Origin: Vicinamibacteria bacterium
GTDB taxonomy: Bacteria > Acidobacteriota > Vicinamibacteria > Fen-336
DNA: 64,000 bases
Direction: 5' to 3'
Assembly (NCBI GenBank): GCA_039812725.1
Contig: JBDIBD010000001.1
Coordinates: 3,550-67,549, forward strand
In this document: in pieces, positions 1-64,000 of the stretch
Layout: the number at the start of each line of letters is the position of its first letter
How positions within the stretch are numbered: position 1 is the first letter of the stretch
Program-made: the position numbers and the translations under genes
Notes under the pieces: generated by a model
Seen by the model: only the letters and a program-made list of their open reading frames with translations
Database searches by the model: none
Told to the model about the DNA's origin: nothing

Positions 1-2040
1 GAACTGCAGATACTCGTACCAGCGCAGGCCGTGCTGAGCTGGTGTCTTGCCGAACATATTGCGCTCGGACAAGCTGGTTCGGTATGGCCAGAGAAACCGT
101 GCCAGCCCGTCCCTGGCCACTAGGGCCGGGAGCGTCCCGCTTCCCTCCTCGTATGGGAATAGGACCATCGCGTCCGGTACGACCATCCAGTCACGAACGA
201 GATCCCCAACGACCATGGGTCGCGCCGGCAGTCCGCGGATGTGAGCCAGTCGCTGGCCCAACACGAAGAAGTCGTCCTCACCCGTGATGGCCATAAACCC
301 GATCGACTCGACGTAGTCGCTGAGTCGTGCACACGCCTTTTCGTCAAGGAGGGTCTTCAGCTCTGCCGCGCCACCGCCACCAAGACTCCATGGGTGCTTC
401 TCTAGGGCAGCACGGGCAACATCGGTGACGCTCACGTAGGCATTGGCGGAGTGTGGTTGGTCCAGCTGGCCGAGAATCGAGCTCCAGACCCGCCCGCATC
501 TAGGATCTTCAGGCGTCGCCGGTTCACCCTTAATCCCCATGACCGCTCGAATTGTCATGCTCTGTGGCCGCTGGTGCCGGCCGAAGATGATCACGGTCGG
601 AGTACCGTGGCCCGGGATGTAGGCTCCTGATGTGTCGATGACGTGCGTGAGGTCCCAGCGTGGGATGTACTCCTCGATTAGCTTCCTGCCGAACTCGCGC
701 TTCATGAAGCTGTTCGAGGTGATCATTCCGACAAACCCAGCCTGGTCACCGGGGGAATTGAGGCCATCGCCCATGGCAAGGGCCAACTCAAAGAAGCGCT
801 CCATGAAGGGAACAGCAAGGGAGTACTTCATGTGGCAGGATCCATACCGGTCTCGATACGCCTCGCTCTGGGCGCGGTCCTTTGCCACGATATATGGTGG
901 GTTACCGACGACGGCGTGATACTGGCGACTGAGCAGGCGGCCGACCGCCTCACCGTCCTCGCTGGCGTAGAAGTGCTCCAGACGGTCCTCGCCAATCAGC
1001 TTCCTCTGGACGCCAGGCTCGGCCCGACGCGAGGTGCCAATTTGCCAGCGTGTGCCGTGCAGGAGCGAGTCTCCGGTCGCCAGCTGGATACGGAAGGCTG
1101 GCGCGTCCTTGAGCCGCTCGGTTCCCGACGCACGCAACGCCGCCACAAGGAGTCGGAACCGCGCGATGGCGACCGCGAAAGGGTTCAGGTCTACACCGCA
1201 CACGGCGTCAAGCACCCGCTGAGCTAGTTCTCGGGAGTTTGTTCCGGGCTCGTGCTTTGCCCAGAGATCGAGCAAACGAACAAACGCACCCAGCAGGAAG
1301 TGCCCCGACCCACAGGTCGGGTCGATGAGCCGCACCTCCCGCCACCCGAACGCCTCGATAGCTGGGGTCAGCGTCCGATCGAGGATGAACTCCTCGACGA
1401 ACTCGGGCGTCTGCAGGAGGGCGTACTTCTTCCGCGCTGCCTCGGACAGGTCCTGGTACAGGTCCCCCAGGAACCGGGTGTTCCACTCCGGGTCCGTGAA
1501 GTCATGGACCAGCTCCCCGCTCGACGGCTCGATCCGCTGCCAGAAGCCCATCAGGGCCCCAGCCCCGTCGCCAGTCGGGCCCAGCCGCCAGAGGGGGTTG
1601 TGCGCCTTGTCGTACAGCGCCCCGCCGGCCGGGAGCGCGGCCACCTGCTCGAACACGTCCAGCAGGTACTCGCGGTCGGTCTCGCTGGGGTGCTTCTGGA
1701 AGTACACCGTGCGCCGGTCCGAGGCCAGTTGCCGGCGCGCGCCCGGACCGGACAGGTACGGTGCCTCGGCCGCGTCCCGGGGATGGGCGATGAGGCCGTT
1801 GTCCTCCAGGAACCGCACGAACACGCAGCCCAGGATCCAGTGCACGGCCGACTGGGTGATGAGGTCGTCGCGCCACTCCTCGTAGGCCTGGGCCGTGCGC
1901 GAGCGCTGCTTGGCCTGGGCGAACTCGGCCCGCAGGGGCTGGTCGACCTCGGACTGGCTCTCACACCGGCCGCGCATGTCGTCCTCGAGCAAGCGAAGCA
2001 GGGGGGTGAGGTCTTCGAGGAGCCGGGCGGCGTCGATCAT
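1..2040 (-). CDS. pglX: BREX type 2 PglX N6-adenine DNA methyltransferase, partial (C-terminus lies beyond window start)
   Basis: Manual translation of minus strand from ATG at 2038-2040 gives MIDAARLLEDL... with DPTCGSGHFL (SAM-binding) and VVGNPPYI (NPPY catalytic) motifs; RBS GAGGA 7 nt upstream; directly downstream of pglW. Absent from ORF track because no stop in window. Confidence 0.8.
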   Translation of the reverse strand, partial: MIDAARLLEDLTPLLRLLEDDMRGRCESQSEVDQPLRAEFAQAKQRSRTAQAYEEWRDDLITQSAVHWILGCVFVRFLEDNGLIAHPRDAAEAPYLSGPGARRQLASDRRTVYFQKHPSETDREYLLDVFEQVAALPAGGALYDKAHNPLWRLGPTGDGAGALMGFWQRIEPSSGELVHDFTDPEWNTRFLGDLYQDLSEAARKKYALLQTPEFVEEFILDRTLTPAIEAFGWREVRLIDPTCGSGHFLLGAFVRLLDLWAKHEPGTNSRELAQRVLDAVCGVDLNPFAVAIARFRLLVAALRASGTERLKDAPAFRIQLATGDSLLHGTRWQIGTSRRAEPGVQRKLIGEDRLEHFYASEDGEAVGRLLSRQYHAVVGNPPYIVAKDRAQSEAYRDRYGSCHMKYSLAVPFMERFFELALAMGDGLNSPGDQAGFVGMITSNSFMKREFGRKLIEEYIPRWDLTHVIDTSGAYIPGHGTPTVIIFGRHQRPQSMTIRAVMGIKGEPATPEDPRCGRVWSSILGQLDQPHSANAYVSVTDVARAALEKHPWSLGGGGAAELKTLLDEKACARLSDYVESIGFMAITGEDDFFVLGQRLAHIRGLPARPMVVGDLVRDWMVVPDAMVLFPYEEGSGTLPALVARDGLARFLWPYRTSLSERNMFGKTPAQHGLRWYEYLQF

Positions 2041-2047
2041 GGTTTCC

Positions 2048-5000
2048 TCAGGCGGCCGGGGGCGCCCCGGCGCGGTGGACGCTGTGCAGCCATCCGTCGG
2101 GGATGCGGGCGCACTCGCCTGTGGTCAGGACGGGAATGGCTTTGCCGTCCAGGACCGGCAGGGCCTGCTGGCCGTCCGAAGCCAGCAGGACCCAGACGGT
2201 GGGTACGCGGCCGGCGTGGCCAGCCACGTCGCGTAGGCGCGTCAACAGGCCGACCTGGTCATAGCGCGCCAGGAGGCTGGCGCGGACCAGGAGGGTGGGC
2301 TGCTGGGCCGCGGCCAGGTCTTGTTCGATGGGCCCCACGGCGCGGGCGACGAGCAGCATGAGGTTGCGCCACTCGGCGCTGGCGGCCCCGGCGGCATCGG
2401 CCCGCCGGACGACGTCCCACTCGGCGCCGGCCTCGGCCGCGGTCTGGCGCATCTGCTCGATCAGGCGCTCCTCCAGGCTGTGGCGCTGCACCGGGAAGTC
2501 GGCCAGGAGTTGCTTCTCGGCCTGGCGGAGGTGTCGCGGCTCGACGGTGAGGGCCAGGAAGCCGCCGCGCTTGAGCGAGTGCTGCAGGCGCTCGTGGAAC
2601 TGGCGCGCCTCGGCGGCCTCGGGGTTGGGCTGGCCGGGCGGTCCCACGGGCCCGATGGGCGTGAGAAGGGTCGGCGTGAAGCTGACGCTGTGGAAGTCCC
2701 TGAGCGGAGTTCGATAGGCGCCCTGTCCGCCGAGCGCGGCGGGGTTCCACGTCAGTCCCAGGCCGGCGTCGCGCAGCAGCCCGTCGAGATTGGGCCGGGC
2801 CGGCAGGGGCTGGGCCTCGGGATAGCGGCTGCGCACGCGCTCCGCCAGCTCTTCGACGGCGAGCTGCGGCACCAGCAGGGCCTGCTGGGCGAGCTTGAGG
2901 GCCCGCAGGGCGTCCATCTGGCGCGGGTAGATCTCCAGGCGGCTGGAGAGCGCGGCCTTGCTCGAGGCGGCCACGGCCAGGGGCGCCAGGCGCGACTGGC
3001 TGAGGGGCGTCACGCCCGCGGGCGTCTTGAGCGCTTCCAGCGACTCGAGCACCCGCGCCGGGGAGGCCAGGGGCTCCAGTGCTGCCAGCCGATCGGCAAC
3101 CTCCCCGAGCCGCCCGGCGTAGTCGGCCAGGTCGGGGCTGGACGCCACCAGGACGACGTCACCTGAGCGGCTGAGGCCGAAGCGGGGCGTCTCCTGGCTC
3201 TGCTCGGCCTCCACCACGGCCCGGGCGACGGCCGAGGCCACCTGGGAGCGCCGCGGCTCGGCCTCGGCCGATCCGCGGACGGTCAGGATGGCGGCCACCA
3301 GCTCTGCGGCGCTGACCACGCCGCCCTGGGAGTCGATGAACTGCGCGATCTCGTCCCCTAGGCTGGAGAGCGCCGGCTGGCGCGCCCACCGGATTCGGGC
3401 CTTGGCGATGATCTGCCCCACCCGGGCGCGGGTGACACTCAGGCGACGGGCCACGTCGGTCTGGCTGGTCCAACTGCCCCGGGGCTTGCGGCTCTCGTCG
3501 AGGCCCAGGAGGGCCTGCAGGCCGCGGGTCTCGGAGGTGTCGGCCCCGCGGCGCGGCTTGGGGACGAGCTTGCCCACGATGAGGTCCAGGCTCTGGACGT
3601 TCGCGGGCAGGCAGTCCTCGTCCTCCGTCGCCGGAGCGCTGGGGGCGCCCGTGCGCGGGTGGTCGGGGAAGCGCGCCGCCAGTTGTGTGATGGCGTCGGC
3701 CAGCTCGCGGCGGGTCTTATGGCCCACCCCGCGCATGTGATAGATGGCCGAGCTGGGCACCGAGAGCAGGCCGCTCACGGTGGTGACGTTCACGCGCTCG
3801 AGGGCGTTGAGGGCCCGGGTCCCGAGGCCCAGGATGGACAGGGGCGTGTCGAGCCGGGCCTGGGCCAGGGCCTCGGGGCTGATGGCCGGCCAGGCCTCCC
3901 CCTCCACGGTCGGCTGGGGCCGGCGCACGCTGGCCGTGAACACCTGCTGCCAGGCCCGCAGCATCTCCTCCGCATTGCCGAAGCGTTGCTGCCAGTCGCG
4001 CCGCAGGGCGCGCTGGAAGAAGACCAGCAGCCCGTCGCGCAGATCCGGGTCGAAGCGCTCGGCGTCGAGCGCGGCCTCGTCGTCGATGACCGCGGGGTCG
4101 CTGTGGCCGTCGCCCCAGCGCGGCAGGGTGCCCGTGGCCATCTCGTAGAGGGTCATGGCCGCGGCGAAGCGCTCGGCGTGGAGGTCCCAACGCGCCGGCC
4201 GGCGCAGGGACAGGAACGGGTCGAGGTATGGCACGGTGCCGGCCCGGATGTTCTCGGCGGGCGTGCGCGAGAGGGAGAAGTCGAACAGGACCAGATGCAG
4301 GCGGTCGCCCCGGCCGACGGGGCTGATGCCGATGTTGTCGGGCTTCACGTCGCGGTGCGGGATGCCCTTCTGCTCGAGCCAGTCGATGGTCTGCAGCAGG
4401 TCCTCGCCAAAGCGCTGGAGGAGGTCCACGTGCAGGGGGCCCTCGCGGCGGAGGCGCTGGCCCAGGGTCTCGTCGCCAGCCTTGTCGAGCACCAGCGCCA
4501 GCCGGCCGCCGATCTCCTCGAGGCCCCGATAGCCACAGACGTGCTGGTGTGTCAGGGCGTTGAGCGCCTCGGCCTCAGCCCGCAAGCGGTCGTGCTGCTC
4601 GGGGTTCAGGGCCACCTTCAGGACGCACTCGCGTCCTTCCTCTTCGACGAGGAGCGCCACCGCGGTGGCCCCCTTGCCCAGGCGCCTCTTCACCTTGAAG
4701 CGGCCGAGCTGGTCGCCAGCCTTGGCCTCGAGCGGGTCGAGCTGCTCGACGGCCTCGGGACGCGTGAGCTCCTCCTCGAACTGGTCGAGCCCTCCGAGGA
4801 ACTCGGCCACGGATTCGAGGCGGCTGGTGACCGACGGGCTGGTGCTGGTGAGCACCAGGAGCTGGAGCGCCTCGGCCGCACCGTCGAGCACGGAGGCCAG
4901 GCGCAGGCCGTCGCCTTCGCGCAGCTTCTCCACCAGCTCGACCGCGGACTTGGCCGGCGGCGTGCCGGAAAAGAGCAGGTGCGCGAGAGCCCCCAGCGAG

Positions 5001-6229
5001 AAGACGTCGAGCGCCTCGGGGTCGGCGTTCAGGTCAGTGAAGGCCTCGGGGGCCATGTATACGCGGGCCGCGTCCTCGACCAGCTCGCCCAGGTGGGTGG
5101 TGCCGGTGGAGCTGCGGCCCGTGGCCTCGCGCCGCGCCGACTGCCAGTTGAAGACCTGCACGCGAGGCTGCGGCGCCTCCGGGTCGACGACCAGGATGCT
5201 CTGGGGCGAGAGAGAGCGGTGATACAGCTTGTGCCGGTGGGCGTGCTGGATCGCCTCGGCCACCTGGCGCAGGAGCTGGAGGCGCACGTCGAGGCTCAGC
5301 CGCTCGCCCCGCTCGCGGAGGAAGTGGTCGAGCCGCAGCGAGCCCGGCGAGTGCTCGAACACCAGAGCGGGGCCGCGCTCGTGGTCGCGATAGTCGACGG
5401 CCTTGAGGATCCCGGCGTGCTGGATGCCCTCGAGGATCTGGAACTCGCGCTGGGCCGCCCGGCGGAGCTGCTCACGGCTGCTGGCGCTCTCGGCCCGGGC
5501 CAGCGGATAGAGACGGATGCGGCGGCGGACCTTGGGGAGCGAGACGTGGCCCGCCTCCCAGTCCTGGAAGCCCTGCCCCTCCCCGAGCAGCTTCTCGAGG
5601 ACGTAGTCCCCCACCCGGCGCGAGGCCTCGTGGGGTCGGATGCCGGCCTGGTCCATGGCCTGGTGAAGCAGGCGGGCCACGGTGCGGTCGATCATGCCTC
5701 TCCCGAGCGGGGCGCCCTCGGTCAGCACGGAGACGATCCCCGGCGGGTCGCCGGGCTGGGGCTGCGGCCGATCCCGCAGGTGGACGGACAGGCGCGTCCT
5801 GGCGTCGAGCTGGCAGCGCAGGCCCGCGGCCGAGAGGAACACCCGGGCCTCGACGAACGGCGGCCGCCCCCGGCTGAAGGCCCGCATCCCCCGCAGGAGG
5901 GAGGCGAGCCGCTTGGCCTTGCTGTTGGCGAGAAACGTCGGGTTGTCCAGGGTGATCCGGCGTCCCTCGTGGGTCCAGGTCCACGTTCCGGCGTCGCCCT
6001 CGACGACGCCCGGCCGGCTCTTGATCTCGATCAGGAACAGCCCGCGGGGGGTCAGGACCAGCAGGTCCACTTCGTTGATCGAGCCGTCCTCGCCGATGAA
6101 CTCGAAGTTCGACCACGCCAGGTAGGGGTCGCGGTCGGGTAGCCGCTCGCGCACGAACTCAAGCGCCTCCCGCTCCCAGGGGTACTGGGACGGCGTGACT
6201 TCCTTCCAGCGGGGTGAGTCGGCCTTCAT
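2048..6229 (-). CDS. pglW: PglW-like BREX type 2 protein: N-terminal NERD domain, pseudokinase-like domain, Ser/Thr protein kinase domain (HRDVKPDNI), C-terminal RNAP alpha-CTD-like HhH region
   Basis: 1393-aa ORF; NERD-like FEFIGEDGSINEVDLLVLTPRGLFLIEIK; kinase catalytic loop HRDVKPDN; GxGxxA glycine loop LGKGATAVA; HhH LGTRALNALERVNVTTVSGL; gene order pglW-pglX as in Streptomyces Pgl. Confidence 0.85.
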   Translation of the reverse strand: MKADSPRWKEVTPSQYPWEREALEFVRERLPDRDPYLAWSNFEFIGEDGSINEVDLLVLTPRGLFLIEIKSRPGVVEGDAGTWTWTHEGRRITLDNPTFLANSKAKRLASLLRGMRAFSRGRPPFVEARVFLSAAGLRCQLDARTRLSVHLRDRPQPQPGDPPGIVSVLTEGAPLGRGMIDRTVARLLHQAMDQAGIRPHEASRRVGDYVLEKLLGEGQGFQDWEAGHVSLPKVRRRIRLYPLARAESASSREQLRRAAQREFQILEGIQHAGILKAVDYRDHERGPALVFEHSPGSLRLDHFLRERGERLSLDVRLQLLRQVAEAIQHAHRHKLYHRSLSPQSILVVDPEAPQPRVQVFNWQSARREATGRSSTGTTHLGELVEDAARVYMAPEAFTDLNADPEALDVFSLGALAHLLFSGTPPAKSAVELVEKLREGDGLRLASVLDGAAEALQLLVLTSTSPSVTSRLESVAEFLGGLDQFEEELTRPEAVEQLDPLEAKAGDQLGRFKVKRRLGKGATAVALLVEEEGRECVLKVALNPEQHDRLRAEAEALNALTHQHVCGYRGLEEIGGRLALVLDKAGDETLGQRLRREGPLHVDLLQRFGEDLLQTIDWLEQKGIPHRDVKPDNIGISPVGRGDRLHLVLFDFSLSRTPAENIRAGTVPYLDPFLSLRRPARWDLHAERFAAAMTLYEMATGTLPRWGDGHSDPAVIDDEAALDAERFDPDLRDGLLVFFQRALRRDWQQRFGNAEEMLRAWQQVFTASVRRPQPTVEGEAWPAISPEALAQARLDTPLSILGLGTRALNALERVNVTTVSGLLSVPSSAIYHMRGVGHKTRRELADAITQLAARFPDHPRTGAPSAPATEDEDCLPANVQSLDLIVGKLVPKPRRGADTSETRGLQALLGLDESRKPRGSWTSQTDVARRLSVTRARVGQIIAKARIRWARQPALSSLGDEIAQFIDSQGGVVSAAELVAAILTVRGSAEAEPRRSQVASAVARAVVEAEQSQETPRFGLSRSGDVVLVASSPDLADYAGRLGEVADRLAALEPLASPARVLESLEALKTPAGVTPLSQSRLAPLAVAASSKAALSSRLEIYPRQMDALRALKLAQQALLVPQLAVEELAERVRSRYPEAQPLPARPNLDGLLRDAGLGLTWNPAALGGQGAYRTPLRDFHSVSFTPTLLTPIGPVGPPGQPNPEAAEARQFHERLQHSLKRGGFLALTVEPRHLRQAEKQLLADFPVQRHSLEERLIEQMRQTAAEAGAEWDVVRRADAAGAASAEWRNLMLLVARAVGPIEQDLAAAQQPTLLVRASLLARYDQVGLLTRLRDVAGHAGRVPTVWVLLASDGQQALPVLDGKAIPVLTTGECARIPDGWLHSVHRAGAPPAA

Positions 6230-6305
6230 TCCCTGGCCTGCCTCCGGGATGCAGTTCCTGACGGATGGTCGTGGGGGTGATTTTACGGGGGCGGAGGCCT
6301 CGGTG

Positions 6306-6875
6306 CTATCGGCCCGCCCGGGCCAGGTCGCGATGCCAGTTGAGGAAGCGGGGCCCCGTGACGACCCTGGCGCGGATGGCCTCGTCGAACAGGCCGGCGA
6401 GCCCGTCCCAGGGCTCGACCGATGCCGGAAGAAGCGTCCACCGGAGCTCGTCCAGAAGCCAGTGCCCCTTGATGTCCTGGCACCGGTAGCAGGCCGTCAC
6501 CAGGTTGGCCGCGTCGCCCGACCCGCCTCTTGACCGTGGCGTGATGTGGTCGGCGGAGGCCGTCAGGTCCCAGACCAGCGGGTGCGTCGAGTCCCTCTTC
6601 CAGTTGGGGTGGATCGGAATCAAGTCGGGGAAACGGGCGCTCAACAAGGGGAGGACCGGCGGGAAGAGAGTCCTCCGGCCGCAGTAGCGGCAGGTGAAGT
6701 TGTCGCGCCGGAAGACCTCGATCTGGAGGCGCCTGGGCGCCGGCCTGGCGGCCGGCAGTTCCTCTGGCCGCCAAGCTACCGGCGTCAAGGCCCGCCGACC
6801 AGCTGCATCGTCGCCTCGCAAGAGGGCCTTCAGCGCGGCCTCGACGCTGCCCAACGACTCGCTCGAGCCGGTCAT
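6306..6875 (-). CDS. HNH endonuclease family protein
   Basis: 189 aa; CRYCGRRT...ADHITPRSRGG...NLVTACYRCQ matches HNH/zinc-finger nuclease layout; 76 bp upstream of pglW on same strand. Confidence 0.7.
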   Translation of the reverse strand: MTGSSESLGSVEAALKALLRGDDAAGRRALTPVAWRPEELPAARPAPRRLQIEVFRRDNFTCRYCGRRTLFPPVLPLLSARFPDLIPIHPNWKRDSTHPLVWDLTASADHITPRSRGGSGDAANLVTACYRCQDIKGHWLLDELRWTLLPASVEPWDGLAGLFDEAIRARVVTGPRFLNWHRDLARAGR

Positions 6876-7090
6876 GTCTGCGGCCCCCCGCGCACGCCAA
6901 ACGGCAGAACCGTCAGTTTCGTCAGTGCAGCCGCGCCCATGCGTGACCTGCCCCTCCCTTCCTCTCCTATGGCCACTTCAGACCCTTCGGTCTCAAACAT
7001 ACAATGCAGCCGGTCCCGCGTAGTCGTGGCCCGGACGGGACGAGCGTCGCGCAGTCACCCTGCGTGGCCAAGCTGGAGGGAGACCCGATC

Positions 7091-9283
7091 ATGGAAACAC
7101 TGGTGCGCACCCCCCAGACCGTCTTCATGCAGCCCCAGCGGCTCATGGTCCCTCTGTTCCAGCGGCCCTACGTCTGGAACGAGGACGATCAGTGGGAGCC
7201 GCTCTGGAACGACGTGGTTCGTGTGGCCAACAGGCTGCTGGCCGGGCCGCACACCCGACTTCAGTCGCACTTTCTTGGTGCCGTGGTGCTGCAGCAGGTT
7301 CAGCGGCAGATCGGCCTGATGCAGGAACGCACCATCATCGACGGGCAGCAGCGGCTGACCACGCTGCAGCTCTTCATGGATGCCCTCCACGCCGAGCTGC
7401 TCGCCGCGGGCCAACAGCCTCCTGCCCTGCGGCTCGAGCCGCTCGTCACCAATGCCCAAGCCTTCTGCGCCAAGCCCGAGGACCGCTTCAAAGTCTGGCC
7501 GACGAACCGGGATCGGCCGGCCTTCAACGCCGTCATGAGCGCCACGCCGCCGGTGGATCACGACGCCCTCGGCCACTCCGGTGCCCGGATGGTCGAGGCG
7601 CATCGGTTCTTCAGCGAGCAAGTCCGTGCTTGGCTCTCCTCCGCCGGTCCTGACGGAGTGGAGGCGCGAGCGCTGGCGATCGAGACCGTCGTGCGCGACC
7701 ACCTCCAGATGGTCGTGATCGACCTGGGCGTCGATGAGAACGCCCAGGAGATCTTCGAGACGCTGAACGCGCGAGGGGCACGCCTCACCGCGGCCGACCT
7801 CATCAAGAATTTCGTCTTCCAGCGGCTCCTCGAGGCCGGCGCGGATGTCGAGCGCGCCTACCAGCGCGACTGGCAGGACTTCGAGACCGGGTTCTGGGAG
7901 ACCGAGATCAGCGTCGGCCGGGTCAAGGAGCCGCGCTCGTCGATCTTCCTCAACCACTGGCTGATCGCCCGTACCGGCGAGGAGATCGTCGCGCGCGAGG
8001 TCTTCACCCGCTTCAAGAGCTTCGCGTCGTTCGATGCCGGCCTCCCCATGGAGGCCCTGCTCCAGCAGGTCCAGCGGGCGGCAACGGTCTATCGTCGCTT
8101 CGTCACGAGCGCTTCCACCCTGACCGGCCCGGTGGACCGCCTCGGGCTCTTCGGCTACCGCACGGGCATCCTGGAGAGCGAGGTCATCAAGCCGCTCGTG
8201 ATGCACCTCCTCGATCCCGAGGAGGCCCCAGTCCCGGAGGAACAGCTCTACGGCGCTCTCGACGCCGTGGAGGCCTGGATGGTGCGACGGATGCTCGTTC
8301 GCGCTACGACCAAGAACTACAACCAGGTCGTCGCCGAGCTCATCAGGGAGCTGCGCGCCTCTGCCCGGACGCAAGCGGGGACCGTGGTGGTGCGGTATCT
8401 GGCGCGCCAGACGAGCGCGAGCCGCTACTGGCCGGACGACGAGGAGGTGCTGGGCGAGCTGAGGACGCTCTTGGCGTATCGGCGCCTCGGACGCGGCCGC
8501 CTCCGCATGGTCCTCGAGGCCGTCGAGGACCACCTGCGTGGCTGGAGGGACGGCGGCGTCGGACTGGGCGGCGAGCGAGTCGCTCGCGGCCAGTACGCCA
8601 TCGAGCACGTCATGCCTCGGAAGTGGGCTGCACACTGGCCAGCCGCCGAGGGGTTCCGGAGCGAGGCCGACCGCGACCAGCTCATCCACACGATCGGAAA
8701 CCTCACACTTCTGACGGGCAAGCTGAACAGCAAGGTCTCGAACGGCCCATGGCTTGGCCCTGACGGGAAACGGCAGGGGCTCGAGGGGCACGATGTCCTC
8801 CTGCTCAACCGCGAGCTTCTGAGAGCCAATCGGGACGCATGGACGGATGCGGCGATCCGTGGGCGGTCGGAGGAACTGGCGAAGCTCATCCTCGCGATCT
8901 GGCCTGCGCCCGCCGGGCATCGTTCCGGTTTCGCGGAGAAGGCCAAGACCCACTCGCGGCACAAGATCCACCTCGCCGACCTCATCAGTGCCGGACTGCT
9001 CGAGGCCGGCATGCCCCTCTATGCACGCCGCAGGCAGTTCGCCGACCGCCTGATCACCCTTCTCCCTGATGGGCGGGTCGACGTCGAAGGCACGGCGTAT
9101 GCCAAGCCGTCCACGGCGGCGACAGCGCTCACTGGTAGGCCGACGAACGGCGTGTGGTTCTTCCTCGTCGATCGCGTCTCCCGCCGCTCCTTGCGGGACG
9201 TGCTCCGCGACTACGTCGACTCACGCGCGGTCGACGCCGAGGATGACGAGGGTGAGGAAGACGGCGACGACGAGGAGGCCTAG
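7091..9283 (+). CDS. GmrSD/BrxU-like type IV restriction endonuclease (N-terminal DUF262 ParB-like NTPase, C-terminal DUF1524 His-Me finger nuclease), acidic C-terminal tail
   Basis: DGQQRLTT motif (DUF262), C-terminal AIEHVMPRKW...IGNLTLLTGKLNSKVSNGPW (DUF1524); ATG at 7091 preceded by GGAGGGAG RBS; track ORF starts earlier at 7004 but lacks RBS. Confidence 0.85.
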   Translation: METLVRTPQTVFMQPQRLMVPLFQRPYVWNEDDQWEPLWNDVVRVANRLLAGPHTRLQSHFLGAVVLQQVQRQIGLMQERTIIDGQQRLTTLQLFMDALHAELLAAGQQPPALRLEPLVTNAQAFCAKPEDRFKVWPTNRDRPAFNAVMSATPPVDHDALGHSGARMVEAHRFFSEQVRAWLSSAGPDGVEARALAIETVVRDHLQMVVIDLGVDENAQEIFETLNARGARLTAADLIKNFVFQRLLEAGADVERAYQRDWQDFETGFWETEISVGRVKEPRSSIFLNHWLIARTGEEIVAREVFTRFKSFASFDAGLPMEALLQQVQRAATVYRRFVTSASTLTGPVDRLGLFGYRTGILESEVIKPLVMHLLDPEEAPVPEEQLYGALDAVEAWMVRRMLVRATTKNYNQVVAELIRELRASARTQAGTVVVRYLARQTSASRYWPDDEEVLGELRTLLAYRRLGRGRLRMVLEAVEDHLRGWRDGGVGLGGERVARGQYAIEHVMPRKWAAHWPAAEGFRSEADRDQLIHTIGNLTLLTGKLNSKVSNGPWLGPDGKRQGLEGHDVLLLNRELLRANRDAWTDAAIRGRSEELAKLILAIWPAPAGHRSGFAEKAKTHSRHKIHLADLISAGLLEAGMPLYARRRQFADRLITLLPDGRVDVEGTAYAKPSTAATALTGRPTNGVWFFLVDRVSRRSLRDVLRDYVDSRAVDAEDDEGEEDGDDEEA

Positions 9284-9370
9284 CAGGGGTCGGCTCCCAT
9301 CTGTGCCAGCCCATGACCCTCACGGGCTCTCGGCTGGGTACTTCAACCTCGGCAGGGCGGAGTGACTCGC

Positions 9371-9880
9371 CTACTCGTGGGTTGCGTGTCCGGGTGGCGG
9401 GAGGGGGATGGTGACATCCCGGCCGATTGTCTTCAGGACGTACCGATAGTCACCGTCGTCAGTTTGGTCGTTCCAACTGATCGGCAGGGCGTCGGGATAG
9501 GTGACGTGGAGCATGTGCAGGTACCAACCTGCGTAGGCCCAGTCTTGGCCATAGCCCAACTGGGCAATCCTCGGGAAGCGCTCGAGGATGACGTCGGCGA
9601 GCTCACTCGGATGAGCGTGAGAGACGTCCTGCCAACCCCAGAATGTCGACCCGGATGCGCTGCTGTACCGCGCGATGGCATCGTCCGGCACGTCCCTCGC
9701 CCACCGCGCCCCGTGCTCCTTGCTGATGTGGCAAGCGGGCAGGATGCTGCAACGCCAAGTTCCGAGGTTGTAGAGAGAGGGCACGATGCGGACACGCTGA
9801 AAGCCCCGCACATGGAGCTCTCCCACGGCCCGGAGGAGCTTCCGGCAACGCCTGATTCCATTCTGTGCGGCCGTAGGCAC
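9371..9880 (-). CDS. hypothetical protein
   Basis: GTG start at 9880 with AGGAGG RBS 4 nt upstream; high GC3; no recognised domain. Confidence 0.45.
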   Translation of the reverse strand: MPTAAQNGIRRCRKLLRAVGELHVRGFQRVRIVPSLYNLGTWRCSILPACHISKEHGARWARDVPDDAIARYSSASGSTFWGWQDVSHAHPSELADVILERFPRIAQLGYGQDWAYAGWYLHMLHVTYPDALPISWNDQTDDGDYRYVLKTIGRDVTIPLPPPGHATHE

Positions 9881-9985
9881 CCCCCTCCTTGCGCGCGAAT
9901 CCGGTCGGCTAGCGACCGAGCCTGAGCGCGTGCAGGCCACTCAGGAGCGCCGTGGGGCGCCTGCGCCGAGACGCCGCTCGCCGCC

Positions 9986-11134
9986 TCACCCCCGAATGAT
10001 CCGCGCCATGCACTCCGCCAGCTTCTCCGGCGTGCACACCAGGATGTCCATCCCGACCTTCCGAAGCCGCTTGGCAGTCGTCCGGTTGTAGGCCGGCCGG
10101 GCGTCGTACCCCAGCGCCCCGAGCCCGATCATCCGCACTCCCGCTTGGGCCAAATCCTCGGTCTGCCGCACCAAGTCGTCCTCGCTCCCCCCCTCGTAGA
10201 AGTCCGTAATGAGAACGATGATGGTACGGGACGGCTGCCGCACGAGTTGGGCGCCGTACCGGAGCGCCTGGGCGATGTCCGTCCCACCGCCGAGCTGGAC
10301 CTTCATCAGCACGTCCACCGGCTGACCCACCTGGTCCGACAGGTCCACCACTTGGGTGTCGAAGAGGAACAGCGACGTCCGGACCGCCGGCAGCTCGTAG
10401 AAGATCGAGGCCATCACGGCGGAGAACACAGCCGAGTCGAGCATCGAGCCGGACTGGTCGACGGCGATGATCACGTGCCAGGGCCGCCGGCGCCGCTCAG
10501 CCGCGAAGTAGTACACCCGCTCCACCAGCAGGCGCTCGCTCTCCCGGTTGTAGTGCTTGAGGTTCCGACGCAGGGTGGTCTTCAGGTCCAGGTTCCGGTA
10601 CACCTTGCGGGGCGAATGCCGATCGCGCCGCAGTGCCCCCGTGATGGCCGACTCCACAGCCACCTGCATACGCCGCTTTAGCTCCTCCACCACCCGCTCG
10701 ATGATCTTGCGGGCCAGCACACGTGTGTTCTCGTTGAGCAGTTCCTTGTGCGTGAGAAGGGTCTTGACCAACTCGACGTTCGGCTCGACCTTCTCGAGTA
10801 GCTCTGGCTGGTCGAGCAACGCCCGGATCCCCCGCCGCTTGACGAGCTCGCGCTGGAGGACCTCCTGGGCCGAGTGCGGGAACAGTTCGGCGACCTCGTC
10901 GATCCAGGTCGGGACGCTCAGCATCGACTCACCGCGGCCGCCCTTCCGGTCCCCTGACCCCTGAGAGCCCTGCTCGCCGCTCCCTTCGAAGAGAAACCCG
11001 ACGAGCGCCTCGATGCGCTGCAGCCGCGAGTCGTTCCCGACTGTCAGGCCCTCGGCCTCGGCCTCCCGGCCGAGGACCAGCCGCCACCGAGCGACGGTGC
11101 GCGGGTCCGCCGGAACGCCGCTCACAGGTCCCAC
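9986..11134 (-). CDS. VWA domain-containing protein (MoxR-associated, CoxE-like)
   Basis: 382 aa; N-terminal RWRLVLG motif, VWA MIDAS-like IIAVDQSGSM ... GGGTDI; start overlaps upstream DUF5682 gene by 13 nt. Confidence 0.8.
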   Translation of the reverse strand: MGPVSGVPADPRTVARWRLVLGREAEAEGLTVGNDSRLQRIEALVGFLFEGSGEQGSQGSGDRKGGRGESMLSVPTWIDEVAELFPHSAQEVLQRELVKRRGIRALLDQPELLEKVEPNVELVKTLLTHKELLNENTRVLARKIIERVVEELKRRMQVAVESAITGALRRDRHSPRKVYRNLDLKTTLRRNLKHYNRESERLLVERVYYFAAERRRRPWHVIIAVDQSGSMLDSAVFSAVMASIFYELPAVRTSLFLFDTQVVDLSDQVGQPVDVLMKVQLGGGTDIAQALRYGAQLVRQPSRTIIVLITDFYEGGSEDDLVRQTEDLAQAGVRMIGLGALGYDARPAYNRTTAKRLRKVGMDILVCTPEKLAECMARIIRG

Positions 11135-13566
11135 CCCGCCAGGATCCGGCCCACCTGCTCGTCGATGTGCGCCATCAGAGCCCCGGCGGCCACGGAGGTC
11201 CCGAGGCGGATTAGCTCGTCGCTGGTCTTTAGCCCGTGACGGCGGGCCACGCGGTCGGCCAGGGTCAGCCGCTGCCGTTCGTGCAGGCGCTCGAAGGCCC
11301 CGCGCAGCCGCGGCAGCATGACGAGGAAGGAGTCGTGCTCAGCCACCCGCAGCAACTCGTCGACAGCCTCCACGAGGTGTTCCGCCCCGAGGAGCAGCGA
11401 GGTGCGGGAGGTGGCCAACGCTCCGTCGAGGAACTCCCCTGCGACGGTCATCCGGTCGGCTGGCTCCTGGGCGAAGGCGGCCAGGTGCCCGGCCAGGGTT
11501 TCGGCCGAAATCACCCGCAGCTCGGCCAGCAGGCCTAGAAAGGCTCCCCTCAGGAAGGGCACCGTGCTCGCGCCTGCCGCGCTCTCGACGTGCTGGATGA
11601 GCACGTCGCGGTCGAGCCGCTCCTGCTCCCCCAACAGCGCCTCCGCCACCACCCGAAGGGCCTCGATCACGGCTTCCTGTTCGTCCGCGGGGACGTTGGC
11701 GGCTTCCGGAAGCGCGAAGCAGGCGCGGTCAAAGCACTGCTCAACCAGCTCGTCGAGCGCCCCCTCGCGGAACTGCCGATAGGAGAGGTGCCGCCTCAGG
11801 AGCAGCAAGTGGTGGAGGGCCTCGGCCAACGAGACGAAGCGGCCGTCGACGCCGATGGCGGCACGGCAGGCCCGCTCCAGCTCGTCGGCCAGGGTTGGCA
11901 GCTCCATGTCGAGCGCCGCCCGCAGGCGCCCCGCGATGGCCCCCGCCTTGCCCGCGTGCTGGGCCAGTTCCTCCCGCAGCCGGGCCAACGCCGCAGCCTC
12001 CACTGTGTCGCCCAGCAGGGCGCGCTCGGTCAGCTCCGTCTCGACGTCGGGGCTCCAGAGCAGCCGCCACACTTCGCGGAAGATTGTGCCAGAGTCGAGG
12101 TTCCCTCCCCCGCCCTCCAGGAGTTGGACGAGGGGCACGCCCAGGACCCGCAGGCGGTGCAGGAAGGCGGAGCGGCGCCGCCCCAACTCCTCGCGCTTGT
12201 CGAGCCTCAGGGTCAGGCGCTTCTCTTGATCGACCACCTGGCCCAACTCCAGCGCGTCGAGCTCCCCATAGAAGTCCGAGAGGAGCGGAAGCCGGCCGAG
12301 GGCCGGCGTGACCGCGCCGATGCGCGAGCCGATGTCGACGGCGTCGATGGCGGTGCGCAGCCCGCGTCCATGCCGTTCCGGGCTGCCCTTGCAGCAGCAG
12401 GTCAGGATCGCGTCGTGAACGTCGTCGAGCACGGGGTGCGGCCGGCGACGCAGGGACGCCAGCAGCCTCGCATGCTGGGCGATGCTGATGGCGTCCGCCG
12501 AGGAGACCGTCTCGCCCTCCTTCCGCGCCCGCTTGAGCACCGCCACGACGTGCCGCGCGAGCAGCTCGTCGCGGTCTCCGGCCAAGCCGGCCTCAAACAG
12601 CGACTGATAGAACCGCGGGGCGCGGTTCCCGGCCCCGTATCCAGAAAGCTCCGAGACCCGGAAGTAGGAATACGGCACCACGGAGGTGCGGACCGTCCCC
12701 GGCGGGGCGATGGGCGGCGGGCTCGGGTCCGCGCGGTCGAGGAGAAGGTGGAAGCCCCCGCAAACTACCAGGGCCTCGCCCGGGGTGAGCTCGTGCCGCT
12801 CCAGCGCTGCTTGGATGGCGCGCCACATGAACCGCTCGCGCTCGAGGGTCCCGTCGGCGAGCAGGCGCTCCGGCACGGTCGTGGCGCGCGCCGCCGCGCA
12901 GAAGGTCAGCAGGTCGCGACGGAAGGCCTCGCGGTCTGTGGCGTGCGGACCGAACTCGAACAGGCAGTCCCAGGCCTCGTCCCAGTTCCGGTACCCGCCC
13001 GCCCGCGCCAGGGCCTGATAGAAGCCACTATCCAAGAAGACCGCATCCGGCCGGGAGTCCGGCGGAGTTTGGCTTCCGGGGCCCGGGCCGTCGTCCTTCG
13101 GCCGTGGGCGGATCAGGGCCCAGTGCGGCAGGTCGATGAACTCGACCTGGGCCCCGATCGCGGCGGCCGTCTTCATGGCCACGTACTCGGGCGAGTAGGC
13201 CAGCAGCGGGTACCAGGCCGGGAACCGTGCCGGGATGGACTCGCTGGGGCTGGCGATGCCGGCCAGTCCGAGGACGTTCTGGTCGTCCCGGTAAGACGAG
13301 TAGAGCGCCACCGGTGGGCGCGTGCGCTTGTCCACGACGTGAGGAACGAGGTCGGTGGCCTCAGAAGGCCCCTCGATCAGGACCAGGCGCGGCCGCCGCT
13401 CGCGAATGGCGGCCTCGACGTGCCAGGCCACCGCCGGGGAGTGGTGGCGCACAGGGAACCAGTAGATCTCGTCGGCCAGCACCCGCGCGACGACATCCTG
13501 CACGGCCTCCAGATCGAGGCCGGGAACCGGAGGCAGCTCGGGAAGGCCGGCCACGGCCTGTGTCAT
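11122..13566 (-). CDS. DUF5682 family protein
   Basis: 814 aa; typical DUF5682 N-terminus (IYWFPVRHHSPA); positioned between MoxR ATPase and VWA gene as in conserved actinobacterial clusters. Confidence 0.75.
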   Translation of the reverse strand: MTQAVAGLPELPPVPGLDLEAVQDVVARVLADEIYWFPVRHHSPAVAWHVEAAIRERRPRLVLIEGPSEATDLVPHVVDKRTRPPVALYSSYRDDQNVLGLAGIASPSESIPARFPAWYPLLAYSPEYVAMKTAAAIGAQVEFIDLPHWALIRPRPKDDGPGPGSQTPPDSRPDAVFLDSGFYQALARAGGYRNWDEAWDCLFEFGPHATDREAFRRDLLTFCAAARATTVPERLLADGTLERERFMWRAIQAALERHELTPGEALVVCGGFHLLLDRADPSPPPIAPPGTVRTSVVPYSYFRVSELSGYGAGNRAPRFYQSLFEAGLAGDRDELLARHVVAVLKRARKEGETVSSADAISIAQHARLLASLRRRPHPVLDDVHDAILTCCCKGSPERHGRGLRTAIDAVDIGSRIGAVTPALGRLPLLSDFYGELDALELGQVVDQEKRLTLRLDKREELGRRRSAFLHRLRVLGVPLVQLLEGGGGNLDSGTIFREVWRLLWSPDVETELTERALLGDTVEAAALARLREELAQHAGKAGAIAGRLRAALDMELPTLADELERACRAAIGVDGRFVSLAEALHHLLLLRRHLSYRQFREGALDELVEQCFDRACFALPEAANVPADEQEAVIEALRVVAEALLGEQERLDRDVLIQHVESAAGASTVPFLRGAFLGLLAELRVISAETLAGHLAAFAQEPADRMTVAGEFLDGALATSRTSLLLGAEHLVEAVDELLRVAEHDSFLVMLPRLRGAFERLHERQRLTLADRVARRHGLKTSDELIRLGTSVAAGALMAHIDEQVGRILAGWDL

Positions 13567-13576
13567 CCCCGGGCGC

Positions 13577-14746
13577 TCACTTGCTGGGCAGCACTTCCTG
13601 GAGTCCGTCGAAGAAGGCGCTCCAGTCGGCGTCCTTGGCGGCCCGCTTCTTGGCCACCAACGTCGCGTACTCCTTCAGGGCCGCCAGGTCGCCCACGTCT
13701 TCCTTGACGACCGAGCCCACGATGTTCCGCGCGATGTCGCCCCCGCCAACCTTGTGCTTGCCGAAGAACGAGGCTCTCAAGGCCGACTCGACCGCCACGC
13801 CGATGGCCTCCGCAGTCGACAGCGTGGTGGAGGGTTGCTTGAGGCTGGTGCCGTCCGCGCTCCGACCTTCCCGAATCTCCCGGAAGGCGGTGGCAATCAG
13901 CTGGGCCATCTTGGGCGGCACCTCGAGCGGCACCCGATAACGCGACAGGAGCTCGGCCGATCGCTGCCGGACGATCTCGACCTCGGTCTTGGCGTCCTCG
14001 ACCACGGGTATGTGGATGTAGTTGAAGCGGCGCTTCAGTGCGGCCGAGAGCTCGTTCACCCCTTGGTCGCGGGTGTTGGCCGTGGCGATCAGGTTGAAGC
14101 CCGGGCGGGCCCAGACCATGTTGGCCTCGGGCAACTCGGGCACGGCGATGGCCTTGTCGGAGAGGATCGAGACCAGCGCGTCCTGGACGTCGGGGACGCA
14201 GCGGGTGATCTCCTCGAAGCGCAGCAGGCTGCCCGTGCGCATCGCGACCATGGTCGGAGCCGGGATCAGATTCTGGGGCGTCGGGCCCTCGGCGATCACC
14301 CGGGCGATGTTCCAGGAGTACTTGATCTGCTCCTCCGTGGTACCTGCCGTGCCCTGGATCGTGAGGGTCGAGGTGCCGCTGATGGCGGCCGCCAGGTGCT
14401 CCGAGAGCCAGCTCTTGCCGGTGCCAGGATCGCCCAGCAGCAGCAGGGCCCGTTCGGAGGCCAGCGTCACGATGGCGCGCTCGACGATGGACCGGTCGCC
14501 GTAGAACTTGGTGGTGATCGCCACCGACCTCTTGGCACCGTCGATCTTGGCCTCCACCGTAGCGCCGCCCAGGATGTACGCCAGAACCGCGCGTGGGGAC
14601 AGGCGCCAGCTCTCCGGGCGGTCGTCCTTGTCGGTGGCAGCCAGGGCCTCGAGCTCCTCCCGGTAGCGAACCTCGGCAGGGTCTCGCAGCCGCTCCCCGG
14701 TCGAGGGGCTCTCCGCTGCAGGCTGCGACTTCTCCTTCGAGGCCAT
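13577..14746 (-). CDS. MoxR-like AAA+ ATPase
   Basis: 389 aa; Walker A GDPGTGKS, Walker B-like, AAA_5/MoxR layout; strong RBS GAAGGAG before ATG at 14746. Confidence 0.9.
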   Translation of the reverse strand: MASKEKSQPAAESPSTGERLRDPAEVRYREELEALAATDKDDRPESWRLSPRAVLAYILGGATVEAKIDGAKRSVAITTKFYGDRSIVERAIVTLASERALLLLGDPGTGKSWLSEHLAAAISGTSTLTIQGTAGTTEEQIKYSWNIARVIAEGPTPQNLIPAPTMVAMRTGSLLRFEEITRCVPDVQDALVSILSDKAIAVPELPEANMVWARPGFNLIATANTRDQGVNELSAALKRRFNYIHIPVVEDAKTEVEIVRQRSAELLSRYRVPLEVPPKMAQLIATAFREIREGRSADGTSLKQPSTTLSTAEAIGVAVESALRASFFGKHKVGGGDIARNIVGSVVKEDVGDLAALKEYATLVAKKRAAKDADWSAFFDGLQEVLPSK

Positions 14747-14756
14747 GAGGACTCCT

Positions 14757-15866
14757 TCAGGTGAACTTGAGCGCCTTCACGAGTGCGGCGGCGTCGAACG
14801 TCTCCTTGCTGAGCAGGAGCGCCTCCGGCCCCCGGGCCGTGAAGAGAGTCAGGGGCTGCAACATGAACCGGCACATCTCGTAGTGCACGATGCCGAAAAG
14901 GCGGGCGTCCTGGGGCTGCTTCCACGAGTCCAATGCGCCTCGCAACAGGGCGTCGTCGGGCCCCTGCCCGGCCAGCACGTGGCAGGTGAGCGTACCCGCG
15001 ACCAGGGGGACCCGCTGTAGCTGCTCGCGGGGGACATCCTCCGGCTCCCCAGTGCGGAAACCGGTCAGGACGACTTCCTCCTGGAGCTCCACCTCGAGGT
15101 CGAAGGGGCCCGGCGTGCAGCCCGTGATTCGGTCGAGGGCCCCGCGAGCGTCCCAGGTCAGGAACCTGTCCCAGTCCTCGAAGGGCTCGGCCCGCGAGGC
15201 GACCTTCGACTCTCGGGTCAGGCTGAGGCGTCCCTCGTCCGAGACGACCGCGGCGGTCACGCGGTTGACCTGGCCCGGGAGAAAGGCGGCAGCCTTGAAG
15301 CCCTGAGGCTGCGGAAGGTGCAGGAACGCGTCCGGGGGCACATCGGAGCCGCCCCGCAGGGGGAACACGATCGACCACGACAACGGCGCGCCGGCGGCCA
15401 AGCCGTCGACCGCCTCGAGCGCCCGCAGGCGAAAGTCGAAGGCCGCGAAGGCCCCCCGCACGACGCGCTTGCCGACGCCGAGCGTCACCACCTCGAGATT
15501 CGGGAGGGGGCGGCTACCACCGAGCCCCGCCAGCAGGCGCCAGCGGGGCTCGTCCTCGGCCTCGAGCGCCTTGCGCAGGCCGCGACTGAGCATCCAGGCC
15601 CTGTTCAGGAAGAAGCCGTACCGCCGGCGGGAGAACCCCGTGTCGTTCTTGGCGAAGCGCCCCAGCTCCTCAGTGGCAACCCGCAGAGTGAAGCCCAGCC
15701 TCAGGAGCCGCATGCGCGATGCCGCCTCGAACGAGACCGCGAGGGTGCGGCGCGTGGCCTCAGACGCGGCCGCGAGGCCGGTCAGGAGGAGATCCTCGAC
15801 GGCTTGCTCGAGGTCTCGGAGCAGCCGCTGGAGGCCCTCACGCTCGGCAGCCGGAGGCAGGCTCAT
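14757..15866 (-). CDS. hypothetical protein (operon member, no recognised domain)
   Basis: 369 aa; start overlaps (ATGA) the upstream small ORF; stop 10 nt before MoxR gene; GC3-biased codons. Confidence 0.6.
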   Translation of the reverse strand: MSLPPAAEREGLQRLLRDLEQAVEDLLLTGLAAASEATRRTLAVSFEAASRMRLLRLGFTLRVATEELGRFAKNDTGFSRRRYGFFLNRAWMLSRGLRKALEAEDEPRWRLLAGLGGSRPLPNLEVVTLGVGKRVVRGAFAAFDFRLRALEAVDGLAAGAPLSWSIVFPLRGGSDVPPDAFLHLPQPQGFKAAAFLPGQVNRVTAAVVSDEGRLSLTRESKVASRAEPFEDWDRFLTWDARGALDRITGCTPGPFDLEVELQEEVVLTGFRTGEPEDVPREQLQRVPLVAGTLTCHVLAGQGPDDALLRGALDSWKQPQDARLFGIVHYEMCRFMLQPLTLFTARGPEALLLSKETFDAAALVKALKFT

Positions 15867-16213
15867 GCCGGTTCGCCTTCCGAATCCCCATCAGGTCCTT
15901 CGATGGCTCCGGCGAGCGTCCGCAGTTGGCCTGCCGCCACTTCCAGGGTCAGGACGCGTTCGAAGACGCGCAGGCTGGCCTGCGTCCGAGCCAGGGCCGC
16001 CGCCGCCTCCCGGCGGTCGCCCGACACGGCCTCCACGAGGGCCCCGAGCCGGCTGGCGAGGTGCGAGGCGCCGACCTGCGCCAGATCCTCCTGCACGGCC
16101 CTCAAGACGGGGAGGCGCTCGGGGCCCGAGACCCGAAGCCCGCCAACTGCCAAGTCCTCGAGCTCCGCCTGCAGCCGGCCGAGCGCATAGGTGATCTCGG
16201 CCAGCTCGGTCAC
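15863..16213 (-). CDS. small hypothetical protein (116 aa), operon member
   Basis: Start overlaps (ATGA) the stop of the BRCT-SWIM gene; helical, Ala/Leu-rich. Confidence 0.45.
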   Translation of the reverse strand: MTELAEITYALGRLQAELEDLAVGGLRVSGPERLPVLRAVQEDLAQVGASHLASRLGALVEAVSGDRREAAAALARTQASLRVFERVLTLEVAAGQLRTLAGAIEGPDGDSEGEPA

Positions 16214-17259
16214 AGGGCGTAGTAGTCCTCAGGAACCGTCTCGGTCGGGCGCCAGTCGATCTCGCCGGCCTGGGCGCTCTTGAGGCGAAGAACGAGCTCG
16301 GCGCTCGCCTGGGGCTCCTCGACCGGCGATTCCCGCGAGGCAACCTGGGCCCAGCCATGCGCCACGCGAGCGTCGAGGAGCCCCTTGCTCGCCAGCCCGA
16401 CCAGGAGCACCACAAGGTGCTTGCAGATGTCGCCCCGCATCCCCATGCACAGGCGCATGTTCCCGTCGAAGCAGCTGAAGCTCCCGTCGTCCTGCATCCA
16501 GCAAGCGTAGTACGCCTCGGGTTCGGTCTGGCTTCTGACGATCCCACCAACCGAGGAGGCGGTCGTCAGATGGTAGAGCTGCAGAGCGCCCTCTTTGAGC
16601 ATGCGGATGGCACGCTCGACCTTCTTCGGGTCGGTCAGCGTCCGCAGGTGGACTGCGAGACCGCGAGCGTCGTACCCCGATTCCCCGGGACGCCGGAGGC
16701 ATGCCATAAGGTCCAGGAACTCGTCCTCGTCTAGGACCCTCAGGGACGGGCGAGCGACCTGGAGCTCCTTCAAGCGGGCCAACTCCGCCTGCTTGCCCCT
16801 GCCCCGTCCACTGCCCACCACGGCGAAGTCGACCGCGTCGGTGGCCTCAGTGATGACCTGCCCCCCGGCGGCTACGACCATGGCCGAGGGGCTCTCAAGA
16901 TCAAGGCCGCGCGACAACCCGCCTACGAAGAGGAATGCCTTGCCGGCGATCTTGGGTCGCAGGAGAAAGAGGAAGCTCGTCGGGTCGAGCGTCTGCGGAC
17001 CTCGCCCCTCGGCTCGGAGCCGCTCGGCCTTGCGCAACGCCTCGGCCTTCCCCTTGCCAGGCTTGTTCCCTACGACCAGGAAGTCCGCATCCTCGAGCCG
17101 TGACACGAGTCGGGCGTTACGCCGCCTGAGATGCGGCTCGGGCCCTCCCTCAGGGAGGACGCTTGGCCAGTCGTCGAACCCCCACTTCCCCACCAGGAAG
17201 AACCGCTTGCCCCTGAGGTCCTCGGCGTACTCCAGCACCGGCGCACTCGACCTAGCCAT
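16210..17259 (-). CDS. SWIM zinc finger protein with BRCT-like N-terminal repeats
   Basis: 349 aa; SWIM motif CWMQDDGSFSCFDGNMRLCMGMRGDICKHLVVLL (CxC...CxH); two BRCT-like units (FFLVGKWGF..., FLFVGGLSRGL...); C-terminal AQAGEIDWRPTETVPEDYYAL shared with neighbouring paralog. Confidence 0.75.
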   Translation of the reverse strand: MARSSAPVLEYAEDLRGKRFFLVGKWGFDDWPSVLPEGGPEPHLRRRNARLVSRLEDADFLVVGNKPGKGKAEALRKAERLRAEGRGPQTLDPTSFLFLLRPKIAGKAFLFVGGLSRGLDLESPSAMVVAAGGQVITEATDAVDFAVVGSGRGRGKQAELARLKELQVARPSLRVLDEDEFLDLMACLRRPGESGYDARGLAVHLRTLTDPKKVERAIRMLKEGALQLYHLTTASSVGGIVRSQTEPEAYYACWMQDDGSFSCFDGNMRLCMGMRGDICKHLVVLLVGLASKGLLDARVAHGWAQVASRESPVEEPQASAELVLRLKSAQAGEIDWRPTETVPEDYYAL

Positions 17260-17262
17260 GGT

Positions 17263-18681
17263 TCAGTAGGCGTAGAAGTCCTCAGGGATCGTCTCGGTCG
17301 GCCGCCAGTCGATCTCGCCGGCCTGGGCTCCCTTGTACTTCAGCAGCACCACGCCAAGAGTGTCCTTGTCGAGGACCGGCCGGTGTAGGGTGCTGCGTTG
17401 CACCCAGTCGTCGAGCGTGTCGGGGTGGATCTCGTGGGCCTGGGCCAGCCCGACGACGAGGACCAGCAGGTGCTTGCACAGCGACCCGCGCAGCCCCCCG
17501 CAGATGTTGAGGTTCTGGGTGCAGCAGGAAAAGGCGCCGTGGGCGCTGAGGGTGCAGGAGTAGACCAGGTCTGGATCGCTCTGGCTCTTGACCACGCCCG
17601 TCAGCCGCGCATCTTCGACCTCCACGAAGAGCTGAAAACGCTCGCCCTTGAGCATGTTCAGCGCCTTCCGGAGCCTGGGCTTCTCGATAGAGGCCTCCAG
17701 CCGCTTCATGAACGCGGCCAGGTCCACCGGGCCCTCGGTCTTCTTGCGCTCGGTGATCGCGGCCAACGCAACCGGGCTCGGCCCCTGGCCCATCCAACGG
17801 AGCCCCTCGGGGAACGGCCCCCCCTCGGGCCAGGTGGTGGCCGCGTCGTACTGAGCGCCAACCCACTGCGCCCCGTGGAGGCGGGCCCCTGTGAACACGG
17901 CGCCCTGGAGGCGCGCGTGGCTCAGGTCCGCTCCCGTCAGGTCGGCACCCCCGAAGTGCGCCTGTTTGAGGACGGCGCCCTTGAGGAGTGCCCGGCCCAG
18001 CCTCGCGCTGGTGAAGGTGGCCTTCGAGAAGTCGCGACCGCTGAGGTCGGCCTCCGCCAGCACCGCGGCGTCGAAAGATGCTCCGGGCATGTCGACGAGC
18101 CGAGCCCCTGTCAGGTCGCACCCAATCAGCTTGACGCGCTTCAGGGGCGCGAGTGCCGAGGCCTCCTTCACGCGCGCGTTCCACTGCTCCACGCCAGGCG
18201 CTCCGGCGGCCAGCAAGGCGAGAAGCTGCTTCTGCCGGCTCTTCGCGCCGGCCCGTTCCTCCTGCTCGGCCGCCCGCTTGGCCTGGCGACGTGCTGTCAC
18301 CTCTTCCGCCGCCGGTGGCGCCTCGCCGAAAGCCTCGTACCACGCCGCCAGGCACAAGTCGGTCAACTCTTGTCCGCCGACCGGGCACTTGCTCCCGCTG
18401 CCCTTGACGGAGTCGGCCACAAGGCTGCCCTGCCCGGCCAGACGGGACGCCAAGGCAACCATCGCCTCGGAGGCCGTTCGCGTTCGGCGCCAGTCCTGGG
18501 GTCGCCCGGCAATCACGCTCTTGCCCAGCGCCGAGGTGCCCTGGGCGTCGCTGCTCTGCCGGACCTCGAGGTCGAAGACCCCGCCGCCTGTCCGAACGAA
18601 TTGGGCGCGCGCAACGATCGTCTTCGCCAGGCGAGCAACTCGCTCCAACTCCACGAGACTGGGCCCAAGGGTGGCTGTCAT
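17263..18681 (-). CDS. pentapeptide-repeat protein with C-terminal SWIM zinc finger
   Basis: Pentapeptide repeats (ADLSGRDFSKATFTSARLGRALLKGAVLKQAHFGGADLTGADLSHARLQGAVFTGARL); SWIM CTLSAHGAFSCCTQNLNICGGLRGSLCKHLLVLV; internal ATG at 18681 (MTATLGPSLVEL) preferred over track start 18936, which lies in a low-complexity leader. Confidence 0.75.
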   Translation of the reverse strand: MTATLGPSLVELERVARLAKTIVARAQFVRTGGGVFDLEVRQSSDAQGTSALGKSVIAGRPQDWRRTRTASEAMVALASRLAGQGSLVADSVKGSGSKCPVGGQELTDLCLAAWYEAFGEAPPAAEEVTARRQAKRAAEQEERAGAKSRQKQLLALLAAGAPGVEQWNARVKEASALAPLKRVKLIGCDLTGARLVDMPGASFDAAVLAEADLSGRDFSKATFTSARLGRALLKGAVLKQAHFGGADLTGADLSHARLQGAVFTGARLHGAQWVGAQYDAATTWPEGGPFPEGLRWMGQGPSPVALAAITERKKTEGPVDLAAFMKRLEASIEKPRLRKALNMLKGERFQLFVEVEDARLTGVVKSQSDPDLVYSCTLSAHGAFSCCTQNLNICGGLRGSLCKHLLVLVVGLAQAHEIHPDTLDDWVQRSTLHRPVLDKDTLGVVLLKYKGAQAGEIDWRPTETIPEDFYAY

Positions 18682-19046
18682 CGCGGAACGGATTGTGCCA
18701 TGGGCCGAAGCCTCCAGCCCCGGGCCCTCGGCGAGTCGGCTCGGCTGAGGCCTCGGACGCGATGCCAGGCATGACCCTGAAGTCGCAGGCAAGGGCACCG
18801 ACCGCTCCGCAGGGATGACTCGGCAACAGCTTGAGCTGGCCGACGTCGTGCCAGCGTTCCAGCAAGAAAAAACCACCTGATTTTTCTTCGAGGTGCTGCG
18901 CCGCCCCACCCGCTCAACCCCAAGGCCATCGCTCAAGTTCCATCAAGTCAATCCGTTGGGCGCCGTGGCGGGTACTGGCACGCCCCATGCATTCTCTTCT
19001 GGCCAATGGTGAACAGCCAGCGACGAAGACCGACAAGGAGAAAGAG

Positions 19047-19964
19047 ATGACAGAACCTCAGATGAGCAGGGCGACGCCGCGAGACGTCCTCGAACGAGCG
19101 TGTGCAGTGATCGCGAAGCCGACCCGCGCCAACCGGGTGGCGACGGCCGCGTGGCTCGCTGCGTGGCTGATCCGGCGGTCTGTGCCATCAATGATCCTCG
19201 CGCCCCCGTCTGACTGCCCGACCCTCAACACCCTCGTCCGGCGGTTACTTGGACCCCACGGTACCGAGCGACCGCCGGCGGCACCCCTGTTGGTCATGAA
19301 TGCAGACTGGCACGGCGCCAGCACGGTTGAGGTGTATCTGCACGACCCCCTCTATGTTCTCGCGCCCGTCCCGTCGTTGGGCCTGAAGGCTGGGGACTTT
19401 GTGCACGTTCGGGACATTGATTACGCGGCACAGGGCGCCAAGGTGACTGTGGCGACGTCGGGCGGCGAGGTGACCTGCGTCCTACCCTCCGACGCACGCG
19501 ATGCGCTCCCACTGGCGGTCGGATACGCAGTGCCGGCGAGTCTGCCGGTGCGAGGTCAGCATGGGGTGCTCATCATGGTCGACGACGGCGCCTACCCTCT
19601 GGTCCTGAGCGCTCCCGCGCGCGCGCACGAGTGGATGGACTCGGCGGCGGGCACTGTCGTGGTCAGCGACTCGTACTCCAGACTCGAGCGGGGCGCCTAC
19701 GAGACGCTGACCACGGGCTCCTATCGCCCGTGGGAGCACAGCCTATTCGGATGGAAGCCGTACCCCGAGGACGAGATCGACTGGGCACTCGAGCAAGCAG
19801 CGAACCTGGCCTTCTGCAGGCGGCGAGGTGGTGACGGTCCAGACGACATCCCAGTCGAACAAGCAAGGCAACTGCTCAGTCAGGCATCGGGCTCGCCTCC
19901 TGGGATGGCTGCCCTCTGCTCATGGCTCAGTTCCGTTAGTCCATTTCGCACCTTCGGACGCTAG
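19047..19964 (+). CDS. hypothetical protein
   Basis: ATG at 19047 with AAGGAG RBS 8 nt upstream; 305 aa; no recognised domain; lies in GC-poorer junction after the SWIM operon. Confidence 0.55.
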   Translation: MTEPQMSRATPRDVLERACAVIAKPTRANRVATAAWLAAWLIRRSVPSMILAPPSDCPTLNTLVRRLLGPHGTERPPAAPLLVMNADWHGASTVEVYLHDPLYVLAPVPSLGLKAGDFVHVRDIDYAAQGAKVTVATSGGEVTCVLPSDARDALPLAVGYAVPASLPVRGQHGVLIMVDDGAYPLVLSAPARAHEWMDSAAGTVVVSDSYSRLERGAYETLTTGSYRPWEHSLFGWKPYPEDEIDWALEQAANLAFCRRRGGDGPDDIPVEQARQLLSQASGSPPGMAALCSWLSSVSPFRTFGR

Positions 19965-19984
19965 TCCTGATTAGGAGGAGAATC

Positions 19985-20185
19985 ATGAAACTGAAGACGC
20001 TGTTGAATATCCGGACCGTCAGCGCGATGACCGCGCGATCGCGGAGCTCGATCTACCGCGACGTGCGCGCGGGCAAATTCCCGCCGCCGCTGCAGATCGG
20101 CCCCCACAGCGTGGCGTTCCGGCTCGACGACATCGAGTCATGGATCGCGAGCCGGCCCGTCGCCGGCGGGGGAGGCCGCTCGTGA
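19985..20185 (+). CDS. AlpA family phage regulatory protein / excisionase-like HTH
   Basis: 66 aa; LLNIRTVSAMTARSRSSIYRDVRAGKFPPP matches AlpA/MerR-like HTH; RBS AGGAGGAG 5 nt before ATG. Confidence 0.75.
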   Translation: MKLKTLLNIRTVSAMTARSRSSIYRDVRAGKFPPPLQIGPHSVAFRLDDIESWIASRPVAGGGGRS

Positions 20186-20445
20186 GAGCCGCACGCGGAT
20201 GGGTCTCACCGCTCCAGCGCGTGGAGAACATCACCCTCAACCTGCGGCTGCCCGCGAGCCTCGTCGCCGAGCTGGACGCGTACGCCGAGTACGTGGGGGG
20301 CGAGTCGGATCGGCGCTACGTCGCCCACCAGATCGTCGCGTCCTACCTCGCGAGGGACAAGGAGTTCCGCAACTGGCTGGAGTCCCGGCCGACCCGCGAA
20401 ACCCCGCCGGCGGGGCCCGCGCCGGTCGTGCCGCCCCGCCCCTAG
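20182..20445 (+). CDS. hypothetical protein (possible RHH-like small protein)
   Basis: GTG overlapping the AlpA stop (GTGA), GGGGGAGG upstream; 87 aa. Confidence 0.4.
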   Translation: MRAARGWVSPLQRVENITLNLRLPASLVAELDAYAEYVGGESDRRYVAHQIVASYLARDKEFRNWLESRPTRETPPAGPAPVVPPRP

Positions 20446-20666
20446 CCGCACAGGACCGAGGGCCTGCTCGAGCGCAGGCCCTCGGCTCCCCCCGGGTCCA
20501 GGGCAGAGCCCTGGCACTGCGGCGCCCCCGGGGGCGCCCACCTGCGAAGCCCGGCGCCAGCCGCACTTCACGGGGGACACACGCCGACTCGCAGCACCCA
20601 GCCGGCTCGCGACCGCAACCACCCACCCCGCGGAATCAGCCCTCGCGCTCTCCCCAGCTTTCCGTC

Positions 20667-23504
20667 CTAGCGTTCGATTCCGCTGCTCCGGTTCTTCTCG
20701 ACCAGACTCTCCATGCCCTTCCCGTCGCCCAGTCCAAGGCCCAGATCCTCGAAGGCTGCAGCGTCCTCCTCCTCGACTGAGAGACCCGCGGGCTGGTCAT
20801 CGAGGCGGATCTCGGGCTCGTGCTCCGGGCGCTGAGCCTCCCAGTCGCGTCTGACCTCGTCCGGGCTGGGCTGTTCCTTCCGCTGCTGCCTCACCCGCTC
20901 GAGAACCTCGATGGCGGTCTCCGTATCGTCGGTGATGAGCGTGGCCTCGCGCCGGCCTCGGCTGAGCGCGACGTAGGCCACTTCGGGGTTGATGTAGCGC
21001 GCCGCGGTGGAGAGGATCACGCGGTCGACGGTGCGTCCCTGGGCCCGGTAGGTCGTCGAGGCGTAGCCGTAGTCGAGCGCGATCGGGAAACTGAGCGCCA
21101 TCGACAGGAAGGTCTTCCGCTGGCCTTCGCCCGGCCGATCGAGCTCGACCAGGAGGCTATCGGGCTGGATCGCCCGAACCGTTCCCACGCTCCCGTTGTC
21201 GATGCCGAGGTTCCGGAACGCCTCCCGAAACTCGATGCGCTCCCCCACCGCCAGCTCGCGCCTTATCGGCTCGTAGACAGCGAGCTTCAGGATTTCCCTG
21301 GGCTTGAAGGTCGCCAGTCGGCCGTCCGCCATGCGCAGGTTCACCCACGCCTTGCTCGAGCTCACGACCTGTCCCCGCTCCCCGGCCCGGAACAGGTCGC
21401 TCTTGTGATGGAACACGACTGTGTCGCCGCGGCGGAAGTTCCGGGCGTCCCGGCGATCGACCTCCGTCAGGTCGCGGGGGCTCAGGCACTCGAGCTTGAC
21501 GCCCTCGCGCGCCACCTGCCCCGCCTCGATCCGGAGGGCCCGCACGCCGTCGTTGACCGCGTGACGCTCGGCGTTGGTGCCCGTGCAGACGAGCACTGTC
21601 CCCAGCTCGCTGGCTGCCATGTAGCGGGCCACGGCTTCCTCGAGGCGTCCCTGGCCGGTGCGCTTTGGCACCACCGAGCCCAGGTCCGAGAGGCGCTCCA
21701 GCGCCTCCTGCATCCGGCCCTCGGCTGCGGCCTCCACCACCGCCTTCAGCTCGGGGGCATCCCTCTGGCGCTGGATGTCCTTGAGAAGCCTGGACTGCAT
21801 ACCCTTCTCGAGGAGCTGCGCGAACGGCCGGCCGGCGGCCACCGCGCCGTGCTGGGCGGGGTCACCCAGGAAGACGATCCGTGCGCCGGCCGCGCGGGAG
21901 CGCGCCAGCGCCGCCTCGAAGAGCCGGGAGTCCATCATCCCGGCCTCGTCGAAGAGCCAGAGCTGGCGCCCGGCCTGGTTCCGGGGCCCGTGGGAGGCCA
22001 GTCCCTGTGCCGTGTCCGCCGCGAGCTGGATCTCCTGGAGGCCCCTCGTCGCGGGCCCCGTGGGGGCGAAACCCGCGACCTGCCAGCCGGCGTCGATGAG
22101 GATCTGGTGGAGCGCCTTCGTCAGGTGCGTCTTGCCGACGCCGGCCCGGCCCACCACGCCGACCATCTCGTCGCGCGACGAGAGGATCATCCGGATGGCG
22201 TCGGCCTGCTCGCCGGACAGGCCCCACCCTTCCAGGTCGGGGACGCTCTCGAAGACCGGCCGGTAGCGGCCGCAGCCGGCGCGCCATCCCCCGATGATGC
22301 GCTCCCGGCTCTGGACGGCCTCCGGAGTGGTCACCCAGCCCTTGGCGACGTAGATGGCGGCCGGGTTGTCGGGGGCGAACGCCGAGCGCCGGTTGATCTC
22401 GGCATCCACATGTTCGGGCGTTGCGAAACCCCGGGCCCGGGCCAGCCCCTCCGCTTTCAGGTCCATCAGCCTGAAGGTCTCCTGGCGCTCGGACAAGTGA
22501 GAGAGGGCCTGATCGACCGCCTCCCAGGCCATGGCCGGCCCCGGCACCGGCCTCTCGGACTTGCGCCCCAGCGTGCGCAGCTCAGCCAGAGAGGGGATCT
22601 TCAACTCGGCCGCCAGCTCGCGCCAGGCGGCGTACCGCTCGGCGCGTTCGGGCAGGCTCTTGGGCGGTTGGGTGCGGGACGCTGCGGCCCCCATCTGGCG
22701 GCCCCGGAGCGGCCCGAAGTCCGGCAATTCACCCTTCCCGGCCGCGGCGTCGATGATCTCCATCCGGCGGCTGCTGAGCGCCTCGATCTGCGCGCGCGTG
22801 ATCCCGGCGATCTCGGGCTGGCCCTGCGAGCCGAACTCGATCCCGTAACCGAGCCCCCGCAGTTCCTGGGTGAGGGCCTGCCGATAGACCGCCGTGGCCA
22901 GCCGCTGCGCGTTCCACATCTCACGCTGCTCCACGGCACGGAAGGCACCGTCTGGGCGGAAGGTGACGTTGCACAGGGGTGCGTGGGAGTGGAGGTGCGG
23001 CTCGTTGGTCCGGCTGGCGTCGTGGTGGAAGATCCCGAAGAGCGCCTCGCCGGTGTGGATCTTCAGGCGCCCGCCGGCGGCCCAGGCCTGGATGTGCTTC
23101 TCCAGCTCGCCCAGGGCCGCCCGAGTGGCTTTCTGGTGAGCCCCGATCACGCCCTGGTCCCCCAGGACCAGGCCCACGATCGAGACCGACTTCGGAGCAG
23201 CCGCCATGAAGTCGCCCAGCAGGCGGGGACCGTCCTTTGGGGTGCGCCCGCCGGCCCCGTGGAGGCGCGTCCCGTCAGCCAAGCGCCCCTCTCGCAGAGC
23301 CGCGAAGTCCTTGGGATCGATGGCGCTACCAGCCGGAAGGCCCACTCGGTCGCCGAGCTTCCCGAACCACTCCGTCTCGACCCCGGGCTCTTCCCAGTAG
23401 TACATCGGGTCCTCGTACTGGAGCCCTGGGCGAATCACTGCGGCGGCACCTCCACTCGGGAATATAGATCCATTTCTAGGGATCTGTCGAGTGCCCACTA
23501 CCAT
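20667..23504 (-). CDS. MobF-family conjugative relaxase (TrwC/TraA-like) with C-terminal RecD-like helicase
   Basis: N-terminal TrwC signature (MVVGTRQ...YEDPMYYWEE...EWFGKLGDRVGL); 3-His metal site HLHSHAP; helicase P-loop GRAGVGKTH; ATG at 23504 chosen by TrwC N-terminal homology (track ORF extends to 23663 through an Arg-rich leader). Confidence 0.85.
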   Translation of the reverse strand: MVVGTRQIPRNGSIFPSGGAAAVIRPGLQYEDPMYYWEEPGVETEWFGKLGDRVGLPAGSAIDPKDFAALREGRLADGTRLHGAGGRTPKDGPRLLGDFMAAAPKSVSIVGLVLGDQGVIGAHQKATRAALGELEKHIQAWAAGGRLKIHTGEALFGIFHHDASRTNEPHLHSHAPLCNVTFRPDGAFRAVEQREMWNAQRLATAVYRQALTQELRGLGYGIEFGSQGQPEIAGITRAQIEALSSRRMEIIDAAAGKGELPDFGPLRGRQMGAAASRTQPPKSLPERAERYAAWRELAAELKIPSLAELRTLGRKSERPVPGPAMAWEAVDQALSHLSERQETFRLMDLKAEGLARARGFATPEHVDAEINRRSAFAPDNPAAIYVAKGWVTTPEAVQSRERIIGGWRAGCGRYRPVFESVPDLEGWGLSGEQADAIRMILSSRDEMVGVVGRAGVGKTHLTKALHQILIDAGWQVAGFAPTGPATRGLQEIQLAADTAQGLASHGPRNQAGRQLWLFDEAGMMDSRLFEAALARSRAAGARIVFLGDPAQHGAVAAGRPFAQLLEKGMQSRLLKDIQRQRDAPELKAVVEAAAEGRMQEALERLSDLGSVVPKRTGQGRLEEAVARYMAASELGTVLVCTGTNAERHAVNDGVRALRIEAGQVAREGVKLECLSPRDLTEVDRRDARNFRRGDTVVFHHKSDLFRAGERGQVVSSSKAWVNLRMADGRLATFKPREILKLAVYEPIRRELAVGERIEFREAFRNLGIDNGSVGTVRAIQPDSLLVELDRPGEGQRKTFLSMALSFPIALDYGYASTTYRAQGRTVDRVILSTAARYINPEVAYVALSRGRREATLITDDTETAIEVLERVRQQRKEQPSPDEVRRDWEAQRPEHEPEIRLDDQPAGLSVEEEDAAAFEDLGLGLGDGKGMESLVEKNRSSGIER
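23466..23485. promoter_or_regulatory. AT-rich inverted repeat AGATCC-N8-GGATCT immediately upstream of relaxase start; candidate oriT/nic region or divergent promoter
   Basis: Seen in sequence: locally GC-poor (aatatagatccatttctagggatctg); adjacent CCATTTC direct repeats; coordinates approximate. Confidence 0.25.
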
Positions 23505-23533
23505 TTCCTTTGTCACCGGAGTATGATCCACCC

Positions 23534-24034
23534 GTGGCCCGACCCCGAAAGCTCCCCGCCGCCACCTCCTCCGCCCACCGTGACGCCGCCTACGCCCTCG
23601 GACGCCGTGTCCTCGAGCGCCAGGGTTTCCAGCACTTGGGCCAGATCGCTCTCGAGGCCGCACGCTCTGACGCCGACATCGCCCGCGTCCTGCTCACCCA
23701 CGTCCACAACTGGACCCACCTGAACGCCCTCAAGAACGCCAACGCCCGCGCCGCCCTCGAGCCCTTCGTCGGAGCGCTGGAAGATGCGGCCGAGATCAAG
23801 CCGCCGGGCCAGGACGGCCCGGAGGTGGAGCGGCTGTTCCGAGCGCTGTCCACCGCGGCTCACTACATGGGGCTCGAGCAGGCTGCGGCCCTGGCGGGAA
23901 TCCCAGGCCGCAGCGGCGAGCGCGTCCTCGAGCTGGCTCGTGCCTACTCGCACCTGTTCGTCGTGAACGAGCGAGACAAGACCGTCGGCGCTCGGGACCG
24001 GTTCCGACTCTTCGGCACGCCGGGGCGGGGCTGA
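23534..24034 (+). CDS. hypothetical protein
   Basis: Strong GC3 bias; GTG at 23534 with GGAG 12 nt upstream (track TTG start at 23510 would abut the relaxase start); start uncertain. Confidence 0.4.
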   Translation: MARPRKLPAATSSAHRDAAYALGRRVLERQGFQHLGQIALEAARSDADIARVLLTHVHNWTHLNALKNANARAALEPFVGALEDAAEIKPPGQDGPEVERLFRALSTAAHYMGLEQAAALAGIPGRSGERVLELARAYSHLFVVNERDKTVGARDRFRLFGTPGRG

Positions 24035-24326
24035 AAGTCGCGCCGCCGGCCCGGGTGGACCCCGGGCGGCACAGTCGCGGGTACGGTGGGAGCATGAAGT
24101 CTCGCGGCTCAGCTCGGGGGCTCCGGCCGGAGCCTCTCCCCCACACCTCAGACCACAGAGTCGAGGCGCGGCTTTGGAGAGCCGACCGTGGGCGCCTCGA
24201 GCGGATCCGCCGCCTGGTCCTCGGAGGTGTCAAGGAGGCCGAGCGCCCGGCGGCGCCTGCCGCTGCAGGTGCCTGCGCTTGCCTGGAAGGCGTCACGCCG
24301 AGTCCGTGCGAGAACAGGGGGAATCG

Positions 24327-24728
24327 ATGACTGCGAGCCTTGTCGAATTCGAGCGCGCACGTGCGGCACGCACCGAGAAGCGGGACGCCGCCGCTCTCCA
24401 CGCCTACCGCAAGGCCCTGACCGACGGCCAGGACACCATCGGCGCGATCCTGGCCACGGCCGCGGTCTGCCTCGACATCGGCGACAACAAGAAGGCCCGC
24501 ATCCTCCTCGCCTCGGCCGTCATCCTGCTGCCCATCGAGCGTGTCGAGGGCCGCGACCCGCGCGCCGGCGAGGTCTACGGCATGCTGGGCGTCGCCTGGG
24601 CTCGCCTCGGCAACCTCGACGAGGCCCGCCACGCGCTGGCGAAGTCCATCGCCGAGGACGAAGGCGACTTCATCGCCAGCTGCCCCGAGGCCCAGGAGGC
24701 GTCCCAGAAGGCCTGGACCTTCCAGTGA
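24327..24728 (+). CDS. hypothetical protein (133 aa)
   Basis: ATG at 24327 with AGGGGGA RBS; a fragment homologous to its 3' end recurs inverted at 61619-61750. Confidence 0.5.
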   Translation: MTASLVEFERARAARTEKRDAAALHAYRKALTDGQDTIGAILATAAVCLDIGDNKKARILLASAVILLPIERVEGRDPRAGEVYGMLGVAWARLGNLDEARHALAKSIAEDEGDFIASCPEAQEASQKAWTFQ

Positions 24729-25294
24729 GCTCCAAGGCGGGCGCGCTCAGCACAGCCGAGCTGCTCGACGTGCACCGGGAGCTCGCCCGAAACAACCCGG
24801 ACGACCCAGAGGCCTGGGCGCTTCTCTCCGCGGCCTACCTGGCCGTGGGGCAGCGCGCCCAGGCCATCCACGCCAAACGGATCGGCGTCGAAGCCCAGAT
24901 CGCTCGCGTTCCCGCGCTGGAACGCACCCTCCGCGGGCCCCAGCTGGCCATGCCGCTCCAGGGCCTGGCCGAGGTGTTCCTCAGGGAAAAGCTGTTCGAC
25001 GACTCGCTCGACATGTTGCGCCGGGCCGCACGGGTGGCCGAGGACCGCGGCACCTCCCTGAGCTACGCTCGCATGCTCGGCGCCTACGGCCGGCCCGAGC
25101 AGGCCATCTCCGAGCTCCGACGGATCACTCGACGCTGGCCCGACGCGGAGACCTACGGCCTCCTCGGCCTGGCCTGCGCCCAGTTCGGCCGAGACGGCGA
25201 AGCGCGCGACGCGCTCGTCCTCAGCCATGAGCTCGACCCGGCCTGGGTCAACGACGACTGCGATCGCCAAGACCTACTCATCGCACTCCTCTAG
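24725..25294 (+). CDS. TPR-like repeat hypothetical protein
   Basis: GTG overlapping the upstream stop (GTGA), translational coupling; helical repeat composition (AWALLSAAYLAVGQRAQA...). Confidence 0.5.
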   Translation: MSSKAGALSTAELLDVHRELARNNPDDPEAWALLSAAYLAVGQRAQAIHAKRIGVEAQIARVPALERTLRGPQLAMPLQGLAEVFLREKLFDDSLDMLRRAARVAEDRGTSLSYARMLGAYGRPEQAISELRRITRRWPDAETYGLLGLACAQFGRDGEARDALVLSHELDPAWVNDDCDRQDLLIALL

Positions 25295-25870
25295 TGCGAG
25301 GGCGCAGGCGCCACATCTACAGGACGATGGAAGGCGAGCGATTGGTCGTCCACGGCCCGCACGCCCCCGGCTTCCGGGGCGGCGATGCCAGCCTCGACTG
25401 CCTCCGCTACCAGGTCGGGGTCTTGGTGGTCGATCACGCCGGGGCCTCCGGCCACTACGGCTTCGTTAACCGGGTGGCCGGGCGCTCCTCCTTGGCGACG
25501 GGGCCTTGGCGGCGCCCCCCACTGCGCGTCCTCGGCCAGACCGACCACCGTCTACACCCGCACCAGGAGGCGGTCCCAGGCGGGCCCCGGCCCGCCCACC
25601 GCGACAAGGACTGCCACGGCCGTCGTGTCCTGGTCCAGCAGGAAGTGCTGGGCCGCGCGCAGGAGCGGGTCGGCTTCGGTCACGCAGCTAGTCTGGACCG
25701 CACTGCCGGGGCGCGACCGGGGCCTTGTGACGCGTTCGCGGGCGACACAACTAGGGAGGGCTCCGTCCCACCCCGGCGGCCCTGGGGCCAGTTGCGCGCC
25801 GCGTCGGTCCAAGGCCATGCTCGCCCTACTCGCAGGGTCCACACCTGCGCACGACGGGGAGGTTGGCCAG

Positions 25871-28126
25871 ATGAGACCGAAGGTCCTGGCGGCAGTGACA
25901 GTCCTCTCCATGGCCTCCCCCCCGGCTTTCGCCGAGGAACTCTCGCGCCAGGAGCAGCTCACGCGGCTCCTGAGCGCGCCGCGCATCGAGTCGCCCACGG
26001 TCAGTCCCGACGGCCAGTGGGTGGCCTACCTCCTCGAAGACGGGGTCTGGCGGGTCCATACCGCCGGGGGCGAGCCGGAGCGGCTCATGGACGAACAGGA
26101 AAGCCTCGGGGCGCTGTCCTGGAGCCCCACGGGCCAATGGCTCTCGTACGTCGCCGACGACAGGAATGCGCGCTCGCAGCTAAGGGCCTTGCCGGCCCGG
26201 ATGGGCGGGCCGCGCCAGTTCACATCGCTGCGCTCTGGCCAGATCGTCGAGTACGAGTGGTCCCCGAACGGCAGCCAGGTGGCTGTCCTGATCGAGGAGC
26301 CGGTCGAGATCCAGAAGTCAACGGGTTCGCCTCGCTACACCGGCGACCCGATCTCCCTCGAGTACAAGGACGCTGACGTTCGGGACGTCCTGCTGAAGTT
26401 CGGCGAAATCAGCGGCCTCAGCTTCCTGATCGACGGGGACGTGAGCGGCAGGGTGACACTGCGCCTTGACCAGGTCCCTTGGGACCAGGCGCTGGACGTC
26501 ATCCTGAAGTCGGCCGGACTGAGCTACGTCTTGGACGACACCATCGTCCGCATTGGACACCTCTCCACCCTGACTTCGGACAAGCCCCAGCCGCCCTCCG
26601 AGCCGCTGGTGATCCGGACGCTCGACTTCAAGCGCGAGGGCACGGGATACCAGCGGGCAACCAGGATGCGCGTGACGGTGGTCGACGTCCCCTCCGGAAA
26701 GGAGCACCCGCTCGACCTCGCCGGTCTCAAGGCCAGCGACCTGGCCTGGGCGCCGGACGGCAAGACCCTGGCGTTCTCGGGCGCGCCGCCGCCAACCCCA
26801 CCGGACAACGCACGCACCGACTACGACCTGTACGTCGTCCCCCTGGACGGCTCGTCCCCGCCGCGCGTCGTGGTGTCTGGCGACGGCGACCAGGATGCAC
26901 CAGCCTTCTCGCGGGACGGGAAGATGCTGGCCTTCAGGACCGAGCACGACCCCGCAGCGTACCCATACTCCGGGTACGACCTGGCCTTGGCAAGCCTGGC
27001 AGATGGTGCGCAGCGGCGCCTTGGCCCGCCGCTCGATCGTGACTTGGGGCGACCTCAGTTCACCGCTGACGGCAAGGGCCTCCTCTTCCTGCTCGAGGAC
27101 GGGGGGGCCGTGCACCTGGCCCGGATGGACGTGGGCTCCGGGCGACTGGATCGGATGGTGGCAGGCGATCGTACGGTGGAGGCGGCCAGTCGGGTGCCGG
27201 ACGGCCGGTTCGTCGTGCTGGAGGGCGATGGCCAGAGGGCCGCCGAGCTCTCGCTGTTCGCGGCAGGCAAGGCACGCCTGCTTGTTCCGACCAACAAAGC
27301 CTTGGACGGTGTAGCCCTGGGTAAGGTGGAGCGCTGGCGGGTGCGTTCGACCGATGGCACCTGGGTCGACGGTTTCATCGTGAAGCCTCCGAACCCTAGC
27401 CCGCAGCCGGGGCCGGGGATCCTCTGGTTGCACGGTGGTCCGAACACGCAAGCCACGGCATCCCTGAATCGCGACTGGCAGGCACTCGCCCTGGCCGGCT
27501 ACACCGTGATCGCACCGAACCCTCGCGGTTCGTCGGGCTATGGCACTGCCTACGCCGCGGCGATCAAGGGCGCCTGGGGCACCCACGACTTCGACGACGC
27601 CATGGCCGCTCTCGATGCCGCGGTCAGCGCAGGCCTGGTCGACCCCCAACGCCTGGGCGTCGGGGGCTGGAGCTACGGAGGCTGGCTCACGAACCACATC
27701 CTGACCCGCACGACGCGCTTCCGCGCCGCTGTGTCGGGAGCGGGACTCTCAAACCTCTTTGCGGATCTGGGGGTGAGCGACACGGCGACGAGGATGGAGG
27801 CCGAGTTGGGTCTGCCGTGGGAGAATCCTGAGGCCTGGCGCCGCCATTCGCCGTGGTTCGAGGCGCAGAAGGTCAAGACACCCACGCTGGTGCTGTGCGG
27901 CCAGAACGACGTGCGCACGCCACCATCCCAATCCGAGCTGTGGTACTTCGCGCTGCGCCGGCTCGGGGTCGAGAGCGAGCTCGTGATCTACCCGGGCGAA
28001 GGCCACGGGGCCCGAAGCCGTGAGACCGCGAAGGACCGCATCGAGCGCACTCTTGCCTGGTTCGACCGCTTCCTTGCGGCGGACGGGCCGGCCCCACGCC
28101 CTACGACCGCTCCTGCCAGCCCGTGA
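25871..28126 (+). CDS. secreted S9 family serine peptidase (prolyl oligopeptidase/acylaminoacyl-peptidase-like) with beta-propeller and an inserted secretin-N (PilQ N-domain-like) module
   Basis: Signal peptide MRPKVLAAVTVLSMASPPAFA; secretin-N-like DVRDVLLKFGEISGLSFLIDGDVSGRVTLRLDQVPWDQALDVILKSAGLSYVL; catalytic GGWSYGG (GxSxGG) and C-terminal S9 hydrolase fold; RBS GGGAGG. Confidence 0.8.
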   Translation: MRPKVLAAVTVLSMASPPAFAEELSRQEQLTRLLSAPRIESPTVSPDGQWVAYLLEDGVWRVHTAGGEPERLMDEQESLGALSWSPTGQWLSYVADDRNARSQLRALPARMGGPRQFTSLRSGQIVEYEWSPNGSQVAVLIEEPVEIQKSTGSPRYTGDPISLEYKDADVRDVLLKFGEISGLSFLIDGDVSGRVTLRLDQVPWDQALDVILKSAGLSYVLDDTIVRIGHLSTLTSDKPQPPSEPLVIRTLDFKREGTGYQRATRMRVTVVDVPSGKEHPLDLAGLKASDLAWAPDGKTLAFSGAPPPTPPDNARTDYDLYVVPLDGSSPPRVVVSGDGDQDAPAFSRDGKMLAFRTEHDPAAYPYSGYDLALASLADGAQRRLGPPLDRDLGRPQFTADGKGLLFLLEDGGAVHLARMDVGSGRLDRMVAGDRTVEAASRVPDGRFVVLEGDGQRAAELSLFAAGKARLLVPTNKALDGVALGKVERWRVRSTDGTWVDGFIVKPPNPSPQPGPGILWLHGGPNTQATASLNRDWQALALAGYTVIAPNPRGSSGYGTAYAAAIKGAWGTHDFDDAMAALDAAVSAGLVDPQRLGVGGWSYGGWLTNHILTRTTRFRAAVSGAGLSNLFADLGVSDTATRMEAELGLPWENPEAWRRHSPWFEAQKVKTPTLVLCGQNDVRTPPSQSELWYFALRRLGVESELVIYPGEGHGARSRETAKDRIERTLAWFDRFLAADGPAPRPTTAPASP

Positions 28127-28188
28127 GACGCCTCAACGCAGGCCCAGCCAGGCCCTTCGCTTGCCGTCGAACGTACACGGAGGAACCC

Positions 28189-28389
28189 GTGCCGACGACG
28201 CCAGAAGAGAAGCTGAAGAGGCTGGAGAAGCTGGCGGACGCCATCCTGGACTGCCGGGAGAGATGTCAACAGCAGCCGGGCGAGTCGGAGGAGGCGTTCC
28301 CGGCGCGGCTCGACGCGATGCCGGAGGAGGACCAAGGCCTGCTGCTCCTGGGGCTCCTCGGATCCCAGAGCACTCTCAATAGGACATGA
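28189..28389 (+). CDS. small hypothetical protein (66 aa)
   Basis: GTG with GGAGGA RBS; mostly GC3-biased; weak. Confidence 0.3.
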   Translation: MPTTPEEKLKRLEKLADAILDCRERCQQQPGESEEAFPARLDAMPEEDQGLLLLGLLGSQSTLNRT

Positions 28390-28460
28390 CTCGCCCCCCA
28401 TTTCTTCGCGAACTGGGGCGCCGGACCCTCTATCATCATTCCCAAGCCCGGGGGAACCCC

Positions 28461-31343
28461 ATGCGCCTGTCACGCCGAGTCGTGGTGCTGATCGCCCTCG
28501 TCCTCGCTTCCCTGCCGGCCGCTGGAGTTGCCGGCGAGAAGGCCACCGACACACCCGAGGAGCTGATCCGAAGAGCCAACCTGGGCGACGCTGAGGCGCA
28601 GACCAACCTTGGGCTCAAGTACTACAAGGGCGAGGGCGTCTCCAAGGACCCGGTCAAGGCCGCGCAGCTCTGGGAGAAGGCCTGCGCCTCCGACTACGCC
28701 CGTGCGTGCTTCGGCCTCGGACTCCGCTACGACGATGGCAAGGGCGTCCCCAAGGACCCAGCCAAGGCGGTGCAGCTTTGGCAGAAAGCCTGCGACGGCG
28801 GGCATGCGCGCGCATGCTTCATCCTAGGACTCCGCTACGAGGACGACGAGAGCGTACGCATAGACCCAGCCAAGGGGGCACAGCTCTACCAGAAGGCCTG
28901 CACCGCAGGTGAACCGGACGCGTGCTTCATCCTCGGGATCAAGTACTACGAGGGGGTGGGCGTCCCTCAGGACGCGGTCAAGGCCGCGCAGTTTTGGGAC
29001 AAGGCCTGCGCCGCAAACGACTATGTTCGCCCGTGCTACGGGCTCGGCCTCGGCTACGACGCCGGTGTAGGTGTCCCCAAGGACCCCGCCAAGGCTGCGC
29101 AGCTCTGGCAGAAGGCCTGCGACGCCGGCTACGCCCGTGCGTGCTACAACTTGGGGCTCCGCTACGACGCCGGGGTGGGCGTGACCAAGGACCCAGCCAA
29201 GGCCGCACAGCTCTACCAGAAGGCCTGCGATGCCGGCGATGCGGAGGCGTGTTCCGGACTTGGCAGCAGCTACTACCAAGGCGTGGATGTTCCGAAGGAC
29301 CTAGCTAGGGCTGCGAGGCTCTGGCAGAAGGCCTGCGACGCCGACTACGCGGAGGCGTGCGTGTACCTTGGCTCCAGCTACGGTGCTGGCGAGGGCGTGC
29401 CCAAGGACCCAGCCAAGGCGGCGCAGCTCTACCAGAAGGCCTGCGACGCCGACTACGCCCGTGCGTGCGCCGGGCTCGGCGTGGCCTACTATCAGGGCGC
29501 AGGCGTTGCCAAGAATGCAACCAAGGCCGCGCAGCTCTGGCAGAAGGCCTGCGACGCCGACCACGCGGCTGCGTGCTTCAACCTCGCGGTGGCCTACGGC
29601 GAGGGCGTGGGCGTCCCCAAGGACCCCGCCAAGGCGGCGCAGCTCTACCAGAGAGCCTGCGACGCTCGCGATGCGGATGCGTGCTTCAACCTCGGACACC
29701 GCTACGATGCCGGGGAGGGCGTGACCAAGGACCCATCCAAGGCCGCACAGCTCTGGCAGAAGGCCTGCGATGCAGGCGCTGCGAGCGGGTGCTTCAACCT
29801 TGCCCTCCGCTACGATGCCGGGGAGGGCGTGACCAAGGACCCATCCAAGGCCACACAGCTCTGGCAGAAGGCCTGCGATGCAGGCGCTGCGAGCGGGTGC
29901 TTCAACCTTGCCCTCCGCTACGACGCCGGCGAGGGCGTCCCCAAGGACCCAGCCAAGGCCGCACAGCTCTACCAGAAGGCCTGCGACGCCGACTACACGG
30001 AGGCATGCTTCAACCTCGGGCTCCGCTACGATGCTGGGGAGGGCGTGACCAAGGACCCCGTCAAGGCCGCACAGCTCTGGCAGAAGGCCTGCGAGGCAGG
30101 CGCGCCGCGCGGGTGCTTCAACCTCGGACTCCGCTACGACGCCGGCGAGGGCGTCCCCAAGGACCCAGCCAAGGCCGCTCAGCTCTGGCAGAAGGCCTGC
30201 GACGCCGACCACGCGGCTGCGTGCTTCATCCTCGCGGTGGCCTACGGCGAGGGCGGGGGCGTGACCAAGGACCCAGCCAAGGCCGCTCAGCTCTACCAGA
30301 AGGCCTGCGACGCCGACTACACGGAGGCATGCTTCAACCTCGGGCTCCGCTACGATGCTGGGGAGGGCGTGACCAAGGACCCCGTCAAGGCCGCACAGCT
30401 CTGGCAGAAGGCCTGCGATGCCGACTACGGCGCCGCGTGCTTCAACCTCGGGGCCAGCTACGCCAGCGGGTTCGGGGTGCTAAGGAGCGGCGGTGCTGCC
30501 GCCGAGTCTTACTACAAGGCCGGACTTGCCCACCTCAAGCGCGGCGAGAAGGCGAAGGCGCTCCTGTGCGTGGAGCGAATTCAGAACCTCACCAAGGTAC
30601 TGGGCCTGACGGTGCCGAACGGCTTCCTCGCGGACGCGTTGCTCAAGGCAGCCTACGCGGGCGACCACGCATCAGGAAGGGCACCAGTGGAGGGCTCACC
30701 CTCGGACCAAGCCACAGCGAAAGCGTTCGGCACCGGCTGGGTGGTTGGTCACCACGTGGTCACCAACCATCACGTCGTATCCGGCGCGACGAAGATCCGC
30801 CTAGTGCTCGCTGACGGCACGTCCCTTGGCGCGCGCGTCGCGGTGTCGGATGCCACCAACGACCTCGTCCTGTTGGCACCAGAGCCGGGCGCTGGTCTTC
30901 CGCCTCCGCTGCCGCTCGCCACACAGCCGCCCCGCAGCGGCGAGACGGTGTTCACAATTGGCCATCCCTATCCCACGCTCCTGGGGTCCGAGGCGAAGGT
31001 TACCGATGGCGTCATCAGTGCCACCTCGGGGCTCGGGAACGACCCCCGCCTCCTGCAGGTCAGTGTGCCCATCCAGCCAGGGAACAGCGGTGGTCCGCTC
31101 GTCAACATGCGGGGCCAGGTCGTGGGGGTCGTGATCTCCAAGCTGAACGCGGCCGAAGTCTTCCGCTGGAGTGGCGATCTGCCGGAGAACGTGGGCTATG
31201 CCATCAAGCTCGCCTATCTCGTGCCGATACTGCCGACGCAGCAGCCAGCCCCGATGGCGTCTCGCATCACGGCGATTCAAGGGCTCGCTGACCTCGTGGC
31301 GCGGGTGAAGCCGTCTATCGTGCTGGTCGTCGCCGTCAAGTAG
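28461..31343 (+). CDS. secreted Sel1-like repeat (SLR) protein fused to C-terminal trypsin-like (S1/HtrA-like) serine protease
   Basis: Signal peptide MRLSRRVVVLIALVLASLPAAGVAG; ~22 Sel1 repeats (KDPxKAAQLWQKACDxG...AC); protease catalytic residues (VTNHHVV His, D, GNSGGPL Ser). Confidence 0.85.
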   Translation: MRLSRRVVVLIALVLASLPAAGVAGEKATDTPEELIRRANLGDAEAQTNLGLKYYKGEGVSKDPVKAAQLWEKACASDYARACFGLGLRYDDGKGVPKDPAKAVQLWQKACDGGHARACFILGLRYEDDESVRIDPAKGAQLYQKACTAGEPDACFILGIKYYEGVGVPQDAVKAAQFWDKACAANDYVRPCYGLGLGYDAGVGVPKDPAKAAQLWQKACDAGYARACYNLGLRYDAGVGVTKDPAKAAQLYQKACDAGDAEACSGLGSSYYQGVDVPKDLARAARLWQKACDADYAEACVYLGSSYGAGEGVPKDPAKAAQLYQKACDADYARACAGLGVAYYQGAGVAKNATKAAQLWQKACDADHAAACFNLAVAYGEGVGVPKDPAKAAQLYQRACDARDADACFNLGHRYDAGEGVTKDPSKAAQLWQKACDAGAASGCFNLALRYDAGEGVTKDPSKATQLWQKACDAGAASGCFNLALRYDAGEGVPKDPAKAAQLYQKACDADYTEACFNLGLRYDAGEGVTKDPVKAAQLWQKACEAGAPRGCFNLGLRYDAGEGVPKDPAKAAQLWQKACDADHAAACFILAVAYGEGGGVTKDPAKAAQLYQKACDADYTEACFNLGLRYDAGEGVTKDPVKAAQLWQKACDADYGAACFNLGASYASGFGVLRSGGAAAESYYKAGLAHLKRGEKAKALLCVERIQNLTKVLGLTVPNGFLADALLKAAYAGDHASGRAPVEGSPSDQATAKAFGTGWVVGHHVVTNHHVVSGATKIRLVLADGTSLGARVAVSDATNDLVLLAPEPGAGLPPPLPLATQPPRSGETVFTIGHPYPTLLGSEAKVTDGVISATSGLGNDPRLLQVSVPIQPGNSGGPLVNMRGQVVGVVISKLNAAEVFRWSGDLPENVGYAIKLAYLVPILPTQQPAPMASRITAIQGLADLVARVKPSIVLVVAVK
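28560..30470 (+). repeat. tandem array of ~108-bp Sel1-repeat coding units, several near-identical (e.g. ~29725-29832 vs ~29833-29940)
   Basis: Seen in sequence/translation: repeated ...GVTKDPSKAAQLWQKACDAGAASGCFNLALRYDAGE... units. Confidence 0.7.
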
Positions 31344-31409
31344 CAGGAAGGGGGCCATGGCCCATGGCATCGTCGCCACCTGACGGGGACAGGGTGGGCC
31401 CGCCTCCTG

Positions 31410-32006
31410 TCAGCGCGCCGGGCCGCCGTCGCGCCCTGGCGCACCCAGCCACCGGCGGTCCCACGTCCGCAGGCGCAGAGCGGCCTCGGCCACGCGGTCG
31501 GGGAACAGCCGCTCCACCAGCACCAGGAAGTTCGCCTTCAGGGTGCGCAGGTCCGTCACGGCCGAGGTCATCTCCTCCTCGAACCGCGGCAGCAGGACGT
31601 CGAGGTCCAGCGGCGGCTGCATCCTCTCGATCGCCTCGAGGTCGTGCTCGTACCCGCGGATGACCTTCATCAGCGCCAGGTCGTGCCTCTCGGGCACCAG
31701 CACCACCAGGCGCCGCAGGCCAGGCAGCGCGCGCTGCAGCCGGTCCTCGAGCTCGTACGGCCCGTCCGCGACCCCGCTCTTGCCGAACGGGACGTCCAGG
31801 CCACAGGCCTTCCTCGCACGCTCCACCGCCGCCTCGAGCTGCGGCGGCACCACCGACCAGGTGTCGATGTCCGTCGTGGCCACGGCCACACCGTACTGGA
31901 TCGCCGCCGCGGCGCCGCCGATCACCACCACCTCGACGCGCTCCTCGAGCACCTCGTCCACGGACGCCAGGAACCGGCTCAGCTCCGGGCCCGAGAACGT
32001 CCTCAC
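31410..32006 (-). CDS. putative nucleotidyltransferase-fold protein (DUF6036/MNT-like), second gene of a 2-gene module
   Basis: 198 aa; VVVIGGAAAAIQYGVAVATTDIDTW resembles the pol-beta NTase GS...D.D motif; start overlaps (ATGA) the upstream wHTH gene. Confidence 0.5.
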   Translation of the reverse strand: MRTFSGPELSRFLASVDEVLEERVEVVVIGGAAAAIQYGVAVATTDIDTWSVVPPQLEAAVERARKACGLDVPFGKSGVADGPYELEDRLQRALPGLRRLVVLVPERHDLALMKVIRGYEHDLEAIERMQPPLDLDVLLPRFEEEMTSAVTDLRTLKANFLVLVERLFPDRVAEAALRLRTWDRRWLGAPGRDGGPAR

Positions 32007-32773
32007 GGCCGGCCGGCCGCGTGCTTCTCGAACAGGCTCGCGAAGCTGTCCAGGCCCACGTTCATCACGAAGCCCCAGCGCCGGGCCACGGCGGGCGTGG
32101 TGCGCCGCGCGGCCGCCAGCGCCAGCGGCCCCCGGCCGCCCCGGAAGAACGGCTCGACACGCCGCCGTCGGCCGTCACGCAGGCGCCGGGCGGCGGCCCT
32201 GAAGGCCGCGGACCGGCCCAGCTGGCCCGCCAGCTCCAGGAAGAACCCCAGGGCCTGCCGCTCGTCCCGCCTCGTTGCCTCAGCCGTAAGCCGGGCGACG
32301 TCCACGTCGTCCCGCCGGCGCCACAGCAGGAGCGGCATCACCCTGGCCACCGTGGCGTCCCGGTGCGCGAGGGCCAGGCCCTCCGCCAGCACCACCTCGA
32401 GCGCCGGGCTGGGCTCCTCCGCAGGCTCCGCCAGGAGCGGCGCACCGGCCTCGGCCAACCAGCTCCGCGCGAGCGCATCCCCGGGCTCGCCGCCCCGGGG
32501 GGCCTCGGGCCCACCCAGCTTCAACAGGGCACCAAGAGCCGCGCTCACCTCCGGCCCTGCCTGTGGCCGGGCCCGGACCACCAGGCGGCCACCCACGCGC
32601 TCCGACTCGGCCAGGCCGGCAGTACGCATGGCCGCCAGCTCCCGGTGCACCGCCGCGTAGCGCGCCCCGACACGCCGCGCCAGGTCGCTCACGCTGCTCG
32701 ACACACCCTCGCCCCACAACAGCCCCAGCAGGGCGCGCCGCACACGGCTCGTGACCAGGTACTCCAGCAGCAT
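32003..32773 (-). CDS. winged-HTH (ArsR-like) domain protein, first gene of HTH-NTase module
   Basis: 256 aa; N-terminal LEYLVTSRVRRALLGLLW...VSDLARRVGARYAAVHRELAAMRTAGL typical wHTH. Confidence 0.5.
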   Translation of the reverse strand: MLLEYLVTSRVRRALLGLLWGEGVSSSVSDLARRVGARYAAVHRELAAMRTAGLAESERVGGRLVVRARPQAGPEVSAALGALLKLGGPEAPRGGEPGDALARSWLAEAGAPLLAEPAEEPSPALEVVLAEGLALAHRDATVARVMPLLLWRRRDDVDVARLTAEATRRDERQALGFFLELAGQLGRSAAFRAAARRLRDGRRRRVEPFFRGGRGPLALAAARRTTPAVARRWGFVMNVGLDSFASLFEKHAAGRP

Positions 32774-32861
32774 GGGATCAGAGTATCACCAGGTGTGATA
32801 ACTCTGCGCGCTTTCGGGACCGCTGGCCAACGGCCAGGGTGGCCGCGAGGCCCGGGGAGAG

Positions 32862-33635
32862 CTACTTCCCGTAGACGGCTTTCAGGAGGGCATCCGCCAG
32901 GAAGGCGTTCGGGACAGTGAGGCCCATCTTCTCGAGCTCTCGGATGCGCTCGGCGCACATCACGACGTTCGCCGTCTCGCCGCGCTTCAGGTAGGCCTGG
33001 CCGGCCGTGTGGTACCACTCTGCTGCTGCACCACCGCTCTTGGGCACGCCCTGGCCCGAGGCGTAGGCGCCGGCGAGACCGTAACACCCATCCGCGTCGC
33101 CACTGGCGCAGGCCTGCCGGTGAAGCTGCGTTGCCCGGACGCCGTCCTTGGGGACACCCTCGCCCTCTGCGTAGGCCCGGCCGAGCCGCGCGCACGCTGC
33201 GGCGTCGCTACGGTCGCAGGCCAGGCGGTACAGCTCCGCCGCCCGGCCCGCATCTCTGGCAACACCCTCACCGTGGGAGTAGGCGATGCCGAGGTTGTAG
33301 CACGCACCCGCCTCGCCGGCGTCGCAGGCCTTCCGAAATAGCCGCACGGCCCGGGCAAGGTCCCTGGGAACTCCATTCCCATTGCCGTAGGCGATGCCGA
33401 GGCTATGGCACGCACCCGCGTGACCGAGATCGCAGGCCTTCTGGTACAGCACCAGTGCTCGCGATGTGTCCCCGGGGACACCGCGGCCGAAGTCGTACAT
33501 GCCCCCAAGCGTCGCGCAGGCTGGCGCTGCGCCACCGTCGCACGCCTCCTGCAGGGCCGGCAGCGACTGGTCCTGAGCTCGCGCCACAACGCTCGCGAAC
33601 ACGAGCACTGGGAGAAGATTCGCGGTCTTCCTCAT
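32862..33635 (-). CDS. secreted Sel1-like repeat protein (paralog of the repeat domain of 28461..31343)
   Basis: Signal peptide MRKTANLLPVLVFASVVARA; Sel1 repeats; C-terminal GGAAAEWYHTAGQAYLKRGE...GLTVPNAFLADALLKAVYGK matches an internal segment of the large SLR-protease; ATG at 33635 with GGAGG RBS. Confidence 0.75.
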   Translation of the reverse strand: MRKTANLLPVLVFASVVARAQDQSLPALQEACDGGAAPACATLGGMYDFGRGVPGDTSRALVLYQKACDLGHAGACHSLGIAYGNGNGVPRDLARAVRLFRKACDAGEAGACYNLGIAYSHGEGVARDAGRAAELYRLACDRSDAAACARLGRAYAEGEGVPKDGVRATQLHRQACASGDADGCYGLAGAYASGQGVPKSGGAAAEWYHTAGQAYLKRGETANVVMCAERIRELEKMGLTVPNAFLADALLKAVYGK

Positions 33636-33747
33636 GGACGCCACCTCCGGAGAGGAACTCCCAGCAATTCTACGGTGGGCGGGCTCCCGGGACGTCGCTT
33701 ATGCTGGCACTCTCCAGCCCGCAGTGAGGCTTGCTCACGGAGGTGTC

Positions 33748-34941
33748 GTGGTCTTCAGCAAGAGCATCGACCAGCTGACGCGCGAGGACGTCGTGGCCCT
33801 CGTCGCCAACGGTGTCTCCGAGAGCCGCACGCTCGACTACAAGGACCAGCTCCCCACCTGGAACGACAAGGCCAGGCACGACCTTCTCGCAGACTTCTCG
33901 GCCTTCGCCAACACCGCCGGTGGCTGGATCCTCTACGGCGTCTCCGAGAAGCGCGACGACGGGGGCACCCAGACCGGCGTCCCAGAGGCAGCCCAAGGCC
34001 TCGCCGGTGTCACCCTGGATCAGGAGATCCTCCGCATCCATCAGATCCTCGACGCCGGCCTCGACCCACGCATCCCGGGCGTGCAGCTGCGCGCGATCGA
34101 CGGCTTCCCCAACGGGCCCGTCCTGGTCGCCCACATCCCGCGCAGCTGGCTCCGGCCCCACATGCTCACCAACCGGAGCAGCCCGTTCTACGGGCGCAAC
34201 AGCCGGGGGTGCTACCCGCTCGACGTCCAGGAGGTCCGCACCGTCGTGCTCGGCACGGCCGACGCCGGCGAGAAGCTCCGACGCTTCCGCCAGGACCGCC
34301 TCGCGGCCATCCTCAGCGGGGAAGCGGCCGACCTCCTACCCGGGCTGCCACGACTCGTCCTTCACGCTGTGCCCCTCGACGCTCTCGGCGAGCCGGGCTC
34401 GCGGCCCCAGCTCGACGTCCGGCGCCTCGAGCCTATGCCACTACCGCTTGGTGGCGCCGCCTATGAGTACCGCTTCAACTACCACGGACGCTTCGGGTAC
34501 GCCGTCGGAAAGGACGCGGCGGGCCACACGCGCATCAAACGCTATGTCCAAGTGTTTCGTGCGGGTGTGATTGAAGCGCTCGACTGCGTCGGGCTTGGGC
34601 GCGATACCGGGCGTAACCTCCCCGGCCTCTCTCTCGAGCAGGACATCATCAGGACTCTGGCTGACCATCTCAAGGCACTCCCCGCATGGGGAGTCGCCCC
34701 CCCAGCCGTCGTCATGCTGTCGCTCGTCGGAGCCTCTGGGTGGCGGCTAGCCTCGGACCCATCCCCCTGGCCCGACCAGTGGGTGCCTTTCGAGGTCGAC
34801 CTCATCGCCCTGCCCGAGGTCCTCGTGGAGAACTTCTCCCAGGATGCTGCGACCGTCCTGCGCCCCGCCCTCGACGTGCTGTGGCAGGCGGCGGGACGCC
34901 CCCAGAGCCCTTACTACAACGACGACGGGACCCATAGGTGA
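33748..34941 (+). CDS. AlbA_2 (Schlafen-like divergent AAA/DNA-binding) domain protein
   Basis: LDYKDQLP...DLLADFSAFANTAGGWILYGV matches AlbA_2/Schlafen box; GTG at 33748 after GGAGG (track start 33634 would overlap the convergent Sel1 gene). Confidence 0.6.
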   Translation: MVFSKSIDQLTREDVVALVANGVSESRTLDYKDQLPTWNDKARHDLLADFSAFANTAGGWILYGVSEKRDDGGTQTGVPEAAQGLAGVTLDQEILRIHQILDAGLDPRIPGVQLRAIDGFPNGPVLVAHIPRSWLRPHMLTNRSSPFYGRNSRGCYPLDVQEVRTVVLGTADAGEKLRRFRQDRLAAILSGEAADLLPGLPRLVLHAVPLDALGEPGSRPQLDVRRLEPMPLPLGGAAYEYRFNYHGRFGYAVGKDAAGHTRIKRYVQVFRAGVIEALDCVGLGRDTGRNLPGLSLEQDIIRTLADHLKALPAWGVAPPAVVMLSLVGASGWRLASDPSPWPDQWVPFEVDLIALPEVLVENFSQDAATVLRPALDVLWQAAGRPQSPYYNDDGTHR

Positions 34942-34984
34942 CGGGTGGCCGGCGCCGGGACACAATGGCCTGCGAGGAGGCGCC

Positions 34985-35152
34985 ATGGGCTTTGCCAGCA
35001 TGAATGAGGACGCTCAGGACTCCTACGATGAGGCGATGGCCGACCGCGAGTCCGAAGCCGACGACTCCGGGTCCACTTCCGACAACGACTCGGGCTCCAA
35101 CGACGATTCGGGCGCGAACTCCAACAACGGCGACGACAGCAGCGACAAGTAG
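34985..35152 (+). CDS. small hyper-acidic Ser/Asp-rich protein (55 aa)
   Basis: MGFASMNEDAQDSYDEAMADRESEADDSGSTSDNDSGSNDDSGANSNNGDDSSDK; GAGGAGG RBS upstream of ATG. Confidence 0.4.
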   Translation: MGFASMNEDAQDSYDEAMADRESEADDSGSTSDNDSGSNDDSGANSNNGDDSSDK

Positions 35153-35182
35153 TGGCGCGGCGTCGGGTGGGCGGGGTGTGCA

Positions 35183-35395
35183 ATGGCTGACACGCGGATG
35201 CAGCTGGTCGTGGTCTTCGACCCGGAGGCCGCGAGCGGCGCCGTCCATCGGTCTCTGACCCAGGTGCGCCGGATCGGCCGCGAGGGGCTCTTCGACGGGG
35301 AGGACGTCCTCCCGGGCTTCAGCTGCCGCATCACCGAGATCCTCGAGCACCACGGGCCACTGGGGGCGCGGACCGCAACCGCAGCCCGCAGCTGA
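35183..35395 (+). CDS. hypothetical small protein (70 aa)
   Basis: ORF only; weak RBS. Confidence 0.25.
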   Translation: MADTRMQLVVVFDPEAASGAVHRSLTQVRRIGREGLFDGEDVLPGFSCRITEILEHHGPLGARTATAARS

Positions 35396-35448
35396 AGGCC
35401 CCGGCCGACGTCGGTCGGGGCCTGTGCGATCATGGGCGCTGGGACAGC

Positions 35449-35793
35449 ATGGACCCGAGGAACCCGCACCGCCTGAACGACCTCCGCAGCCTGGCGATTC
35501 ATCGCCTGATCGCGGAGCGCATCGAGGCGGACCCGGGCTTGCTCGAAGGGGTTCGCCGACGGCTGGGGGACTTGGCCACACGGGGCGTCCTGCACCCCCG
35601 CTACGCCGCCGCGTGGGCGGAGCTGCTCGACGGCCCACTCGATCGGCTGCTGAGGACGCTGCGTGACGACGGCGAGCGGGCCACGGCCCTGCGCCAAGCA
35701 TCCCCCTTCTCCGGCATCATCGACCAGGCCACGCGTTGGCGCGTCTGGAAGGACGTCACGGCTGCCTGGCGGGCAGACCGGGGAGCGGCATGA
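35449..35793 (+). CDS. hypothetical helical protein, upstream partner of NTase-like gene (putative antitoxin)
   Basis: 114 aa; stop overlaps (ATGA) the start of the downstream gene. Confidence 0.45.
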   Translation: MDPRNPHRLNDLRSLAIHRLIAERIEADPGLLEGVRRRLGDLATRGVLHPRYAAAWAELLDGPLDRLLRTLRDDGERATALRQASPFSGIIDQATRWRVWKDVTAAWRADRGAA

Positions 35794-36359
35794 CCCGCAG
35801 CCAGCTCGAGCATGTGTTGCGGGCCGCGGCTGCCATCAGCGAGTGCTCGACGATCATGGTGGTCGGAAGCCAGGCCATCCTCGGTGAGCACCCCGACGCG
35901 CCCCCGGAGCTGCTCGTCTCGATGGAGGTCGACATCTACCCGCTCGAGCGCCCGGAGAGGGCCGACCTGATCGACGGCGCCATCGGCGAGGTGTCCGCCT
36001 TCCACGAGACCTTCGGCTACTACGCGCAAGGCGTGGGCCCCGAGACGGCGACGCTGCCAAGGGGCTGGGAGCGGCGGCTTGTACGGATCGTCGCCAGCCC
36101 CGCGGTCGGCCTGTGTCCCGAGACGCACGACTTGGTCCTGTCGAAGTACGCCGCTGGGCGGGAGAAGGACCGAGACTACGTCCGCGCCGCCGCACGCCAT
36201 GCACTTGTCCGGCAGGATGTGCTGCTCGCGAGGCTCGAGGACCTGCCCATCACCGAAGAGCACAGGATCCGCCTTCGCGGCCTCATCGGACAGGATTTCG
36301 CCCCCGGCCACGGGCTGGAGCAGTTCCAGACGGAGCCCGGGCCCGACCGGGAGCGCTGA
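35790..36359 (+). CDS. putative nucleotidyltransferase-fold protein (DUF6036-like); C-terminal 14 aa encoded by the palindromic repeat element
   Basis: MVVGSQAILGEHPD...MEVDIYP NTase-like; ends ...GLEQFQTEPGPDRER inside repeat copy A. Confidence 0.5.
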   Translation: MTRSQLEHVLRAAAAISECSTIMVVGSQAILGEHPDAPPELLVSMEVDIYPLERPERADLIDGAIGEVSAFHETFGYYAQGVGPETATLPRGWERRLVRIVASPAVGLCPETHDLVLSKYAAGREKDRDYVRAAARHALVRQDVLLARLEDLPITEEHRIRLRGLIGQDFAPGHGLEQFQTEPGPDRER

Positions 36360-36390
36360 CCGCGTCAGCGCCCCCGGGCCGGGACCGGCG
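36314..36390. repeat. GC-rich palindromic repeat element copy A (core GCGCTGACCGCGTCAGCGC, TGA on both strands)
   Basis: Seen in sequence; 8-bp perfect arms GCGCTGAC/GTCAGCGC flanked by CCCGGGCCCGACCGGG / CCGGGCCGGGACCGG arms. Confidence 0.7.
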
Positions 36391-36464
36391 AGCGGGTCAA
36401 TGTGGTCCTGGAGCACGGCCCACACCCGCGCCTCGACGGTCAGCAGCGCTACACTGCATGGGGC

Positions 36465-37052
36465 ATGGCGACCACGAGTCAGCGACCCACGGACGCCGAT
36501 CTTCTGGCGCTACCGCGTGTCGGCAAACACGAGGTGCTCGAGGGCGTGGTCCGCGTGAGACCAGCGAGCTGGGCTCACGAAGAGATCGTGGCCCGGATCA
36601 TCTACGAGCTCTCTGCGCACGTCCGAGCCAACCGGCTCGGGACCGTTCTCGGGTCCAACACGCTCTACTGCCTGCCTGGCGGCAACCAGCGCGCCCCCGA
36701 CGTGAGTTTCGTCGCCGCCGGCAGGCTCCAGCAAGCCGGAGCTGGCCCGTTCCCGCAGCTCGCCCCCGACCTCGCCGTCGAGATCCTATCCCCCGGACAG
36801 AGCCCCCGAGCGGTCGGAGATGCCGTCGGTGAGTATCTGGCCGCGGGAGTCCGCCTCGTTTGGGTGATCGACCCCGCCAAGCGTTGTGCGGCCTCGTACC
36901 GCTCGCTCACCGACGTGCAACACGCCGAGCTGGGTGGCTACCTCGACGGTCACGACGTCCTTCCCGGGCTCCGCTGCGCCCTCCAGGATCTCCTGCCGAC
37001 CCCTGGCCTGGAGCAGTTCGGGCCGGAACCGGGGCCCGACCGGGAACGCTGA
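36465..37052 (+). CDS. Uma2 family endonuclease (DUF820, PD-(D/E)XK-like)
   Basis: 196 aa; typical Uma2 layout; ATG at 36465; C-terminus ...GLEQFGPEPGPDRER lies in repeat copy B. Confidence 0.75.
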   Translation: MATTSQRPTDADLLALPRVGKHEVLEGVVRVRPASWAHEEIVARIIYELSAHVRANRLGTVLGSNTLYCLPGGNQRAPDVSFVAAGRLQQAGAGPFPQLAPDLAVEILSPGQSPRAVGDAVGEYLAAGVRLVWVIDPAKRCAASYRSLTDVQHAELGGYLDGHDVLPGLRCALQDLLPTPGLEQFGPEPGPDRER

Positions 37053-37080
37053 CCGCGTCAGCGACTCCGGTCCAGCTCCG
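37001..37080. repeat. palindromic repeat element copy B (ACGCTGACCGCGTCAGCG) providing stop codons for convergent genes 36465..37052(+) and 37058..37747(-)
   Basis: TGA at ~37050-52 (+) and TCA at ~37058-60 (= TGA on minus) both sit inside the palindrome. Confidence 0.7.
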
Positions 37081-37747
37081 GCGCGGGGCCCTCCAGGACT
37101 TCTCGCACCGCCGCCTCGACCGGGTCGATGTGGTCGTGGAGCACGGCCCATACGCGCTCCGGCTCGGCCACGGCGTAGCCGTGGATCAGGACGTGCCTGA
37201 GAGCCGTGATCTGCTCGGCTGGGATTTCCGGGTGCTCGGCCTTGAACCTCGGGCTCAGCTTGTACACCGCCTCGCCCAAGATGGTGAGGCAGCGTTCGGC
37301 GGCGAGCCGCTTCTCGTCCTGGGCGAGGTACGCCTCCCGCGTGACACCCGTGAGAACCAGGCGGGCCTTCGCGATGGCGCTGAGCACGTCCTGGAGGCGC
37401 TCCCGGTCGGTCATCCCCTCTTCGCCGGTGTCCGCGTCCGGCAGTTCGTCGAGCGGGCGCGCCTGCGCCAGGATCTTGTGGTGTCGCCCGGGCTCGAGGG
37501 TGTTGCGGGTGACGACGTCGACACGGCGGCCAAGGATCGCCTCAGCCTCGTCGTGGAAGGCTGCGATCTCGACCGCGCTGACGTCCGGGGGCGGATCGAC
37601 GAGGAGGTCCACGTCGCTGTCGGGCCGAGCCTGCCCGCGCGCGACGGAGCCGAACACGAGCACCGGGCCCATGCGCCGACGCTGCGCCGCGGCGGCCAGC
37701 GCGCGAGCAGCTGACGCCGTGATGACATTCACGCTCGGGCCCTTCAT
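37058..37747 (-). CDS. fused MNT-HepT protein (N-terminal minimal nucleotidyltransferase, C-terminal HEPN/DUF86)
   Basis: GSVARGQARPDSDVDLLVD (MNT motif); RHVLIHGY (HepT Rx4HxY); single 229-aa polypeptide. Confidence 0.75.
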   Translation of the reverse strand: MKGPSVNVITASAARALAAAAQRRRMGPVLVFGSVARGQARPDSDVDLLVDPPPDVSAVEIAAFHDEAEAILGRRVDVVTRNTLEPGRHHKILAQARPLDELPDADTGEEGMTDRERLQDVLSAIAKARLVLTGVTREAYLAQDEKRLAAERCLTILGEAVYKLSPRFKAEHPEIPAEQITALRHVLIHGYAVAEPERVWAVLHDHIDPVEAAVREVLEGPAPELDRSR

Positions 37748-37914
37748 GGTGCAATCACTCTACACCGCCACTCATGGAGCCGCTCCAGCCGGAACCCGGC
37801 CCGCACGCGAGTTGGCGGGCATGGAGCTGCTCCGGCCAGGGCCCAGCGGCGGCCGGGGACCCTGGCCCGGGGCCGGTCCCGCCCTCGATCCAGGTGGGCG
37901 TAGGCTACGGCCGC

Positions 37915-38289
37915 ATGAGAGAGGACTTGGAGGCGGAGCTGGTCGCACTCGCGCCGCCCTGGTTCGGCCAGGGGTTCCGCTTCTACTGCGGCGACGGCTG
38001 GTACTCGCTGCTGCGCGACCTGGTGGTGGCCCTGCGCGCCGTGGATCCTCCGGCCGGCTTCGAGATCACCCACGTGAAGGAGAAGTTCGGAACGCTCCGC
38101 GTCAGGTTCGAGGGCGGCTCGCAAGCCGTCGCGGACATGGTCATGGCCACGCAGCTTCGGAGCGAGAGCGTCTGCGAGGAGTGCGGCGCCTCCGCCGAGA
38201 CGACGCTGCGCAAGCTCGGTGGCCGCTGGGCAACACGATGCGGGCGGTGCCACCTGGGCGCGCAGACCGAGACCGCAACGCGTAGTTGA
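37915..38289 (+). CDS. hypothetical protein with C-terminal CxxC...CxxC zinc ribbon
   Basis: 124 aa; ...CEECGASAETTLRKLGGRWATRCGRC; internal ATG chosen (track ORF starts at 37774 through a Pro/Gly-rich leader). Confidence 0.4.
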   Translation: MREDLEAELVALAPPWFGQGFRFYCGDGWYSLLRDLVVALRAVDPPAGFEITHVKEKFGTLRVRFEGGSQAVADMVMATQLRSESVCEECGASAETTLRKLGGRWATRCGRCHLGAQTETATRS

Positions 38290-38341
38290 CGGACCTGAGG
38301 CGCCAACGGCACCAACTTGCCAAGCGTGGCATATTGGTGCC

Positions 38342-38974
38342 GTGCGCTACGAAGACCTTCTCGGAATCGTCGGGCGATGGCCCACGTTCGAGACCGGCTC
38401 GCTGCTGATCGGGCGTTGGGATCCCGCCGACGTGCGCCGTCAGCTGTCGCGCTGGGTGGCCAGTGGCCGTGTGCTGCAGCTGCGGCGGGGCCTGTACGCC
38501 CTCGCGCCGCCCTACCGGCGCGTCGAGCCCCACCCGTTCCACGTCGCCAACCAGCTCATCCTGGGCTCCTACGTGAGCCTGCAGGCGGCCCTGGCCCACT
38601 ACGGGATGATCCCCGAGGCCACCTTCAGCGTCACGAGCGTGACGCACCGCCGCGCTCGCGACTTCGACACGCCGCTGGGCCGGTTCATCTACCGCAACGT
38701 GAAGCAGGACCTCTTCGCCAGCTACGTGGCCGTCGAGCTCGGCCCAGGCGTCACGTACCACATCGCGACGCCGGAGAAGGCTCTGGCCGACCTGATCCAC
38801 GTGACGCCGCACGGGGACGACCCGGGCTATCTGGCCGAGCTGCGCCTGAACCTGTCCCGCTTCCGCTGGCGCGCCTTCGCCGGTTGGGCCGCCCACAGCG
38901 AGCGTGTGAAGCGTGCCCTGCCGCACGTCCGGGCCCTGCTGCGCGCCGAGGCGGACTTCAAGGAGCTCGCATGA
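38342..38974 (+). CDS. abiEi: type IV TA system AbiEi-family antitoxin
   Basis: N-terminal GRWPTFETGSLLIGRWDPADVRRQLSRWVASGRVLQLRRGLYAL (AbiEi_4-like); GTG at 38342; stop overlaps the abiEii start. Confidence 0.75.
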   Translation: MRYEDLLGIVGRWPTFETGSLLIGRWDPADVRRQLSRWVASGRVLQLRRGLYALAPPYRRVEPHPFHVANQLILGSYVSLQAALAHYGMIPEATFSVTSVTHRRARDFDTPLGRFIYRNVKQDLFASYVAVELGPGVTYHIATPEKALADLIHVTPHGDDPGYLAELRLNLSRFRWRAFAGWAAHSERVKRALPHVRALLRAEADFKELA

Positions 38975-39822
38975 GAGAGGACCTGCTGGCCCTGGCTCGG
39001 AGGCACGAGACCCCGGACGCGCGCCTGAACGTGGTCCGCGAGTGGCTCCAGGCCGCGATACTCAAGGGCCTCGAGCGCCGTGGGGCCATGGCAGCGCTGG
39101 CCTTCCACGGCGGCACGGCCCTGCGCTTCGTCTACGGCATCGGCCGCTACTCGGAGGACCTGGACTTCGCCTGGCACGGACCCCGGACGGCGGGCCAGCC
39201 CGCCGGCTGGCTCGGCCAGGTCAAGACCGACCTGTCCAACCTCGGCATCGCCTGTCGGGCGGGAGTCGCCGAACGGGAGCGCATGGTCGAGGCACGCTTC
39301 GAGTTCCCGGCGCTTGGGAAGGATCTGGGCCTGGAGGCCCTCACCGTCAAGGTCGTGATCGCCCTCCGCGCACCCGCCGCGGCTGGCCTCGAGGTGTCCA
39401 CGGTCACGCGCTTCCAGACGCTGTCGGTGAGGCACCACGACCGGCCGACCTTGTTCGCGGGGAAGCTCCACGCGCTCCTCCATCGGCGCCACACCAAGGG
39501 CCGCGACTACTACGACCTGCTCTGGTACCTGGGCCACCCCAGCTGGCCGGAACCGAACCTGCCGTTCCTGAACGACGCCCTGCGCCAGGTCGCCTGGAAG
39601 GGCGGAGAGCTGACGGCCCCGACCTGGCGCCCTGCCGTGCTCGCCCGCCTACAACGCGTGGACTGGGCCGCCGCCCGCCGTGACGTCGAACCGTTCCTCG
39701 AAGACCCCGAGGAGGCGCGCCTGCTCACGCGCGACGCCCTCGAACGGGCGCTTGCTGCGCCTCAGCGGACCTTCAGCATGCGTGACCTCGCCGATCCTCC
39801 CGGATCCGACCGGGAGCGCTGA
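38971..39822 (+). CDS. abiEii: AbiEii/DUF1814 nucleotidyltransferase toxin
   Basis: FHGGTALRFVYGIGRYSEDLDF signature; AAGGAG RBS; ATGA overlap with abiEi; C-terminus ...PPGSDRER from repeat half-copy C. Confidence 0.85.
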   Translation: MREDLLALARRHETPDARLNVVREWLQAAILKGLERRGAMAALAFHGGTALRFVYGIGRYSEDLDFAWHGPRTAGQPAGWLGQVKTDLSNLGIACRAGVAERERMVEARFEFPALGKDLGLEALTVKVVIALRAPAAAGLEVSTVTRFQTLSVRHHDRPTLFAGKLHALLHRRHTKGRDYYDLLWYLGHPSWPEPNLPFLNDALRQVAWKGGELTAPTWRPAVLARLQRVDWAAARRDVEPFLEDPEEARLLTRDALERALAAPQRTFSMRDLADPPGSDRER

Positions 39823-39830
39823 CGGCGGCA
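39800..39830. repeat. palindromic repeat element, left half-copy C (CCGACCGGGAGCGCTGAC)
   Basis: Seen in sequence. Confidence 0.5.
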
Positions 39831-39897
39831 CAGGGCAACGCAGCCCCCGGGGGGCTTTCGCCGCACCCGGTGCGTTGAATCGTGTCACAATCGACGC

Positions 39898-41079
39898 ATG
39901 TCGGACAGGGTCTACATCTGGCAGCAGCCCGACTGGCCACGGTGGCGCTACGACGCCGCGCACGTCAGCGGCGCTCTGGCCCAGGCGCACCACGCCCAGG
40001 GCCACCTCCTCGGGCGTACGGGCGACCTGGGCTTCGAGGTGCAGGGCCGGGCCCGACTCGACGCGCTGACCGAAGAGGTCCTGAAGACCAGCGCGATCGA
40101 GGGCGAGACGCTGCGGGTCGAGGCTGTGCGTTCGTCCGTCGCGCGGCGCCTGGGCGTCGACATCGGGGCCCTCGGCCCGGCCGACCGGCACGTGGACGGT
40201 GTCGTGGACATGGTGCTCGACGCGACCGCGCGCCATGACCAGCCACTCACGGCGGAACGCCTTTGCGCCTGGCACGCGGCGCTGTTTCCCACGGGCTACA
40301 GCGGCCTCCGGAAGATCCGCGCGGGGGCCTGGCGCGACGACGCCTCGGGACCCATGCAGGTCGTGTCCGGCGCCCTGGGCCGGGAGGAGGTCGTCCACTA
40401 CCAGGCCCCGCCGGCCGCCGGGCTCGAGGCCGACCTGGCCGCCTTCCTGGCCTGGTTCAACTCGGACGAGCCGGGCGACCCGCTGATCAAGGCCGGCCTG
40501 GCGCACCTGTGGCTCGTGACGCTGCACCCGTTCGACGACGGGAACGGCCGCATCGCTCGCGCGGTGGGGGACATGGCGCTGGCTCGCGCCGAGCGCTCCT
40601 CCCAGCGCCTCTACAGCCTCTCCGCCCAGGTGCAGCGCGAGCGCGCGGACTACTACGCCGTCCTCGAGCGCACCCAGGCCGGCTCGCTCGACGTGACCGA
40701 CTGGCTCGCCTGGTACCTGCGCTGCCTGCTGCGGGCGCTGCAGGGCGCCGAGCTGACCTTCGACGCGGTGCTGCACAAGGCCCGCTTCTGGCAGCGCTGG
40801 GCCGGCACGACCTTCAACGCCCGCCAGGTGAAGCTGCTCAACCGGCTGCTCGACGGGTTCGACGGCAAGCTGACCAGCAGCAGGTGGGCGGCGCTCGCCA
40901 GGTGCTCGCACGACACCGCCCTGCGCGACATCTCGGCCCTGCTCGAGCGCGGGGTGCTGGTGCGCGCCGCGGCCGGCGGCCGCAGCACCCACTACCTCCT
41001 CGGTGACGCGCCCTCGGGCTTGGACCGCGGCATGGAGCAGTTCCAGCCGGAGCCCGGCGGGACCGACCGGGAACGCTGA
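39898..41079 (+). CDS. Fic family protein (N-terminal DUF4172 + Fic/DOC domain)
   Basis: Fic motif HPFDDGNGRIARA; 393 aa; C-terminus ...MEQFQPEPGGTDRER from repeat half-copy D. Confidence 0.85.
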   Translation: MSDRVYIWQQPDWPRWRYDAAHVSGALAQAHHAQGHLLGRTGDLGFEVQGRARLDALTEEVLKTSAIEGETLRVEAVRSSVARRLGVDIGALGPADRHVDGVVDMVLDATARHDQPLTAERLCAWHAALFPTGYSGLRKIRAGAWRDDASGPMQVVSGALGREEVVHYQAPPAAGLEADLAAFLAWFNSDEPGDPLIKAGLAHLWLVTLHPFDDGNGRIARAVGDMALARAERSSQRLYSLSAQVQRERADYYAVLERTQAGSLDVTDWLAWYLRCLLRALQGAELTFDAVLHKARFWQRWAGTTFNARQVKLLNRLLDGFDGKLTSSRWAALARCSHDTALRDISALLERGVLVRAAAGGRSTHYLLGDAPSGLDRGMEQFQPEPGGTDRER

Positions 41080-41085
41080 GCAGGC
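41034..41085. repeat. palindromic repeat element, left half-copy D
   Basis: GAGCAGTTCCAGCCGGAGCCCGGCGGGACCGACCGGGAACGCTGA. Confidence 0.5.
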
Positions 41086-41111
41086 ACCTCGGCGCGCGGG
41101 GCCTGGACTTC

Positions 41112-41531
41112 CTACAGTTCGGCCAGGCTCCTGACGTGGCGGGCCAGGGGGCCTACCCCCAAGGCCCGAACAAGACGCTCGTCGGCCGTCACCAGGGTGC
41201 AGTCGTGGGCGACTGCCAAGGCCACGTAGATCGCGTCGTAGACCGTTCTCCCGTGAGCCAGCGCAATCTCCAGCGCGGCCGCCGTCAGGTCCCGACTCGG
41301 CGTCACCGCCAGCGGCACCTTGCTGATCCCCGAGAGCACGGCCCTGGCTTCGGCGGTGGTCAGCTCCCGGCGAGACACCTTCTTCCAGAGGACGTTCCCC
41401 AGCTCCGCGAACAGGAGGTCCGGCGCCAGCAGGTCCCGTGTCCCGTCCAGCAGCCCTTCGGCCTCAGCCGACAGCTCTTCCGGGACGAACCACTTGATCG
41501 CGACCGCGCAGTCGACCACCACAGCGCTCAA
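41112..41531 (-). CDS. vapC: VapC (PIN domain) toxin
   Basis: 139 aa; PIN layout (VVVDCAVAIKW..., conserved acidic residues); overlaps vapB by ATGA. Confidence 0.8.
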   Translation of the reverse strand: MSAVVVDCAVAIKWFVPEELSAEAEGLLDGTRDLLAPDLLFAELGNVLWKKVSRRELTTAEARAVLSGISKVPLAVTPSRDLTAAALEIALAHGRTVYDAIYVALAVAHDCTLVTADERLVRALGVGPLARHVRSLAEL

Positions 41532-41758
41532 CGCGCGCGATCCTCCCGCAGCAGATCCACGCTGTCGGTGTGGCTCCGGCCGCCCAGCTTCCGACGCAGC
41601 TGCGCCGCCAGCGTCCGGACCCCAGCCCAGTCCTCGGCAGCGGCGGTCTCGAGAATCACGCGCAGCTCGGCCTCCAAGGACCGCCCCCGACGCTTGGCGC
41701 GGTCCTTGAGCTTCGCGACCACGGCGCCGTCGAGGTCTCGAATCAGCACTTGTGCCAC
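41528..41758 (-). CDS. vapB: VapB-type antitoxin (RHH/FitA-like)
   Basis: 76 aa; MAQVLIRDLDGAVVAKLKDRAKRRGRSLEAELRVIL typical RHH antitoxin. Confidence 0.7.
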   Translation of the reverse strand: MAQVLIRDLDGAVVAKLKDRAKRRGRSLEAELRVILETAAAEDWAGVRTLAAQLRRKLGGRSHTDSVDLLREDRAR

Positions 41759-41770
41759 GGCCCCCCCAAG

Positions 41771-41792
41771 ACGCTAGCTAGCAGAATGCTAG
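41771..41792. promoter_or_regulatory. GCTAGC-repeat palindromic motif (CGCTAGCTAGCAGAATGCTAGC) just upstream of vapB; candidate operator/promoter for VapB autoregulation
   Basis: Seen in sequence; RHH antitoxins bind palindromic operators (established); coordinates approximate. Confidence 0.35.
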
Positions 41793-41860
41793 CACCGAGA
41801 CGTGCAGCCGGCCACCTGCCGCGAGCGGCGCCCACGCTGGCGCGGGCGTCCCTGCGCCCC

Positions 41861-41935
41861 CGCGTCAGCGGCCCCGGTCCGGCTCCCGGGAAGGGGGTGG
41901 GGCCAGGTCGGCCATGGTCATCCGGCGGACCGGCA
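41861..41935. repeat. palindromic repeat element, right-half long variant copy E (CGCGTCAGCGGCCCCGGTCCGGCTCCCGGGAAGGGGGTGGGGCCAGGTCGGCCATGGTCATCCGGCGGACCGG), not attached to a gene
   Basis: Same ~72-bp sequence recurs at 43866-43935 and 51403-51475. Confidence 0.65.
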
Positions 41936-42046
41936 GGAGGCTGGGCCGTGTACGCCGCCTTTCACTCATCGGCCCGCCTGGCGCAGTGTTGCCAATTGGT
42001 GCGACATCGGGTAATATTCCTACCCACAAGCAGACTCTGTAGCAAC

Positions 42047-42844
42047 ATGAACACGGTGGCCTTCCTGCAAACCCGGCAGGTCTTCAGCCTCGAGGACGCG
42101 CGGCGCGCGCTCAAGCCGAGCGCGTCCAGCGGGACGATGCAGGCGCGGCTGAAGTACTACGTTCGCACCGGACGGCTGCTGCCTGTGACCCGCGGCGTGT
42201 ACGCGGCCGTCCCGCACGGCCTCGAGGCCGTGCGCTTCCACCCCGACCCGTTCCTCGTCGCGGCGACGGTCCGGCCGGACGCGGTGTTCACGTTCTACTC
42301 GGCGCTGTCGCTCCTCGGGGCAGCTCGCGTGGACTGGAACGTCGTTACCGTCGCGACCTCGAGGCGCCGGCGCCCGTTGGCGGTGGCCGGCGTCCAGGTC
42401 GACTTCCTGTCGATAGCGCCGAGCCTGGCTCGCCTCCACAAGCAGGGCGTCGGCCTGAGGACCGTTGACCGGGTGGGCCGGCTGCTGCGAGTCACCGGCC
42501 CCGAGCGCACCCTCGTCGAGGGCTTCCGCGAGCCTGGGCGGATGGGAGGAGTGAGCGAGCTCGTGGAGGCCGCCGCGGGCCTTCCCGTGCTGGACCTGGA
42601 CCTCGTCGAGCGCTTCCTCCGCGCCTTCGACGAGAAGGTGCTGTGGGCCGCGGTCGGCTGGTTCCTCGAGCGCCACCGGAGGTCCTTCTCCGTCCCCGAT
42701 GCGTACCTGGCCCGGCTGGAGCGGCACCGGCCGCGCTCGCGTTTGTACCTCGTGCGCCGCGAGGGCCGTGGGCGCCTCGCCTCGCGCTGGAACCTCATGC
42801 TCCCAGAGCGGGTCATGCAGGCCGGAGAGCCCGATGAACGTTAG
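42047..42844 (+). CDS. abiEi: type IV TA system AbiEi-family antitoxin
   Basis: ATG at 42047; AbiEi-like N-terminus (…RLKYYVRTGRLLPVTRGVYA); overlaps downstream abiEii by 11 nt. Confidence 0.7.
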   Translation: MNTVAFLQTRQVFSLEDARRALKPSASSGTMQARLKYYVRTGRLLPVTRGVYAAVPHGLEAVRFHPDPFLVAATVRPDAVFTFYSALSLLGAARVDWNVVTVATSRRRRPLAVAGVQVDFLSIAPSLARLHKQGVGLRTVDRVGRLLRVTGPERTLVEGFREPGRMGGVSELVEAAAGLPVLDLDLVERFLRAFDEKVLWAAVGWFLERHRRSFSVPDAYLARLERHRPRSRLYLVRREGRGRLASRWNLMLPERVMQAGEPDER

Positions 42845-43832
42845 CCGACAGACGCTCGACTCGCTCGCTGCCCAGACGGGCTTCCGGCCAGGCACGCTGG
42901 AGAAGGTGGTCCGTCTCGGCCAGCTCGCGGCCGACATCAGCCGGCAGCCAGTGCTCTCACGAGTGCTCGCCCTGAAGGGAGGCACAGCGCTCAATCTCGG
43001 CTTCGGCCCCCCGAGCCGCCTGTCCGTGGACCTCGATCTCAACTACGTCGGGAGCGCTGACCGGGAGGCAATGCTCCGCGACCGGCCCATCGTCGAGCGG
43101 CTGATCGAGCAGATAGGGAGGGGCCAGGGCTACCGCCTGCAGTGGTCGGCCGACGAGCACGCGGGGCGCAAGGTGTACCTGCGCTTCCAGAGCCCGCTCG
43201 GCGGCGCCGACGACGTGCAGATCGACTTGAACTTCCTCTTCAGGGTTCCGCTCGGCGAGCCCGGCGTGAGGGAGCTTTGGCAGCCAGGTGACCTTGCCCG
43301 GCCCAGCCTTCGCATGGCGGCCTTCGTTGAGATCGCGGCGGGCAAGCTCGTCGCCACCCTCGCGCGAGGCCTCCCGCGGGATCTCTATGACACCGCACGC
43401 CTGCCGCGGCTCGATGCTGACAACTGGGCCCACCCAAGCCTTAGGCGCACGTTCGTAGCCTTGGCCGGTGTGCTCGACAGACCGTTGACGGCCTACAACG
43501 AAGACCGCATGCGGGTCACGGATGAGCAAGTGCGCCAGCAGCTGGATCCTATGCTCGCACGGCACACCCGGATCTCGGCCGCGGATCTCAATGCGGGTGC
43601 CTGGCAGGTTCTCTCTCCACTGCTGGACCTCACCGCCGCCGAACGGGAGTACACGGAGCGACTGCAGCGCGGTGAACTACAGCCGGACCTGCTGTTCCCG
43701 GACGACAGCGAGATGGCCAAACGGCTGAGCCATCATCCGGCCCTTCTCTGGAAGATGGCCAACGCCCGAGAGCACGTGGCGAAGCGCCTGGAGCGGTTCC
43801 CTCCTGCACCACGGGGCGATTTCGACCGCTGA
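42834..43832 (+). CDS. abiEii: AbiEii/DUF1814 nucleotidyltransferase toxin
   Basis: LKGGTALNLGFGPPSRLSVDLDLNY signature; 332 aa. Confidence 0.8.
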   Translation: MNVSRQTLDSLAAQTGFRPGTLEKVVRLGQLAADISRQPVLSRVLALKGGTALNLGFGPPSRLSVDLDLNYVGSADREAMLRDRPIVERLIEQIGRGQGYRLQWSADEHAGRKVYLRFQSPLGGADDVQIDLNFLFRVPLGEPGVRELWQPGDLARPSLRMAAFVEIAAGKLVATLARGLPRDLYDTARLPRLDADNWAHPSLRRTFVALAGVLDRPLTAYNEDRMRVTDEQVRQQLDPMLARHTRISAADLNAGAWQVLSPLLDLTAAEREYTERLQRGELQPDLLFPDDSEMAKRLSHHPALLWKMANAREHVAKRLERFPPAPRGDFDR

Positions 43833-43844
43833 GCGCTGCGCCGG

Positions 43845-43935
43845 CGGATCCGACCGCGAGCGCTGACCGCATCAGCGGCCCCGGTCCGGCTCCCGGGAAG
43901 GGGGTGGGGCCAGGTCGGCCATGGTCATCCGGCGG
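43845..43935. repeat. palindromic repeat element copy F (GCGCTGACCGCATCAGCGG + long right variant); supplies stop and last ~20 codons of the minus-strand ATPase gene
   Basis: Seen in sequence. Confidence 0.65.
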
Positions 43936-44098
43936 ACCGGCTCCGGAAGCTCGAGCGCGAAGCGCCACGCGGGCCGCACCGGCACCTGGCGGCCGTCGCA
44001 CAGCTGCAGCGGCTCGGATTCGAGGCGTGACACGACCAGGGGTGTCGCCGAAGGGTGCTCCTCGAGCGCCTCGGCGAGGGCGCGCGACTCGCGCTCCC
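43866..44098. repeat. ~230-bp segment (3' end of ATPase gene + repeat) duplicated at 51400-51623 (~93% identity)
   Basis: Direct comparison of both stretches in the window. Confidence 0.7.
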
Positions 44099-45263
44099 GC
44101 GCCTGCTCCGAGCTCAGGTCCGCACACGACTGCACGAGCAGCGTCTCGTCGCCCCGAACCGCCAGGAAGTCCACCTCATAGCCCGAGCGCGTGCGGACGT
44201 AGCGCAGCTCGTACCCCCGCCGGCGCAGCTCGAGGAAGACCGCGTTCTCGAGCAGGTGCCCGGTGCCCTCACCCGCGCGGGCATAGAGCCTGGCGAGGCC
44301 CGTGTCGACCGCATAGACCTTGCGCGGGTTCGAGTGCTCCACCCGCAGCGAGCTGGCGGCGATCGGGACGGTGAACACCAGATAGGCGTCCTCCAGGTAC
44401 TCCAGGTACTCGTACACGGTGTTCTTGCTGACGAGCAGGCCCTGCGAGCGCATGTCGTTGTGCACACGATGCACGCTGAAGAGCCCCCCGACGTTCGCCA
44501 GGAGGCTGGCCTGCAGGTAGCGCAGCGCGGGCACGTTGGCGATGCGGTAGCGGTCCACGATGTCGCGCATCAGGACGACGCTGACGTAGCCGCGCAGGAT
44601 CTCCCGGAACGTGGCGTCGTCGCGGATCTCCTGGACCGCCGGGAAGCCGCCCTGCTGGAGGAAGAGATCGAAGGCCGACGCGAGGGTGTGCCTCTCGCCG
44701 GCCGGGGGCGGGAAGCGCTTCGGCACCGGCAGCCGGGCATGCCTGAGCGACTCGTCGAACCCGAAGGGCAACAGCTCCGTGGTCACGCTGCGACCGCGCA
44801 TGGCGGTGCCGATCTCCCGTGAGAGCAGCTTCGAGGACGACCCGCTCAGGACCACCCGCACTCCGTCGTCGAGCAGGCGCCGCACGAACGGCTCCCAGCC
44901 CGGGACGTTCTGGATCTCGTCCAGGTAGAACTGGGCCTGTTGCGGCCGCGTGGCGGGGTGCCGCCGGAAGAAGGCCTCGGGAACGAGCTGCAGCTCGTCC
45001 GCGCGCAGGCCGAGCAGACGCTCGTCCTCGAAGCTCAGGTACAGGAGCCGGTCGCGGCCTACGCCCGCGCGCTCCTGCTCCTGGATCTGCTGCAGCATGA
45101 GGGAGGTCTTCCCGCTCCGGCGCATGCCGATGACGACGTCTGCCTGGCCGGGAACGGCGGGCAGGCGGACCCTGCGGGGCGTGAGCGCTGGCAGCGACCG
45201 CGTCTCGAAGTCGGCCACCAAGGTCTCGATGACGCTGGCGCGGCCCCCGACCTGTCTCTCCAC
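43872..45263 (-). CDS. AAA+ ATPase with DUF4143 (AAA_14 family)
   Basis: 463 aa; P-loop GMRRSGKTS; DUF4143-like C-terminal region; GTG start at 45263. Confidence 0.8.
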   Translation of the reverse strand: MERQVGGRASVIETLVADFETRSLPALTPRRVRLPAVPGQADVVIGMRRSGKTSLMLQQIQEQERAGVGRDRLLYLSFEDERLLGLRADELQLVPEAFFRRHPATRPQQAQFYLDEIQNVPGWEPFVRRLLDDGVRVVLSGSSSKLLSREIGTAMRGRSVTTELLPFGFDESLRHARLPVPKRFPPPAGERHTLASAFDLFLQQGGFPAVQEIRDDATFREILRGYVSVVLMRDIVDRYRIANVPALRYLQASLLANVGGLFSVHRVHNDMRSQGLLVSKNTVYEYLEYLEDAYLVFTVPIAASSLRVEHSNPRKVYAVDTGLARLYARAGEGTGHLLENAVFLELRRRGYELRYVRTRSGYEVDFLAVRGDETLLVQSCADLSSEQARERESRALAEALEEHPSATPLVVSRLESEPLQLCDGRQVPVRPAWRFALELPEPVRRMTMADLAPPPSREPDRGR

Positions 45264-45370
45264 GAGGGACAGATTATCACGAATGTGTCCCTTGGCGGGA
45301 GATACATTTCAGGCAGCAGCTCAACCTCTGCCGGCATTCGCTTGCGCATAGCTGCGCCCAGCGTTACTTT

Positions 45371-46174
45371 ATGGGCGTGGATGCGGGGATCCGCGCCTCT
45401 GACGCAGTGGACGACCTTGCGGCCCGGGGACGGTACTCCTTCACCACGGCAGAGATGCGCCGCCTGCTCGGCACCTCGGACGTGGCCACGCGCGCGGCCC
45501 TGCGCCGCCTCACCGCCAAGGGCAAGCTGGCCATGCCCGCTCGTGGCTTCCACGTCATCGTCCCGCCCGAGTACCGCACCCTGGGCTGCCTTCCCGCAGC
45601 GCAGTTCGTGCCCGACCTCATGCGGCACCTGCGGCTGCCGTACTACGCCGGCCTGCTGACGGCCGCCGCGTATCACGGCGCCAGCCACCAGGCGGTCATG
45701 GTCTTCCAGGTGGTCCTCCCCAGGACCCGCCGCCCGATCGAGTGCGGCCGCGTCCGGGTCGAGTTCGTGGCGCGCAAGAACGTCGACGCCGTGAAGTGCC
45801 AGGAGATGGCCACGCCGCGTGGGATGCTCCGCGTCTCCGCGCCCGAGGGCACCGCCCTCGACCTGGCCGGCTACCCGCACCACGCCGGCGGCCTGTCGAG
45901 CGTCGCTACCGTCCTGGCCGAGCTGCGCGAGCGCCTCGACCCGGCCGGGCTCGCACGCGCGGCCGAGTCCGTCCCGGTGCCCTGGGCGCAGCGTCTGGGC
46001 TTCCTCCTCGACCTGGTCGGCGGGGGGGACTGCACGCCCCAGCTCGCGGCGCACGTGGCCCGCCGGGCCAAGGACTACGTCCTCCTCGCCCCCGGCCGAC
46101 CGGCCCAGAACGCCACCAGGGACAAGCGCTGGCGCGTGCGGGTCAACGCACCCGTCGAGCCCGACGACCTGTGA
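45371..46174 (+). CDS. abiEi: type IV TA system AbiEi-family antitoxin
   Basis: 267 aa; AbiEi N-terminal HTH-like region (AEMRRLLGTSDVATRAALRRLTAKGKLAMPARGFHV). Confidence 0.75.
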   Translation: MGVDAGIRASDAVDDLAARGRYSFTTAEMRRLLGTSDVATRAALRRLTAKGKLAMPARGFHVIVPPEYRTLGCLPAAQFVPDLMRHLRLPYYAGLLTAAAYHGASHQAVMVFQVVLPRTRRPIECGRVRVEFVARKNVDAVKCQEMATPRGMLRVSAPEGTALDLAGYPHHAGGLSSVATVLAELRERLDPAGLARAAESVPVPWAQRLGFLLDLVGGGDCTPQLAAHVARRAKDYVLLAPGRPAQNATRDKRWRVRVNAPVEPDDL

Positions 46175-47022
46175 TCCCGGCCGACTACATCGCGGAGTGG
46201 CGCACGCTCGGCCCGGCGCCCTGGCCCACCGACGCCCAGGTGGAGCAGGACCTGCTCCTCAGCCGCGCCATCGTGGCCCTCTACTCCGAGCCGGACGTCG
46301 CGAAGGCTCTGGCCTTCCGCGGAGGCACCGCCCTCTACAAGCTCTACGTCCACCCACCACGGCGGTACTCCGAGGACATCGACCTCGTGCAACGCGAGGC
46401 AGGACCCATCGGTTCCACGATCGACGCCGTGCGCCGAGCGCTCGACGGCTGGCTGGGCCAGCCCAAGCGCACCATCAAGGACGGCCGCGTGGTCATGTAC
46501 TACCGCGTGCCGGGCTCCGGCGGGCCCGAGGAACGGCTCCGCATCAAGGTCGAGGTCGACACCCGCGAGCACTTCTCCTCCTACGGCATCGTCACGCGCA
46601 CCGTGCGCATGGCCTCGCGCTGGTCTGCGGGGGAGGCTCGCGTGCGGACCTACGTCCCCGACGAGCTGCTCGCCACCAAGCTGCGAGCCCTGTACCAGCG
46701 CAAGAAGGGGCGGGACCTGTTCGACCTCTGGACGGCCTGCCAGGCCCTCACCATCGACCCGGCACGCGTGGTGCGCAGCTTCCTCGACTACATGGCCCAC
46801 GACGGACTGCGCGTGTCCAGGGCCGACTTCGAGGCCAACCTGCGCGAGAAGCTCGCCGACCCGGAGTTCTGCGCCATCGACAACCTCCTGGCCCCCGGCA
46901 CTCCCTGGAGTCCCGACCAGGCCGGCCAGCTCGTGCTCGACGCCTTCCTCCCGCTCCTCGAGCGCGAGAGGCCCGGCGTGGAGCGCTTCCGGCCAGCGCC
47001 CCGGCGCGGCCCGGAGCGCTGA
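46171..47022 (+). CDS. abiEii: AbiEii/DUF1814 nucleotidyltransferase toxin
   Basis: FRGGTALYKLYVHPPRRYSEDIDL signature; GTG overlapping abiEi stop (GTGA). Confidence 0.85.
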   Translation: MIPADYIAEWRTLGPAPWPTDAQVEQDLLLSRAIVALYSEPDVAKALAFRGGTALYKLYVHPPRRYSEDIDLVQREAGPIGSTIDAVRRALDGWLGQPKRTIKDGRVVMYYRVPGSGGPEERLRIKVEVDTREHFSSYGIVTRTVRMASRWSAGEARVRTYVPDELLATKLRALYQRKKGRDLFDLWTACQALTIDPARVVRSFLDYMAHDGLRVSRADFEANLREKLADPEFCAIDNLLAPGTPWSPDQAGQLVLDAFLPLLERERPGVERFRPAPRRGPER

Positions 47023-47153
47023 GCGGGCGAACCCTGGCCCGGCTCCGTTCGCCGTCTCCCCCGGATGGCCCCTGCTCCAGGAGGAGCGCCGGCAAGAGCG
47101 ACCGACAAGGTCCGCGGCAGTCTGTGGTATGTTCTTTTCCGAAAGGAACGGAC

Positions 47154-47741
47154 ATGAATGCCGTCCGCCTGGAACCGGGACGAGTCTATAGAACCCGCGA
47201 CCTCGCTCGCTGGACCAGCAATCCGCCACGGCTGGCCCGCCAACTCGTGCGAGAGGGCGCGCTCACGCGTCTCAGCCGTGGGCTCTTCGCGAGCCCGACG
47301 CCCAGCCGGTTCGGGCCGGCCCCCCCCACGGACACGGCCCTCTTGCGCGGCTTCCTCCACAACAGCCCCTTCGTAGTCACAGGGCCGGAGCGCTGGAACG
47401 CCCTCGGCCTCGGTACGACCGCGGTCTTCCCCTCGACGCTCGTCTACAACACCAAGCGCTCCGGCCGTTTCAGACTGGGCGGGAGGAGCTTCACCCTGCG
47501 GCGCGTGGCGTTCCCCAAGAACCCAGCGCCCGAGTGGTTCGTCGTGGACCTGCTCGAGAACGCAGCGCACGTGGGCTCCGACGCGGCCACCATCTTGGCC
47601 GCCGTGCGCGTGGCGCTGGCACAACGACGGTTCGATCCGACCGGGCTGCTCACGATGGCAGACCGCTACGGGACACGAGCCACCCTGCGGTCGATCTCCC
47701 AGGCGGTGAAGGGCGCGTCCTCACCCGAGCGCGACCGGTAG
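47154..47741 (+). CDS. AbiEi_4-like N-terminal domain protein (solo, no AbiEii partner)
   Basis: MNAVRLEPGRVYRTRDLARWTSNPPRLARQLVREGALTRLSRGLFA; AAAGGAA RBS; followed 77 bp later by a metallophosphoesterase gene. Confidence 0.6.
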   Translation: MNAVRLEPGRVYRTRDLARWTSNPPRLARQLVREGALTRLSRGLFASPTPSRFGPAPPTDTALLRGFLHNSPFVVTGPERWNALGLGTTAVFPSTLVYNTKRSGRFRLGGRSFTLRRVAFPKNPAPEWFVVDLLENAAHVGSDAATILAAVRVALAQRRFDPTGLLTMADRYGTRATLRSISQAVKGASSPERDR

Positions 47742-47817
47742 AGGCCAGCGCGCGAGCCGCCCCCGAACCACAGCCGCGCGAAGCGCCCTGCGGCCCCCAG
47801 CCTGCTACGCTTCCGCG

Positions 47818-48651
47818 ATGCCTCTCGTGCGTCCGGGCTCGAAGGGCGACAAAGTCGCGCTGGCCATCCTGGTCTGCGGCACGGCCCTCGCCCTGTACGC
47901 CTTCCTGGTCGAGCCGTACTGGATCGCGGTCACGCGGCTGCACGTCCCCGCGCCCGTCGCCCGCAAGCTCGTCATCGCGCACGTGGCCGACCTGCACACC
48001 TACGGCCTCGGCCGGCGCGAGGAGACGCTGCTCGGCCTCCTCGAGCGGGAGCGCCCCGACGTGATCGTTCTCTCCGGCGACCACCTGGTCGACGGAGACC
48101 TGCGCAGCCCGCCGTTGGGCCTCCCTGACGACCCCAGCTACGCCATGGCCGCGCCGGTCCTGCGCCGCCTCTCGGCCCCGCTCGGCGTCTACGCCGTGCG
48201 TGGGAACTGGGAGGTGGCTCGCCACACCCCCGACGAGCGCGGGTTCTACGCGGGCGTGGGCGTGCGCCTCCTCGTCAACCAGGCGGCCCAGCTTGTCCCC
48301 GGGGTCTGGCTGGCCGGCCTCGACGATGCCGGGCCGAACGCGGAGGAGGCGGCCCGCGAGGTCCCGGCGGGGGCGTACGTCGTTGCCTTCTTCCACTCCC
48401 CGGCCATCTTCGACCGCGTGGCCGGACGTTGGCCCCTGGCCCTGGCCGGACACACCCACGGGGGGCAGGTCGTCATCCCCTTCTGGGGCGCGCCGTGGCT
48501 CCCACCCGGCAGCGAGCCCTACACTGCCGGCACCTACCTCAAGCTGGAGTCGCAGCTGCACGTCAGCCGCGGCATCGGCACGGCCATCCTGCCCGTCCGC
48601 TTCGCCTGCCGGCCCGAGCTGGTCCTGGTCACCCTCACGCCGGACTCTTGA
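47818..48651 (+). CDS. membrane-anchored calcineurin-like metallophosphoesterase
   Basis: N-terminal TM helix (VALAILVCGTALALYAFLV); MPE motifs AHVADLH, GDH, GNWE, GHTHGG. Confidence 0.8.
   Translation: MPLVRPGSKGDKVALAILVCGTALALYAFLVEPYWIAVTRLHVPAPVARKLVIAHVADLHTYGLGRREETLLGLLERERPDVIVLSGDHLVDGDLRSPPLGLPDDPSYAMAAPVLRRLSAPLGVYAVRGNWEVARHTPDERGFYAGVGVRLLVNQAAQLVPGVWLAGLDDAGPNAEEAAREVPAGAYVVAFFHSPAIFDRVAGRWPLALAGHTHGGQVVIPFWGAPWLPPGSEPYTAGTYLKLESQLHVSRGIGTAILPVRFACRPELVLVTLTPDS
48541..48625 (+). repeat. direct repeat copy 1 (3' end of metallophosphoesterase gene), ~95% identical to 48922-49005
   Basis: CAGCTGCACGTCAGCCGCGGCATCGGCACGGCCAT..TGCCCGTCCGCTTCGCCTGCCGG..CCGAGCTGGTCCTGGT present twice, flanking the Phd-like gene. 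Confidence 0.7.
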
Positions 48652-48670
48652 CCGGCTCCCGGAGGCGCCC

Positions 48671-48910
48671 TTGGTCACCATCGACATTCACGAAGCCAAG
48701 ACCCAGCTCTCAACGCTGGTCGATCAGGCCGCTCGGGGCCAGGCCTTCGTGATCACGAAGGCCGGCAAGCCCCTGGTCAAGGTAACGCGGCTGGGTGCGT
48801 CCGCGCGGCCACGCCGCCTGGGCTTCCTGGCCGGCGAGATCGAGGTGCCCCACGACTTCGACCGCATGGGCGTCACGGAAATCGAGACCCTGTTCGGGAG
48901 CGACGCGTGA
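48671..48910 (+). CDS. Phd/YefM (prevent-host-death) family antitoxin, apparently orphan
   Basis: TIDIHEAKTQLSTLVDQAARGQAFVITKAGKPLVKVTRL matches Phd/VapB-Phd type antitoxin; TTG start after GGAGG; no toxin gene follows. Confidence 0.55.
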   Translation: MVTIDIHEAKTQLSTLVDQAARGQAFVITKAGKPLVKVTRLGASARPRRLGFLAGEIEVPHDFDRMGVTEIETLFGSDA

Positions 48911-48921
48911 GGGTTCAGCCG

Positions 48922-49005
48922 GGGTCACAGCTGCACGTCAGCCGCGGCATCGGCACGGCCATATTGCCCGTCCGCTTCGCCTGCCGGGTCCGAGCTGGTC
49001 CTGGT
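48922..49005 (+). repeat. direct repeat copy 2 (duplicate of 48541-48625)
   Basis: See copy 1. Confidence 0.7.
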
Positions 49006-49022
49006 AAGGTCTGGTCAGCGCT

Positions 49023-49577
49023 TCAGGGCGTCAGGGCGCACCGCCAGCTCGCCTGGTCTCTCAAGCGTCTGCAGACGGGGTCATCCGCCAGGCGTCGACA
49101 CGCGGCGACAGCCTCCGCGTCACCACCCTTCGTGCCAACCCTGTGTGAGAACACCACTCTCTCCTCCCAGGGCCCGAGGAGCTCGGCACAGTAGAGGCAG
49201 TAGAGCGCGCCGGTCTGGCAGCTGACCAACCAGGTGCCCGTGGCCACCAGCCGCCCGGACTGAACCAAGGAGCAGTCCTTCTCACCGCGGGGGATCTTGC
49301 TGTTGATCGCCGCGATGCGCGCCACGTCGTCGTGGGGATCGTCGCGGCAGAAAAGGCGCGCGAGGCGTCTGTCCCCGGAGTGGATGCCGGCGTCGGCGCT
49401 GACGACCCTGTACTCGCCGGGGGTGGGCCGTATCGGGCCACTGTGTGCGGGCGCGGCGCTCCTGAGGGCCCGCGAGAACAACGCCCGCTGGGCGGCCACG
49501 CCCAGGAGCGAGACGGCCGCCGTCACGAACACGGCGACAACGAGGGAGCCGCGCAGCGAGGCACGAGGCAGGACCAT
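49023..49577 (-). CDS. membrane-anchored Cys-rich hypothetical protein
   Basis: ATG at 49577 with GGGAGG RBS 8 nt upstream; N-terminal TM (LVVAVFVTAAVSLLGVAAQ); 184 aa. Confidence 0.5.
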   Translation of the reverse strand: MVLPRASLRGSLVVAVFVTAAVSLLGVAAQRALFSRALRSAAPAHSGPIRPTPGEYRVVSADAGIHSGDRRLARLFCRDDPHDDVARIAAINSKIPRGEKDCSLVQSGRLVATGTWLVSCQTGALYCLYCAELLGPWEERVVFSHRVGTKGGDAEAVAACRRLADDPVCRRLRDQASWRCALTP

Positions 49578-49747
49578 GGGGGGACCTCCCGGTTTGCGAG
49601 AGACCAGCCGCCGCCAAGGGTAGCACCCAGCGGTGGCCTCCCAAGGGCCCAGAACTCGGCCAAGGGGCCGTCGAGCGCCTGGCCCCCGTGCTCGCGGGCC
49701 AACGTCCACATCCCAGATGGCATGCTACGATATGCCAGGTGGTGCAC

Positions 49748-50221
49748 ATGGGCGCAGCCCCAGCCGAGCTCGAGGAGTACCGCAGGGACATCGCCGCCGG
49801 CCGCGCCGGCGCGTACCGCTTCGTCGGCCTCATGGGCCTGCCCTCGCGCGACCCGCTCGACCTCGCCAGGCGCGTGGCCAGGGGCCTGTCCTTCGCGGCC
49901 CTGGAGCGCTTCCGGCGCAACGCCGGCCTGTCCCTGAGCGAGGTGGCGGACGCCACCGTCATCCCGCTCAGCACCCTGCACCGGCGCAAGAAGGAGCGGC
50001 GGCTCGAGCCACAGGAGTCGGACCGCCTGCTGCGCGTCTCGCGTGTCTTCGGCCGCGCCCTGGAGCTGTTCGAGGGCGACAACGACGCGGCGCGGCGCTG
50101 GCTCGCCACGCCCCAGCGCGCCCTGGGCGGGGAACGCCCCCTCGACCTCGCCAGGACCGACGTCGGAGCGCGCGAGGTCGAGGCCCTGGTCGAGCGGCTC
50201 GAGAACGGCGTCCTCACCTAG
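49748..50221 (+). CDS. Xre/MbcA/ParS-like antitoxin (DUF2384) of RES-Xre module
   Basis: 157 aa; C-terminal ...AARRWLATPQRALGGERPLDLARTDVGAREVEALVERLENG matches DUF2384; AGGTGG RBS. Confidence 0.75.
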   Translation: MGAAPAELEEYRRDIAAGRAGAYRFVGLMGLPSRDPLDLARRVARGLSFAALERFRRNAGLSLSEVADATVIPLSTLHRRKKERRLEPQESDRLLRVSRVFGRALELFEGDNDAARRWLATPQRALGGERPLDLARTDVGAREVEALVERLENGVLT

Positions 50222-50228
50222 CCGCACC

Positions 50229-50690
50229 GTGCCCAGCGCCTGGCGCCTCACCAAGACCAAGTACCTGTCCACCGCCTGGGATGGCGCCGGGGCGCGCCGG
50301 GCCGGCGGGCGCTGGAACAGCCCGGGCGTGCCCGTGGTCTACACGTCGGAGACCCTGGCCCTCGCGCTCGTCGAGATCCTCGTGCACCTGCCCAGTGGCC
50401 TGCTGCCGGCCTACTCGGCCATCCCGGTGGAGTTCGACGAGGGCCTGGTGACGACCGTGCGGCCGCGCCAGCTGCCCCACGACTGGCAGGCGAGCCCGCC
50501 TCCACCCGCCACCCAGGCGCTGGGCGACGCCTGGCACGCCGCCGCCACCAGCGTCATCCTGCGTGTCCCGAGCGCCGTCGTCCCGCAGGAGTGGAACTAC
50601 GTCGTCAACCCCGACCACCCCGACTTCGCCCGCCTTCGCATCGGGACGCCACGCACCTTCCCGTTCGATCCGCGCCTCGCCAAGCCCTGA
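50229..50690 (+). CDS. RES domain toxin (NAD+-targeting RES family)
   Basis: AWRLTKTKY...AGGRWNSPGVPVVYTSETLALALVEILVH matches the RES domain; GTG start 8 nt after antitoxin stop. Confidence 0.8.
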   Translation: MPSAWRLTKTKYLSTAWDGAGARRAGGRWNSPGVPVVYTSETLALALVEILVHLPSGLLPAYSAIPVEFDEGLVTTVRPRQLPHDWQASPPPPATQALGDAWHAAATSVILRVPSAVVPQEWNYVVNPDHPDFARLRIGTPRTFPFDPRLAKP

Positions 50691-50754
50691 TTCCGCCTGC
50701 GTGGGCCCCGCGCCCAACGCGATGCCCCTTCCCACAGGCGTATCCTGTGGGGCG

Positions 50755-51360
50755 ATGTCGCCCACCTACACCGAGTACGTCGAGCTCGAAGCGCGAAGTC
50801 CCGTGCGCCACGAGTTCGTGAACGGTGAGGTGTTCGAGATGGCGGGCGGCACGCCCGCCCATGGTGCGCTCGCCTCGGCGCTGGCCCGCGACCTGGGATC
50901 TGGCCTGCGTGGCAAGCCCTGCCGGGTCTTCTCCTCCGACGTGCGGGTGTTCGTGAAGGAAACCGGCCTCGCCACCTACCCGGACCTGTGCGTCGTCTAC
51001 GGCACCCTCGAAACGACCGACGAGGACAAGGACGCGCTCGTGAACCCGGTGCTGCTGGCCGAGGTGCTGTCTCCCTCGACGGAGGCCTGGGACCGAGGCG
51101 GCAAGGCGGCGCACTACCGCCGCATCCCCTCCCTGCGCGAGATCCTGTTCGTCAGCCCTGACGGGCGGCTGGAGGTCCAGCGCCGCAGCGAGCGTGGCGT
51201 CTGGGAGCTGGTCGACGCGCGGGTCGGAGAGAGCCTCGAGCTCACGTCCCTGGGTGTCGTGCTCGACGTCGCGGAGCTGTTCCACGACCCGCTCGCCTCG
51301 GGGCCCTCTGATCTGCAGCGCCTCGCCCAGGGCCCCGGCAGGTCCACGCCGGAGCGCTGA
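50755..51360 (+). CDS. Uma2 family endonuclease (second copy)
   Basis: 201 aa; Uma2/DUF820 layout; 3' end runs into repeat copy G (…GRSTPER*). Confidence 0.75.
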   Translation: MSPTYTEYVELEARSPVRHEFVNGEVFEMAGGTPAHGALASALARDLGSGLRGKPCRVFSSDVRVFVKETGLATYPDLCVVYGTLETTDEDKDALVNPVLLAEVLSPSTEAWDRGGKAAHYRRIPSLREILFVSPDGRLEVQRRSERGVWELVDARVGESLELTSLGVVLDVAELFHDPLASGPSDLQRLAQGPGRSTPER

Positions 51361-51478
51361 CGGTCCGCGGGCCGGCAGATCCGTGGCCGCGCCCCCGCTC
51401 AGCGGCCCCGATCCGGCTCCCGGGGAGGTGGTGGGGCCAGATCGGCCATGGTCATCCGACGGACAGGCTCCGGAAGCT
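51350..51478. repeat. palindromic repeat element copy G (split variant: AGCGCTGAC - ~37-bp insert - GCTCAGCGG + long right arm)
   Basis: Seen in sequence. Confidence 0.6.
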
Positions 51479-51623
51479 CGAGCGCGAAGCGCCACGCGGG
51501 CCGCACCGGCGCCTGGCGGCTGTCGCCCAGATGCAGCGGCTCGGATTCGAGGCGTGACACGACCAGGGGTGTCGCCGACGGGTGCTCCTCGAGCGCCTCG
51601 GCGAGGGCGCGCGACTCGCGCTC
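51399..51623 (-). pseudogene. 3'-terminal fragment of DUF4143 ATPase gene (duplicate of 43872-44098), no N-terminal part
   Basis: Encodes ...SRALAEALEEHPSATPLVVSRLESEPL(H/Q)L.D.RQ.PVRPAWRFALELPEPVRRMTMADLAPPP.REPDRGR, near-identical to the C-terminus of 43872..45263. Confidence 0.6.
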
Positions 51624-52353
51624 CCACCCGCTGGCGCGGTCGCTCGAGCAAGCTCGCCAGGTCGTGCTTCCGGTGTGGGGTCTTGGGGTCCAGGGGCCTT
51701 CGCCGCACACCACGAGATATAGCGCCATTTTCGTTGACAGCCCTATACCAGTCGCATAGGATCGGAGAGCTTTTCCGCGGTACGGTCGGCTCCGCCGGCG
51801 GGTTAGACCCGGGTTGGGCCGAAGACATTTTGCGAGTGGTGTTCGGGAAGCTCCCAGCTTCTCGGCTTGCTCTTGCGCGGAGAAGCCCCCAACCGTCTCT
51901 CCTCCAAGGTCGATGCCGGGTTCCTGGGCAAGAAAGAAGCGGTGAGCCGCTGCTGGTGGCTAGACCAGCGAGCGGCTCTGGGGAGACGGGCGACCGCCCC
52001 AAGGGCGATTCGCCGATGATGGGTGTCCAGCGCAAACCTATCACCGGCAGCAACCTCCGCAAAGTGGGCCCCCCAGCCTAGGGCGGGGAACGCTCTTGGA
52101 AAGCGGTGGTGAACTCTTGGGTCGGCATGATCGAGAGCGTCGGTCTCACCGTCCGCGCTTCTTTGCGAAGCGGAACGTGTTCCGCGTCGTCTTGAAGCTC
52201 GGGCTGTAGCAGACCATGCGTCCCCCGGAGACTCTCCGGGGGACGCTTCTTGCCGCTGGGTACGGTGCTCGGCTGGAAGTTGCCGCGATGACGTGGCCGA
52301 ACCAGCGCTGCTCGGTCCTCGTATTTCGTTGCGATTCTCCTGTGGAGGTTCCG

Positions 52354-52920
52354 ATGGTGCTTCGCTTTGTGCGGCGCGTCCTGGGTGCGGAGACCATGTC
52401 CGACGTGGCTGCTGACTTCCCAGCCCAGTTCGACTTGGTCCGCGTCATCCTAGCCAAGTGGCTCAGGGCCCTGCTCCGGGAGGAGATGCCGTTCGACGAG
52501 AACGTCTATGTCCCTGGCGTGCCGCAGGACGAAACGCCAGTCTGGCTGGCGGTGCAGCTGGTCAACATCCTGTTCGGAGACCCCGTGGCAATGCCCGAAG
52601 GCGTGGTGCACCCCGAAGGGATGCCCGCTCGTCTAGAGGAGGAATGGAACCTTGCCGGGCTTGCGGGCAACCTCATGGGACTGGAACAGTCCGCGTGGCT
52701 GCGGGAGGTCGTGGTCAAGACCCTGCGTGTCCGACTGGCGCTGCTCACGTACTACCAGGAGGAGGCCGCGCGCGCGGACGGGACGCTGGGTCGCATCAAG
52801 GCGCTTCTCATGCTGCATGGTGCTGAGTTCCCCAACCACCCGTCGCCGCGCGAGTACCGCGAGCTTGTCTACAGGCTGGTCTGTTGGGCTGAGAGCCCCG
52901 AGTTTCCAGGACGGGGCTGA
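52354..52920 (+). CDS. hypothetical protein (atypical, lower GC3 codon usage)
   Basis: ATG at 52354 with GGAGG 6 nt upstream; track ORF begins at 52216; start uncertain. Confidence 0.4.
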   Translation: MVLRFVRRVLGAETMSDVAADFPAQFDLVRVILAKWLRALLREEMPFDENVYVPGVPQDETPVWLAVQLVNILFGDPVAMPEGVVHPEGMPARLEEEWNLAGLAGNLMGLEQSAWLREVVVKTLRVRLALLTYYQEEAARADGTLGRIKALLMLHGAEFPNHPSPREYRELVYRLVCWAESPEFPGRG

Positions 52921-53212
52921 CGCTTCCGGGCCTCGGCGGCTGCCCCCGTCCACACCCCGCCCAGCCCACCCCGACTTCGCCCGGAACTCGTTCGCGACGG
53001 TTGCGGTAACTTGCCATCCGTGGCAAGTTGTAGCCGTGCGCTGGACGCCGTCCTCTCGGACCTGAAGCGACAGGGCTACGCGCCCGAGATCGCCCGGCTG
53101 CGTGACGCCAGGACCGTCCAGGCCGCGTTCGTGCGCTTCCCGGACCTCCTGACCGAGCTGGGCGTGGCTCGGCTCCGCACGAAGGCCCTCGCCATCCGCG
53201 ATCGACGAGTCC

Positions 53213-53530
53213 GTGCCGCGCGCGGCCGGCTACGACGGTTTCGTACGCTTCGGGCGCAGCCGCTACAGCGTGCCGCCCGAGTACGCCGGAGAGAAGGTCA
53301 CCGTCGGCCGTGAGGATCGACTCGTGGCCATCCGGGCGCGCGACATGGTCGTGGCCGAGCACCTGGCTGCAGAAAGACCCGGCTCGTGCGTGGCGGACCG
53401 CGCACACCTCGAGGCCCTCTGGAAGCTGTTGCTGCAGAAGCCCCAGAGCCCACCACCACCGCGCTGGCAGCTGACCTTCGACACAGGCGTCGAGACCACG
53501 CCACTGGCAGCCTACGAGGTGGCCCAGTGA
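53213..53530 (+). pseudogene. istA: IS21 istA transposase, C-terminal fragment only
   Basis: ...AAGYDGFVRFGRSRYSVPPEYAGEKVTVGREDRLVAIRARDMVVAEHLAAERPGS... matches the IstA C-terminal region; N-terminal HTH/DDE parts absent. Confidence 0.65.
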
Positions 53531-54329
53531 GCGTCACCAACGAGGACAAAGCCACGGCAGCGCTGGCCCAACTCGGCCTCGAGGTAGCCCAGGCCCAGCT
53601 CGGCCAGGCCGCTCAGCAGGCCGCCGCGGCCGCCTGGTCCTACACCCACTTCCTGGGCTACCTGCTCGAGGCCGAGATCGCCACCCGCCACGAGCGCACC
53701 GTGGCCCTCAACCTCAAATTTGCCAAGCTGCCCTATCTGAAACGCCTGGCCGACTTCGACTTCAAAGAGCAACCGAGCATCGACCGTCGGCTCATCGACG
53801 AGCTGGCCACCGCGGCCGCTTCCTGCACGAGGGGCGCAACGTCATCCTACCGGGCCCTCCGGGCGTGGGCAGGACCAACCTGGCCATAGCCCTCGGCGTC
53901 CTGACCGCCGAGATGGGACACCGCATCTACTTCACCACCGCCGTCGAGCTTGCTCGTCGCATGGCCAAGGCCATGGCCGACAATCGTCTCACCCGCGAGA
54001 TCACCAGCCTGGTGCGCCCCAAGCTGCTCATCGTCGACGAGGTCGGCTACCTCAGCCTGGAGCCGGCTCACGCCAGCCTTCTCTTCCAGGCCATCTCCGA
54101 GCGCTACGAGCGCCGCCAGGCCATCGTGCTCACCAGCAACAAGGCCTTCGCCGAGTGGGGGCAGGTCTTCGCTGGCGACCCGATCATGGCCTCAGCTGCC
54201 CTCGACCGGCTGCTGCACCGCTCGACCGTCATCAACATCCGCGGCGAGAGCTACCGCCTCAAGGAGAAGCGTCAGGCCCGCGCCGCGAGCACGAAGGAGG
54301 TGCCCCAGGACATCCCCCCGAGCATCTGA
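53527..54329 (+). pseudogene. istB: IS21 istB helper ATPase with 2-bp insertion frameshift near 53815-53830
   Basis: Frame A ...LIDELAT then frame B GRFLHEGRNVILPGPPGVGRTNLAIALG...LLIVDEVGY...DRLLHRSTVINIRGESYRLK; observed ACCGCGGCCGC where an in-frame ACCGGCCGC is expected. Confidence 0.7.
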
Positions 54330-54470
54330 ACTGACCCCTGGGGGGTCAATCCTGAATGCCCGAGAAGGGGTCACTTCTTCGTGCTCGTTGACACCCCCGC
54401 TCCCTGGGGGTAGCGTCGGTTCGAGAGGAGGCTCTGGCCGACGTGGCCGTTGCTCAAGGCCAAGGCCCGT

Positions 54471-54926
54471 CTACCAGATCCCCAGCCACCCTCTTGTCCT
54501 TCGTCCTGCACTCTTCCGGTTGCGCTCCCACGCCACCGCGACTGGCAGAACCTCGATTCTCGACAGGGGCTGTTGCCGCGCGCGCTTGCTCCATTCCTCG
54601 TCTGACAAGGGGCCAACGATGGTCTCGGCCCGCGCATCAAGAATCCACCAGCCCGGCCGCTCGCCTCCGGCCACTGGGGTGACCCGTGCCACGATGAACC
54701 TATCGTCCGATCCGAGATCGATCACACTGCCACCCATCGGGCCGTTGTCGGTTTCACCGTGTAGCCTAGCCCGCCAACTGCACCCGTTGACCGTGTAGGT
54801 CCATGAAATGTCGCTCCGCTCCAGGCAGTAGTTCCCAGCGATAGCGACGCTGTTGCCGTCGCTACCGCAGCCACTGAGGATACCCGCCAAGACCAGCAGC
54901 GCTACCGATCTCACTAGTTGGCGCAT
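54471..54926 (-). CDS. lipoprotein, candidate immunity protein for the upstream Rhs C-terminal toxin
   Basis: MRQLVRSVALLVLAGILSGC lipobox; overlaps the 3' end of the Rhs gene by 13 nt. Confidence 0.6.
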   Translation of the reverse strand: MRQLVRSVALLVLAGILSGCGSDGNSVAIAGNYCLERSDISWTYTVNGCSWRARLHGETDNGPMGGSVIDLGSDDRFIVARVTPVAGGERPGWWILDARAETIVGPLSDEEWSKRARQQPLSRIEVLPVAVAWERNRKSAGRRTRGWLGIW

Positions 54927-57900
54927 CCCGACGGCTCGGTCCAGGAGATGGAGATGGTCACGTTTCCGAACTCGGAGGGCTTGCCCCACGAGGATTGCGT
55001 GCCTAGGAACTCCGGCATGTGGAGAGCCAGCGAATTGAAGTTCATCGTATCACTGACCGTCACTGTCGTCGTTCCATTGCTGGACGGGGTCATGTCAACC
55101 CTGTAGGTGCCGAGGGCTTCGCGCCACGGATTCTCGATATTTGCTGGGTCTACTATGGGAGCGCCAGCGAGGCCTCCGGGCAGACTCGCTAAGGAGGGGT
55201 ACGCTTGCCCGGCCGTGGTGAACTGCCCCGCTTGACCATAGATATAGCTATTACCTGGACCGCGCACCGAGTGGCCGGGCGCGGCTCCACCGTATAGCCC
55301 GTATGAGGCGTTGTATCCTGACAGTCCCGTGCATCCCTTCTTCCGGTGTTCCTTGCGCGCGTTCTCGACGCCGGGTGCACCCTTCATTTGATTGGCCGCG
55401 TCGGACGTGCTCCCGACAATCACGATCTCGTTTTCCCCCTCGCCGGTGAAGAAGTCACGGAGAATGTCGACGACTCTGGGCTCGTGCGGCATCCGATCAA
55501 CCGGGTCCGGGTGGATGGTCGACTCCGGCTCGGTCAGGTAGATCAAAGGCGGTGCATTAGCCGTGACGGTTACGGTGTCGTTGCGGTAGACGTCGATCTC
55601 GTTCACGCTCGCGGACACCCACCCGTGGCCGTTCCAGCACTCGAACCCTGATCCTTGCTGTTCCGGCCTACAACTCGACAGCGGATACTGAAGCCCTGAT
55701 GGGTCTGAGAAACTCACCGGGTTGCCGCCGCTGTAGGAGTAGCGACTTGGGCCGACACCGCCCTTGGCGGGGTCAGCAGGATCGGCCGAAACAAAGACAC
55801 CAAGCTCACTATCATAGTAGCGAGCATGGAGATAGGTCAGACCGGTCTCCGCGTCCAGCCGCTCGCTGATGTAGCTCAGCGGCTCCCAGTAACTGGTGGA
55901 GTCGGCGACCTTCTGGCCGTACGGTCTGTAGGCACTGCGCAGGATGTTCACGCCAGTCCCGTCCGTCACCACTTGCACTGAGCCCAGCCGGTCCACGTGG
56001 AGCCAGCGGTTGACCGTACCGACACGCTCGCCGATCACGGTGCCGCCCAACCGTAGGTACTTCGTCACCTCGGCACCGCGGATCTCGTAGTCATCCCCCA
56101 GCGGATATAGCGTCGTCCCGCCCGGTGCCGTCTTCTTCAGCCGCGTACCGTCGCCCGCGTAGGCAAAGGATACGCCGTTGATCACCGTCGGCTTGTTCTC
56201 CACATTCCACTCGTAGGTCCGGCCGCGCCCCGAGAGCAGGTTGCCGTTCGGGTCGTAGGTCATCGCCTGTCCGGCCACGGTCGTAGGCGCGTGTGGTCTG
56301 GTCAAGCCGGGCAGAGGGTACGTGATGGCACCGATGCGCGAGTCCCAGGTCTTGCTTCCCACAATGTCGTACTGGAAGCTCTGGCTCTGCGCTGGGTCGT
56401 ACAGGCTCGTGGCTGTGGTCAGCCTGCCCAGCAGGTCGTAGCCGTAGCTCCAGCTCTCGTAGGGGAAGGGGCTGCTGACGCTCTGCACCCGCCCCAGCAC
56501 GTCCGGGGTGTACTGCAGGTCCTGGATTAGGCCGCCCGGCTCACCCGTCGAGGTGGTCTGGATGCGACGCAGCGCGCCGCGCTCGTCGAAGTCCCAGAAG
56601 GTGGTCGTGCCGTTGGCCTGGTAGCGCCACTTAGGCCGCCCGAGCGCGTCGTACGTGGCGTTCGTGACGAAGCCCGGCACGGTCTTCATGCGGCCCGCCG
56701 CGTCGTACGTGATCGGAGCGGCCGGCGTCCCGAAAGCGTCGCCGTCGGGCCAGGTGATCCCCGTCAGGTGGCCGCTCGTCGAGTAGCGTCGCTGCAGCGT
56801 GTACGTGACCCCGCCCAGCACGCGACTTTGTCGCACCTGCCGGCCGAGAGAGTCGTAGTCGTACTGTTCGGTGCCGTGGCCGTCGGTCATGGTCGTCAGC
56901 CGACCGGTGTTGAAGTAGCCCGTACGTTGCTCGCCGTAGCTGAAGGTGACGTTGGTACCGCCTGGGCCGTACGTGGTCTTGCGGATCGTCCGGCCGGTCG
57001 CGTCTGTCTGGGTCTCGGTGATCTGGCCCTTGGCGTCGGTCTGGGTGGTGGTGCGGTTGATCGTGTTGTAGGCCCAGCTCCAGGTTCCCGAATCGGGGTC
57101 GGCGCGCTGGAGCAGGCGTCCCAGCGAGTCGTACGTCCAGCTCCACTCGTTGCCCGCGGGATCGGTCATGCCCACCCGCTCGCCGCGCGCGTTGTAGGTC
57201 AGCTCGCTCGCCACGGCGCGGCCCTGGTCGTCCTCCTGTTCGGTGCGCCGTGTGCGGCCGAAGGCGTCCAGGTACGTCGTGGCCGTGCGGCCAAGCGGAT
57301 CCGTGGCGGTCTGCTGCCAGGCGCCGTAGGCCACCTGGATCTGGTGGTTGTCCGGCAGGACGGTTGTCACCACCCGGTCGAGGGCATCGTAGCCGTAGCT
57401 GGTCACCGGGCTGCTCGCTGCGCCGGCGTAGTACGGCTGCTTCTGCCACGCCAGGCCGCCGCGGGCGTTCTTGCCCTTCTCCGACACGATCGTCTCGGCC
57501 AGGCTGGGGCCCTTGCTCTCGGAGCGGTAGCTCCAGCCGAAGCCGTCGAAGTAGTCCTGCTTGAAGTAGTCGCCCGTGCCATCGCCGGGCGAGGGCGAGG
57601 GGCTCTCGGCCCGCGTGCGCTGTTGCGTAGGCGAACCCAGGTTCAGGTAGGTGTAGTTCTCGAACGTGCCCAGGGGGCCGCTGCGAGTCTGCACTCGGCA
57701 CAGGGCGTCATACGAGACCGTGGTGCTCAGGCCGTTCGCGTCCGTGGTGGTCGCCGGGGCGCTACAGATCCAGTCCCACTGAGCGGTCTGGGCCTCGTTC
57801 AGGGAGTTTCTCACCTCAGCCGGCCGGAGGTGATAGGCCGAGTCCATGGTGACGCTAACCGGGGCCGAGGAGGGGTAGCTAACCGTCTGGACGTTACCCC

Positions 57901-60900
57901 AGGCGTCGTAGGTCATCGTCGTGTCTTCGTAGGCTCCGACAGTGTCGAGCCACTTGCTCGAGCGGGTCAGGCGACCCGCCATCGGGGGCGTACCGGGGTC
58001 TTGGTAGTCATAGCCATAGGCCGTGCGCCGCACCAGCGTCCCCGCCGGCCCCGCTCCCTCGCGCAGCTCCTCGGCGGCGGGGCGGCTGACGATGTAGGCG
58101 GTGGTGTTGGCGGCATACTGCGTGACCGCCGTGCGCTCGTCGCCAGCGACGTCGTAGTCCCCGTGCTCTGTGACCTGGGTGGGGTTCCCGTAGGAGTTGT
58201 AGGCGTAGGTCGTGTACGTGCGCTTGCTCTCGCCACCCGTGCCGTAGGCGTAGCTCCACGACCCGGTGGGCAGGCGGAAGTACGGCGCGGCCGCCGGCAG
58301 GGCCGAGTACTCCTGCTCGCTCTTGGCCAGGAGCGCTCCGCCGCCGGCGTGCGCCTCTGTCCGCTCGAGGAGCGGACCCACCTTCGGATCCTGCAGGAAC
58401 CAGGTCTCGTTGTACGGACAGGCGGCTTCGCCGGGCAGGCAGGGCTTCGTGACGCGCGCGTAGCGGAAGCCCAGGTAGCGCCGCTCCAGGCGGTCCATGA
58501 AACCGCCCGAGTACGTGTAGGACGTGGTCGACACGCCCCCGCGCCCGTCGTTGGTGGTGATGCCCGTGACCGCGTAGCGCGGCGACGGGTTGTTCGTGCT
58601 CGGGAAGGCCGTCGTGGCCGTGTAGGTCACGCTGACCGTCCCGCCCAGGGGGTTCTGGTACCCCGCCAGCAGGTCGCGGCTCTGGCCCGACGTCCCGCCG
58701 AACGCCACGGGCGTCGCCAGCTTGTCGCACAGCAGGTCCATCTTGGCGTCGCCGTCGAAGTCTCCGCCCCGCAACTGCCCCTCGCACCAGCTCGTCTTCC
58801 AGGTTTCGGCCGCCCCCAGCCCGCTGGCGTCGCTCCAGTCGCGCACCTGGATGTCGTTCACCGCCCCGACCGCGTTGTTGCAGACGATCTCGCTGGCCCC
58901 GTCGCCGTCCACGTCGGCCGCGAAGACCTGGGTGGTGGGATCGGTCTCGCCAGGGACGAACGGGCACCACGTGCCGTACGTCCCCTGCTCGACGAAGCTA
59001 CGGCCGGTCGAGAGGGCGATCTTGCCGTTGTCGACGCAGTGGGCGTCGGTGCGCCCATCGCCGTTGAAGTCCCCCAGCACGTAGTGCGCCCCACAGAACG
59101 TCTGGCCCAGCTCCCCGAAGGAGGGGTACACGAAGGTGCTGCCGGTCGAGACGTAGACCTGCAGGTGGCCGTTGCCGATGCAGGCCCAGTCGTCCTTGCC
59201 GTCGCCGTCGAAGTCGATGGCGCTGGTCTGCTGATCGGCCGGCGGGGCGCAGCCCAGGTTGCCCCAGTACGAGAACTGGAAGGAGCTGCCGGTGGAGCGG
59301 CCGATGATGATCGGCGACTGGGCGACGTTTGGCGGTGGCGTCGTGCTGCTGTCCCAGTTCTGCCGGCATGAGACGTCCAGCCGGCCGTCCCCGTCGAAGT
59401 CGCCCGCCCCCAGCGCCACGTACGCGGTCTTGCAGTTGTAGTGGTAACCCGTGGCCGGGTCGGTGACGGCCGCGCTGCCCCAGTTGACCGCGTCTGCGAA
59501 GGCCGCGCCCGTCGACAGAGTGACGAGGAAGTCGGCGTTGTAGGGACTGAAGGCCGCCAGGTCGGTCTTGCCGTCGTTGTTGAAGTCGCCGGTGAGCGCC
59601 CGGCTGTAGTCATAGCCCGTGCGCCAGACCACGGGGTCGGCGAAGCCCGCCCCGGTCGAGAGCCGCACGCGCATCTGCTGCGTCTGGTTGGTGTAGCAGG
59701 CCTGGTCGGTGCGCCCGTCCCCGTTGAAGTCGCCCGTGAGGAGCTGCTCGCCCCAGCACCAGCCCGCCACGTTCTGCAGCGAGCCCGAGATCATGACCGA
59801 GCTGACCACGTCCTGCTTGCGGGTCAGGGTGGCGACGGCCGCCAGTGGATAGCCCACCTTCGAGCCCGCCGGGCGCTCGCGCAGGAGCTGGCCGTTCTTC
59901 TTCCACTGCACGGCGCCGTTGTTGACCTCGATGCGCAGCACGTCGCCGTAGTTGGCGTTCCAGGGACCGTAGGACGTGCTCTTCTCGTAGGCGTAGACGA
60001 CCACCGGGCCCGGCGAGCCGCCCTGCTCGCTGAAGGCGTAGTCGATCTCGGCCGGCGCGAAGTCCTTGACCTTGCGGCTCAGGCCCCAGCGCTTGGGATA
60101 GCCGCCGAGCGCCAGCGCCTCCATGTAGCCGTTGCCGCTCGACAGCGCCCGCGTCGAGCTGCCGCGGGCGTCGTAGTCGCCGTTGACGCCGTCGATCTTC
60201 TTCAGCGTGTTGGTGGGATCGACGGCCTCGGTCTTGACCAGCTCGGACCACTCCACCGGCTCCGTGGTGCCTCCCGGGGTGGGCGGCTGGGAGCCCTGGG
60301 ACACGAAGGTGCGGCCGGCAGCGTCGGTGGTGTAGGTGAAGGTGTGCGGCGGCAGCGAGGTGCCGCCGGTGATCAGGCCGTTCGTGTGGACGAGATCCTT
60401 GCCGAACTGCTGCACGCTGGCCAGCAGCGAGCGGCCCGTCTGCGGGCTGGTCGTGTAGGTCAGCTTGTAGCCCCGGATGTGGCCGACGCCCGGCATCCAG
60501 ACGATCACGCTCAACAGCCGCTCCGTCGTGCGGCCCAGGTCCGCTCCGCGGGCGTAGGTCAGCACGTCGGGACGAGCCTCCCGGGCCAGCCACACCGCGT
60601 AAGGCCCATAGGTGACCGTGCTCGGGTAGCAGTCCGTCGTGCACTGCCACGAGTAGTTGACGGTGTTGCCCAGGGTGTCGATCACCTGGCTCAGGCCCCA
60701 GCGGTAGGTCCCCTGGGCTGCGCTCATCAGCGACGTGTAGACGGAGCGCACGCCGCTTTTCTCCCAGACCGTCCAGGTGTTGCTGGCCGCGTCCAGCTTG
60801 ATGCGCTTGAAGTTCTCGTTCTCGGTGGCGTGCGTGCCGCCCGCCGCACAGCCCGGCGAGACCACGCCGGCCTGACAGGCCAGCATCTTGGCGCCGTCCA

Positions 60901-61204
60901 GCCGGAAGACGTCGCTGCCGTCCCAGCGCGGCGTGCCGCCCCCGGCGTTCGTGCGCTCGATCGTGCTGAAGCCCCCCAGACTCCAGCCGACGCCCACCAG
61001 CCCGTCGCGGCCCTCCGACGTGTAGCCGAGCGCCAGGTGTGGCTCGAGGCCGCGGAAGGGCGGGACTTCGATCGGAATGCCGTGGCCGAACGAACCGAAG
61101 AAGGGGCTCACCTGCTCGCTGGCCTTCTCCGCGGCCTGGGCGGCGGGGCTCGCGAGGGCGATCAGGACGACGACGAGGGCGAAACGGAGGGCACGCGAGT
61201 TCAT
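54914..61204 (-). CDS. SpvB/TcaC-N domain + FG-GAP/VCBS + RHS-repeat core polymorphic toxin (TcB/TcC-like fusion) with ~270-aa variable C-terminal domain of unassigned family
   Basis: Signal peptide; SpvB N-domain (HLALGYTSEGRDGLVGVGWSLGGFSTIERT); multiple GDFNGDGRTD FG-GAP repeats; YD repeats (YDALGR, YDSLGRLL); RHS core end ...YYDSELGVFVSADP...YSYSGGNPVSFSDPSGL, then variable CT domain. Confidence 0.9.
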   Translation of the reverse strand: MNSRALRFALVVVLIALASPAAQAAEKASEQVSPFFGSFGHGIPIEVPPFRGLEPHLALGYTSEGRDGLVGVGWSLGGFSTIERTNAGGGTPRWDGSDVFRLDGAKMLACQAGVVSPGCAAGGTHATENENFKRIKLDAASNTWTVWEKSGVRSVYTSLMSAAQGTYRWGLSQVIDTLGNTVNYSWQCTTDCYPSTVTYGPYAVWLAREARPDVLTYARGADLGRTTERLLSVIVWMPGVGHIRGYKLTYTTSPQTGRSLLASVQQFGKDLVHTNGLITGGTSLPPHTFTYTTDAAGRTFVSQGSQPPTPGGTTEPVEWSELVKTEAVDPTNTLKKIDGVNGDYDARGSSTRALSSGNGYMEALALGGYPKRWGLSRKVKDFAPAEIDYAFSEQGGSPGPVVVYAYEKSTSYGPWNANYGDVLRIEVNNGAVQWKKNGQLLRERPAGSKVGYPLAAVATLTRKQDVVSSVMISGSLQNVAGWCWGEQLLTGDFNGDGRTDQACYTNQTQQMRVRLSTGAGFADPVVWRTGYDYSRALTGDFNNDGKTDLAAFSPYNADFLVTLSTGAAFADAVNWGSAAVTDPATGYHYNCKTAYVALGAGDFDGDGRLDVSCRQNWDSSTTPPPNVAQSPIIIGRSTGSSFQFSYWGNLGCAPPADQQTSAIDFDGDGKDDWACIGNGHLQVYVSTGSTFVYPSFGELGQTFCGAHYVLGDFNGDGRTDAHCVDNGKIALSTGRSFVEQGTYGTWCPFVPGETDPTTQVFAADVDGDGASEIVCNNAVGAVNDIQVRDWSDASGLGAAETWKTSWCEGQLRGGDFDGDAKMDLLCDKLATPVAFGGTSGQSRDLLAGYQNPLGGTVSVTYTATTAFPSTNNPSPRYAVTGITTNDGRGGVSTTSYTYSGGFMDRLERRYLGFRYARVTKPCLPGEAACPYNETWFLQDPKVGPLLERTEAHAGGGALLAKSEQEYSALPAAAPYFRLPTGSWSYAYGTGGESKRTYTTYAYNSYGNPTQVTEHGDYDVAGDERTAVTQYAANTTAYIVSRPAAEELREGAGPAGTLVRRTAYGYDYQDPGTPPMAGRLTRSSKWLDTVGAYEDTTMTYDAWGNVQTVSYPSSAPVSVTMDSAYHLRPAEVRNSLNEAQTAQWDWICSAPATTTDANGLSTTVSYDALCRVQTRSGPLGTFENYTYLNLGSPTQQRTRAESPSPSPGDGTGDYFKQDYFDGFGWSYRSESKGPSLAETIVSEKGKNARGGLAWQKQPYYAGAASSPVTSYGYDALDRVVTTVLPDNHQIQVAYGAWQQTATDPLGRTATTYLDAFGRTRRTEQEDDQGRAVASELTYNARGERVGMTDPAGNEWSWTYDSLGRLLQRADPDSGTWSWAYNTINRTTTQTDAKGQITETQTDATGRTIRKTTYGPGGTNVTFSYGEQRTGYFNTGRLTTMTDGHGTEQYDYDSLGRQVRQSRVLGGVTYTLQRRYSTSGHLTGITWPDGDAFGTPAAPITYDAAGRMKTVPGFVTNATYDALGRPKWRYQANGTTTFWDFDERGALRRIQTTSTGEPGGLIQDLQYTPDVLGRVQSVSSPFPYESWSYGYDLLGRLTTATSLYDPAQSQSFQYDIVGSKTWDSRIGAITYPLPGLTRPHAPTTVAGQAMTYDPNGNLLSGRGRTYEWNVENKPTVINGVSFAYAGDGTRLKKTAPGGTTLYPLGDDYEIRGAEVTKYLRLGGTVIGERVGTVNRWLHVDRLGSVQVVTDGTGVNILRSAYRPYGQKVADSTSYWEPLSYISERLDAETGLTYLHARYYDSELGVFVSADPADPAKGGVGPSRYSYSGGNPVSFSDPSGLQYPLSSCRPEQQGSGFECWNGHGWVSASVNEIDVYRNDTVTVTANAPPLIYLTEPESTIHPDPVDRMPHEPRVVDILRDFFTGEGENEIVIVGSTSDAANQMKGAPGVENARKEHRKKGCTGLSGYNASYGLYGGAAPGHSVRGPGNSYIYGQAGQFTTAGQAYPSLASLPGGLAGAPIVDPANIENPWREALGTYRVDMTPSSNGTTTVTVSDTMNFNSLALHMPEFLGTQSSWGKPSEFGNVTISISWTEPSGCAN

Positions 61205-61618
61205 CGAGGCACCGTGAGGTTGTCGGGTTCGAGGGAAGGAGACGGCGCGGGCGGGAGGTCGGGCGTGCAGCTCGTTCGCCGGCTGGAGGGAAGACAGACC
61301 ACGCCACGAAAATCCAAGCGGCCTCCACGGGAGGGTCCACGCCGGACAGCGCGGACATGGAGCACGTCAGTTCAAACGGGCGGATGTGTATCAGACTCAC
61401 CCCCCCATACGTCAAGCACAATCTCTGGCACCCCGAACATGCTCCGCATTGTGAGGTATCCCAAATGGTGTATTCGGCTCATGGCTCTGCTGCCCGGTTT
61501 CGTCCACCGCCTCTGCGGAAGGTCCAGGAAGAGCCCGGCTGCGCCACTAGGTCCGCGGGGGCTCGCTCCTCCCCGAAAGCACCAGCCTGTGACGACGAGC
61601 GTACCTGGCTGCCGGTGC

Positions 61619-61750
61619 TCAACGTACGATCCAGGCCCTCCGCGCGGCCTCCTTGGCCTCGGGACAGCTGGCAACAAAGTCGCCCTCGTCCCCGGTGATG
61701 GGCTTCGCCAGTGCGTGCCGGGCCCCGTCGAGGTTTGCGTTCTGGCCGGG
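61619..61750 (-). pseudogene. gene remnant homologous to the 3' end (~40 codons) of 24327..24728, inverted
   Basis: Encodes ...NLDGARHALAKPITGDEGDFVASCPEAKEAARRAWIVR vs ...NLDEARHALAKSIAEDEGDFIASCPEAQEASQKAWTFQ; upstream part of the track ORF is Arg-rich non-coding-like. Confidence 0.4.
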
Positions 61751-61894
61751 TTGGGGCGGAGGGACCGGCCGGGCGGAATGGAGCACCGCGGGCCGGAGTC
61801 GGTCGAGATTCACATTCATACGGTGAGCGGAAACATACCGAACGCTCGTTATGTTTCTTGGCGTAGGATGGCCGTCAGCTGGAGGAGGTCCGCA

Positions 61895-62305
61895 ATGCTG
61901 AACGCCCTGGTTCCCCTGCTCATCGCGCTGGCTGTCTTGGCGCCTCCCCTGGCCGCGGGTGCGGCCGAACGCCCCGTGGCGGTGACGACGACGGCGCACG
62001 AGGTGGTCGAGGGAACCTTCGCCGGGGCCACCGCTGCGGGCGTCGCGGTCCGCGTCGCAGGCCAGCGGCTGGAGATCGCCTGGGAACAGGTGGCGACGCT
62101 GTCCTTCGTCGGTGCCGTGGCGGCCGGCGGGCCAGGAGCAGGCTCGTCCGCGCCGTCGGGTCTGATCGGGACGCCGCCGTCGAGCTCGGGCGCGGCGCGG
62201 CCGCCGTCGGGGGTTGGCCGCTGCCAGGCCACGACGCAGAAGGGCACGCAGTGCTCACGCAAGGCGCAGGCAGGCTCGAACTACTGCTGGCAGCACCAGC
62301 GGTAG
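61895..62305 (+). CDS. small secreted protein with C-terminal Cys/His-rich zinc-ribbon-like tail
   Basis: ATG with GGAGGAGG RBS; signal peptide MLNALVPLLIALAVLAPPLAAGAA; tail CQATTQKGTQCSRKAQAGSNYCWQHQR. Confidence 0.55.
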   Translation: MLNALVPLLIALAVLAPPLAAGAAERPVAVTTTAHEVVEGTFAGATAAGVAVRVAGQRLEIAWEQVATLSFVGAVAAGGPGAGSSAPSGLIGTPPSSSGAARPPSGVGRCQATTQKGTQCSRKAQAGSNYCWQHQR

Positions 62306-62514
62306 GGGTCTGGGCCCCGTGGAGGCCGACCGAATCCCGATACGTCCGGGGCGGGACCTACTCGTGCGGGCGGATGGGAGGTACCACAGATGAGGGCGGC
62401 CGCTCCCCCGCCCCACCGGGGACCTCGAGGTGGACCAGGGCGAGCTGCTTTCCCATGCGAGCGCGGCGCCACCCAGCTCGGCAACCACCTGCGACGCGAC
62501 CTCCAGCCATTGCG

Positions 62515-62721
62515 GTGGACTCGCGAGCGCTAGTGGGACGTCACTTGCGGCGCATCCGACACGAGCGCGGCCTTACCTAGGAGGCAGTGGCCGAGCTCTC
62601 AGGCTTGGACCGGAGCTTCCTGAGCCTCGTCGAGAGCGGCAAGCGGAGAACCTCGGTGGAGAATCTCTGCTCCCTTGCGGCCGCTCTTGAGGTGCACCCT
62701 AGAATCTTCCTCGAAGACTGA
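62515..62721 (+). pseudogene. XRE-family HTH regulator interrupted by in-frame TAG (at ~62578-62580)
   Basis: ...HLRRIRHERGLT*EAVAELSGLDRSFLSLVESGKRRTSVENLCSLAAALEVHPRIFLED; the stop replaces the conserved Gln of GLTQE. Confidence 0.5.
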
Positions 62722-63060
62722 TTAGCGCCTCGGTGCGACACGGGCCTAGCCAGCGAGTGCCGTCTGCTTGCGTCCGTGCTCCCACCCATCCCGGCCGTCA
62801 CCGCTGTCGCACTATCCCGCCCGCGCCTCCCGTCGCCGGGCCTAGGCGCTAGCCTCTTTCGCTCGCAGAACGACCCTAGCGCGACCCTAGCGTTGACCCT
62901 AGTGTCGGCGCGCGACCCGAAGCCCCTTGAGTGCGAGAGTCGCGGGCTGCCCAGGTGCCCCACGCGCTTCTGCTTGAGAGACAGGCATCGGCGCAGGCCT
63001 CATGTGGGGTCCACATTCGAGATGGACGGGTCCCACGCTCGCCGCTCAGGCCGACGACGA

Positions 63061-64000: not shown

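What the first reader, a model, noticed from the sequence alone, without database searches (positions are those of the whole stretch)
36314..51478. GC-rich palindromic repeat element (at least 7 copies) carrying stop codons on both strands and supplying C-terminal tails of unrelated genes
Seen: the core GCGCTGAC-CGC-GTCAGCGC, flanked by CCCGGGCCCGACCGGG-type arms, recurs at ~36314, 37001, 39800 (half), 41034 (half), 41861, 43845 and 51350. The palindrome contains TGA on the plus strand and TCA (= TGA) on the minus strand. At least four plus-strand genes (NTase-like, Uma2, AbiEii, Fic) end in the same encoded tail ...(L)EQF(Q/G)xEPGxDRER*. The minus-strand MNT-HepT and DUF4143 ATPase genes end in repeat-encoded ...EPDRGR / ...ELDRSR. 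At 37050-37060 one copy terminates two convergent genes. Inference: a REP/MITE-like element that acts as a bidirectional terminator and recombination scar between TA/Abi cassettes, and that generates chimeric 3' ends.
Basis: seen in the sequence. Interest (0 to 1): 0.7.

Follow-up and report, generated by a model that had tools for sequence, protein, structure and literature searches.

The report
Shared stop-codon tail repeat in toxin island
A short GC-rich DNA repeat forms the last 12-22 codons and the stop codon of at least ten unrelated toxin and defence genes in one variable gene island; it marks where gene cassettes are cut, copied and re-ordered, and resembles known small repeats without belonging to a described family.

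Summary
A 45-80 nt repeat ending in ...GACCGGGA(G/A)CGCTGA occurs 8 times on the + strand between 36.3 and 47.0 kb. A shorter inverted version occurs 4-5 times on the - strand. There are none in the other 48 kb, against about 1 expected by chance. It supplies the C-terminal tail and the TGA of DUF6036, Uma2, AbiEii, Fic, MNT-HepT and DUF4143-ATPase genes. Homologues elsewhere lack the tail.

The basic unit is not a palindrome. It is a directional 3' module that travels with its gene. Palindromes form only where a + and a - module abut. Two related metagenome contigs carry the same cassettes at 80-92% identity in a different order, with hybrid modules, a gene-conversion tract and gene stumps at the junctions. 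The tail peptide shows no purifying selection, yet every gene-adjacent copy is in frame.

It fails the tests for integron attC, REP and MITE. No recombinase lies in the window, and no copies were found in the public genome, metagenome, viral or plasmid collections searched.

Best reading: a lineage-specific junction repeat that is a recombination substrate and shared stop or hairpin for toxin-antitoxin and defence cassettes. Interest is moderate.

The parts
36307..36361 (+). Plus module c1: last 18 codons and the TGA of the DUF6036 nucleotidyltransferase gene (35790-36359), tail GLEQFQTEPGPDRER*
   Evidence: nhmmer E=2.9e-14; translation; Pfam DUF6036
36363..36440 (-). Inverted core plus an 80-nt stump of a HepT 3' end (frameshifted remnant). 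It forms the right arm of the perfect palindrome at 36353-36371.
   Evidence: 36389-36432 is 86% identical to 37117-37160, and 36291-36395 is 77% identical to 36984-37088; hairpin z=-2.5
36995..37054 (+). Plus module c2: tail and stop of Uma2_a (36465-37052), PTPGLEQFGPEPGPDRER*
   Evidence: nhmmer E=3.2e-14; gene call confirmed by exact database protein P0001; aligned homologues lack the tail
37058..37095 (-). Minus module: tail and stop of MNT-HepT (37058-37747), ...LEGPAPELDRSR*. It converges on c2; the two stops are 5 nt apart.
   Evidence: 2 mismatches; the Pfam HepT profile (120/120) ends 12 aa before the stop; hairpin
37773..37845 (+). Two degenerate orphan plus-module heads (37773-37799, 37818-37845) without a stop, upstream of the MNT-HepT start. 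An orphan copy lies at the same place in L019 (111-159).
   Evidence: nhmmer E=0.013 and 0.023; alignment with L019
39766..39824 (+). Plus module c3; only the last ~27 nt are well conserved. Tail and stop of AbiEii_1 (~39020-39822), ...DLADPPGSDRER*
   Evidence: nhmmer E=1.2e-7; Pfam AbiEii
41020..41080 (+). Plus module c4: 22-aa tail and stop of Fic/SoFic (39898-41079), PSGLDRGMEQFQPEPGGTDRER*
   Evidence: nhmmer E=3.6e-15; the Variovorax Fic (67% identical) ends exactly where the module begins; the same 82-nt module (91%) is fused to a PIN stump in L021
41860..41947 (-). Orphan minus module: an 88-nt stump of a minus-strand gene that is intact in L019 (178-aa protein ending ...TMADLAPPPREPDRGR*). 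Its first 75 nt are 98.7% identical to the ATPase tail, which is a gene-conversion tract.
   Evidence: (family D3)
43788..43868 (+). Diverged plus module fused to AbiEii_2 (stop 43830-43832, ...LERFPPAPRGDFDR*), followed by a partial tandem orphan copy c5 ending in TGA at 43864-43866
   Evidence: (E=1.3e-7)
43872..43941 (-). Minus module: tail and stop of the DUF4143/AAA_14 ATPase (43872-45263), ...RRMTMADLAPPPSREPDRGR*
   Evidence: exact; the PADLOC PDC-S01 profile (408/412) ends at residue 438 of 463; hairpin z=-3.2
46966..47024 (+). Diverged plus module c6: tail and stop of AbiEii_3 (~46170-47022), LERERPGVERFRPAPRRGPER*. Its 5' part is shared with the module on Uma2_c in L019.
   Evidence: nhmmer E=4.9e-9; 46955-47022 is 82% identical to L019 762-829
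51313..51360 (+). Strongly diverged plus module on Uma2_b (~50755-51360), ...LQRLAQGPGRSTPER*
   Evidence: the junction 51352-51625 is 88% identical to 43824-44098
51394..51625 (-). Minus module plus a 227-nt stump of an ATPase 3' end
   Evidence: the repeat finder D2 95%
35183..35395 (+). Uma2 3' stump (orthologue of Uma2_c in L019, 86%). It has lost its module; homology to L019 ends exactly at the module's 5' edge.

Best explanation
This is a lineage-specific junction repeat of a toxin-antitoxin and defence cassette island.

Shown:
- Each cassette's last gene, on either strand, runs in frame into a 45-80 nt GC-rich module and stops at the module's conserved ...CGCTGA.
- The module is an add-on that homologues in other organisms lack.
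- Where a plus and a minus cassette converge, the last 20-27 nt of the two modules are reverse complements. They form a strong hairpin that holds both stop codons.
- Module copies recombine with each other.

Inferred mechanism:
- Every cassette carries the same sequence at its 3' edge, so homologous recombination, gene conversion and illegitimate joins at or next to the modules delete, duplicate and re-order cassettes. These events leave gene stumps behind.
- Only joins that keep the module's TGA in frame survive. The other two frames of the module are open and would read on into the next cassette.
- The hairpins probably act as shared transcript ends at convergent junctions.
- The peptide itself is most likely a tolerated, disordered passenger.
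For: - Copy number and confinement to 36-52 kb.
- Tails are add-ons on six or more families.
- Same modules on other unrelated genes in relatives: a PIN stump in L021, and Uma2_c and a 178-aa protein in L019.
- Cassettes shared with L019 and L021 at 80-92% identity are co-oriented but in a different order. Uma2_a is followed by Xre-RES in L019 and by MNT-HepT here. VapBC is preceded by RES in L019 and by Fic here.
- Recombination between copies. A 75-nt tract at 41860-41934 is 98.7% identical to the ATPase tail, then switches to the L019-type sequence. Neighbouring tails are more alike (91% and 87%) than the tails of orthologous Uma2_a cassettes (76%), although the gene bodies are 84% identical. 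The 5' and 3' parts of modules have different nearest relatives.
- Stumps next to modules: 36363-36440, 41860-47, 51394-51625, 35183-35395.
- No selection on the peptide. Tail differences per site at codon positions 2 and 3 are 0.33 and 0.28 (0.30 and 0.29 over all modules). In gene bodies they are 0.04-0.09 and 0.16-0.29.
- Hairpins at full copies only: z from -1.9 to -3.2.
Against: - No recombination intermediate or enzyme was seen.
- 45-60 nt at 70-90% identity is a poor RecA substrate.
- About 10-11 independent gene contexts are all fused in frame. If frames were random, P is about 1e-4. All three indels among copies are multiples of 3. The explanation needs strong selection after illegitimate joins, which I did not show.
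- All long modules lie on one strand even when the cassette genes are on the other strand. A directional site-specific system would explain that more simply.
- The comparison rests on three short related contigs (1.0-4.5 kb). The rest of the source genome was not available.
Confidence: 0.48

Rival explanations
1. The modules are recombination sites of an integron-like cassette platform that uses a non-canonical site. An unidentified site-specific recombinase, encoded outside the window, excises and inserts cassettes.
For: - All long modules share one orientation in both genomes, whatever the gene orientation.
- Cassettes hold 1-2 genes, are compact, and their reading frames end inside the site.
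- The content is toxin-antitoxin and defence genes, as in chromosomal integrons.
- Cassette order differs between relatives while cassette orientation is kept.
- Modules are hybrids.
Against: - No RYYYAAC...GTTRRRY pairs occur in the window apart from one isolated weak candidate.
- The module has no conserved self-fold: consensus -3.4 kcal/mol with one covarying pair.
- No tyrosine or serine recombinase was found among the reading frames scanned in the 64 kb.
- Several cassette junctions lack a module (after RES, Mpe and the ATPase start).
- Breakpoints are not at one fixed position. The synteny break after VapBC lies 88 nt beyond the palindrome centre, and module 5' edges vary.
Confidence: 0.2
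2. One reading: a REP- or MITE-like palindromic mobile element that inserted at gene 3' ends and acts as a bidirectional terminator.
For: - Precedent exists. Coxiella QMITE1 and QMITE2 overlap gene 3' ends and supply C-terminal residues and stops (PMC5896051). Rickettsia palindromic elements insert in frame (PMC10969869).
- Full copies fold into strong hairpins.
- Orphan copies exist in non-coding positions.
Against: - There are no terminal inverted repeats or target-site duplications, and no fixed element length. Modules span 45-82 nt and their 5' parts differ.
- Most copies are halves that do not fold.
- Copies are confined to 15 kb of the 64 kb window.
- No matches with flanking arms were found among 185,579 species genomes. 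There were 0 hits in the metagenome collection and only chance 17-mers in viral contigs.
- No transposase or RAYT gene was found; the only IS is an IS21 remnant.
- No U-tract follows the hairpins.
Confidence: 0.12
3. The tail is selected at the level of the protein or of translation. It could be a shared C-terminal tag (degron or docking peptide) on the effector proteins. It could also be a pause or weak-termination signal (PPP or PEPGP, then UGA-C) that tunes toxin output. The palindromes would then be a by-product of the same coding module sitting on both strands.
For: - All 10-11 independent gene contexts are in frame.
- Indels of +3, +3 and +6 nt keep the frame, even in orphan copies.
- Strongly diverged copies (AbiEii_2, AbiEii_3, Uma2_b) keep their length, an (L/M/V)E/Q-x-(F/L) start and an (E/D)R-stop end.
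- The carriers are always the toxin or effector gene.
Against: - The tails show no coding-type substitution pattern. Position 2 changes at least as often as position 3, and codon changes among modules are 167 nonsynonymous against 58 synonymous, unlike the adjacent gene bodies.
- Orphan non-coding copies are as well conserved as fused ones.
- VapC and RES toxins in the same island lack the tail.
- Profile searches of 5.8 and 1.8 billion proteins found no wider family, although those searches had little power for a 21-column profile.
Confidence: 0.15
4. Chance or compositional artefact of a 70% GC genome, where convergent gene ends often look alike.
For: The bare 20-nt core GARCGCTGACCGCRTCAGCG does occur by chance at convergent gene ends in 17 unrelated genomes.
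Against: - Shuffle controls: 8 against 0.96, 4 against 0.09 and 3 against 0.19.
- 55-80 nt alignments at E of 1e-7 to 1e-15.
- The same modules occur in related contigs on other genes.
Confidence: 0.01

Closest known systems
Integron attC sites and gene-cassette arrays (sedentary chromosomal integrons, and attC clusters that lack an integrase)
   Same: - Array of small 1-2 gene cassettes rich in toxin-antitoxin genes.
- A similar short repeat at the 3' end of each cassette, all in one orientation.
- Reading frames that end inside the repeat.
- Cassette order that differs between relatives.
   Different: - No RYYYAAC/GTTRRRY boxes.
- No self-folding site.
- No integrase in the window.
- Minus-strand cassettes carry their own inverted copy of the core.
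- Not every junction has a site, and breakpoints are not fixed.
MITEs that overlap coding ends: Coxiella QMITE1/QMITE2 and Rickettsia palindromic elements (PMC5896051, PMC10969869)
   Same: A short palindromic repeat supplies C-terminal residues and the stop codon, or in-frame segments, to unrelated genes. It forms stable stem-loops.
   Different: - Those elements are dispersed genome-wide, have defined ends or terminal inverted repeats, and derive from insertion sequences.
- This repeat is confined to one cassette island. Most copies are half-units without a fold, and there is no sign of transposition.
REP/BIME elements and terminator-like repeats such as pneumococcal SPRITE (PMC2229807, PMC10969869)
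   Same: GC-rich imperfect palindromes at gene 3' ends and between convergent genes, with likely effects on transcript ends and recombination.
   Different: - REPs are extragenic, number in the hundreds and are linked to RAYT transposases.
- Here the copies are translated, few and local. No GTAG-type head is visible and no RAYT gene was found.
Orphan toxin-immunity cassette arrays of CDI and Rhs loci (from my own knowledge)
   Same: Cassettes keep a short conserved junction sequence that lets homologous recombination swap modules. Truncated stumps accumulate.
   Different: In those loci the conserved piece is the 5' end of one protein family (the pre-toxin region). Here it is a 3' tail shared by unrelated families.
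Chaperone-addiction C-terminal extensions of antitoxins in toxin-antitoxin-chaperone systems (from my own knowledge)
   Same: A short modular C-terminal extension found on unrelated toxin-antitoxin proteins.
   Different: Those extensions sit on antitoxins, are conserved as peptides and bind a SecB-like chaperone. Here the tails sit on toxins or effectors and show no peptide-level constraint.

Membership tests
Integron attC / cassette array | Inverted core sites R'' (RYYYAAC) and R' (GTTRRRY) 50-150 nt apart at each site | tested here: not met
   A pattern scan of both strands of the whole window found one isolated weak candidate at 18912-18961 and none in the island
Integron attC / cassette array | Each site folds on its own into an imperfect hairpin | tested here: not met
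   The consensus fold of 11 modules is -3.4 kcal/mol. Half copies fold no better than shuffles, with z from -1.6 to +0.7. Only junctions with a convergent minus-strand module fold.
Integron attC / cassette array | Sites share one orientation along the array, and cassette order is variable | tested here: met
   All significant long-module hits are on one strand in the window and in L019. Shared cassettes are co-oriented but re-ordered.
Integron attC / cassette array | IntI-type tyrosine recombinase with attI at the array edge | tested here: inconclusive
   No recombinase domain was found in any reading frame scanned in the 64-kb window. The source contig is 87.5 kb and the rest was not available. 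attC clusters without an integrase are also known.
REP/BIME (RAYT-associated) | 20-40 nt extragenic palindrome with a conserved 5' head (GTAG type), present in many dispersed copies | tested here: not met
   Copies are mostly coding, have no such head on reading the sequences, and are confined to 36-52 kb of the window. Whole-genome copy number is not testable.
REP/BIME (RAYT-associated) | A RAYT (IS200/IS605-like) transposase gene in the genome | not testable with these tools
   None was found among the window reading frames scanned. The genome is not available.
MITE | Terminal inverted repeats, target-site duplication and a defined element length | tested here: not met
   Module lengths span 45-82 nt with different 5' parts. 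Only the central 20-27 nt are inverted. No flanking direct repeats appear.
MITE | Dispersed copies in the genome and in related genomes | tested here: not met
   No copy outside the island in the window. In species genomes only bare-core chance hits were found. Two metagenome scans gave 0 hits. Viral contigs gave only chance 17-mers. Plasmids gave nothing.
Intrinsic (rho-independent) terminator | GC-rich hairpin | tested here: met
   36311-36400, 37004-37095, 43825-43915 and L019 3385-3480 have minimum free energies of -53 to -58 kcal/mol and z from -1.9 to -3.2. This applies at full copies only.
Intrinsic (rho-independent) terminator | U-tract after the hairpin | tested here: not met
   No terminator-like site was called at any copy. 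T-runs are absent in the sequence.
Xer/pdif modules | 28-nt XerC-spacer(6)-XerD sites in alternating orientation flanking the modules | not tested
   By reading only: the palindrome centre is 3-5 nt, and the long modules do not alternate in orientation.

The most novel reading that the evidence does not exclude
The island is a cassette platform of a new kind. A translated 3' module that carries the stop codon serves as the recombination site for capturing and shuffling toxin-antitoxin and defence cassettes. It would work like an integron, but with an unrelated site and an unidentified recombinase.
Probability: 0.2. Interest if true: 0.8.

Novelty: new variant of a known kind. Interest (0 to 1): 0.5.

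Why it matters
- If the modules are recombination substrates, they show a simple way for a defence and toxin-antitoxin island to shuffle cassettes without a classical integron.
- They also show how a repeat can systematically rewrite the C-termini of unrelated proteins.
- For annotation, about 12-22 C-terminal residues of at least ten proteins here derive from the repeat, not from the protein family.
- The strict in-frame rule, combined with a neutrally evolving peptide, is unexplained. It is testable and bears on how cassettes are formed.

Tried and rejected
- Canonical integron attC: pattern scan negative.
- Rfam: no family matched at gathering thresholds, and only three irrelevant sub-threshold hits appeared.
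- Conserved fold inside the module: none.
- Public collections:
  - The palindrome core in 185,579 species genomes gave 17 hits, all without arms, so they are chance matches.
  - Two metagenome patterns gave 0 hits.
  - A viral-contig scan gave 66 hits that match only the 17-mer searched.
  - Plasmids gave only a Variovorax Fic gene and one chance hit.
- Tail-only protein profiles:
  - The search of the 5.8-billion-protein set gave one hit, P0122, which proved to be a real PIN stump fused to a module.
  - The 1.8-billion representative set gave only two low-complexity hits.
  - Both searches have little power for a 21-column profile, so they say little about how rare the tail is.
- Exact look-ups of window proteins did not find the source record.
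- The apparent copy at 1670-1726 lies inside a methyltransferase gene, and the one at 40047 lies inside Fic. I rejected both as chance.
- A mini-ORF reading (MEQFQPEPGPDRER with its own start codon) was considered. The start codon is ATG, GTG or CTG and a ribosome-binding site is visible in only two copies, so I did not pursue it.

Full report
**Context**

The window is 70% GC. Positions 33-52 kb form an island of toxin-antitoxin and single-gene defence cassettes:
- a Schlafen/AlbA_2 gene and a Uma2 stump;
- an antitoxin with a DUF6036 nucleotidyltransferase;
- Uma2_a (PADLOC PDC-S03);
- MNT-HepT on the minus strand (PDC-S09);
- three AbiEi/AbiEii pairs;
- Fic (SoFic);
- VapBC on the minus strand;
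- a DUF4143/AAA_14 ATPase on the minus strand (PDC-S01);
- a metallophosphoesterase and a lone Phd antitoxin;
- Xre-RES and Uma2_b.

The flanks hold a TrwC relaxase, GmrSD, a NERD-kinase, a MoxR-VWA set, an Rhs/Tc toxin and an IS21 remnant. The nearest non-relative Uma2 homologues are named Vicinamibacteria or Acidobacteria. The source is therefore probably an acidobacterium, but that is an inference.

Yes.
- The exact palindrome and its two near copies give 3 matches against 0.19 expected.
- The left-arm core gives 8 against 0.96.
- The minus-strand core gives 4 against 0.09.
- A profile of the 60-nt arm finds six copies at E of 1e-7 to 1e-15 and two degenerate ones. All lie between 36.3 and 47.0 kb.
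- The Uma2_a and MNT-HepT stops sit 5 nt apart in one hairpin.

**The tails are add-ons**

- The Variovorax Fic (67% identical) ends at ...MDA*, exactly where the window Fic continues for 22 more residues.
- Apart from the query itself and one close relative, the 120 listed Uma2 homologues cover only 86-92% of the query. The eight homologues I aligned end at ...DLL, before the tail.

**What is the unit?**

It is not a palindrome.
- The long module (45-82 nt, consensus ...ATGGAGCAGTTCCAGCCGGAGCCCGGGCCCGACCGGGAGCGCTGA) is directional. Every significant copy is on the + strand here. In the related contig L019 every copy is on the Uma2 strand, including copies that lie upstream of minus-strand genes and are not translated.
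- The right arm is a 20-27 nt inverted version of the module's end. It is always the tail of a minus-strand gene: MNT-HepT and the ATPase here, a 178-aa protein and HepT in L019, or a stump of one.
- Minus-strand tails form their own sub-family...(T)MADLAPPPSREPDRGR*, shared by unrelated proteins.
- Palindromes therefore arise where two tail modules converge.
- Only those junctions fold well (z from -1.9 to -3.2). Half copies do not, and the module has no conserved fold of its own.

**Evidence for recombination**

Two related metagenome contigs were reached through proteins P0002 and P0122. They share cassettes with the window at 80-92% nucleotide identity, all co-oriented, but in a different order:
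- L019 reads MNT-HepT | Uma2_c | Uma2_a | Xre-RES | VapBC | 178-aa gene | ... | HepT.
- The window reads Uma2_c stump | DUF6036 pair | Uma2_a | MNT-HepT | AbiE_1 | Fic | VapBC | stump | AbiE_2 | ATPase | ... | Xre-RES | Uma2_b.

Homology blocks end at or next to modules.
- The Uma2_c match stops exactly at the module's 5' edge.
- The Fic-type 82-nt module is joined to a 30-residue PIN stump in L021.
- The AbiEii_3 module's 5' part (LERERP...) is on Uma2_c in L019, while its 3' part resembles its own neighbours.

Other signs of exchange between copies:
- The stump at 41860-41947 is 98.7% identical to the ATPase tail for 75 nt, then switches to the L019-type sequence. This is a gene-conversion tract.
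- Neighbouring tails are 87-91% identical. The tails of the orthologous Uma2_a cassettes are 76% identical, although the gene bodies are 84%.
- Stumps of HepT, the ATPase, Uma2 and the phosphoesterase lie at junctions.

**Peptide or DNA?**

- Gene bodies compared between the window and L019 show the usual coding pattern. Differences per site are 0.04-0.09 at codon position 2 and 0.16-0.29 at position 3.
- The tails do not show it: 0.33 against 0.28. Across all modules the values are 0.30 against 0.29, with 167 nonsynonymous and 58 synonymous codon changes.
- Orphan copies are as well conserved as fused ones.
- So the amino-acid sequence is not under purifying selection.
- Yet every module next to a co-oriented gene is fused in frame. 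That is about 10-11 independent contexts, with P about 1e-4 if frames were random. The three indels seen are +3, +3 and +6 nt.
- The other two frames of the module are open (read from the sequence).
- My reading is that only joins that use the module's TGA survive. This is an inference, and the in-frame rule remains the least explained feature.

**Comparison with known families**

- Canonical attC boxes are absent.
- No Rfam family matches.
- No recombinase or transposase lies in the window other than an IS21 remnant.
- No terminal inverted repeats, target duplications or U-tracts are present.
- The module was not found in 185,579 species genomes, the JGI metagenome collection, IMG/VR or PLSDB.
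- Precedents for repeats that supply C-terminal residues and stops exist: Coxiella QMITEs and Rickettsia palindromic elements.
- The array behaviour is closest to integron cassette arrays.
- The element is a member of none of these families.

**Verdict**

This is a real, lineage-restricted junction repeat that closes the reading frames of unrelated cassette genes and is a demonstrable recombination substrate.
- The descriptive part is solid.
- The mechanism is open: general recombination (0.48), an unknown site-specific system (0.20), a translated function (0.15) or a mobile MITE/REP (0.12).
- I rate it a new variant of a known kind, with interest 0.5.

Noticed in passing
window 24612-24733 (+) and 61614-61735 (-): A 122-nt inverted repeat (81%) lies 37 kb apart. 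It encodes the shared last 38 residues (68% identical) of two otherwise unrelated reading frames, 23967-24728 (TPR) and 61619-62254. This is another case of a shared 3' end, and the pair brackets the whole island.
   Followed up: partly
window 28383-31343 and 32862-33644: A Sel1-repeat protein with a C-terminal trypsin-like domain contains a long array of 108-nt tandem repeats (28.6-30.5 kb). A smaller Sel1 paralogue lies inverted 2 kb downstream.
   Followed up: no
window 48542-48629 and 48917-49005; L021 343-786: The 3' end of the metallophosphoesterase gene is duplicated (92%) after a Phd antitoxin (48672-48910) that has no toxin partner here. In the related contig L021 the partner is a 30-residue PIN stump fused to the Fic-type module.
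   Followed up: partly
window 35397-35422: A separate near-perfect palindrome, GGCCCCGGCCGAC|GTCGGTCGGGGCC, lies directly after the stop of the Uma2 stump. It shares the GGCCCGACCG-like motif with the module arms and could be a centrally deleted copy.
   Followed up: no
window 41773-41794; L019 ~3350-3372: A conserved operator-like palindrome (GCTAGCTAGCAgAATGCTAGC) lies upstream of VapB in both genomes.
   Followed up: no
window 53153-54329: IS21 remnant at the right edge of the island: a C-terminal fragment of the IstA transposase followed by IstB.
   Followed up: no
window 2048-23693: The left flank looks like a conjugative-element and defence context. It holds a 1482-aa NERD protein with two kinase domains, GmrSD, an AAA_5(MoxR)-DUF5682-VWA(CoxE) trio, a pentapeptide-repeat protein, DUF2274 and a TrwC relaxase.
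   Followed up: no
window 37774-38289: The 171-aa reading frame begins inside two degenerate module heads (MEPLQPEPGP...). Its real start is probably the M near residue 48. It has no Pfam or PADLOC match.
   Followed up: no
window 47155-47741: An AbiEi-like antitoxin gene has no adjacent AbiEii and ends in ...SSPERDR* with a TAG stop. This may be a further decayed tail module. It is 82% identical to L021 1-325.
   Followed up: no

Follow-up and report, generated by a model that had tools for sequence, protein, structure and literature searches.

The window (the whole 64,000-nucleotide stretch of DNA that was analysed) carries on its minus strand a gene for a 2096-aa toxin of the RHS type and an overlapping gene for a small lipoprotein, and the interval 54471-61204, which a sequence-only reading had singled out, is the toxin gene and the lipoprotein gene together. 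The features are as follows.

61205..61425 (-), 221-nt upstream leader, conserved in alignment with the orthologous gene in L032; beyond the leader the sequences are unrelated
54914-61204 (-), toxin ORF, ATG start, 2096 aa, stop codon at 54914-54916
61133..61204 (-), Sec-type signal peptide of the toxin precursor, aa 1-24, cleavage between AQA and AE, read from the translation by inspection
60875..61096 (-), SpvB/TcB-like N-terminal domain, aa 37-110 (Pfam PF03534, E=1.6e-8)
58805..59737 (-), FG-GAP beta-propeller repeats, ~aa 490-800 (Pfam FG-GAP_3 4.4e-23, FG-GAP 4.2e-17)
58442..58801 (-), TcdB_toxin_midN domain, aa 802-921 (Pfam PF12256, E=1.8e-15)
55931..58441 (-), RHS/YD-repeat shell, ~aa 922-1758 (RHS_repeat PF05593 1.1e-19, TIGR01643 1e-14)
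55691..55930 (-), RHS-associated core, putative aspartyl autoprotease plug, aa 1759-1838 (NCBIfam TIGR03696 Rhs_assc_core, E=9.1e-19)
55478..55690 (-), tip linker, aa 1839-1909, with a Cys-x10-Cys loop (C1845, C1856) that is not conserved in the family
54917..55477 (-), conserved toxin domain, aa 1910-2096 (~187 aa), of an RHS-associated family without annotation
54471..54926 (-), 151-aa lipoprotein, candidate immunity protein, ATG at 54926, signal peptide and lipobox LSGC at aa 17-20 (nt 54867-54926)
53153..54329 (+), degraded IS21, with an IstA C-terminal fragment (Mu-transpos_C_2 3.4e-13) and IstB_IS21 (1.2e-18 and 8.6e-48)

The toxin ORF is intact, and its Pfam and NCBIfam domains bear out the SpvB/FG-GAP/RHS protein of 2096 aa that had been recognised from the letters. 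SpvB (PF03534), midN (PF12256), FG-GAP and RHS all lie on a single chain, which represents a TcB-type half joined to a TcC-type RHS. GDFNGDG-type repeats can be seen in the translation of the FG-GAP region, and a search of the shell against PDB sequences matched T6SS Rhs shells (e.g., 8h8a, E=1.6e-21). By inspection, the N-terminus, MNSRALRFALVVVLIALASPAAQA followed by AE, resembles a Sec signal peptide, as had been claimed, and it is kept in orthologues P0039 and P0043. No PAAR or related N-terminal Pfam domain was matched on the toxin, and neither VgrG nor T6SS genes were found among the scanned window ORFs.

The core covers TIGR03696 at full length (profile positions 1-76 of 76, toxin aa 1759-1838) and ends in DPSGL at aa 1834-1838, directly before the tip, in agreement with the core terminus proposed earlier. 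The cleavage chemistry of the aspartyl autoprotease of RHS cores is known (PMC8636562), and a cut after L1838 is predicted for this toxin from the motif. Comparison with the orthologues P0039, P0041, P0042 and P0043 revealed 90-99% identity across most of aa 1-1800, with lower values in a few 100-aa bins, and <=35% identity to the window tip after aa 1838. The boundary falls at the same residue in three full-length cluster-mates, and in P0043 the tip is cut down to 17 aa. GC3 falls from 0.92 (core) to 0.75 (tip) and 0.74 (lipoprotein gene). The identity break at aa 1838 and the drop of GC3 in the tip and lipoprotein gene are signs of a swapped module. Tips have been exchanged at aa 1838, and the protein is thus a polymorphic RHS toxin, as the sequence-only reading had it, whose near-identical cluster-mates diverge after this residue. 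An exact look-up with the full toxin or with P0042 matched no contig.

The tip had been described as a Gly/Ser-rich stretch of ~270 aa; its length is 258 aa, and its composition is only moderately rich in the two residues (11.6% Gly, 9.3% Ser). Searches of the tip against Pfam (at E<=10), NCBIfam and PDB sequences all returned no match, consistent with the earlier remark that it holds no recognisable toxin motif. A word-indexed protein search with the tip alone also found nothing, and relatives surfaced only in an exhaustive search, in which phmmer against 1.84 billion representatives gave 6 matches (E 2e-21 to 1e-4). A profile search with the tip family gave 10 matches, a search of GTDB genomes from a 5-sequence subfamily alignment gave 20 loci, and a metagenome gave 1 further locus. 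The last 187 aa of the tip belong to a family, recovered at about 35 sites across Proteobacteria, Bacteroidota, Chloroflexota and MAGs. Judged by these searches, the tip domain family is rare, previously unannotated and absent from Pfam, NCBIfam and PDB, and the suggestion that the tip may be a new toxin family gained weight from the recovery of a recurrent unannotated family.

Where the sequence suffices, the family members form the C-terminal end of RHS/YD proteins or of RHS-core fragments, preceded by an RHS core (...DPSGL, ...DPLGL, ...DRSGQ) or by a PT-TG-like GGGKFANGA motif. The scaffolds are of RHS, teneurin-like YD-shell (e.g., in relative L015), DUF6531 or DUF6443 architecture, and the family also occurs as orphan modules. 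Within the window, this toxin ORF alone matched the family HMM (E=2.4e-33), and orphan modules were absent, with no second RHS core and, by the family HMM, no second toxin domain. The toxin domain is marked by the motifs TGxG, M..APGV..AR, ASYGL, PWREALGTYRVDM, SDTMNFNS and GN....ISWTEP, and by a Cys pair (C1958/C2094) that is kept by the subclade of the window. A single-sequence AF2 model of the tip was unusable overall (pLDDT 36), with beta hairpins in the first 40 residues (pLDDT ~70). In a separate model, the toxin domain is predicted to adopt a compact alpha+beta fold.

The lipoprotein starts with MRQLVRSVALLVLAGILSGC and carries the lipobox LSGC, and its gene overlaps the toxin 3' end by 13 nt; both the ORF and the lipobox support the 151-aa lipoprotein gene with a 13-nt overlap reported before. 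Gene calls on three metagenome contigs covering this locus independently gave the identical 151-aa product. Based on lipobox and signal-peptide calls made by inspection or regular expression, the gene after the tip is lipoprotein-like (hydrophobic leader, lipobox-like Cys) at 24 of 25 loci, often with an overlap of 4 nt, and at the remaining locus the downstream product is membrane-anchored through N-terminal TM helices. The pairing of toxin and lipoprotein is thus conserved. A small gene also lies downstream of each of P0004 and P0006, for which the gene listing is without sequence.

The partner lipoproteins comprise two families, class A, whose members match one another at E about 1e-12 to 1e-7, and class B. 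When a class-B HMM (signal peptides removed) was run against 585 window ORFs, the window lipoprotein was matched at E=4.2e-8. It is 42% identical (E=3e-27) to the lipoprotein after the toxin P0002, which is itself a close relative of the window tip (38% identity), and lipoprotein class follows toxin clade with one exception. Orphan toxin/lipoprotein pairs stand in arrays with other toxin/immunity modules (e.g., Ntox37, Imm-NTF2-2). The earlier proposal that the lipoprotein is an immunity candidate is strongly supported by the pairing, the partner homology and the tracking of class with clade, and the lipoprotein would neutralise the toxin. The window lipoprotein scored 13.9 bits (E=0.07) against DUF3997 (PF13162), below the gathering score of 25, and its class-B relative L027 scored 23.7 bits (E=6.3e-5); a distant kinship with DUF3997 is possible.

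The two genes probably make up an RHS-based toxin/immunity module for conflict between bacteria that acts on the cell envelope. The 2096-aa precursor would be exported by Sec, and the SpvB-like domain, FG-GAP propeller, TcdB-midN and YD shell would fold into a closed cocoon, as in TcB-TcC or teneurins. Acting as an aspartyl autoprotease, the RHS core (aa 1759-1838) would cut past DPSGL and leave the 258-aa tip, consisting of a cysteine-loop linker of ~70 aa and the toxin domain of ~187 aa, loose within the shell. The toxin would then attack the envelope of a competitor from the periplasmic side, and the co-translated lipoprotein, membrane-anchored and facing the periplasm, would bind the toxin and protect the producer. 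The toxin-plus-lipoprotein cassette may have spread horizontally among RHS/YD scaffolds of several phyla. We infer autoproteolysis, encapsulation, a periplasmic site of action and neutralisation by the lipoprotein.

The locus shares several features with the Rhs/YD polymorphic toxins (Photorhabdus Rhs1, P. protegens RhsA, P. aeruginosa Tse5, B. subtilis WapA), namely a YD shell with a core ending in DPxGL, a variable C-terminal toxin exchanged between close relatives, a small cognate gene directly downstream, and foreign base composition of the tip/immunity module. However, the window toxin lacks PAAR, VgrG and Eag and instead has a Sec signal and a TcB-like N-terminal half. T6SS Rhs effectors have a PAAR/VgrG-binding N-terminus and no Sec signal, and the window toxin shows neither feature. 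Most Rhs tips characterised so far are cytoplasmic toxins, such as nucleases and ADP-ribosyltransferases, whereas the partner here is a lipoprotein, implying a periplasmic site, and the tip family is unannotated. T6SS periplasmic effectors with lipoprotein immunity (VgrG2b/PA0261) follow the same logic, with export or lipid anchoring of the immunity protein as the mark of a toxin active in the periplasm, although their toxin folds and delivery machine are different and no T6SS marker was found at the window locus.

Because the candidate immunity protein is a lipoprotein, its location suggests a periplasmic or envelope target for the tip, and the Cys pair C1958/C2094 and the Cys loop after the cleavage site fit an oxidising compartment and a periplasmic target. 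The best structural match of the predicted tip domain was colicin M, a weak, sub-threshold one. In sensitive search, the only link between the tip and a known toxin family was this weak, non-significant fold resemblance to colicin M. The ColM comparison set was a 9-member catalytic-domain alignment from PDB, plasmid and database sequences, with the ColM sequence verified against PDB; the tip family aligned to it at hhalign E=0.42, with HMM scores of 0-5 bits. For the ColM profile (PF14859), there was no Pfam match at E<=10 for any of 15 tip-family members. The catalytic motif of ColM is DxYDx5HR (PMC5821083). This motif is absent from the tip; the region placed opposite is SF.YG..P.W.RS across the family and SLALHMPEFLGTQSSWGKP for the window. 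Homology to ColM by sequence was rejected, as hhalign and hmmsearch were negative.

The sub-threshold resemblance of the model to the colicin M fold is the best lead on the activity of the tip, a weak one, and may point to a lipid-linked cell-wall precursor. Under this explanation, which we consider somewhat unlikely, the toxin domain would be a remote colicin-M-fold enzyme that cleaves lipid II, or a different precursor linked to undecaprenyl pyrophosphate, on the outer side of the inner membrane, with the lipoprotein in the role of Cmi. The tip family resembles the colicin M family (PF14859) and its structural relative, the DUF3289/DUF943 T6SS pair, in its presumed periplasmic site and in having periplasmic immunity proteins that are anchored in a membrane and fall into more than one unrelated type; the fold match is weak and sub-threshold. 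It differs in the absence of sequence or profile similarity and of DxYDx5HR, in being carried on an RHS scaffold rather than bacteriocin receptor/translocation domains or T6SS spikes, and in having lipoproteins unrelated to Cmi, PmiA or DUF943. A further, tentative possibility, to which we give a rather low chance, is that the tip and lipoprotein are a new periplasm-acting antibacterial toxin family with a remote colicin-M-like fold, a different active site and possibly new chemistry or a new target within envelope biogenesis, carried mainly by Sec-exported RHS/teneurin-like cocoons without T6SS or TcA.

In the 32-sequence family alignment, no set of invariant Asp, Glu, His or Cys residues of the kind expected for a hydrolase is present; residues S2058, Y2034, D2037 and N2081 are conserved. 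This lack of invariant catalytic-type residues would also be expected if the tip were a non-enzymatic envelope toxin, that is, a pore former, a membrane disruptor or a blocker of an essential periplasmic or outer-membrane machine, and the putative key residues R1950 and E2090 are jointly replaced in an otherwise intact clade (L020, L022, L023, P0012). An RHS pore former is already known in Tse5 (PMC10684867). However, the toxin domain is without long hydrophobic or amphipathic segments and is modelled as a compact alpha+beta fold. Pore formers are usually countered by polytopic membrane proteins rather than by small lipoproteins such as the partner found here, and we regard a non-enzymatic tip as unlikely.

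The window tip deviates from the family at five near-invariant positions (Q->E2029, N->D2052, S->N2055, Y->L2067, Q->I2084) and could therefore be altered or decayed. Together with IS21 debris ~140 nt past the lipoprotein stop and the truncated 17-aa tip of orthologue P0043, this would fit an inactive or decaying module stranded by the degraded IS21 in a mobile island. Both ORFs are nevertheless intact across 6.7 kb, three further metagenomes contain the same sequence, the Q->E and N->D changes are isosteric, and the Cys pair and most motifs are retained, which makes decay of the window copy quite improbable.

The toxin also resembles Tc cocoons (TcdB2-TccC3, YenB-YenC2) and bacterial teneurin-like YD proteins in its SpvB, TcdB_midN, beta-propeller, RHS shell and autoproteolytic core, here on a single chain as in natural or engineered BC fusions. 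The window locus differs in its Sec signal peptide, in a conserved immunity-like partner, suggesting bacteria rather than insects as the target, and in the absence of TcA: no TcA domain was found in the scanned window ORFs (those likely coding by GC3, including the ORF running off the upstream window end), nor was any TcA found within 8 kb either side at the orthologous locus L032. That the TcB-TcC architecture reflects a fusion toxin against eukaryotic cells, with the lipoprotein accessory or unrelated instead of an immunity protein, is highly improbable given the missing TcA, the occurrence of the tip with its lipoprotein on non-Tc scaffolds and in orphan modules, the co-variation of lipoprotein class with toxin clade, and the Sec signal peptide, which is not known as a feature of characterised Tc subunits.

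RHS toxins are a major class of bacterial weapon, and the consistent pairing of a tip family with lipoproteins suggests that its target lies in the envelope. Envelope-directed toxins have proved informative in the past, as in the case of colicin M, which acts on lipid II. The cross-phylum family absent from Pfam, NCBIfam and PDB offers a defined toxin/immunity pair to test, and the locus draws attention to the poorly understood Sec-exported RHS cocoons of diderm bacteria. If the pair is indeed a new periplasm-acting family, these cocoons would represent an undescribed route by which diderms deliver an encapsulated toxin to the periplasm of a neighbour. The advance is incremental within the well-known RHS framework, not a new kind of system.

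Promoter and terminator scans at both operon ends found none, and no consensus promoter was detected in the leader by the scan; a TTGACG-N17-GATACA visible by eye in the leader falls short of the scan criteria and is not claimed as a promoter. The IS21 remnant, in which IstB is split in two ORFs, marks the distal edge of the module. The source DNA is about 70% G+C, and the locus is located inside an island with relaxase and defence genes.

The RHS polymorphic toxin locus to which the toxin gene belongs is genuine and intact, with the following features:

54914-61204, minus strand: toxin ORF, ATG start, 2096 aa
aa 37-110: SpvB domain (Pfam)
FG-GAP and FG-GAP_3 repeats (Pfam)
aa 802-921: TcdB_toxin_midN (Pfam)
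RHS repeats (Pfam)
aa 1759-1838: RHS-associated core TIGR03696, full profile length (NCBIfam, E=9e-19)
aa 1834-1838: DPSGL, with 258 residues (the tip) C-terminal to it
55640-55690, aa 1839-1856: Cys loop, directly after the predicted cleavage site
ATG 54926 to 54471: lipoprotein gene, 151 aa
53153-54329: degraded IS21, about 140 nt past the lipoprotein stop

The signal peptide, SpvB, FG-GAP and RHS repeats and core ending in DPSGL listed by the sequence-only reading were all recovered by Pfam, NCBIfam or inspection. By inspection the protein starts (MNSRALRFALVVVLIALASPAAQA/AE) with what resembles a Sec signal peptide, and several other full-length proteins bearing this tip also have Sec-type leaders. 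The C-terminal domain described after DPSGL is present, with a length of 258 aa instead of about 270 aa and only moderate Gly/Ser richness. As regards Tc toxins, the N-terminal half of the protein is TcB-like. No TcA domain was found in the window ORFs scanned (those likely coding by third-position G+C, plus the ORF off the window's end) or around the orthologue of the toxin gene, and Pfam search revealed no PAAR or VgrG signature. The ORF off the window's end (63061-64000, minus strand), which has high third-position G+C and lies 1.9 kb upstream of the toxin gene on the same strand, contains beta-sandwich-like repeats without Pfam match (best DUF7933, E=0.05) and is not TcA.

The toxin's 90%-identity cluster comprises the orthologous RHS proteins P0039, P0041, P0042 and P0043. 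Identity to these cluster-mates is 90-99% across most of aa 1-1800 (100-aa bins fall below this in a few places, minimum 58%) and at most 35% past aa 1838, and the D[PV]SG[LQ] boundary occupies the identical residue position in the three full-length orthologues. Such divergence of tips on a shared scaffold agrees with the earlier description of a polymorphic RHS toxin. The cluster-mate tips are mutually unrelated and without Pfam match, that of P0043 being a 17-aa stub. Each full-size alternative tip (P0039, P0041, P0042) opens just after aa 1838 with a Cys-x6-10-Cys loop like that of the window, and this loop after the predicted cleavage site may have a shared role in release or translocation. 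In PT-TG carriers, C....GGCW loops resembling it stand ahead of the toxin domain. Third-position G+C drops from 0.92 in the core to 0.75 (tip) and 0.74 (lipoprotein gene), the compositional break expected for an imported tip/immunity cassette.

Used alone, the tip gave no Pfam match at E<=10, no PDB sequence match and no match in a word-indexed protein search, consistent with the earlier statement that it has no recognisable toxin motif. When run exhaustively against 1.84 billion representatives, phmmer yielded six relatives (E=2e-21 to 1e-4), all aligned to the last ~185 tip residues only, and profile search yielded eight more, none with Pfam domains. A pattern-based scan, with each GTDB species represented by one genome, identified 20 loci, and a metagenome scan one additional locus. 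In keeping with the new toxin family first suggested, the tip is a member of an unannotated family with relatives across phyla. Hosts include Thiobacillus, Comamonadaceae, Acetobacteraceae, Xanthomonas massiliensis, Bradyrhizobium, Undibacterium, Nitrotoga, Dyella, Massilia, Lysobacterales, 'delta proteobacterium' MAGs, Reichenbachiella (Bacteroidota) and Herpetosiphon (Chloroflexota). Wherever enough sequence is present, the domain forms the extreme C-terminus of a YD/RHS protein and is preceded by an RHS core or a PT-TG-like GGGKFANGA.TGAFGYLFN motif. Carriers comprise Sec-signal plus RHS proteins, DUF6531-RHS proteins, DUF6443 proteins and a 2140-aa teneurin-like protein with TTR, FN-plug, NHL and YD-shell domains; the remaining members are orphan fragments beside other toxin/immunity modules or recombinases. 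In L033, an orphan RHS-core fragment that bears a toxin from the same subclade as the window's, followed by its own lipoprotein (10-3450), lies directly 3' of two ORFs that by inspection resemble tyrosine recombinases, an arrangement suggesting that tip cassettes are exchanged by recombinase.

Conserved motifs of the family are W..G.G, M..APGV..AR, N[YF]...FGL, P[TS].QF[VI]GSYRVDI, N[NT][TS]S..S[FL].YG, and R followed by GN[ML].Q...W.E. Across the family no set of acidic residues, His or Cys is invariant. Members of the window's subclade (P0001-P0004) have long insertions and share a Cys pair (window C1958 and C2094), and at near-invariant family positions the window tip carries Q to E, N to D, S to N, Y to L and Q to I changes. 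R1950 and E2090 are substituted together in one intact clade. This clade (L020, L022, L023 and P0012), all with class-B lipoproteins (one of two partner families), has Glu or Lys for the Arg of APGV..AR and has concurrently lost the C-terminal W.E motif; these changes could point to a salt bridge with a structural role or to a shift in function.

The 151-aa lipoprotein gene, reported earlier to overlap the toxin 3' end by 13 nt, indeed shares the last 13 nt of the toxin gene. Its N-terminus, MRQLVRSVALLVLAGILSGC, is a lipoprotein signal with the lipobox LSGC, and the identical product is called on three metagenome contigs with the same locus. In all 25 loci with a readable downstream gene, the product is ~70-170 aa long; 24 of these products have a hydrophobic leader and lipobox-like Cys (16 by the strict pattern), and the remaining one has N-terminal transmembrane helices. 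A 4-nt overlap with the toxin stop is seen in many partner genes. Their products form two families, neither of which has a Pfam family. Class A (GCSR..E..L.G.Y.F ... YWFVVPEKT ... LCFD.D..CF) members match one another at E about 1e-12 to 1e-7, and class B (GCD..FNSGCR ... GGG.L.G.V..IGW.D..IVA.R.STFRGDPDG.M.VD ... GP) is at best distantly related to DUF3997. A class-B HMM built from seven proteins (signal peptides removed from four; leaders of L014, L021 and L027 retained) matched the mature part of the window lipoprotein (E=4.2e-8) as its sole match among 585 window ORFs, the alignment beginning about 9 residues past the lipobox Cys. The toxin domain of P0002, among those closest to the window's, is 38% identical to it (P0001 and P0003, 41-42%), and the lipoprotein 3' of P0002 shows 42% identity to the window lipoprotein (E=3e-27). 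In a neighbour-joining tree of toxin domains, lipoprotein class tracks toxin clade with one exception. Conserved pairing, class-B homology and class/clade match thus support the lipoprotein as the immunity candidate it was taken for. Adjacency across phyla and scaffolds, co-divergence and two unrelated partner families would be expected of toxin and immunity genes, and colicin M has the same 'amalgam' of immunity partners (PMC5821083). Judged from these comparisons of sequences, tip and lipoprotein belong to previously unannotated, co-inherited toxin and putative immunity families.

Because the partner is exported and lipid-anchored, the toxin would act outside the cytoplasm, in line with the periplasmic or envelope target first suggested from the lipoprotein. 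Precedents for such partners are Cmi and ColM (PMC5821083), DUF943 and DUF3289 (PMC11148199), and the lipoprotein that confers immunity to VgrG2b, a periplasmic toxin (PMC6899460). The paired tip cysteines would fit an oxidising compartment. An AF2 model of the tip domain from a 15-sequence alignment was of moderate quality (pLDDT 67.5, pTM 0.64, insertions disordered), and its first nine Foldseek matches, all weak (E 0.02-0.15), were to chains of the colicin M family. A periplasm-toxic protein reported to be structurally homologous to colicin M is DUF3289 (PMC11148199). The convergence of two methods on one small family, itself a periplasm-acting toxin, is notable. Sequence comparison of the tip family with ColM gave hhalign E=0.42 and HMM-versus-sequence scores of 0-5 bits, and the ColM motif DxYDx5HR (PMC5821083) is absent from the family; in the stretch aligned to it, at most Tyr and Arg are kept, neither of them in the window. 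Given these weak scores and the missing motif, ColM-like lipid II cleavage is only a lead, and an unlikely activity for the tip. Overall, the locus represents a variation on a well-established type of system and offers an envelope-target hypothesis that can be tested.

The 221 nt 5' of the toxin ATG (61205-61425) are nearly identical in the orthologous locus L032 (about 7780-8000), and further upstream the flanks differ and are unrelated. Since only these 221 nt upstream are common to both, the toxin gene travels with a long conserved leader, in which no consensus promoter or Rfam family was found. The gene sits in a mobile/defence island containing TrwC relaxase, GmrSD, two AbiE pairs, Fic, Uma2 and Xre-MbcA antitoxin, together with the degraded IS21. 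This element retains only the C-terminal part of IstA (Mu-transpos_C_2), and its IstB is broken into two ORFs that overlap (53386-53889 and 53865-54329). Any orphan toxin/immunity modules may have been lost through it. A 1482-aa protein (2048-6496, minus strand) combines NERD nuclease-related, two protein-kinase and RNA polymerase alpha CTD-like domains; its gene adjoins GmrSD and a DUF5682 gene, an unusual defence-island architecture.

The window also contains six copies of a 26-32-nt element (consensus about CCGGGCCCGACCGGGAGCGCTGACCGCGTCA; 36337-36362, 37030-37055, 39800-39825, 40047-40072, 41057-41082 and 43844-43869), most of them at or near gene ends with TGA inside. As a result, several ORFs with no relation to one another, among them Fic/DUF4172, AbiEii and two 231-aa paralogues, have similar tails like ...EPGPDRER*. 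The element resembles a repeat of the cassette-junction or REP-like type within a defence-gene array. A 75-nt direct repeat (41860-41934 and 43867-43941, 99% identical, 2 kb apart) flanks the AbiEi/AbiEii region. The 231-aa ORFs (35667-36359 and 36360-37052) lie back to back with a spacing of exactly 693 nt and have related 3' ends (105 nt at 77%), which looks like a tandem duplication.
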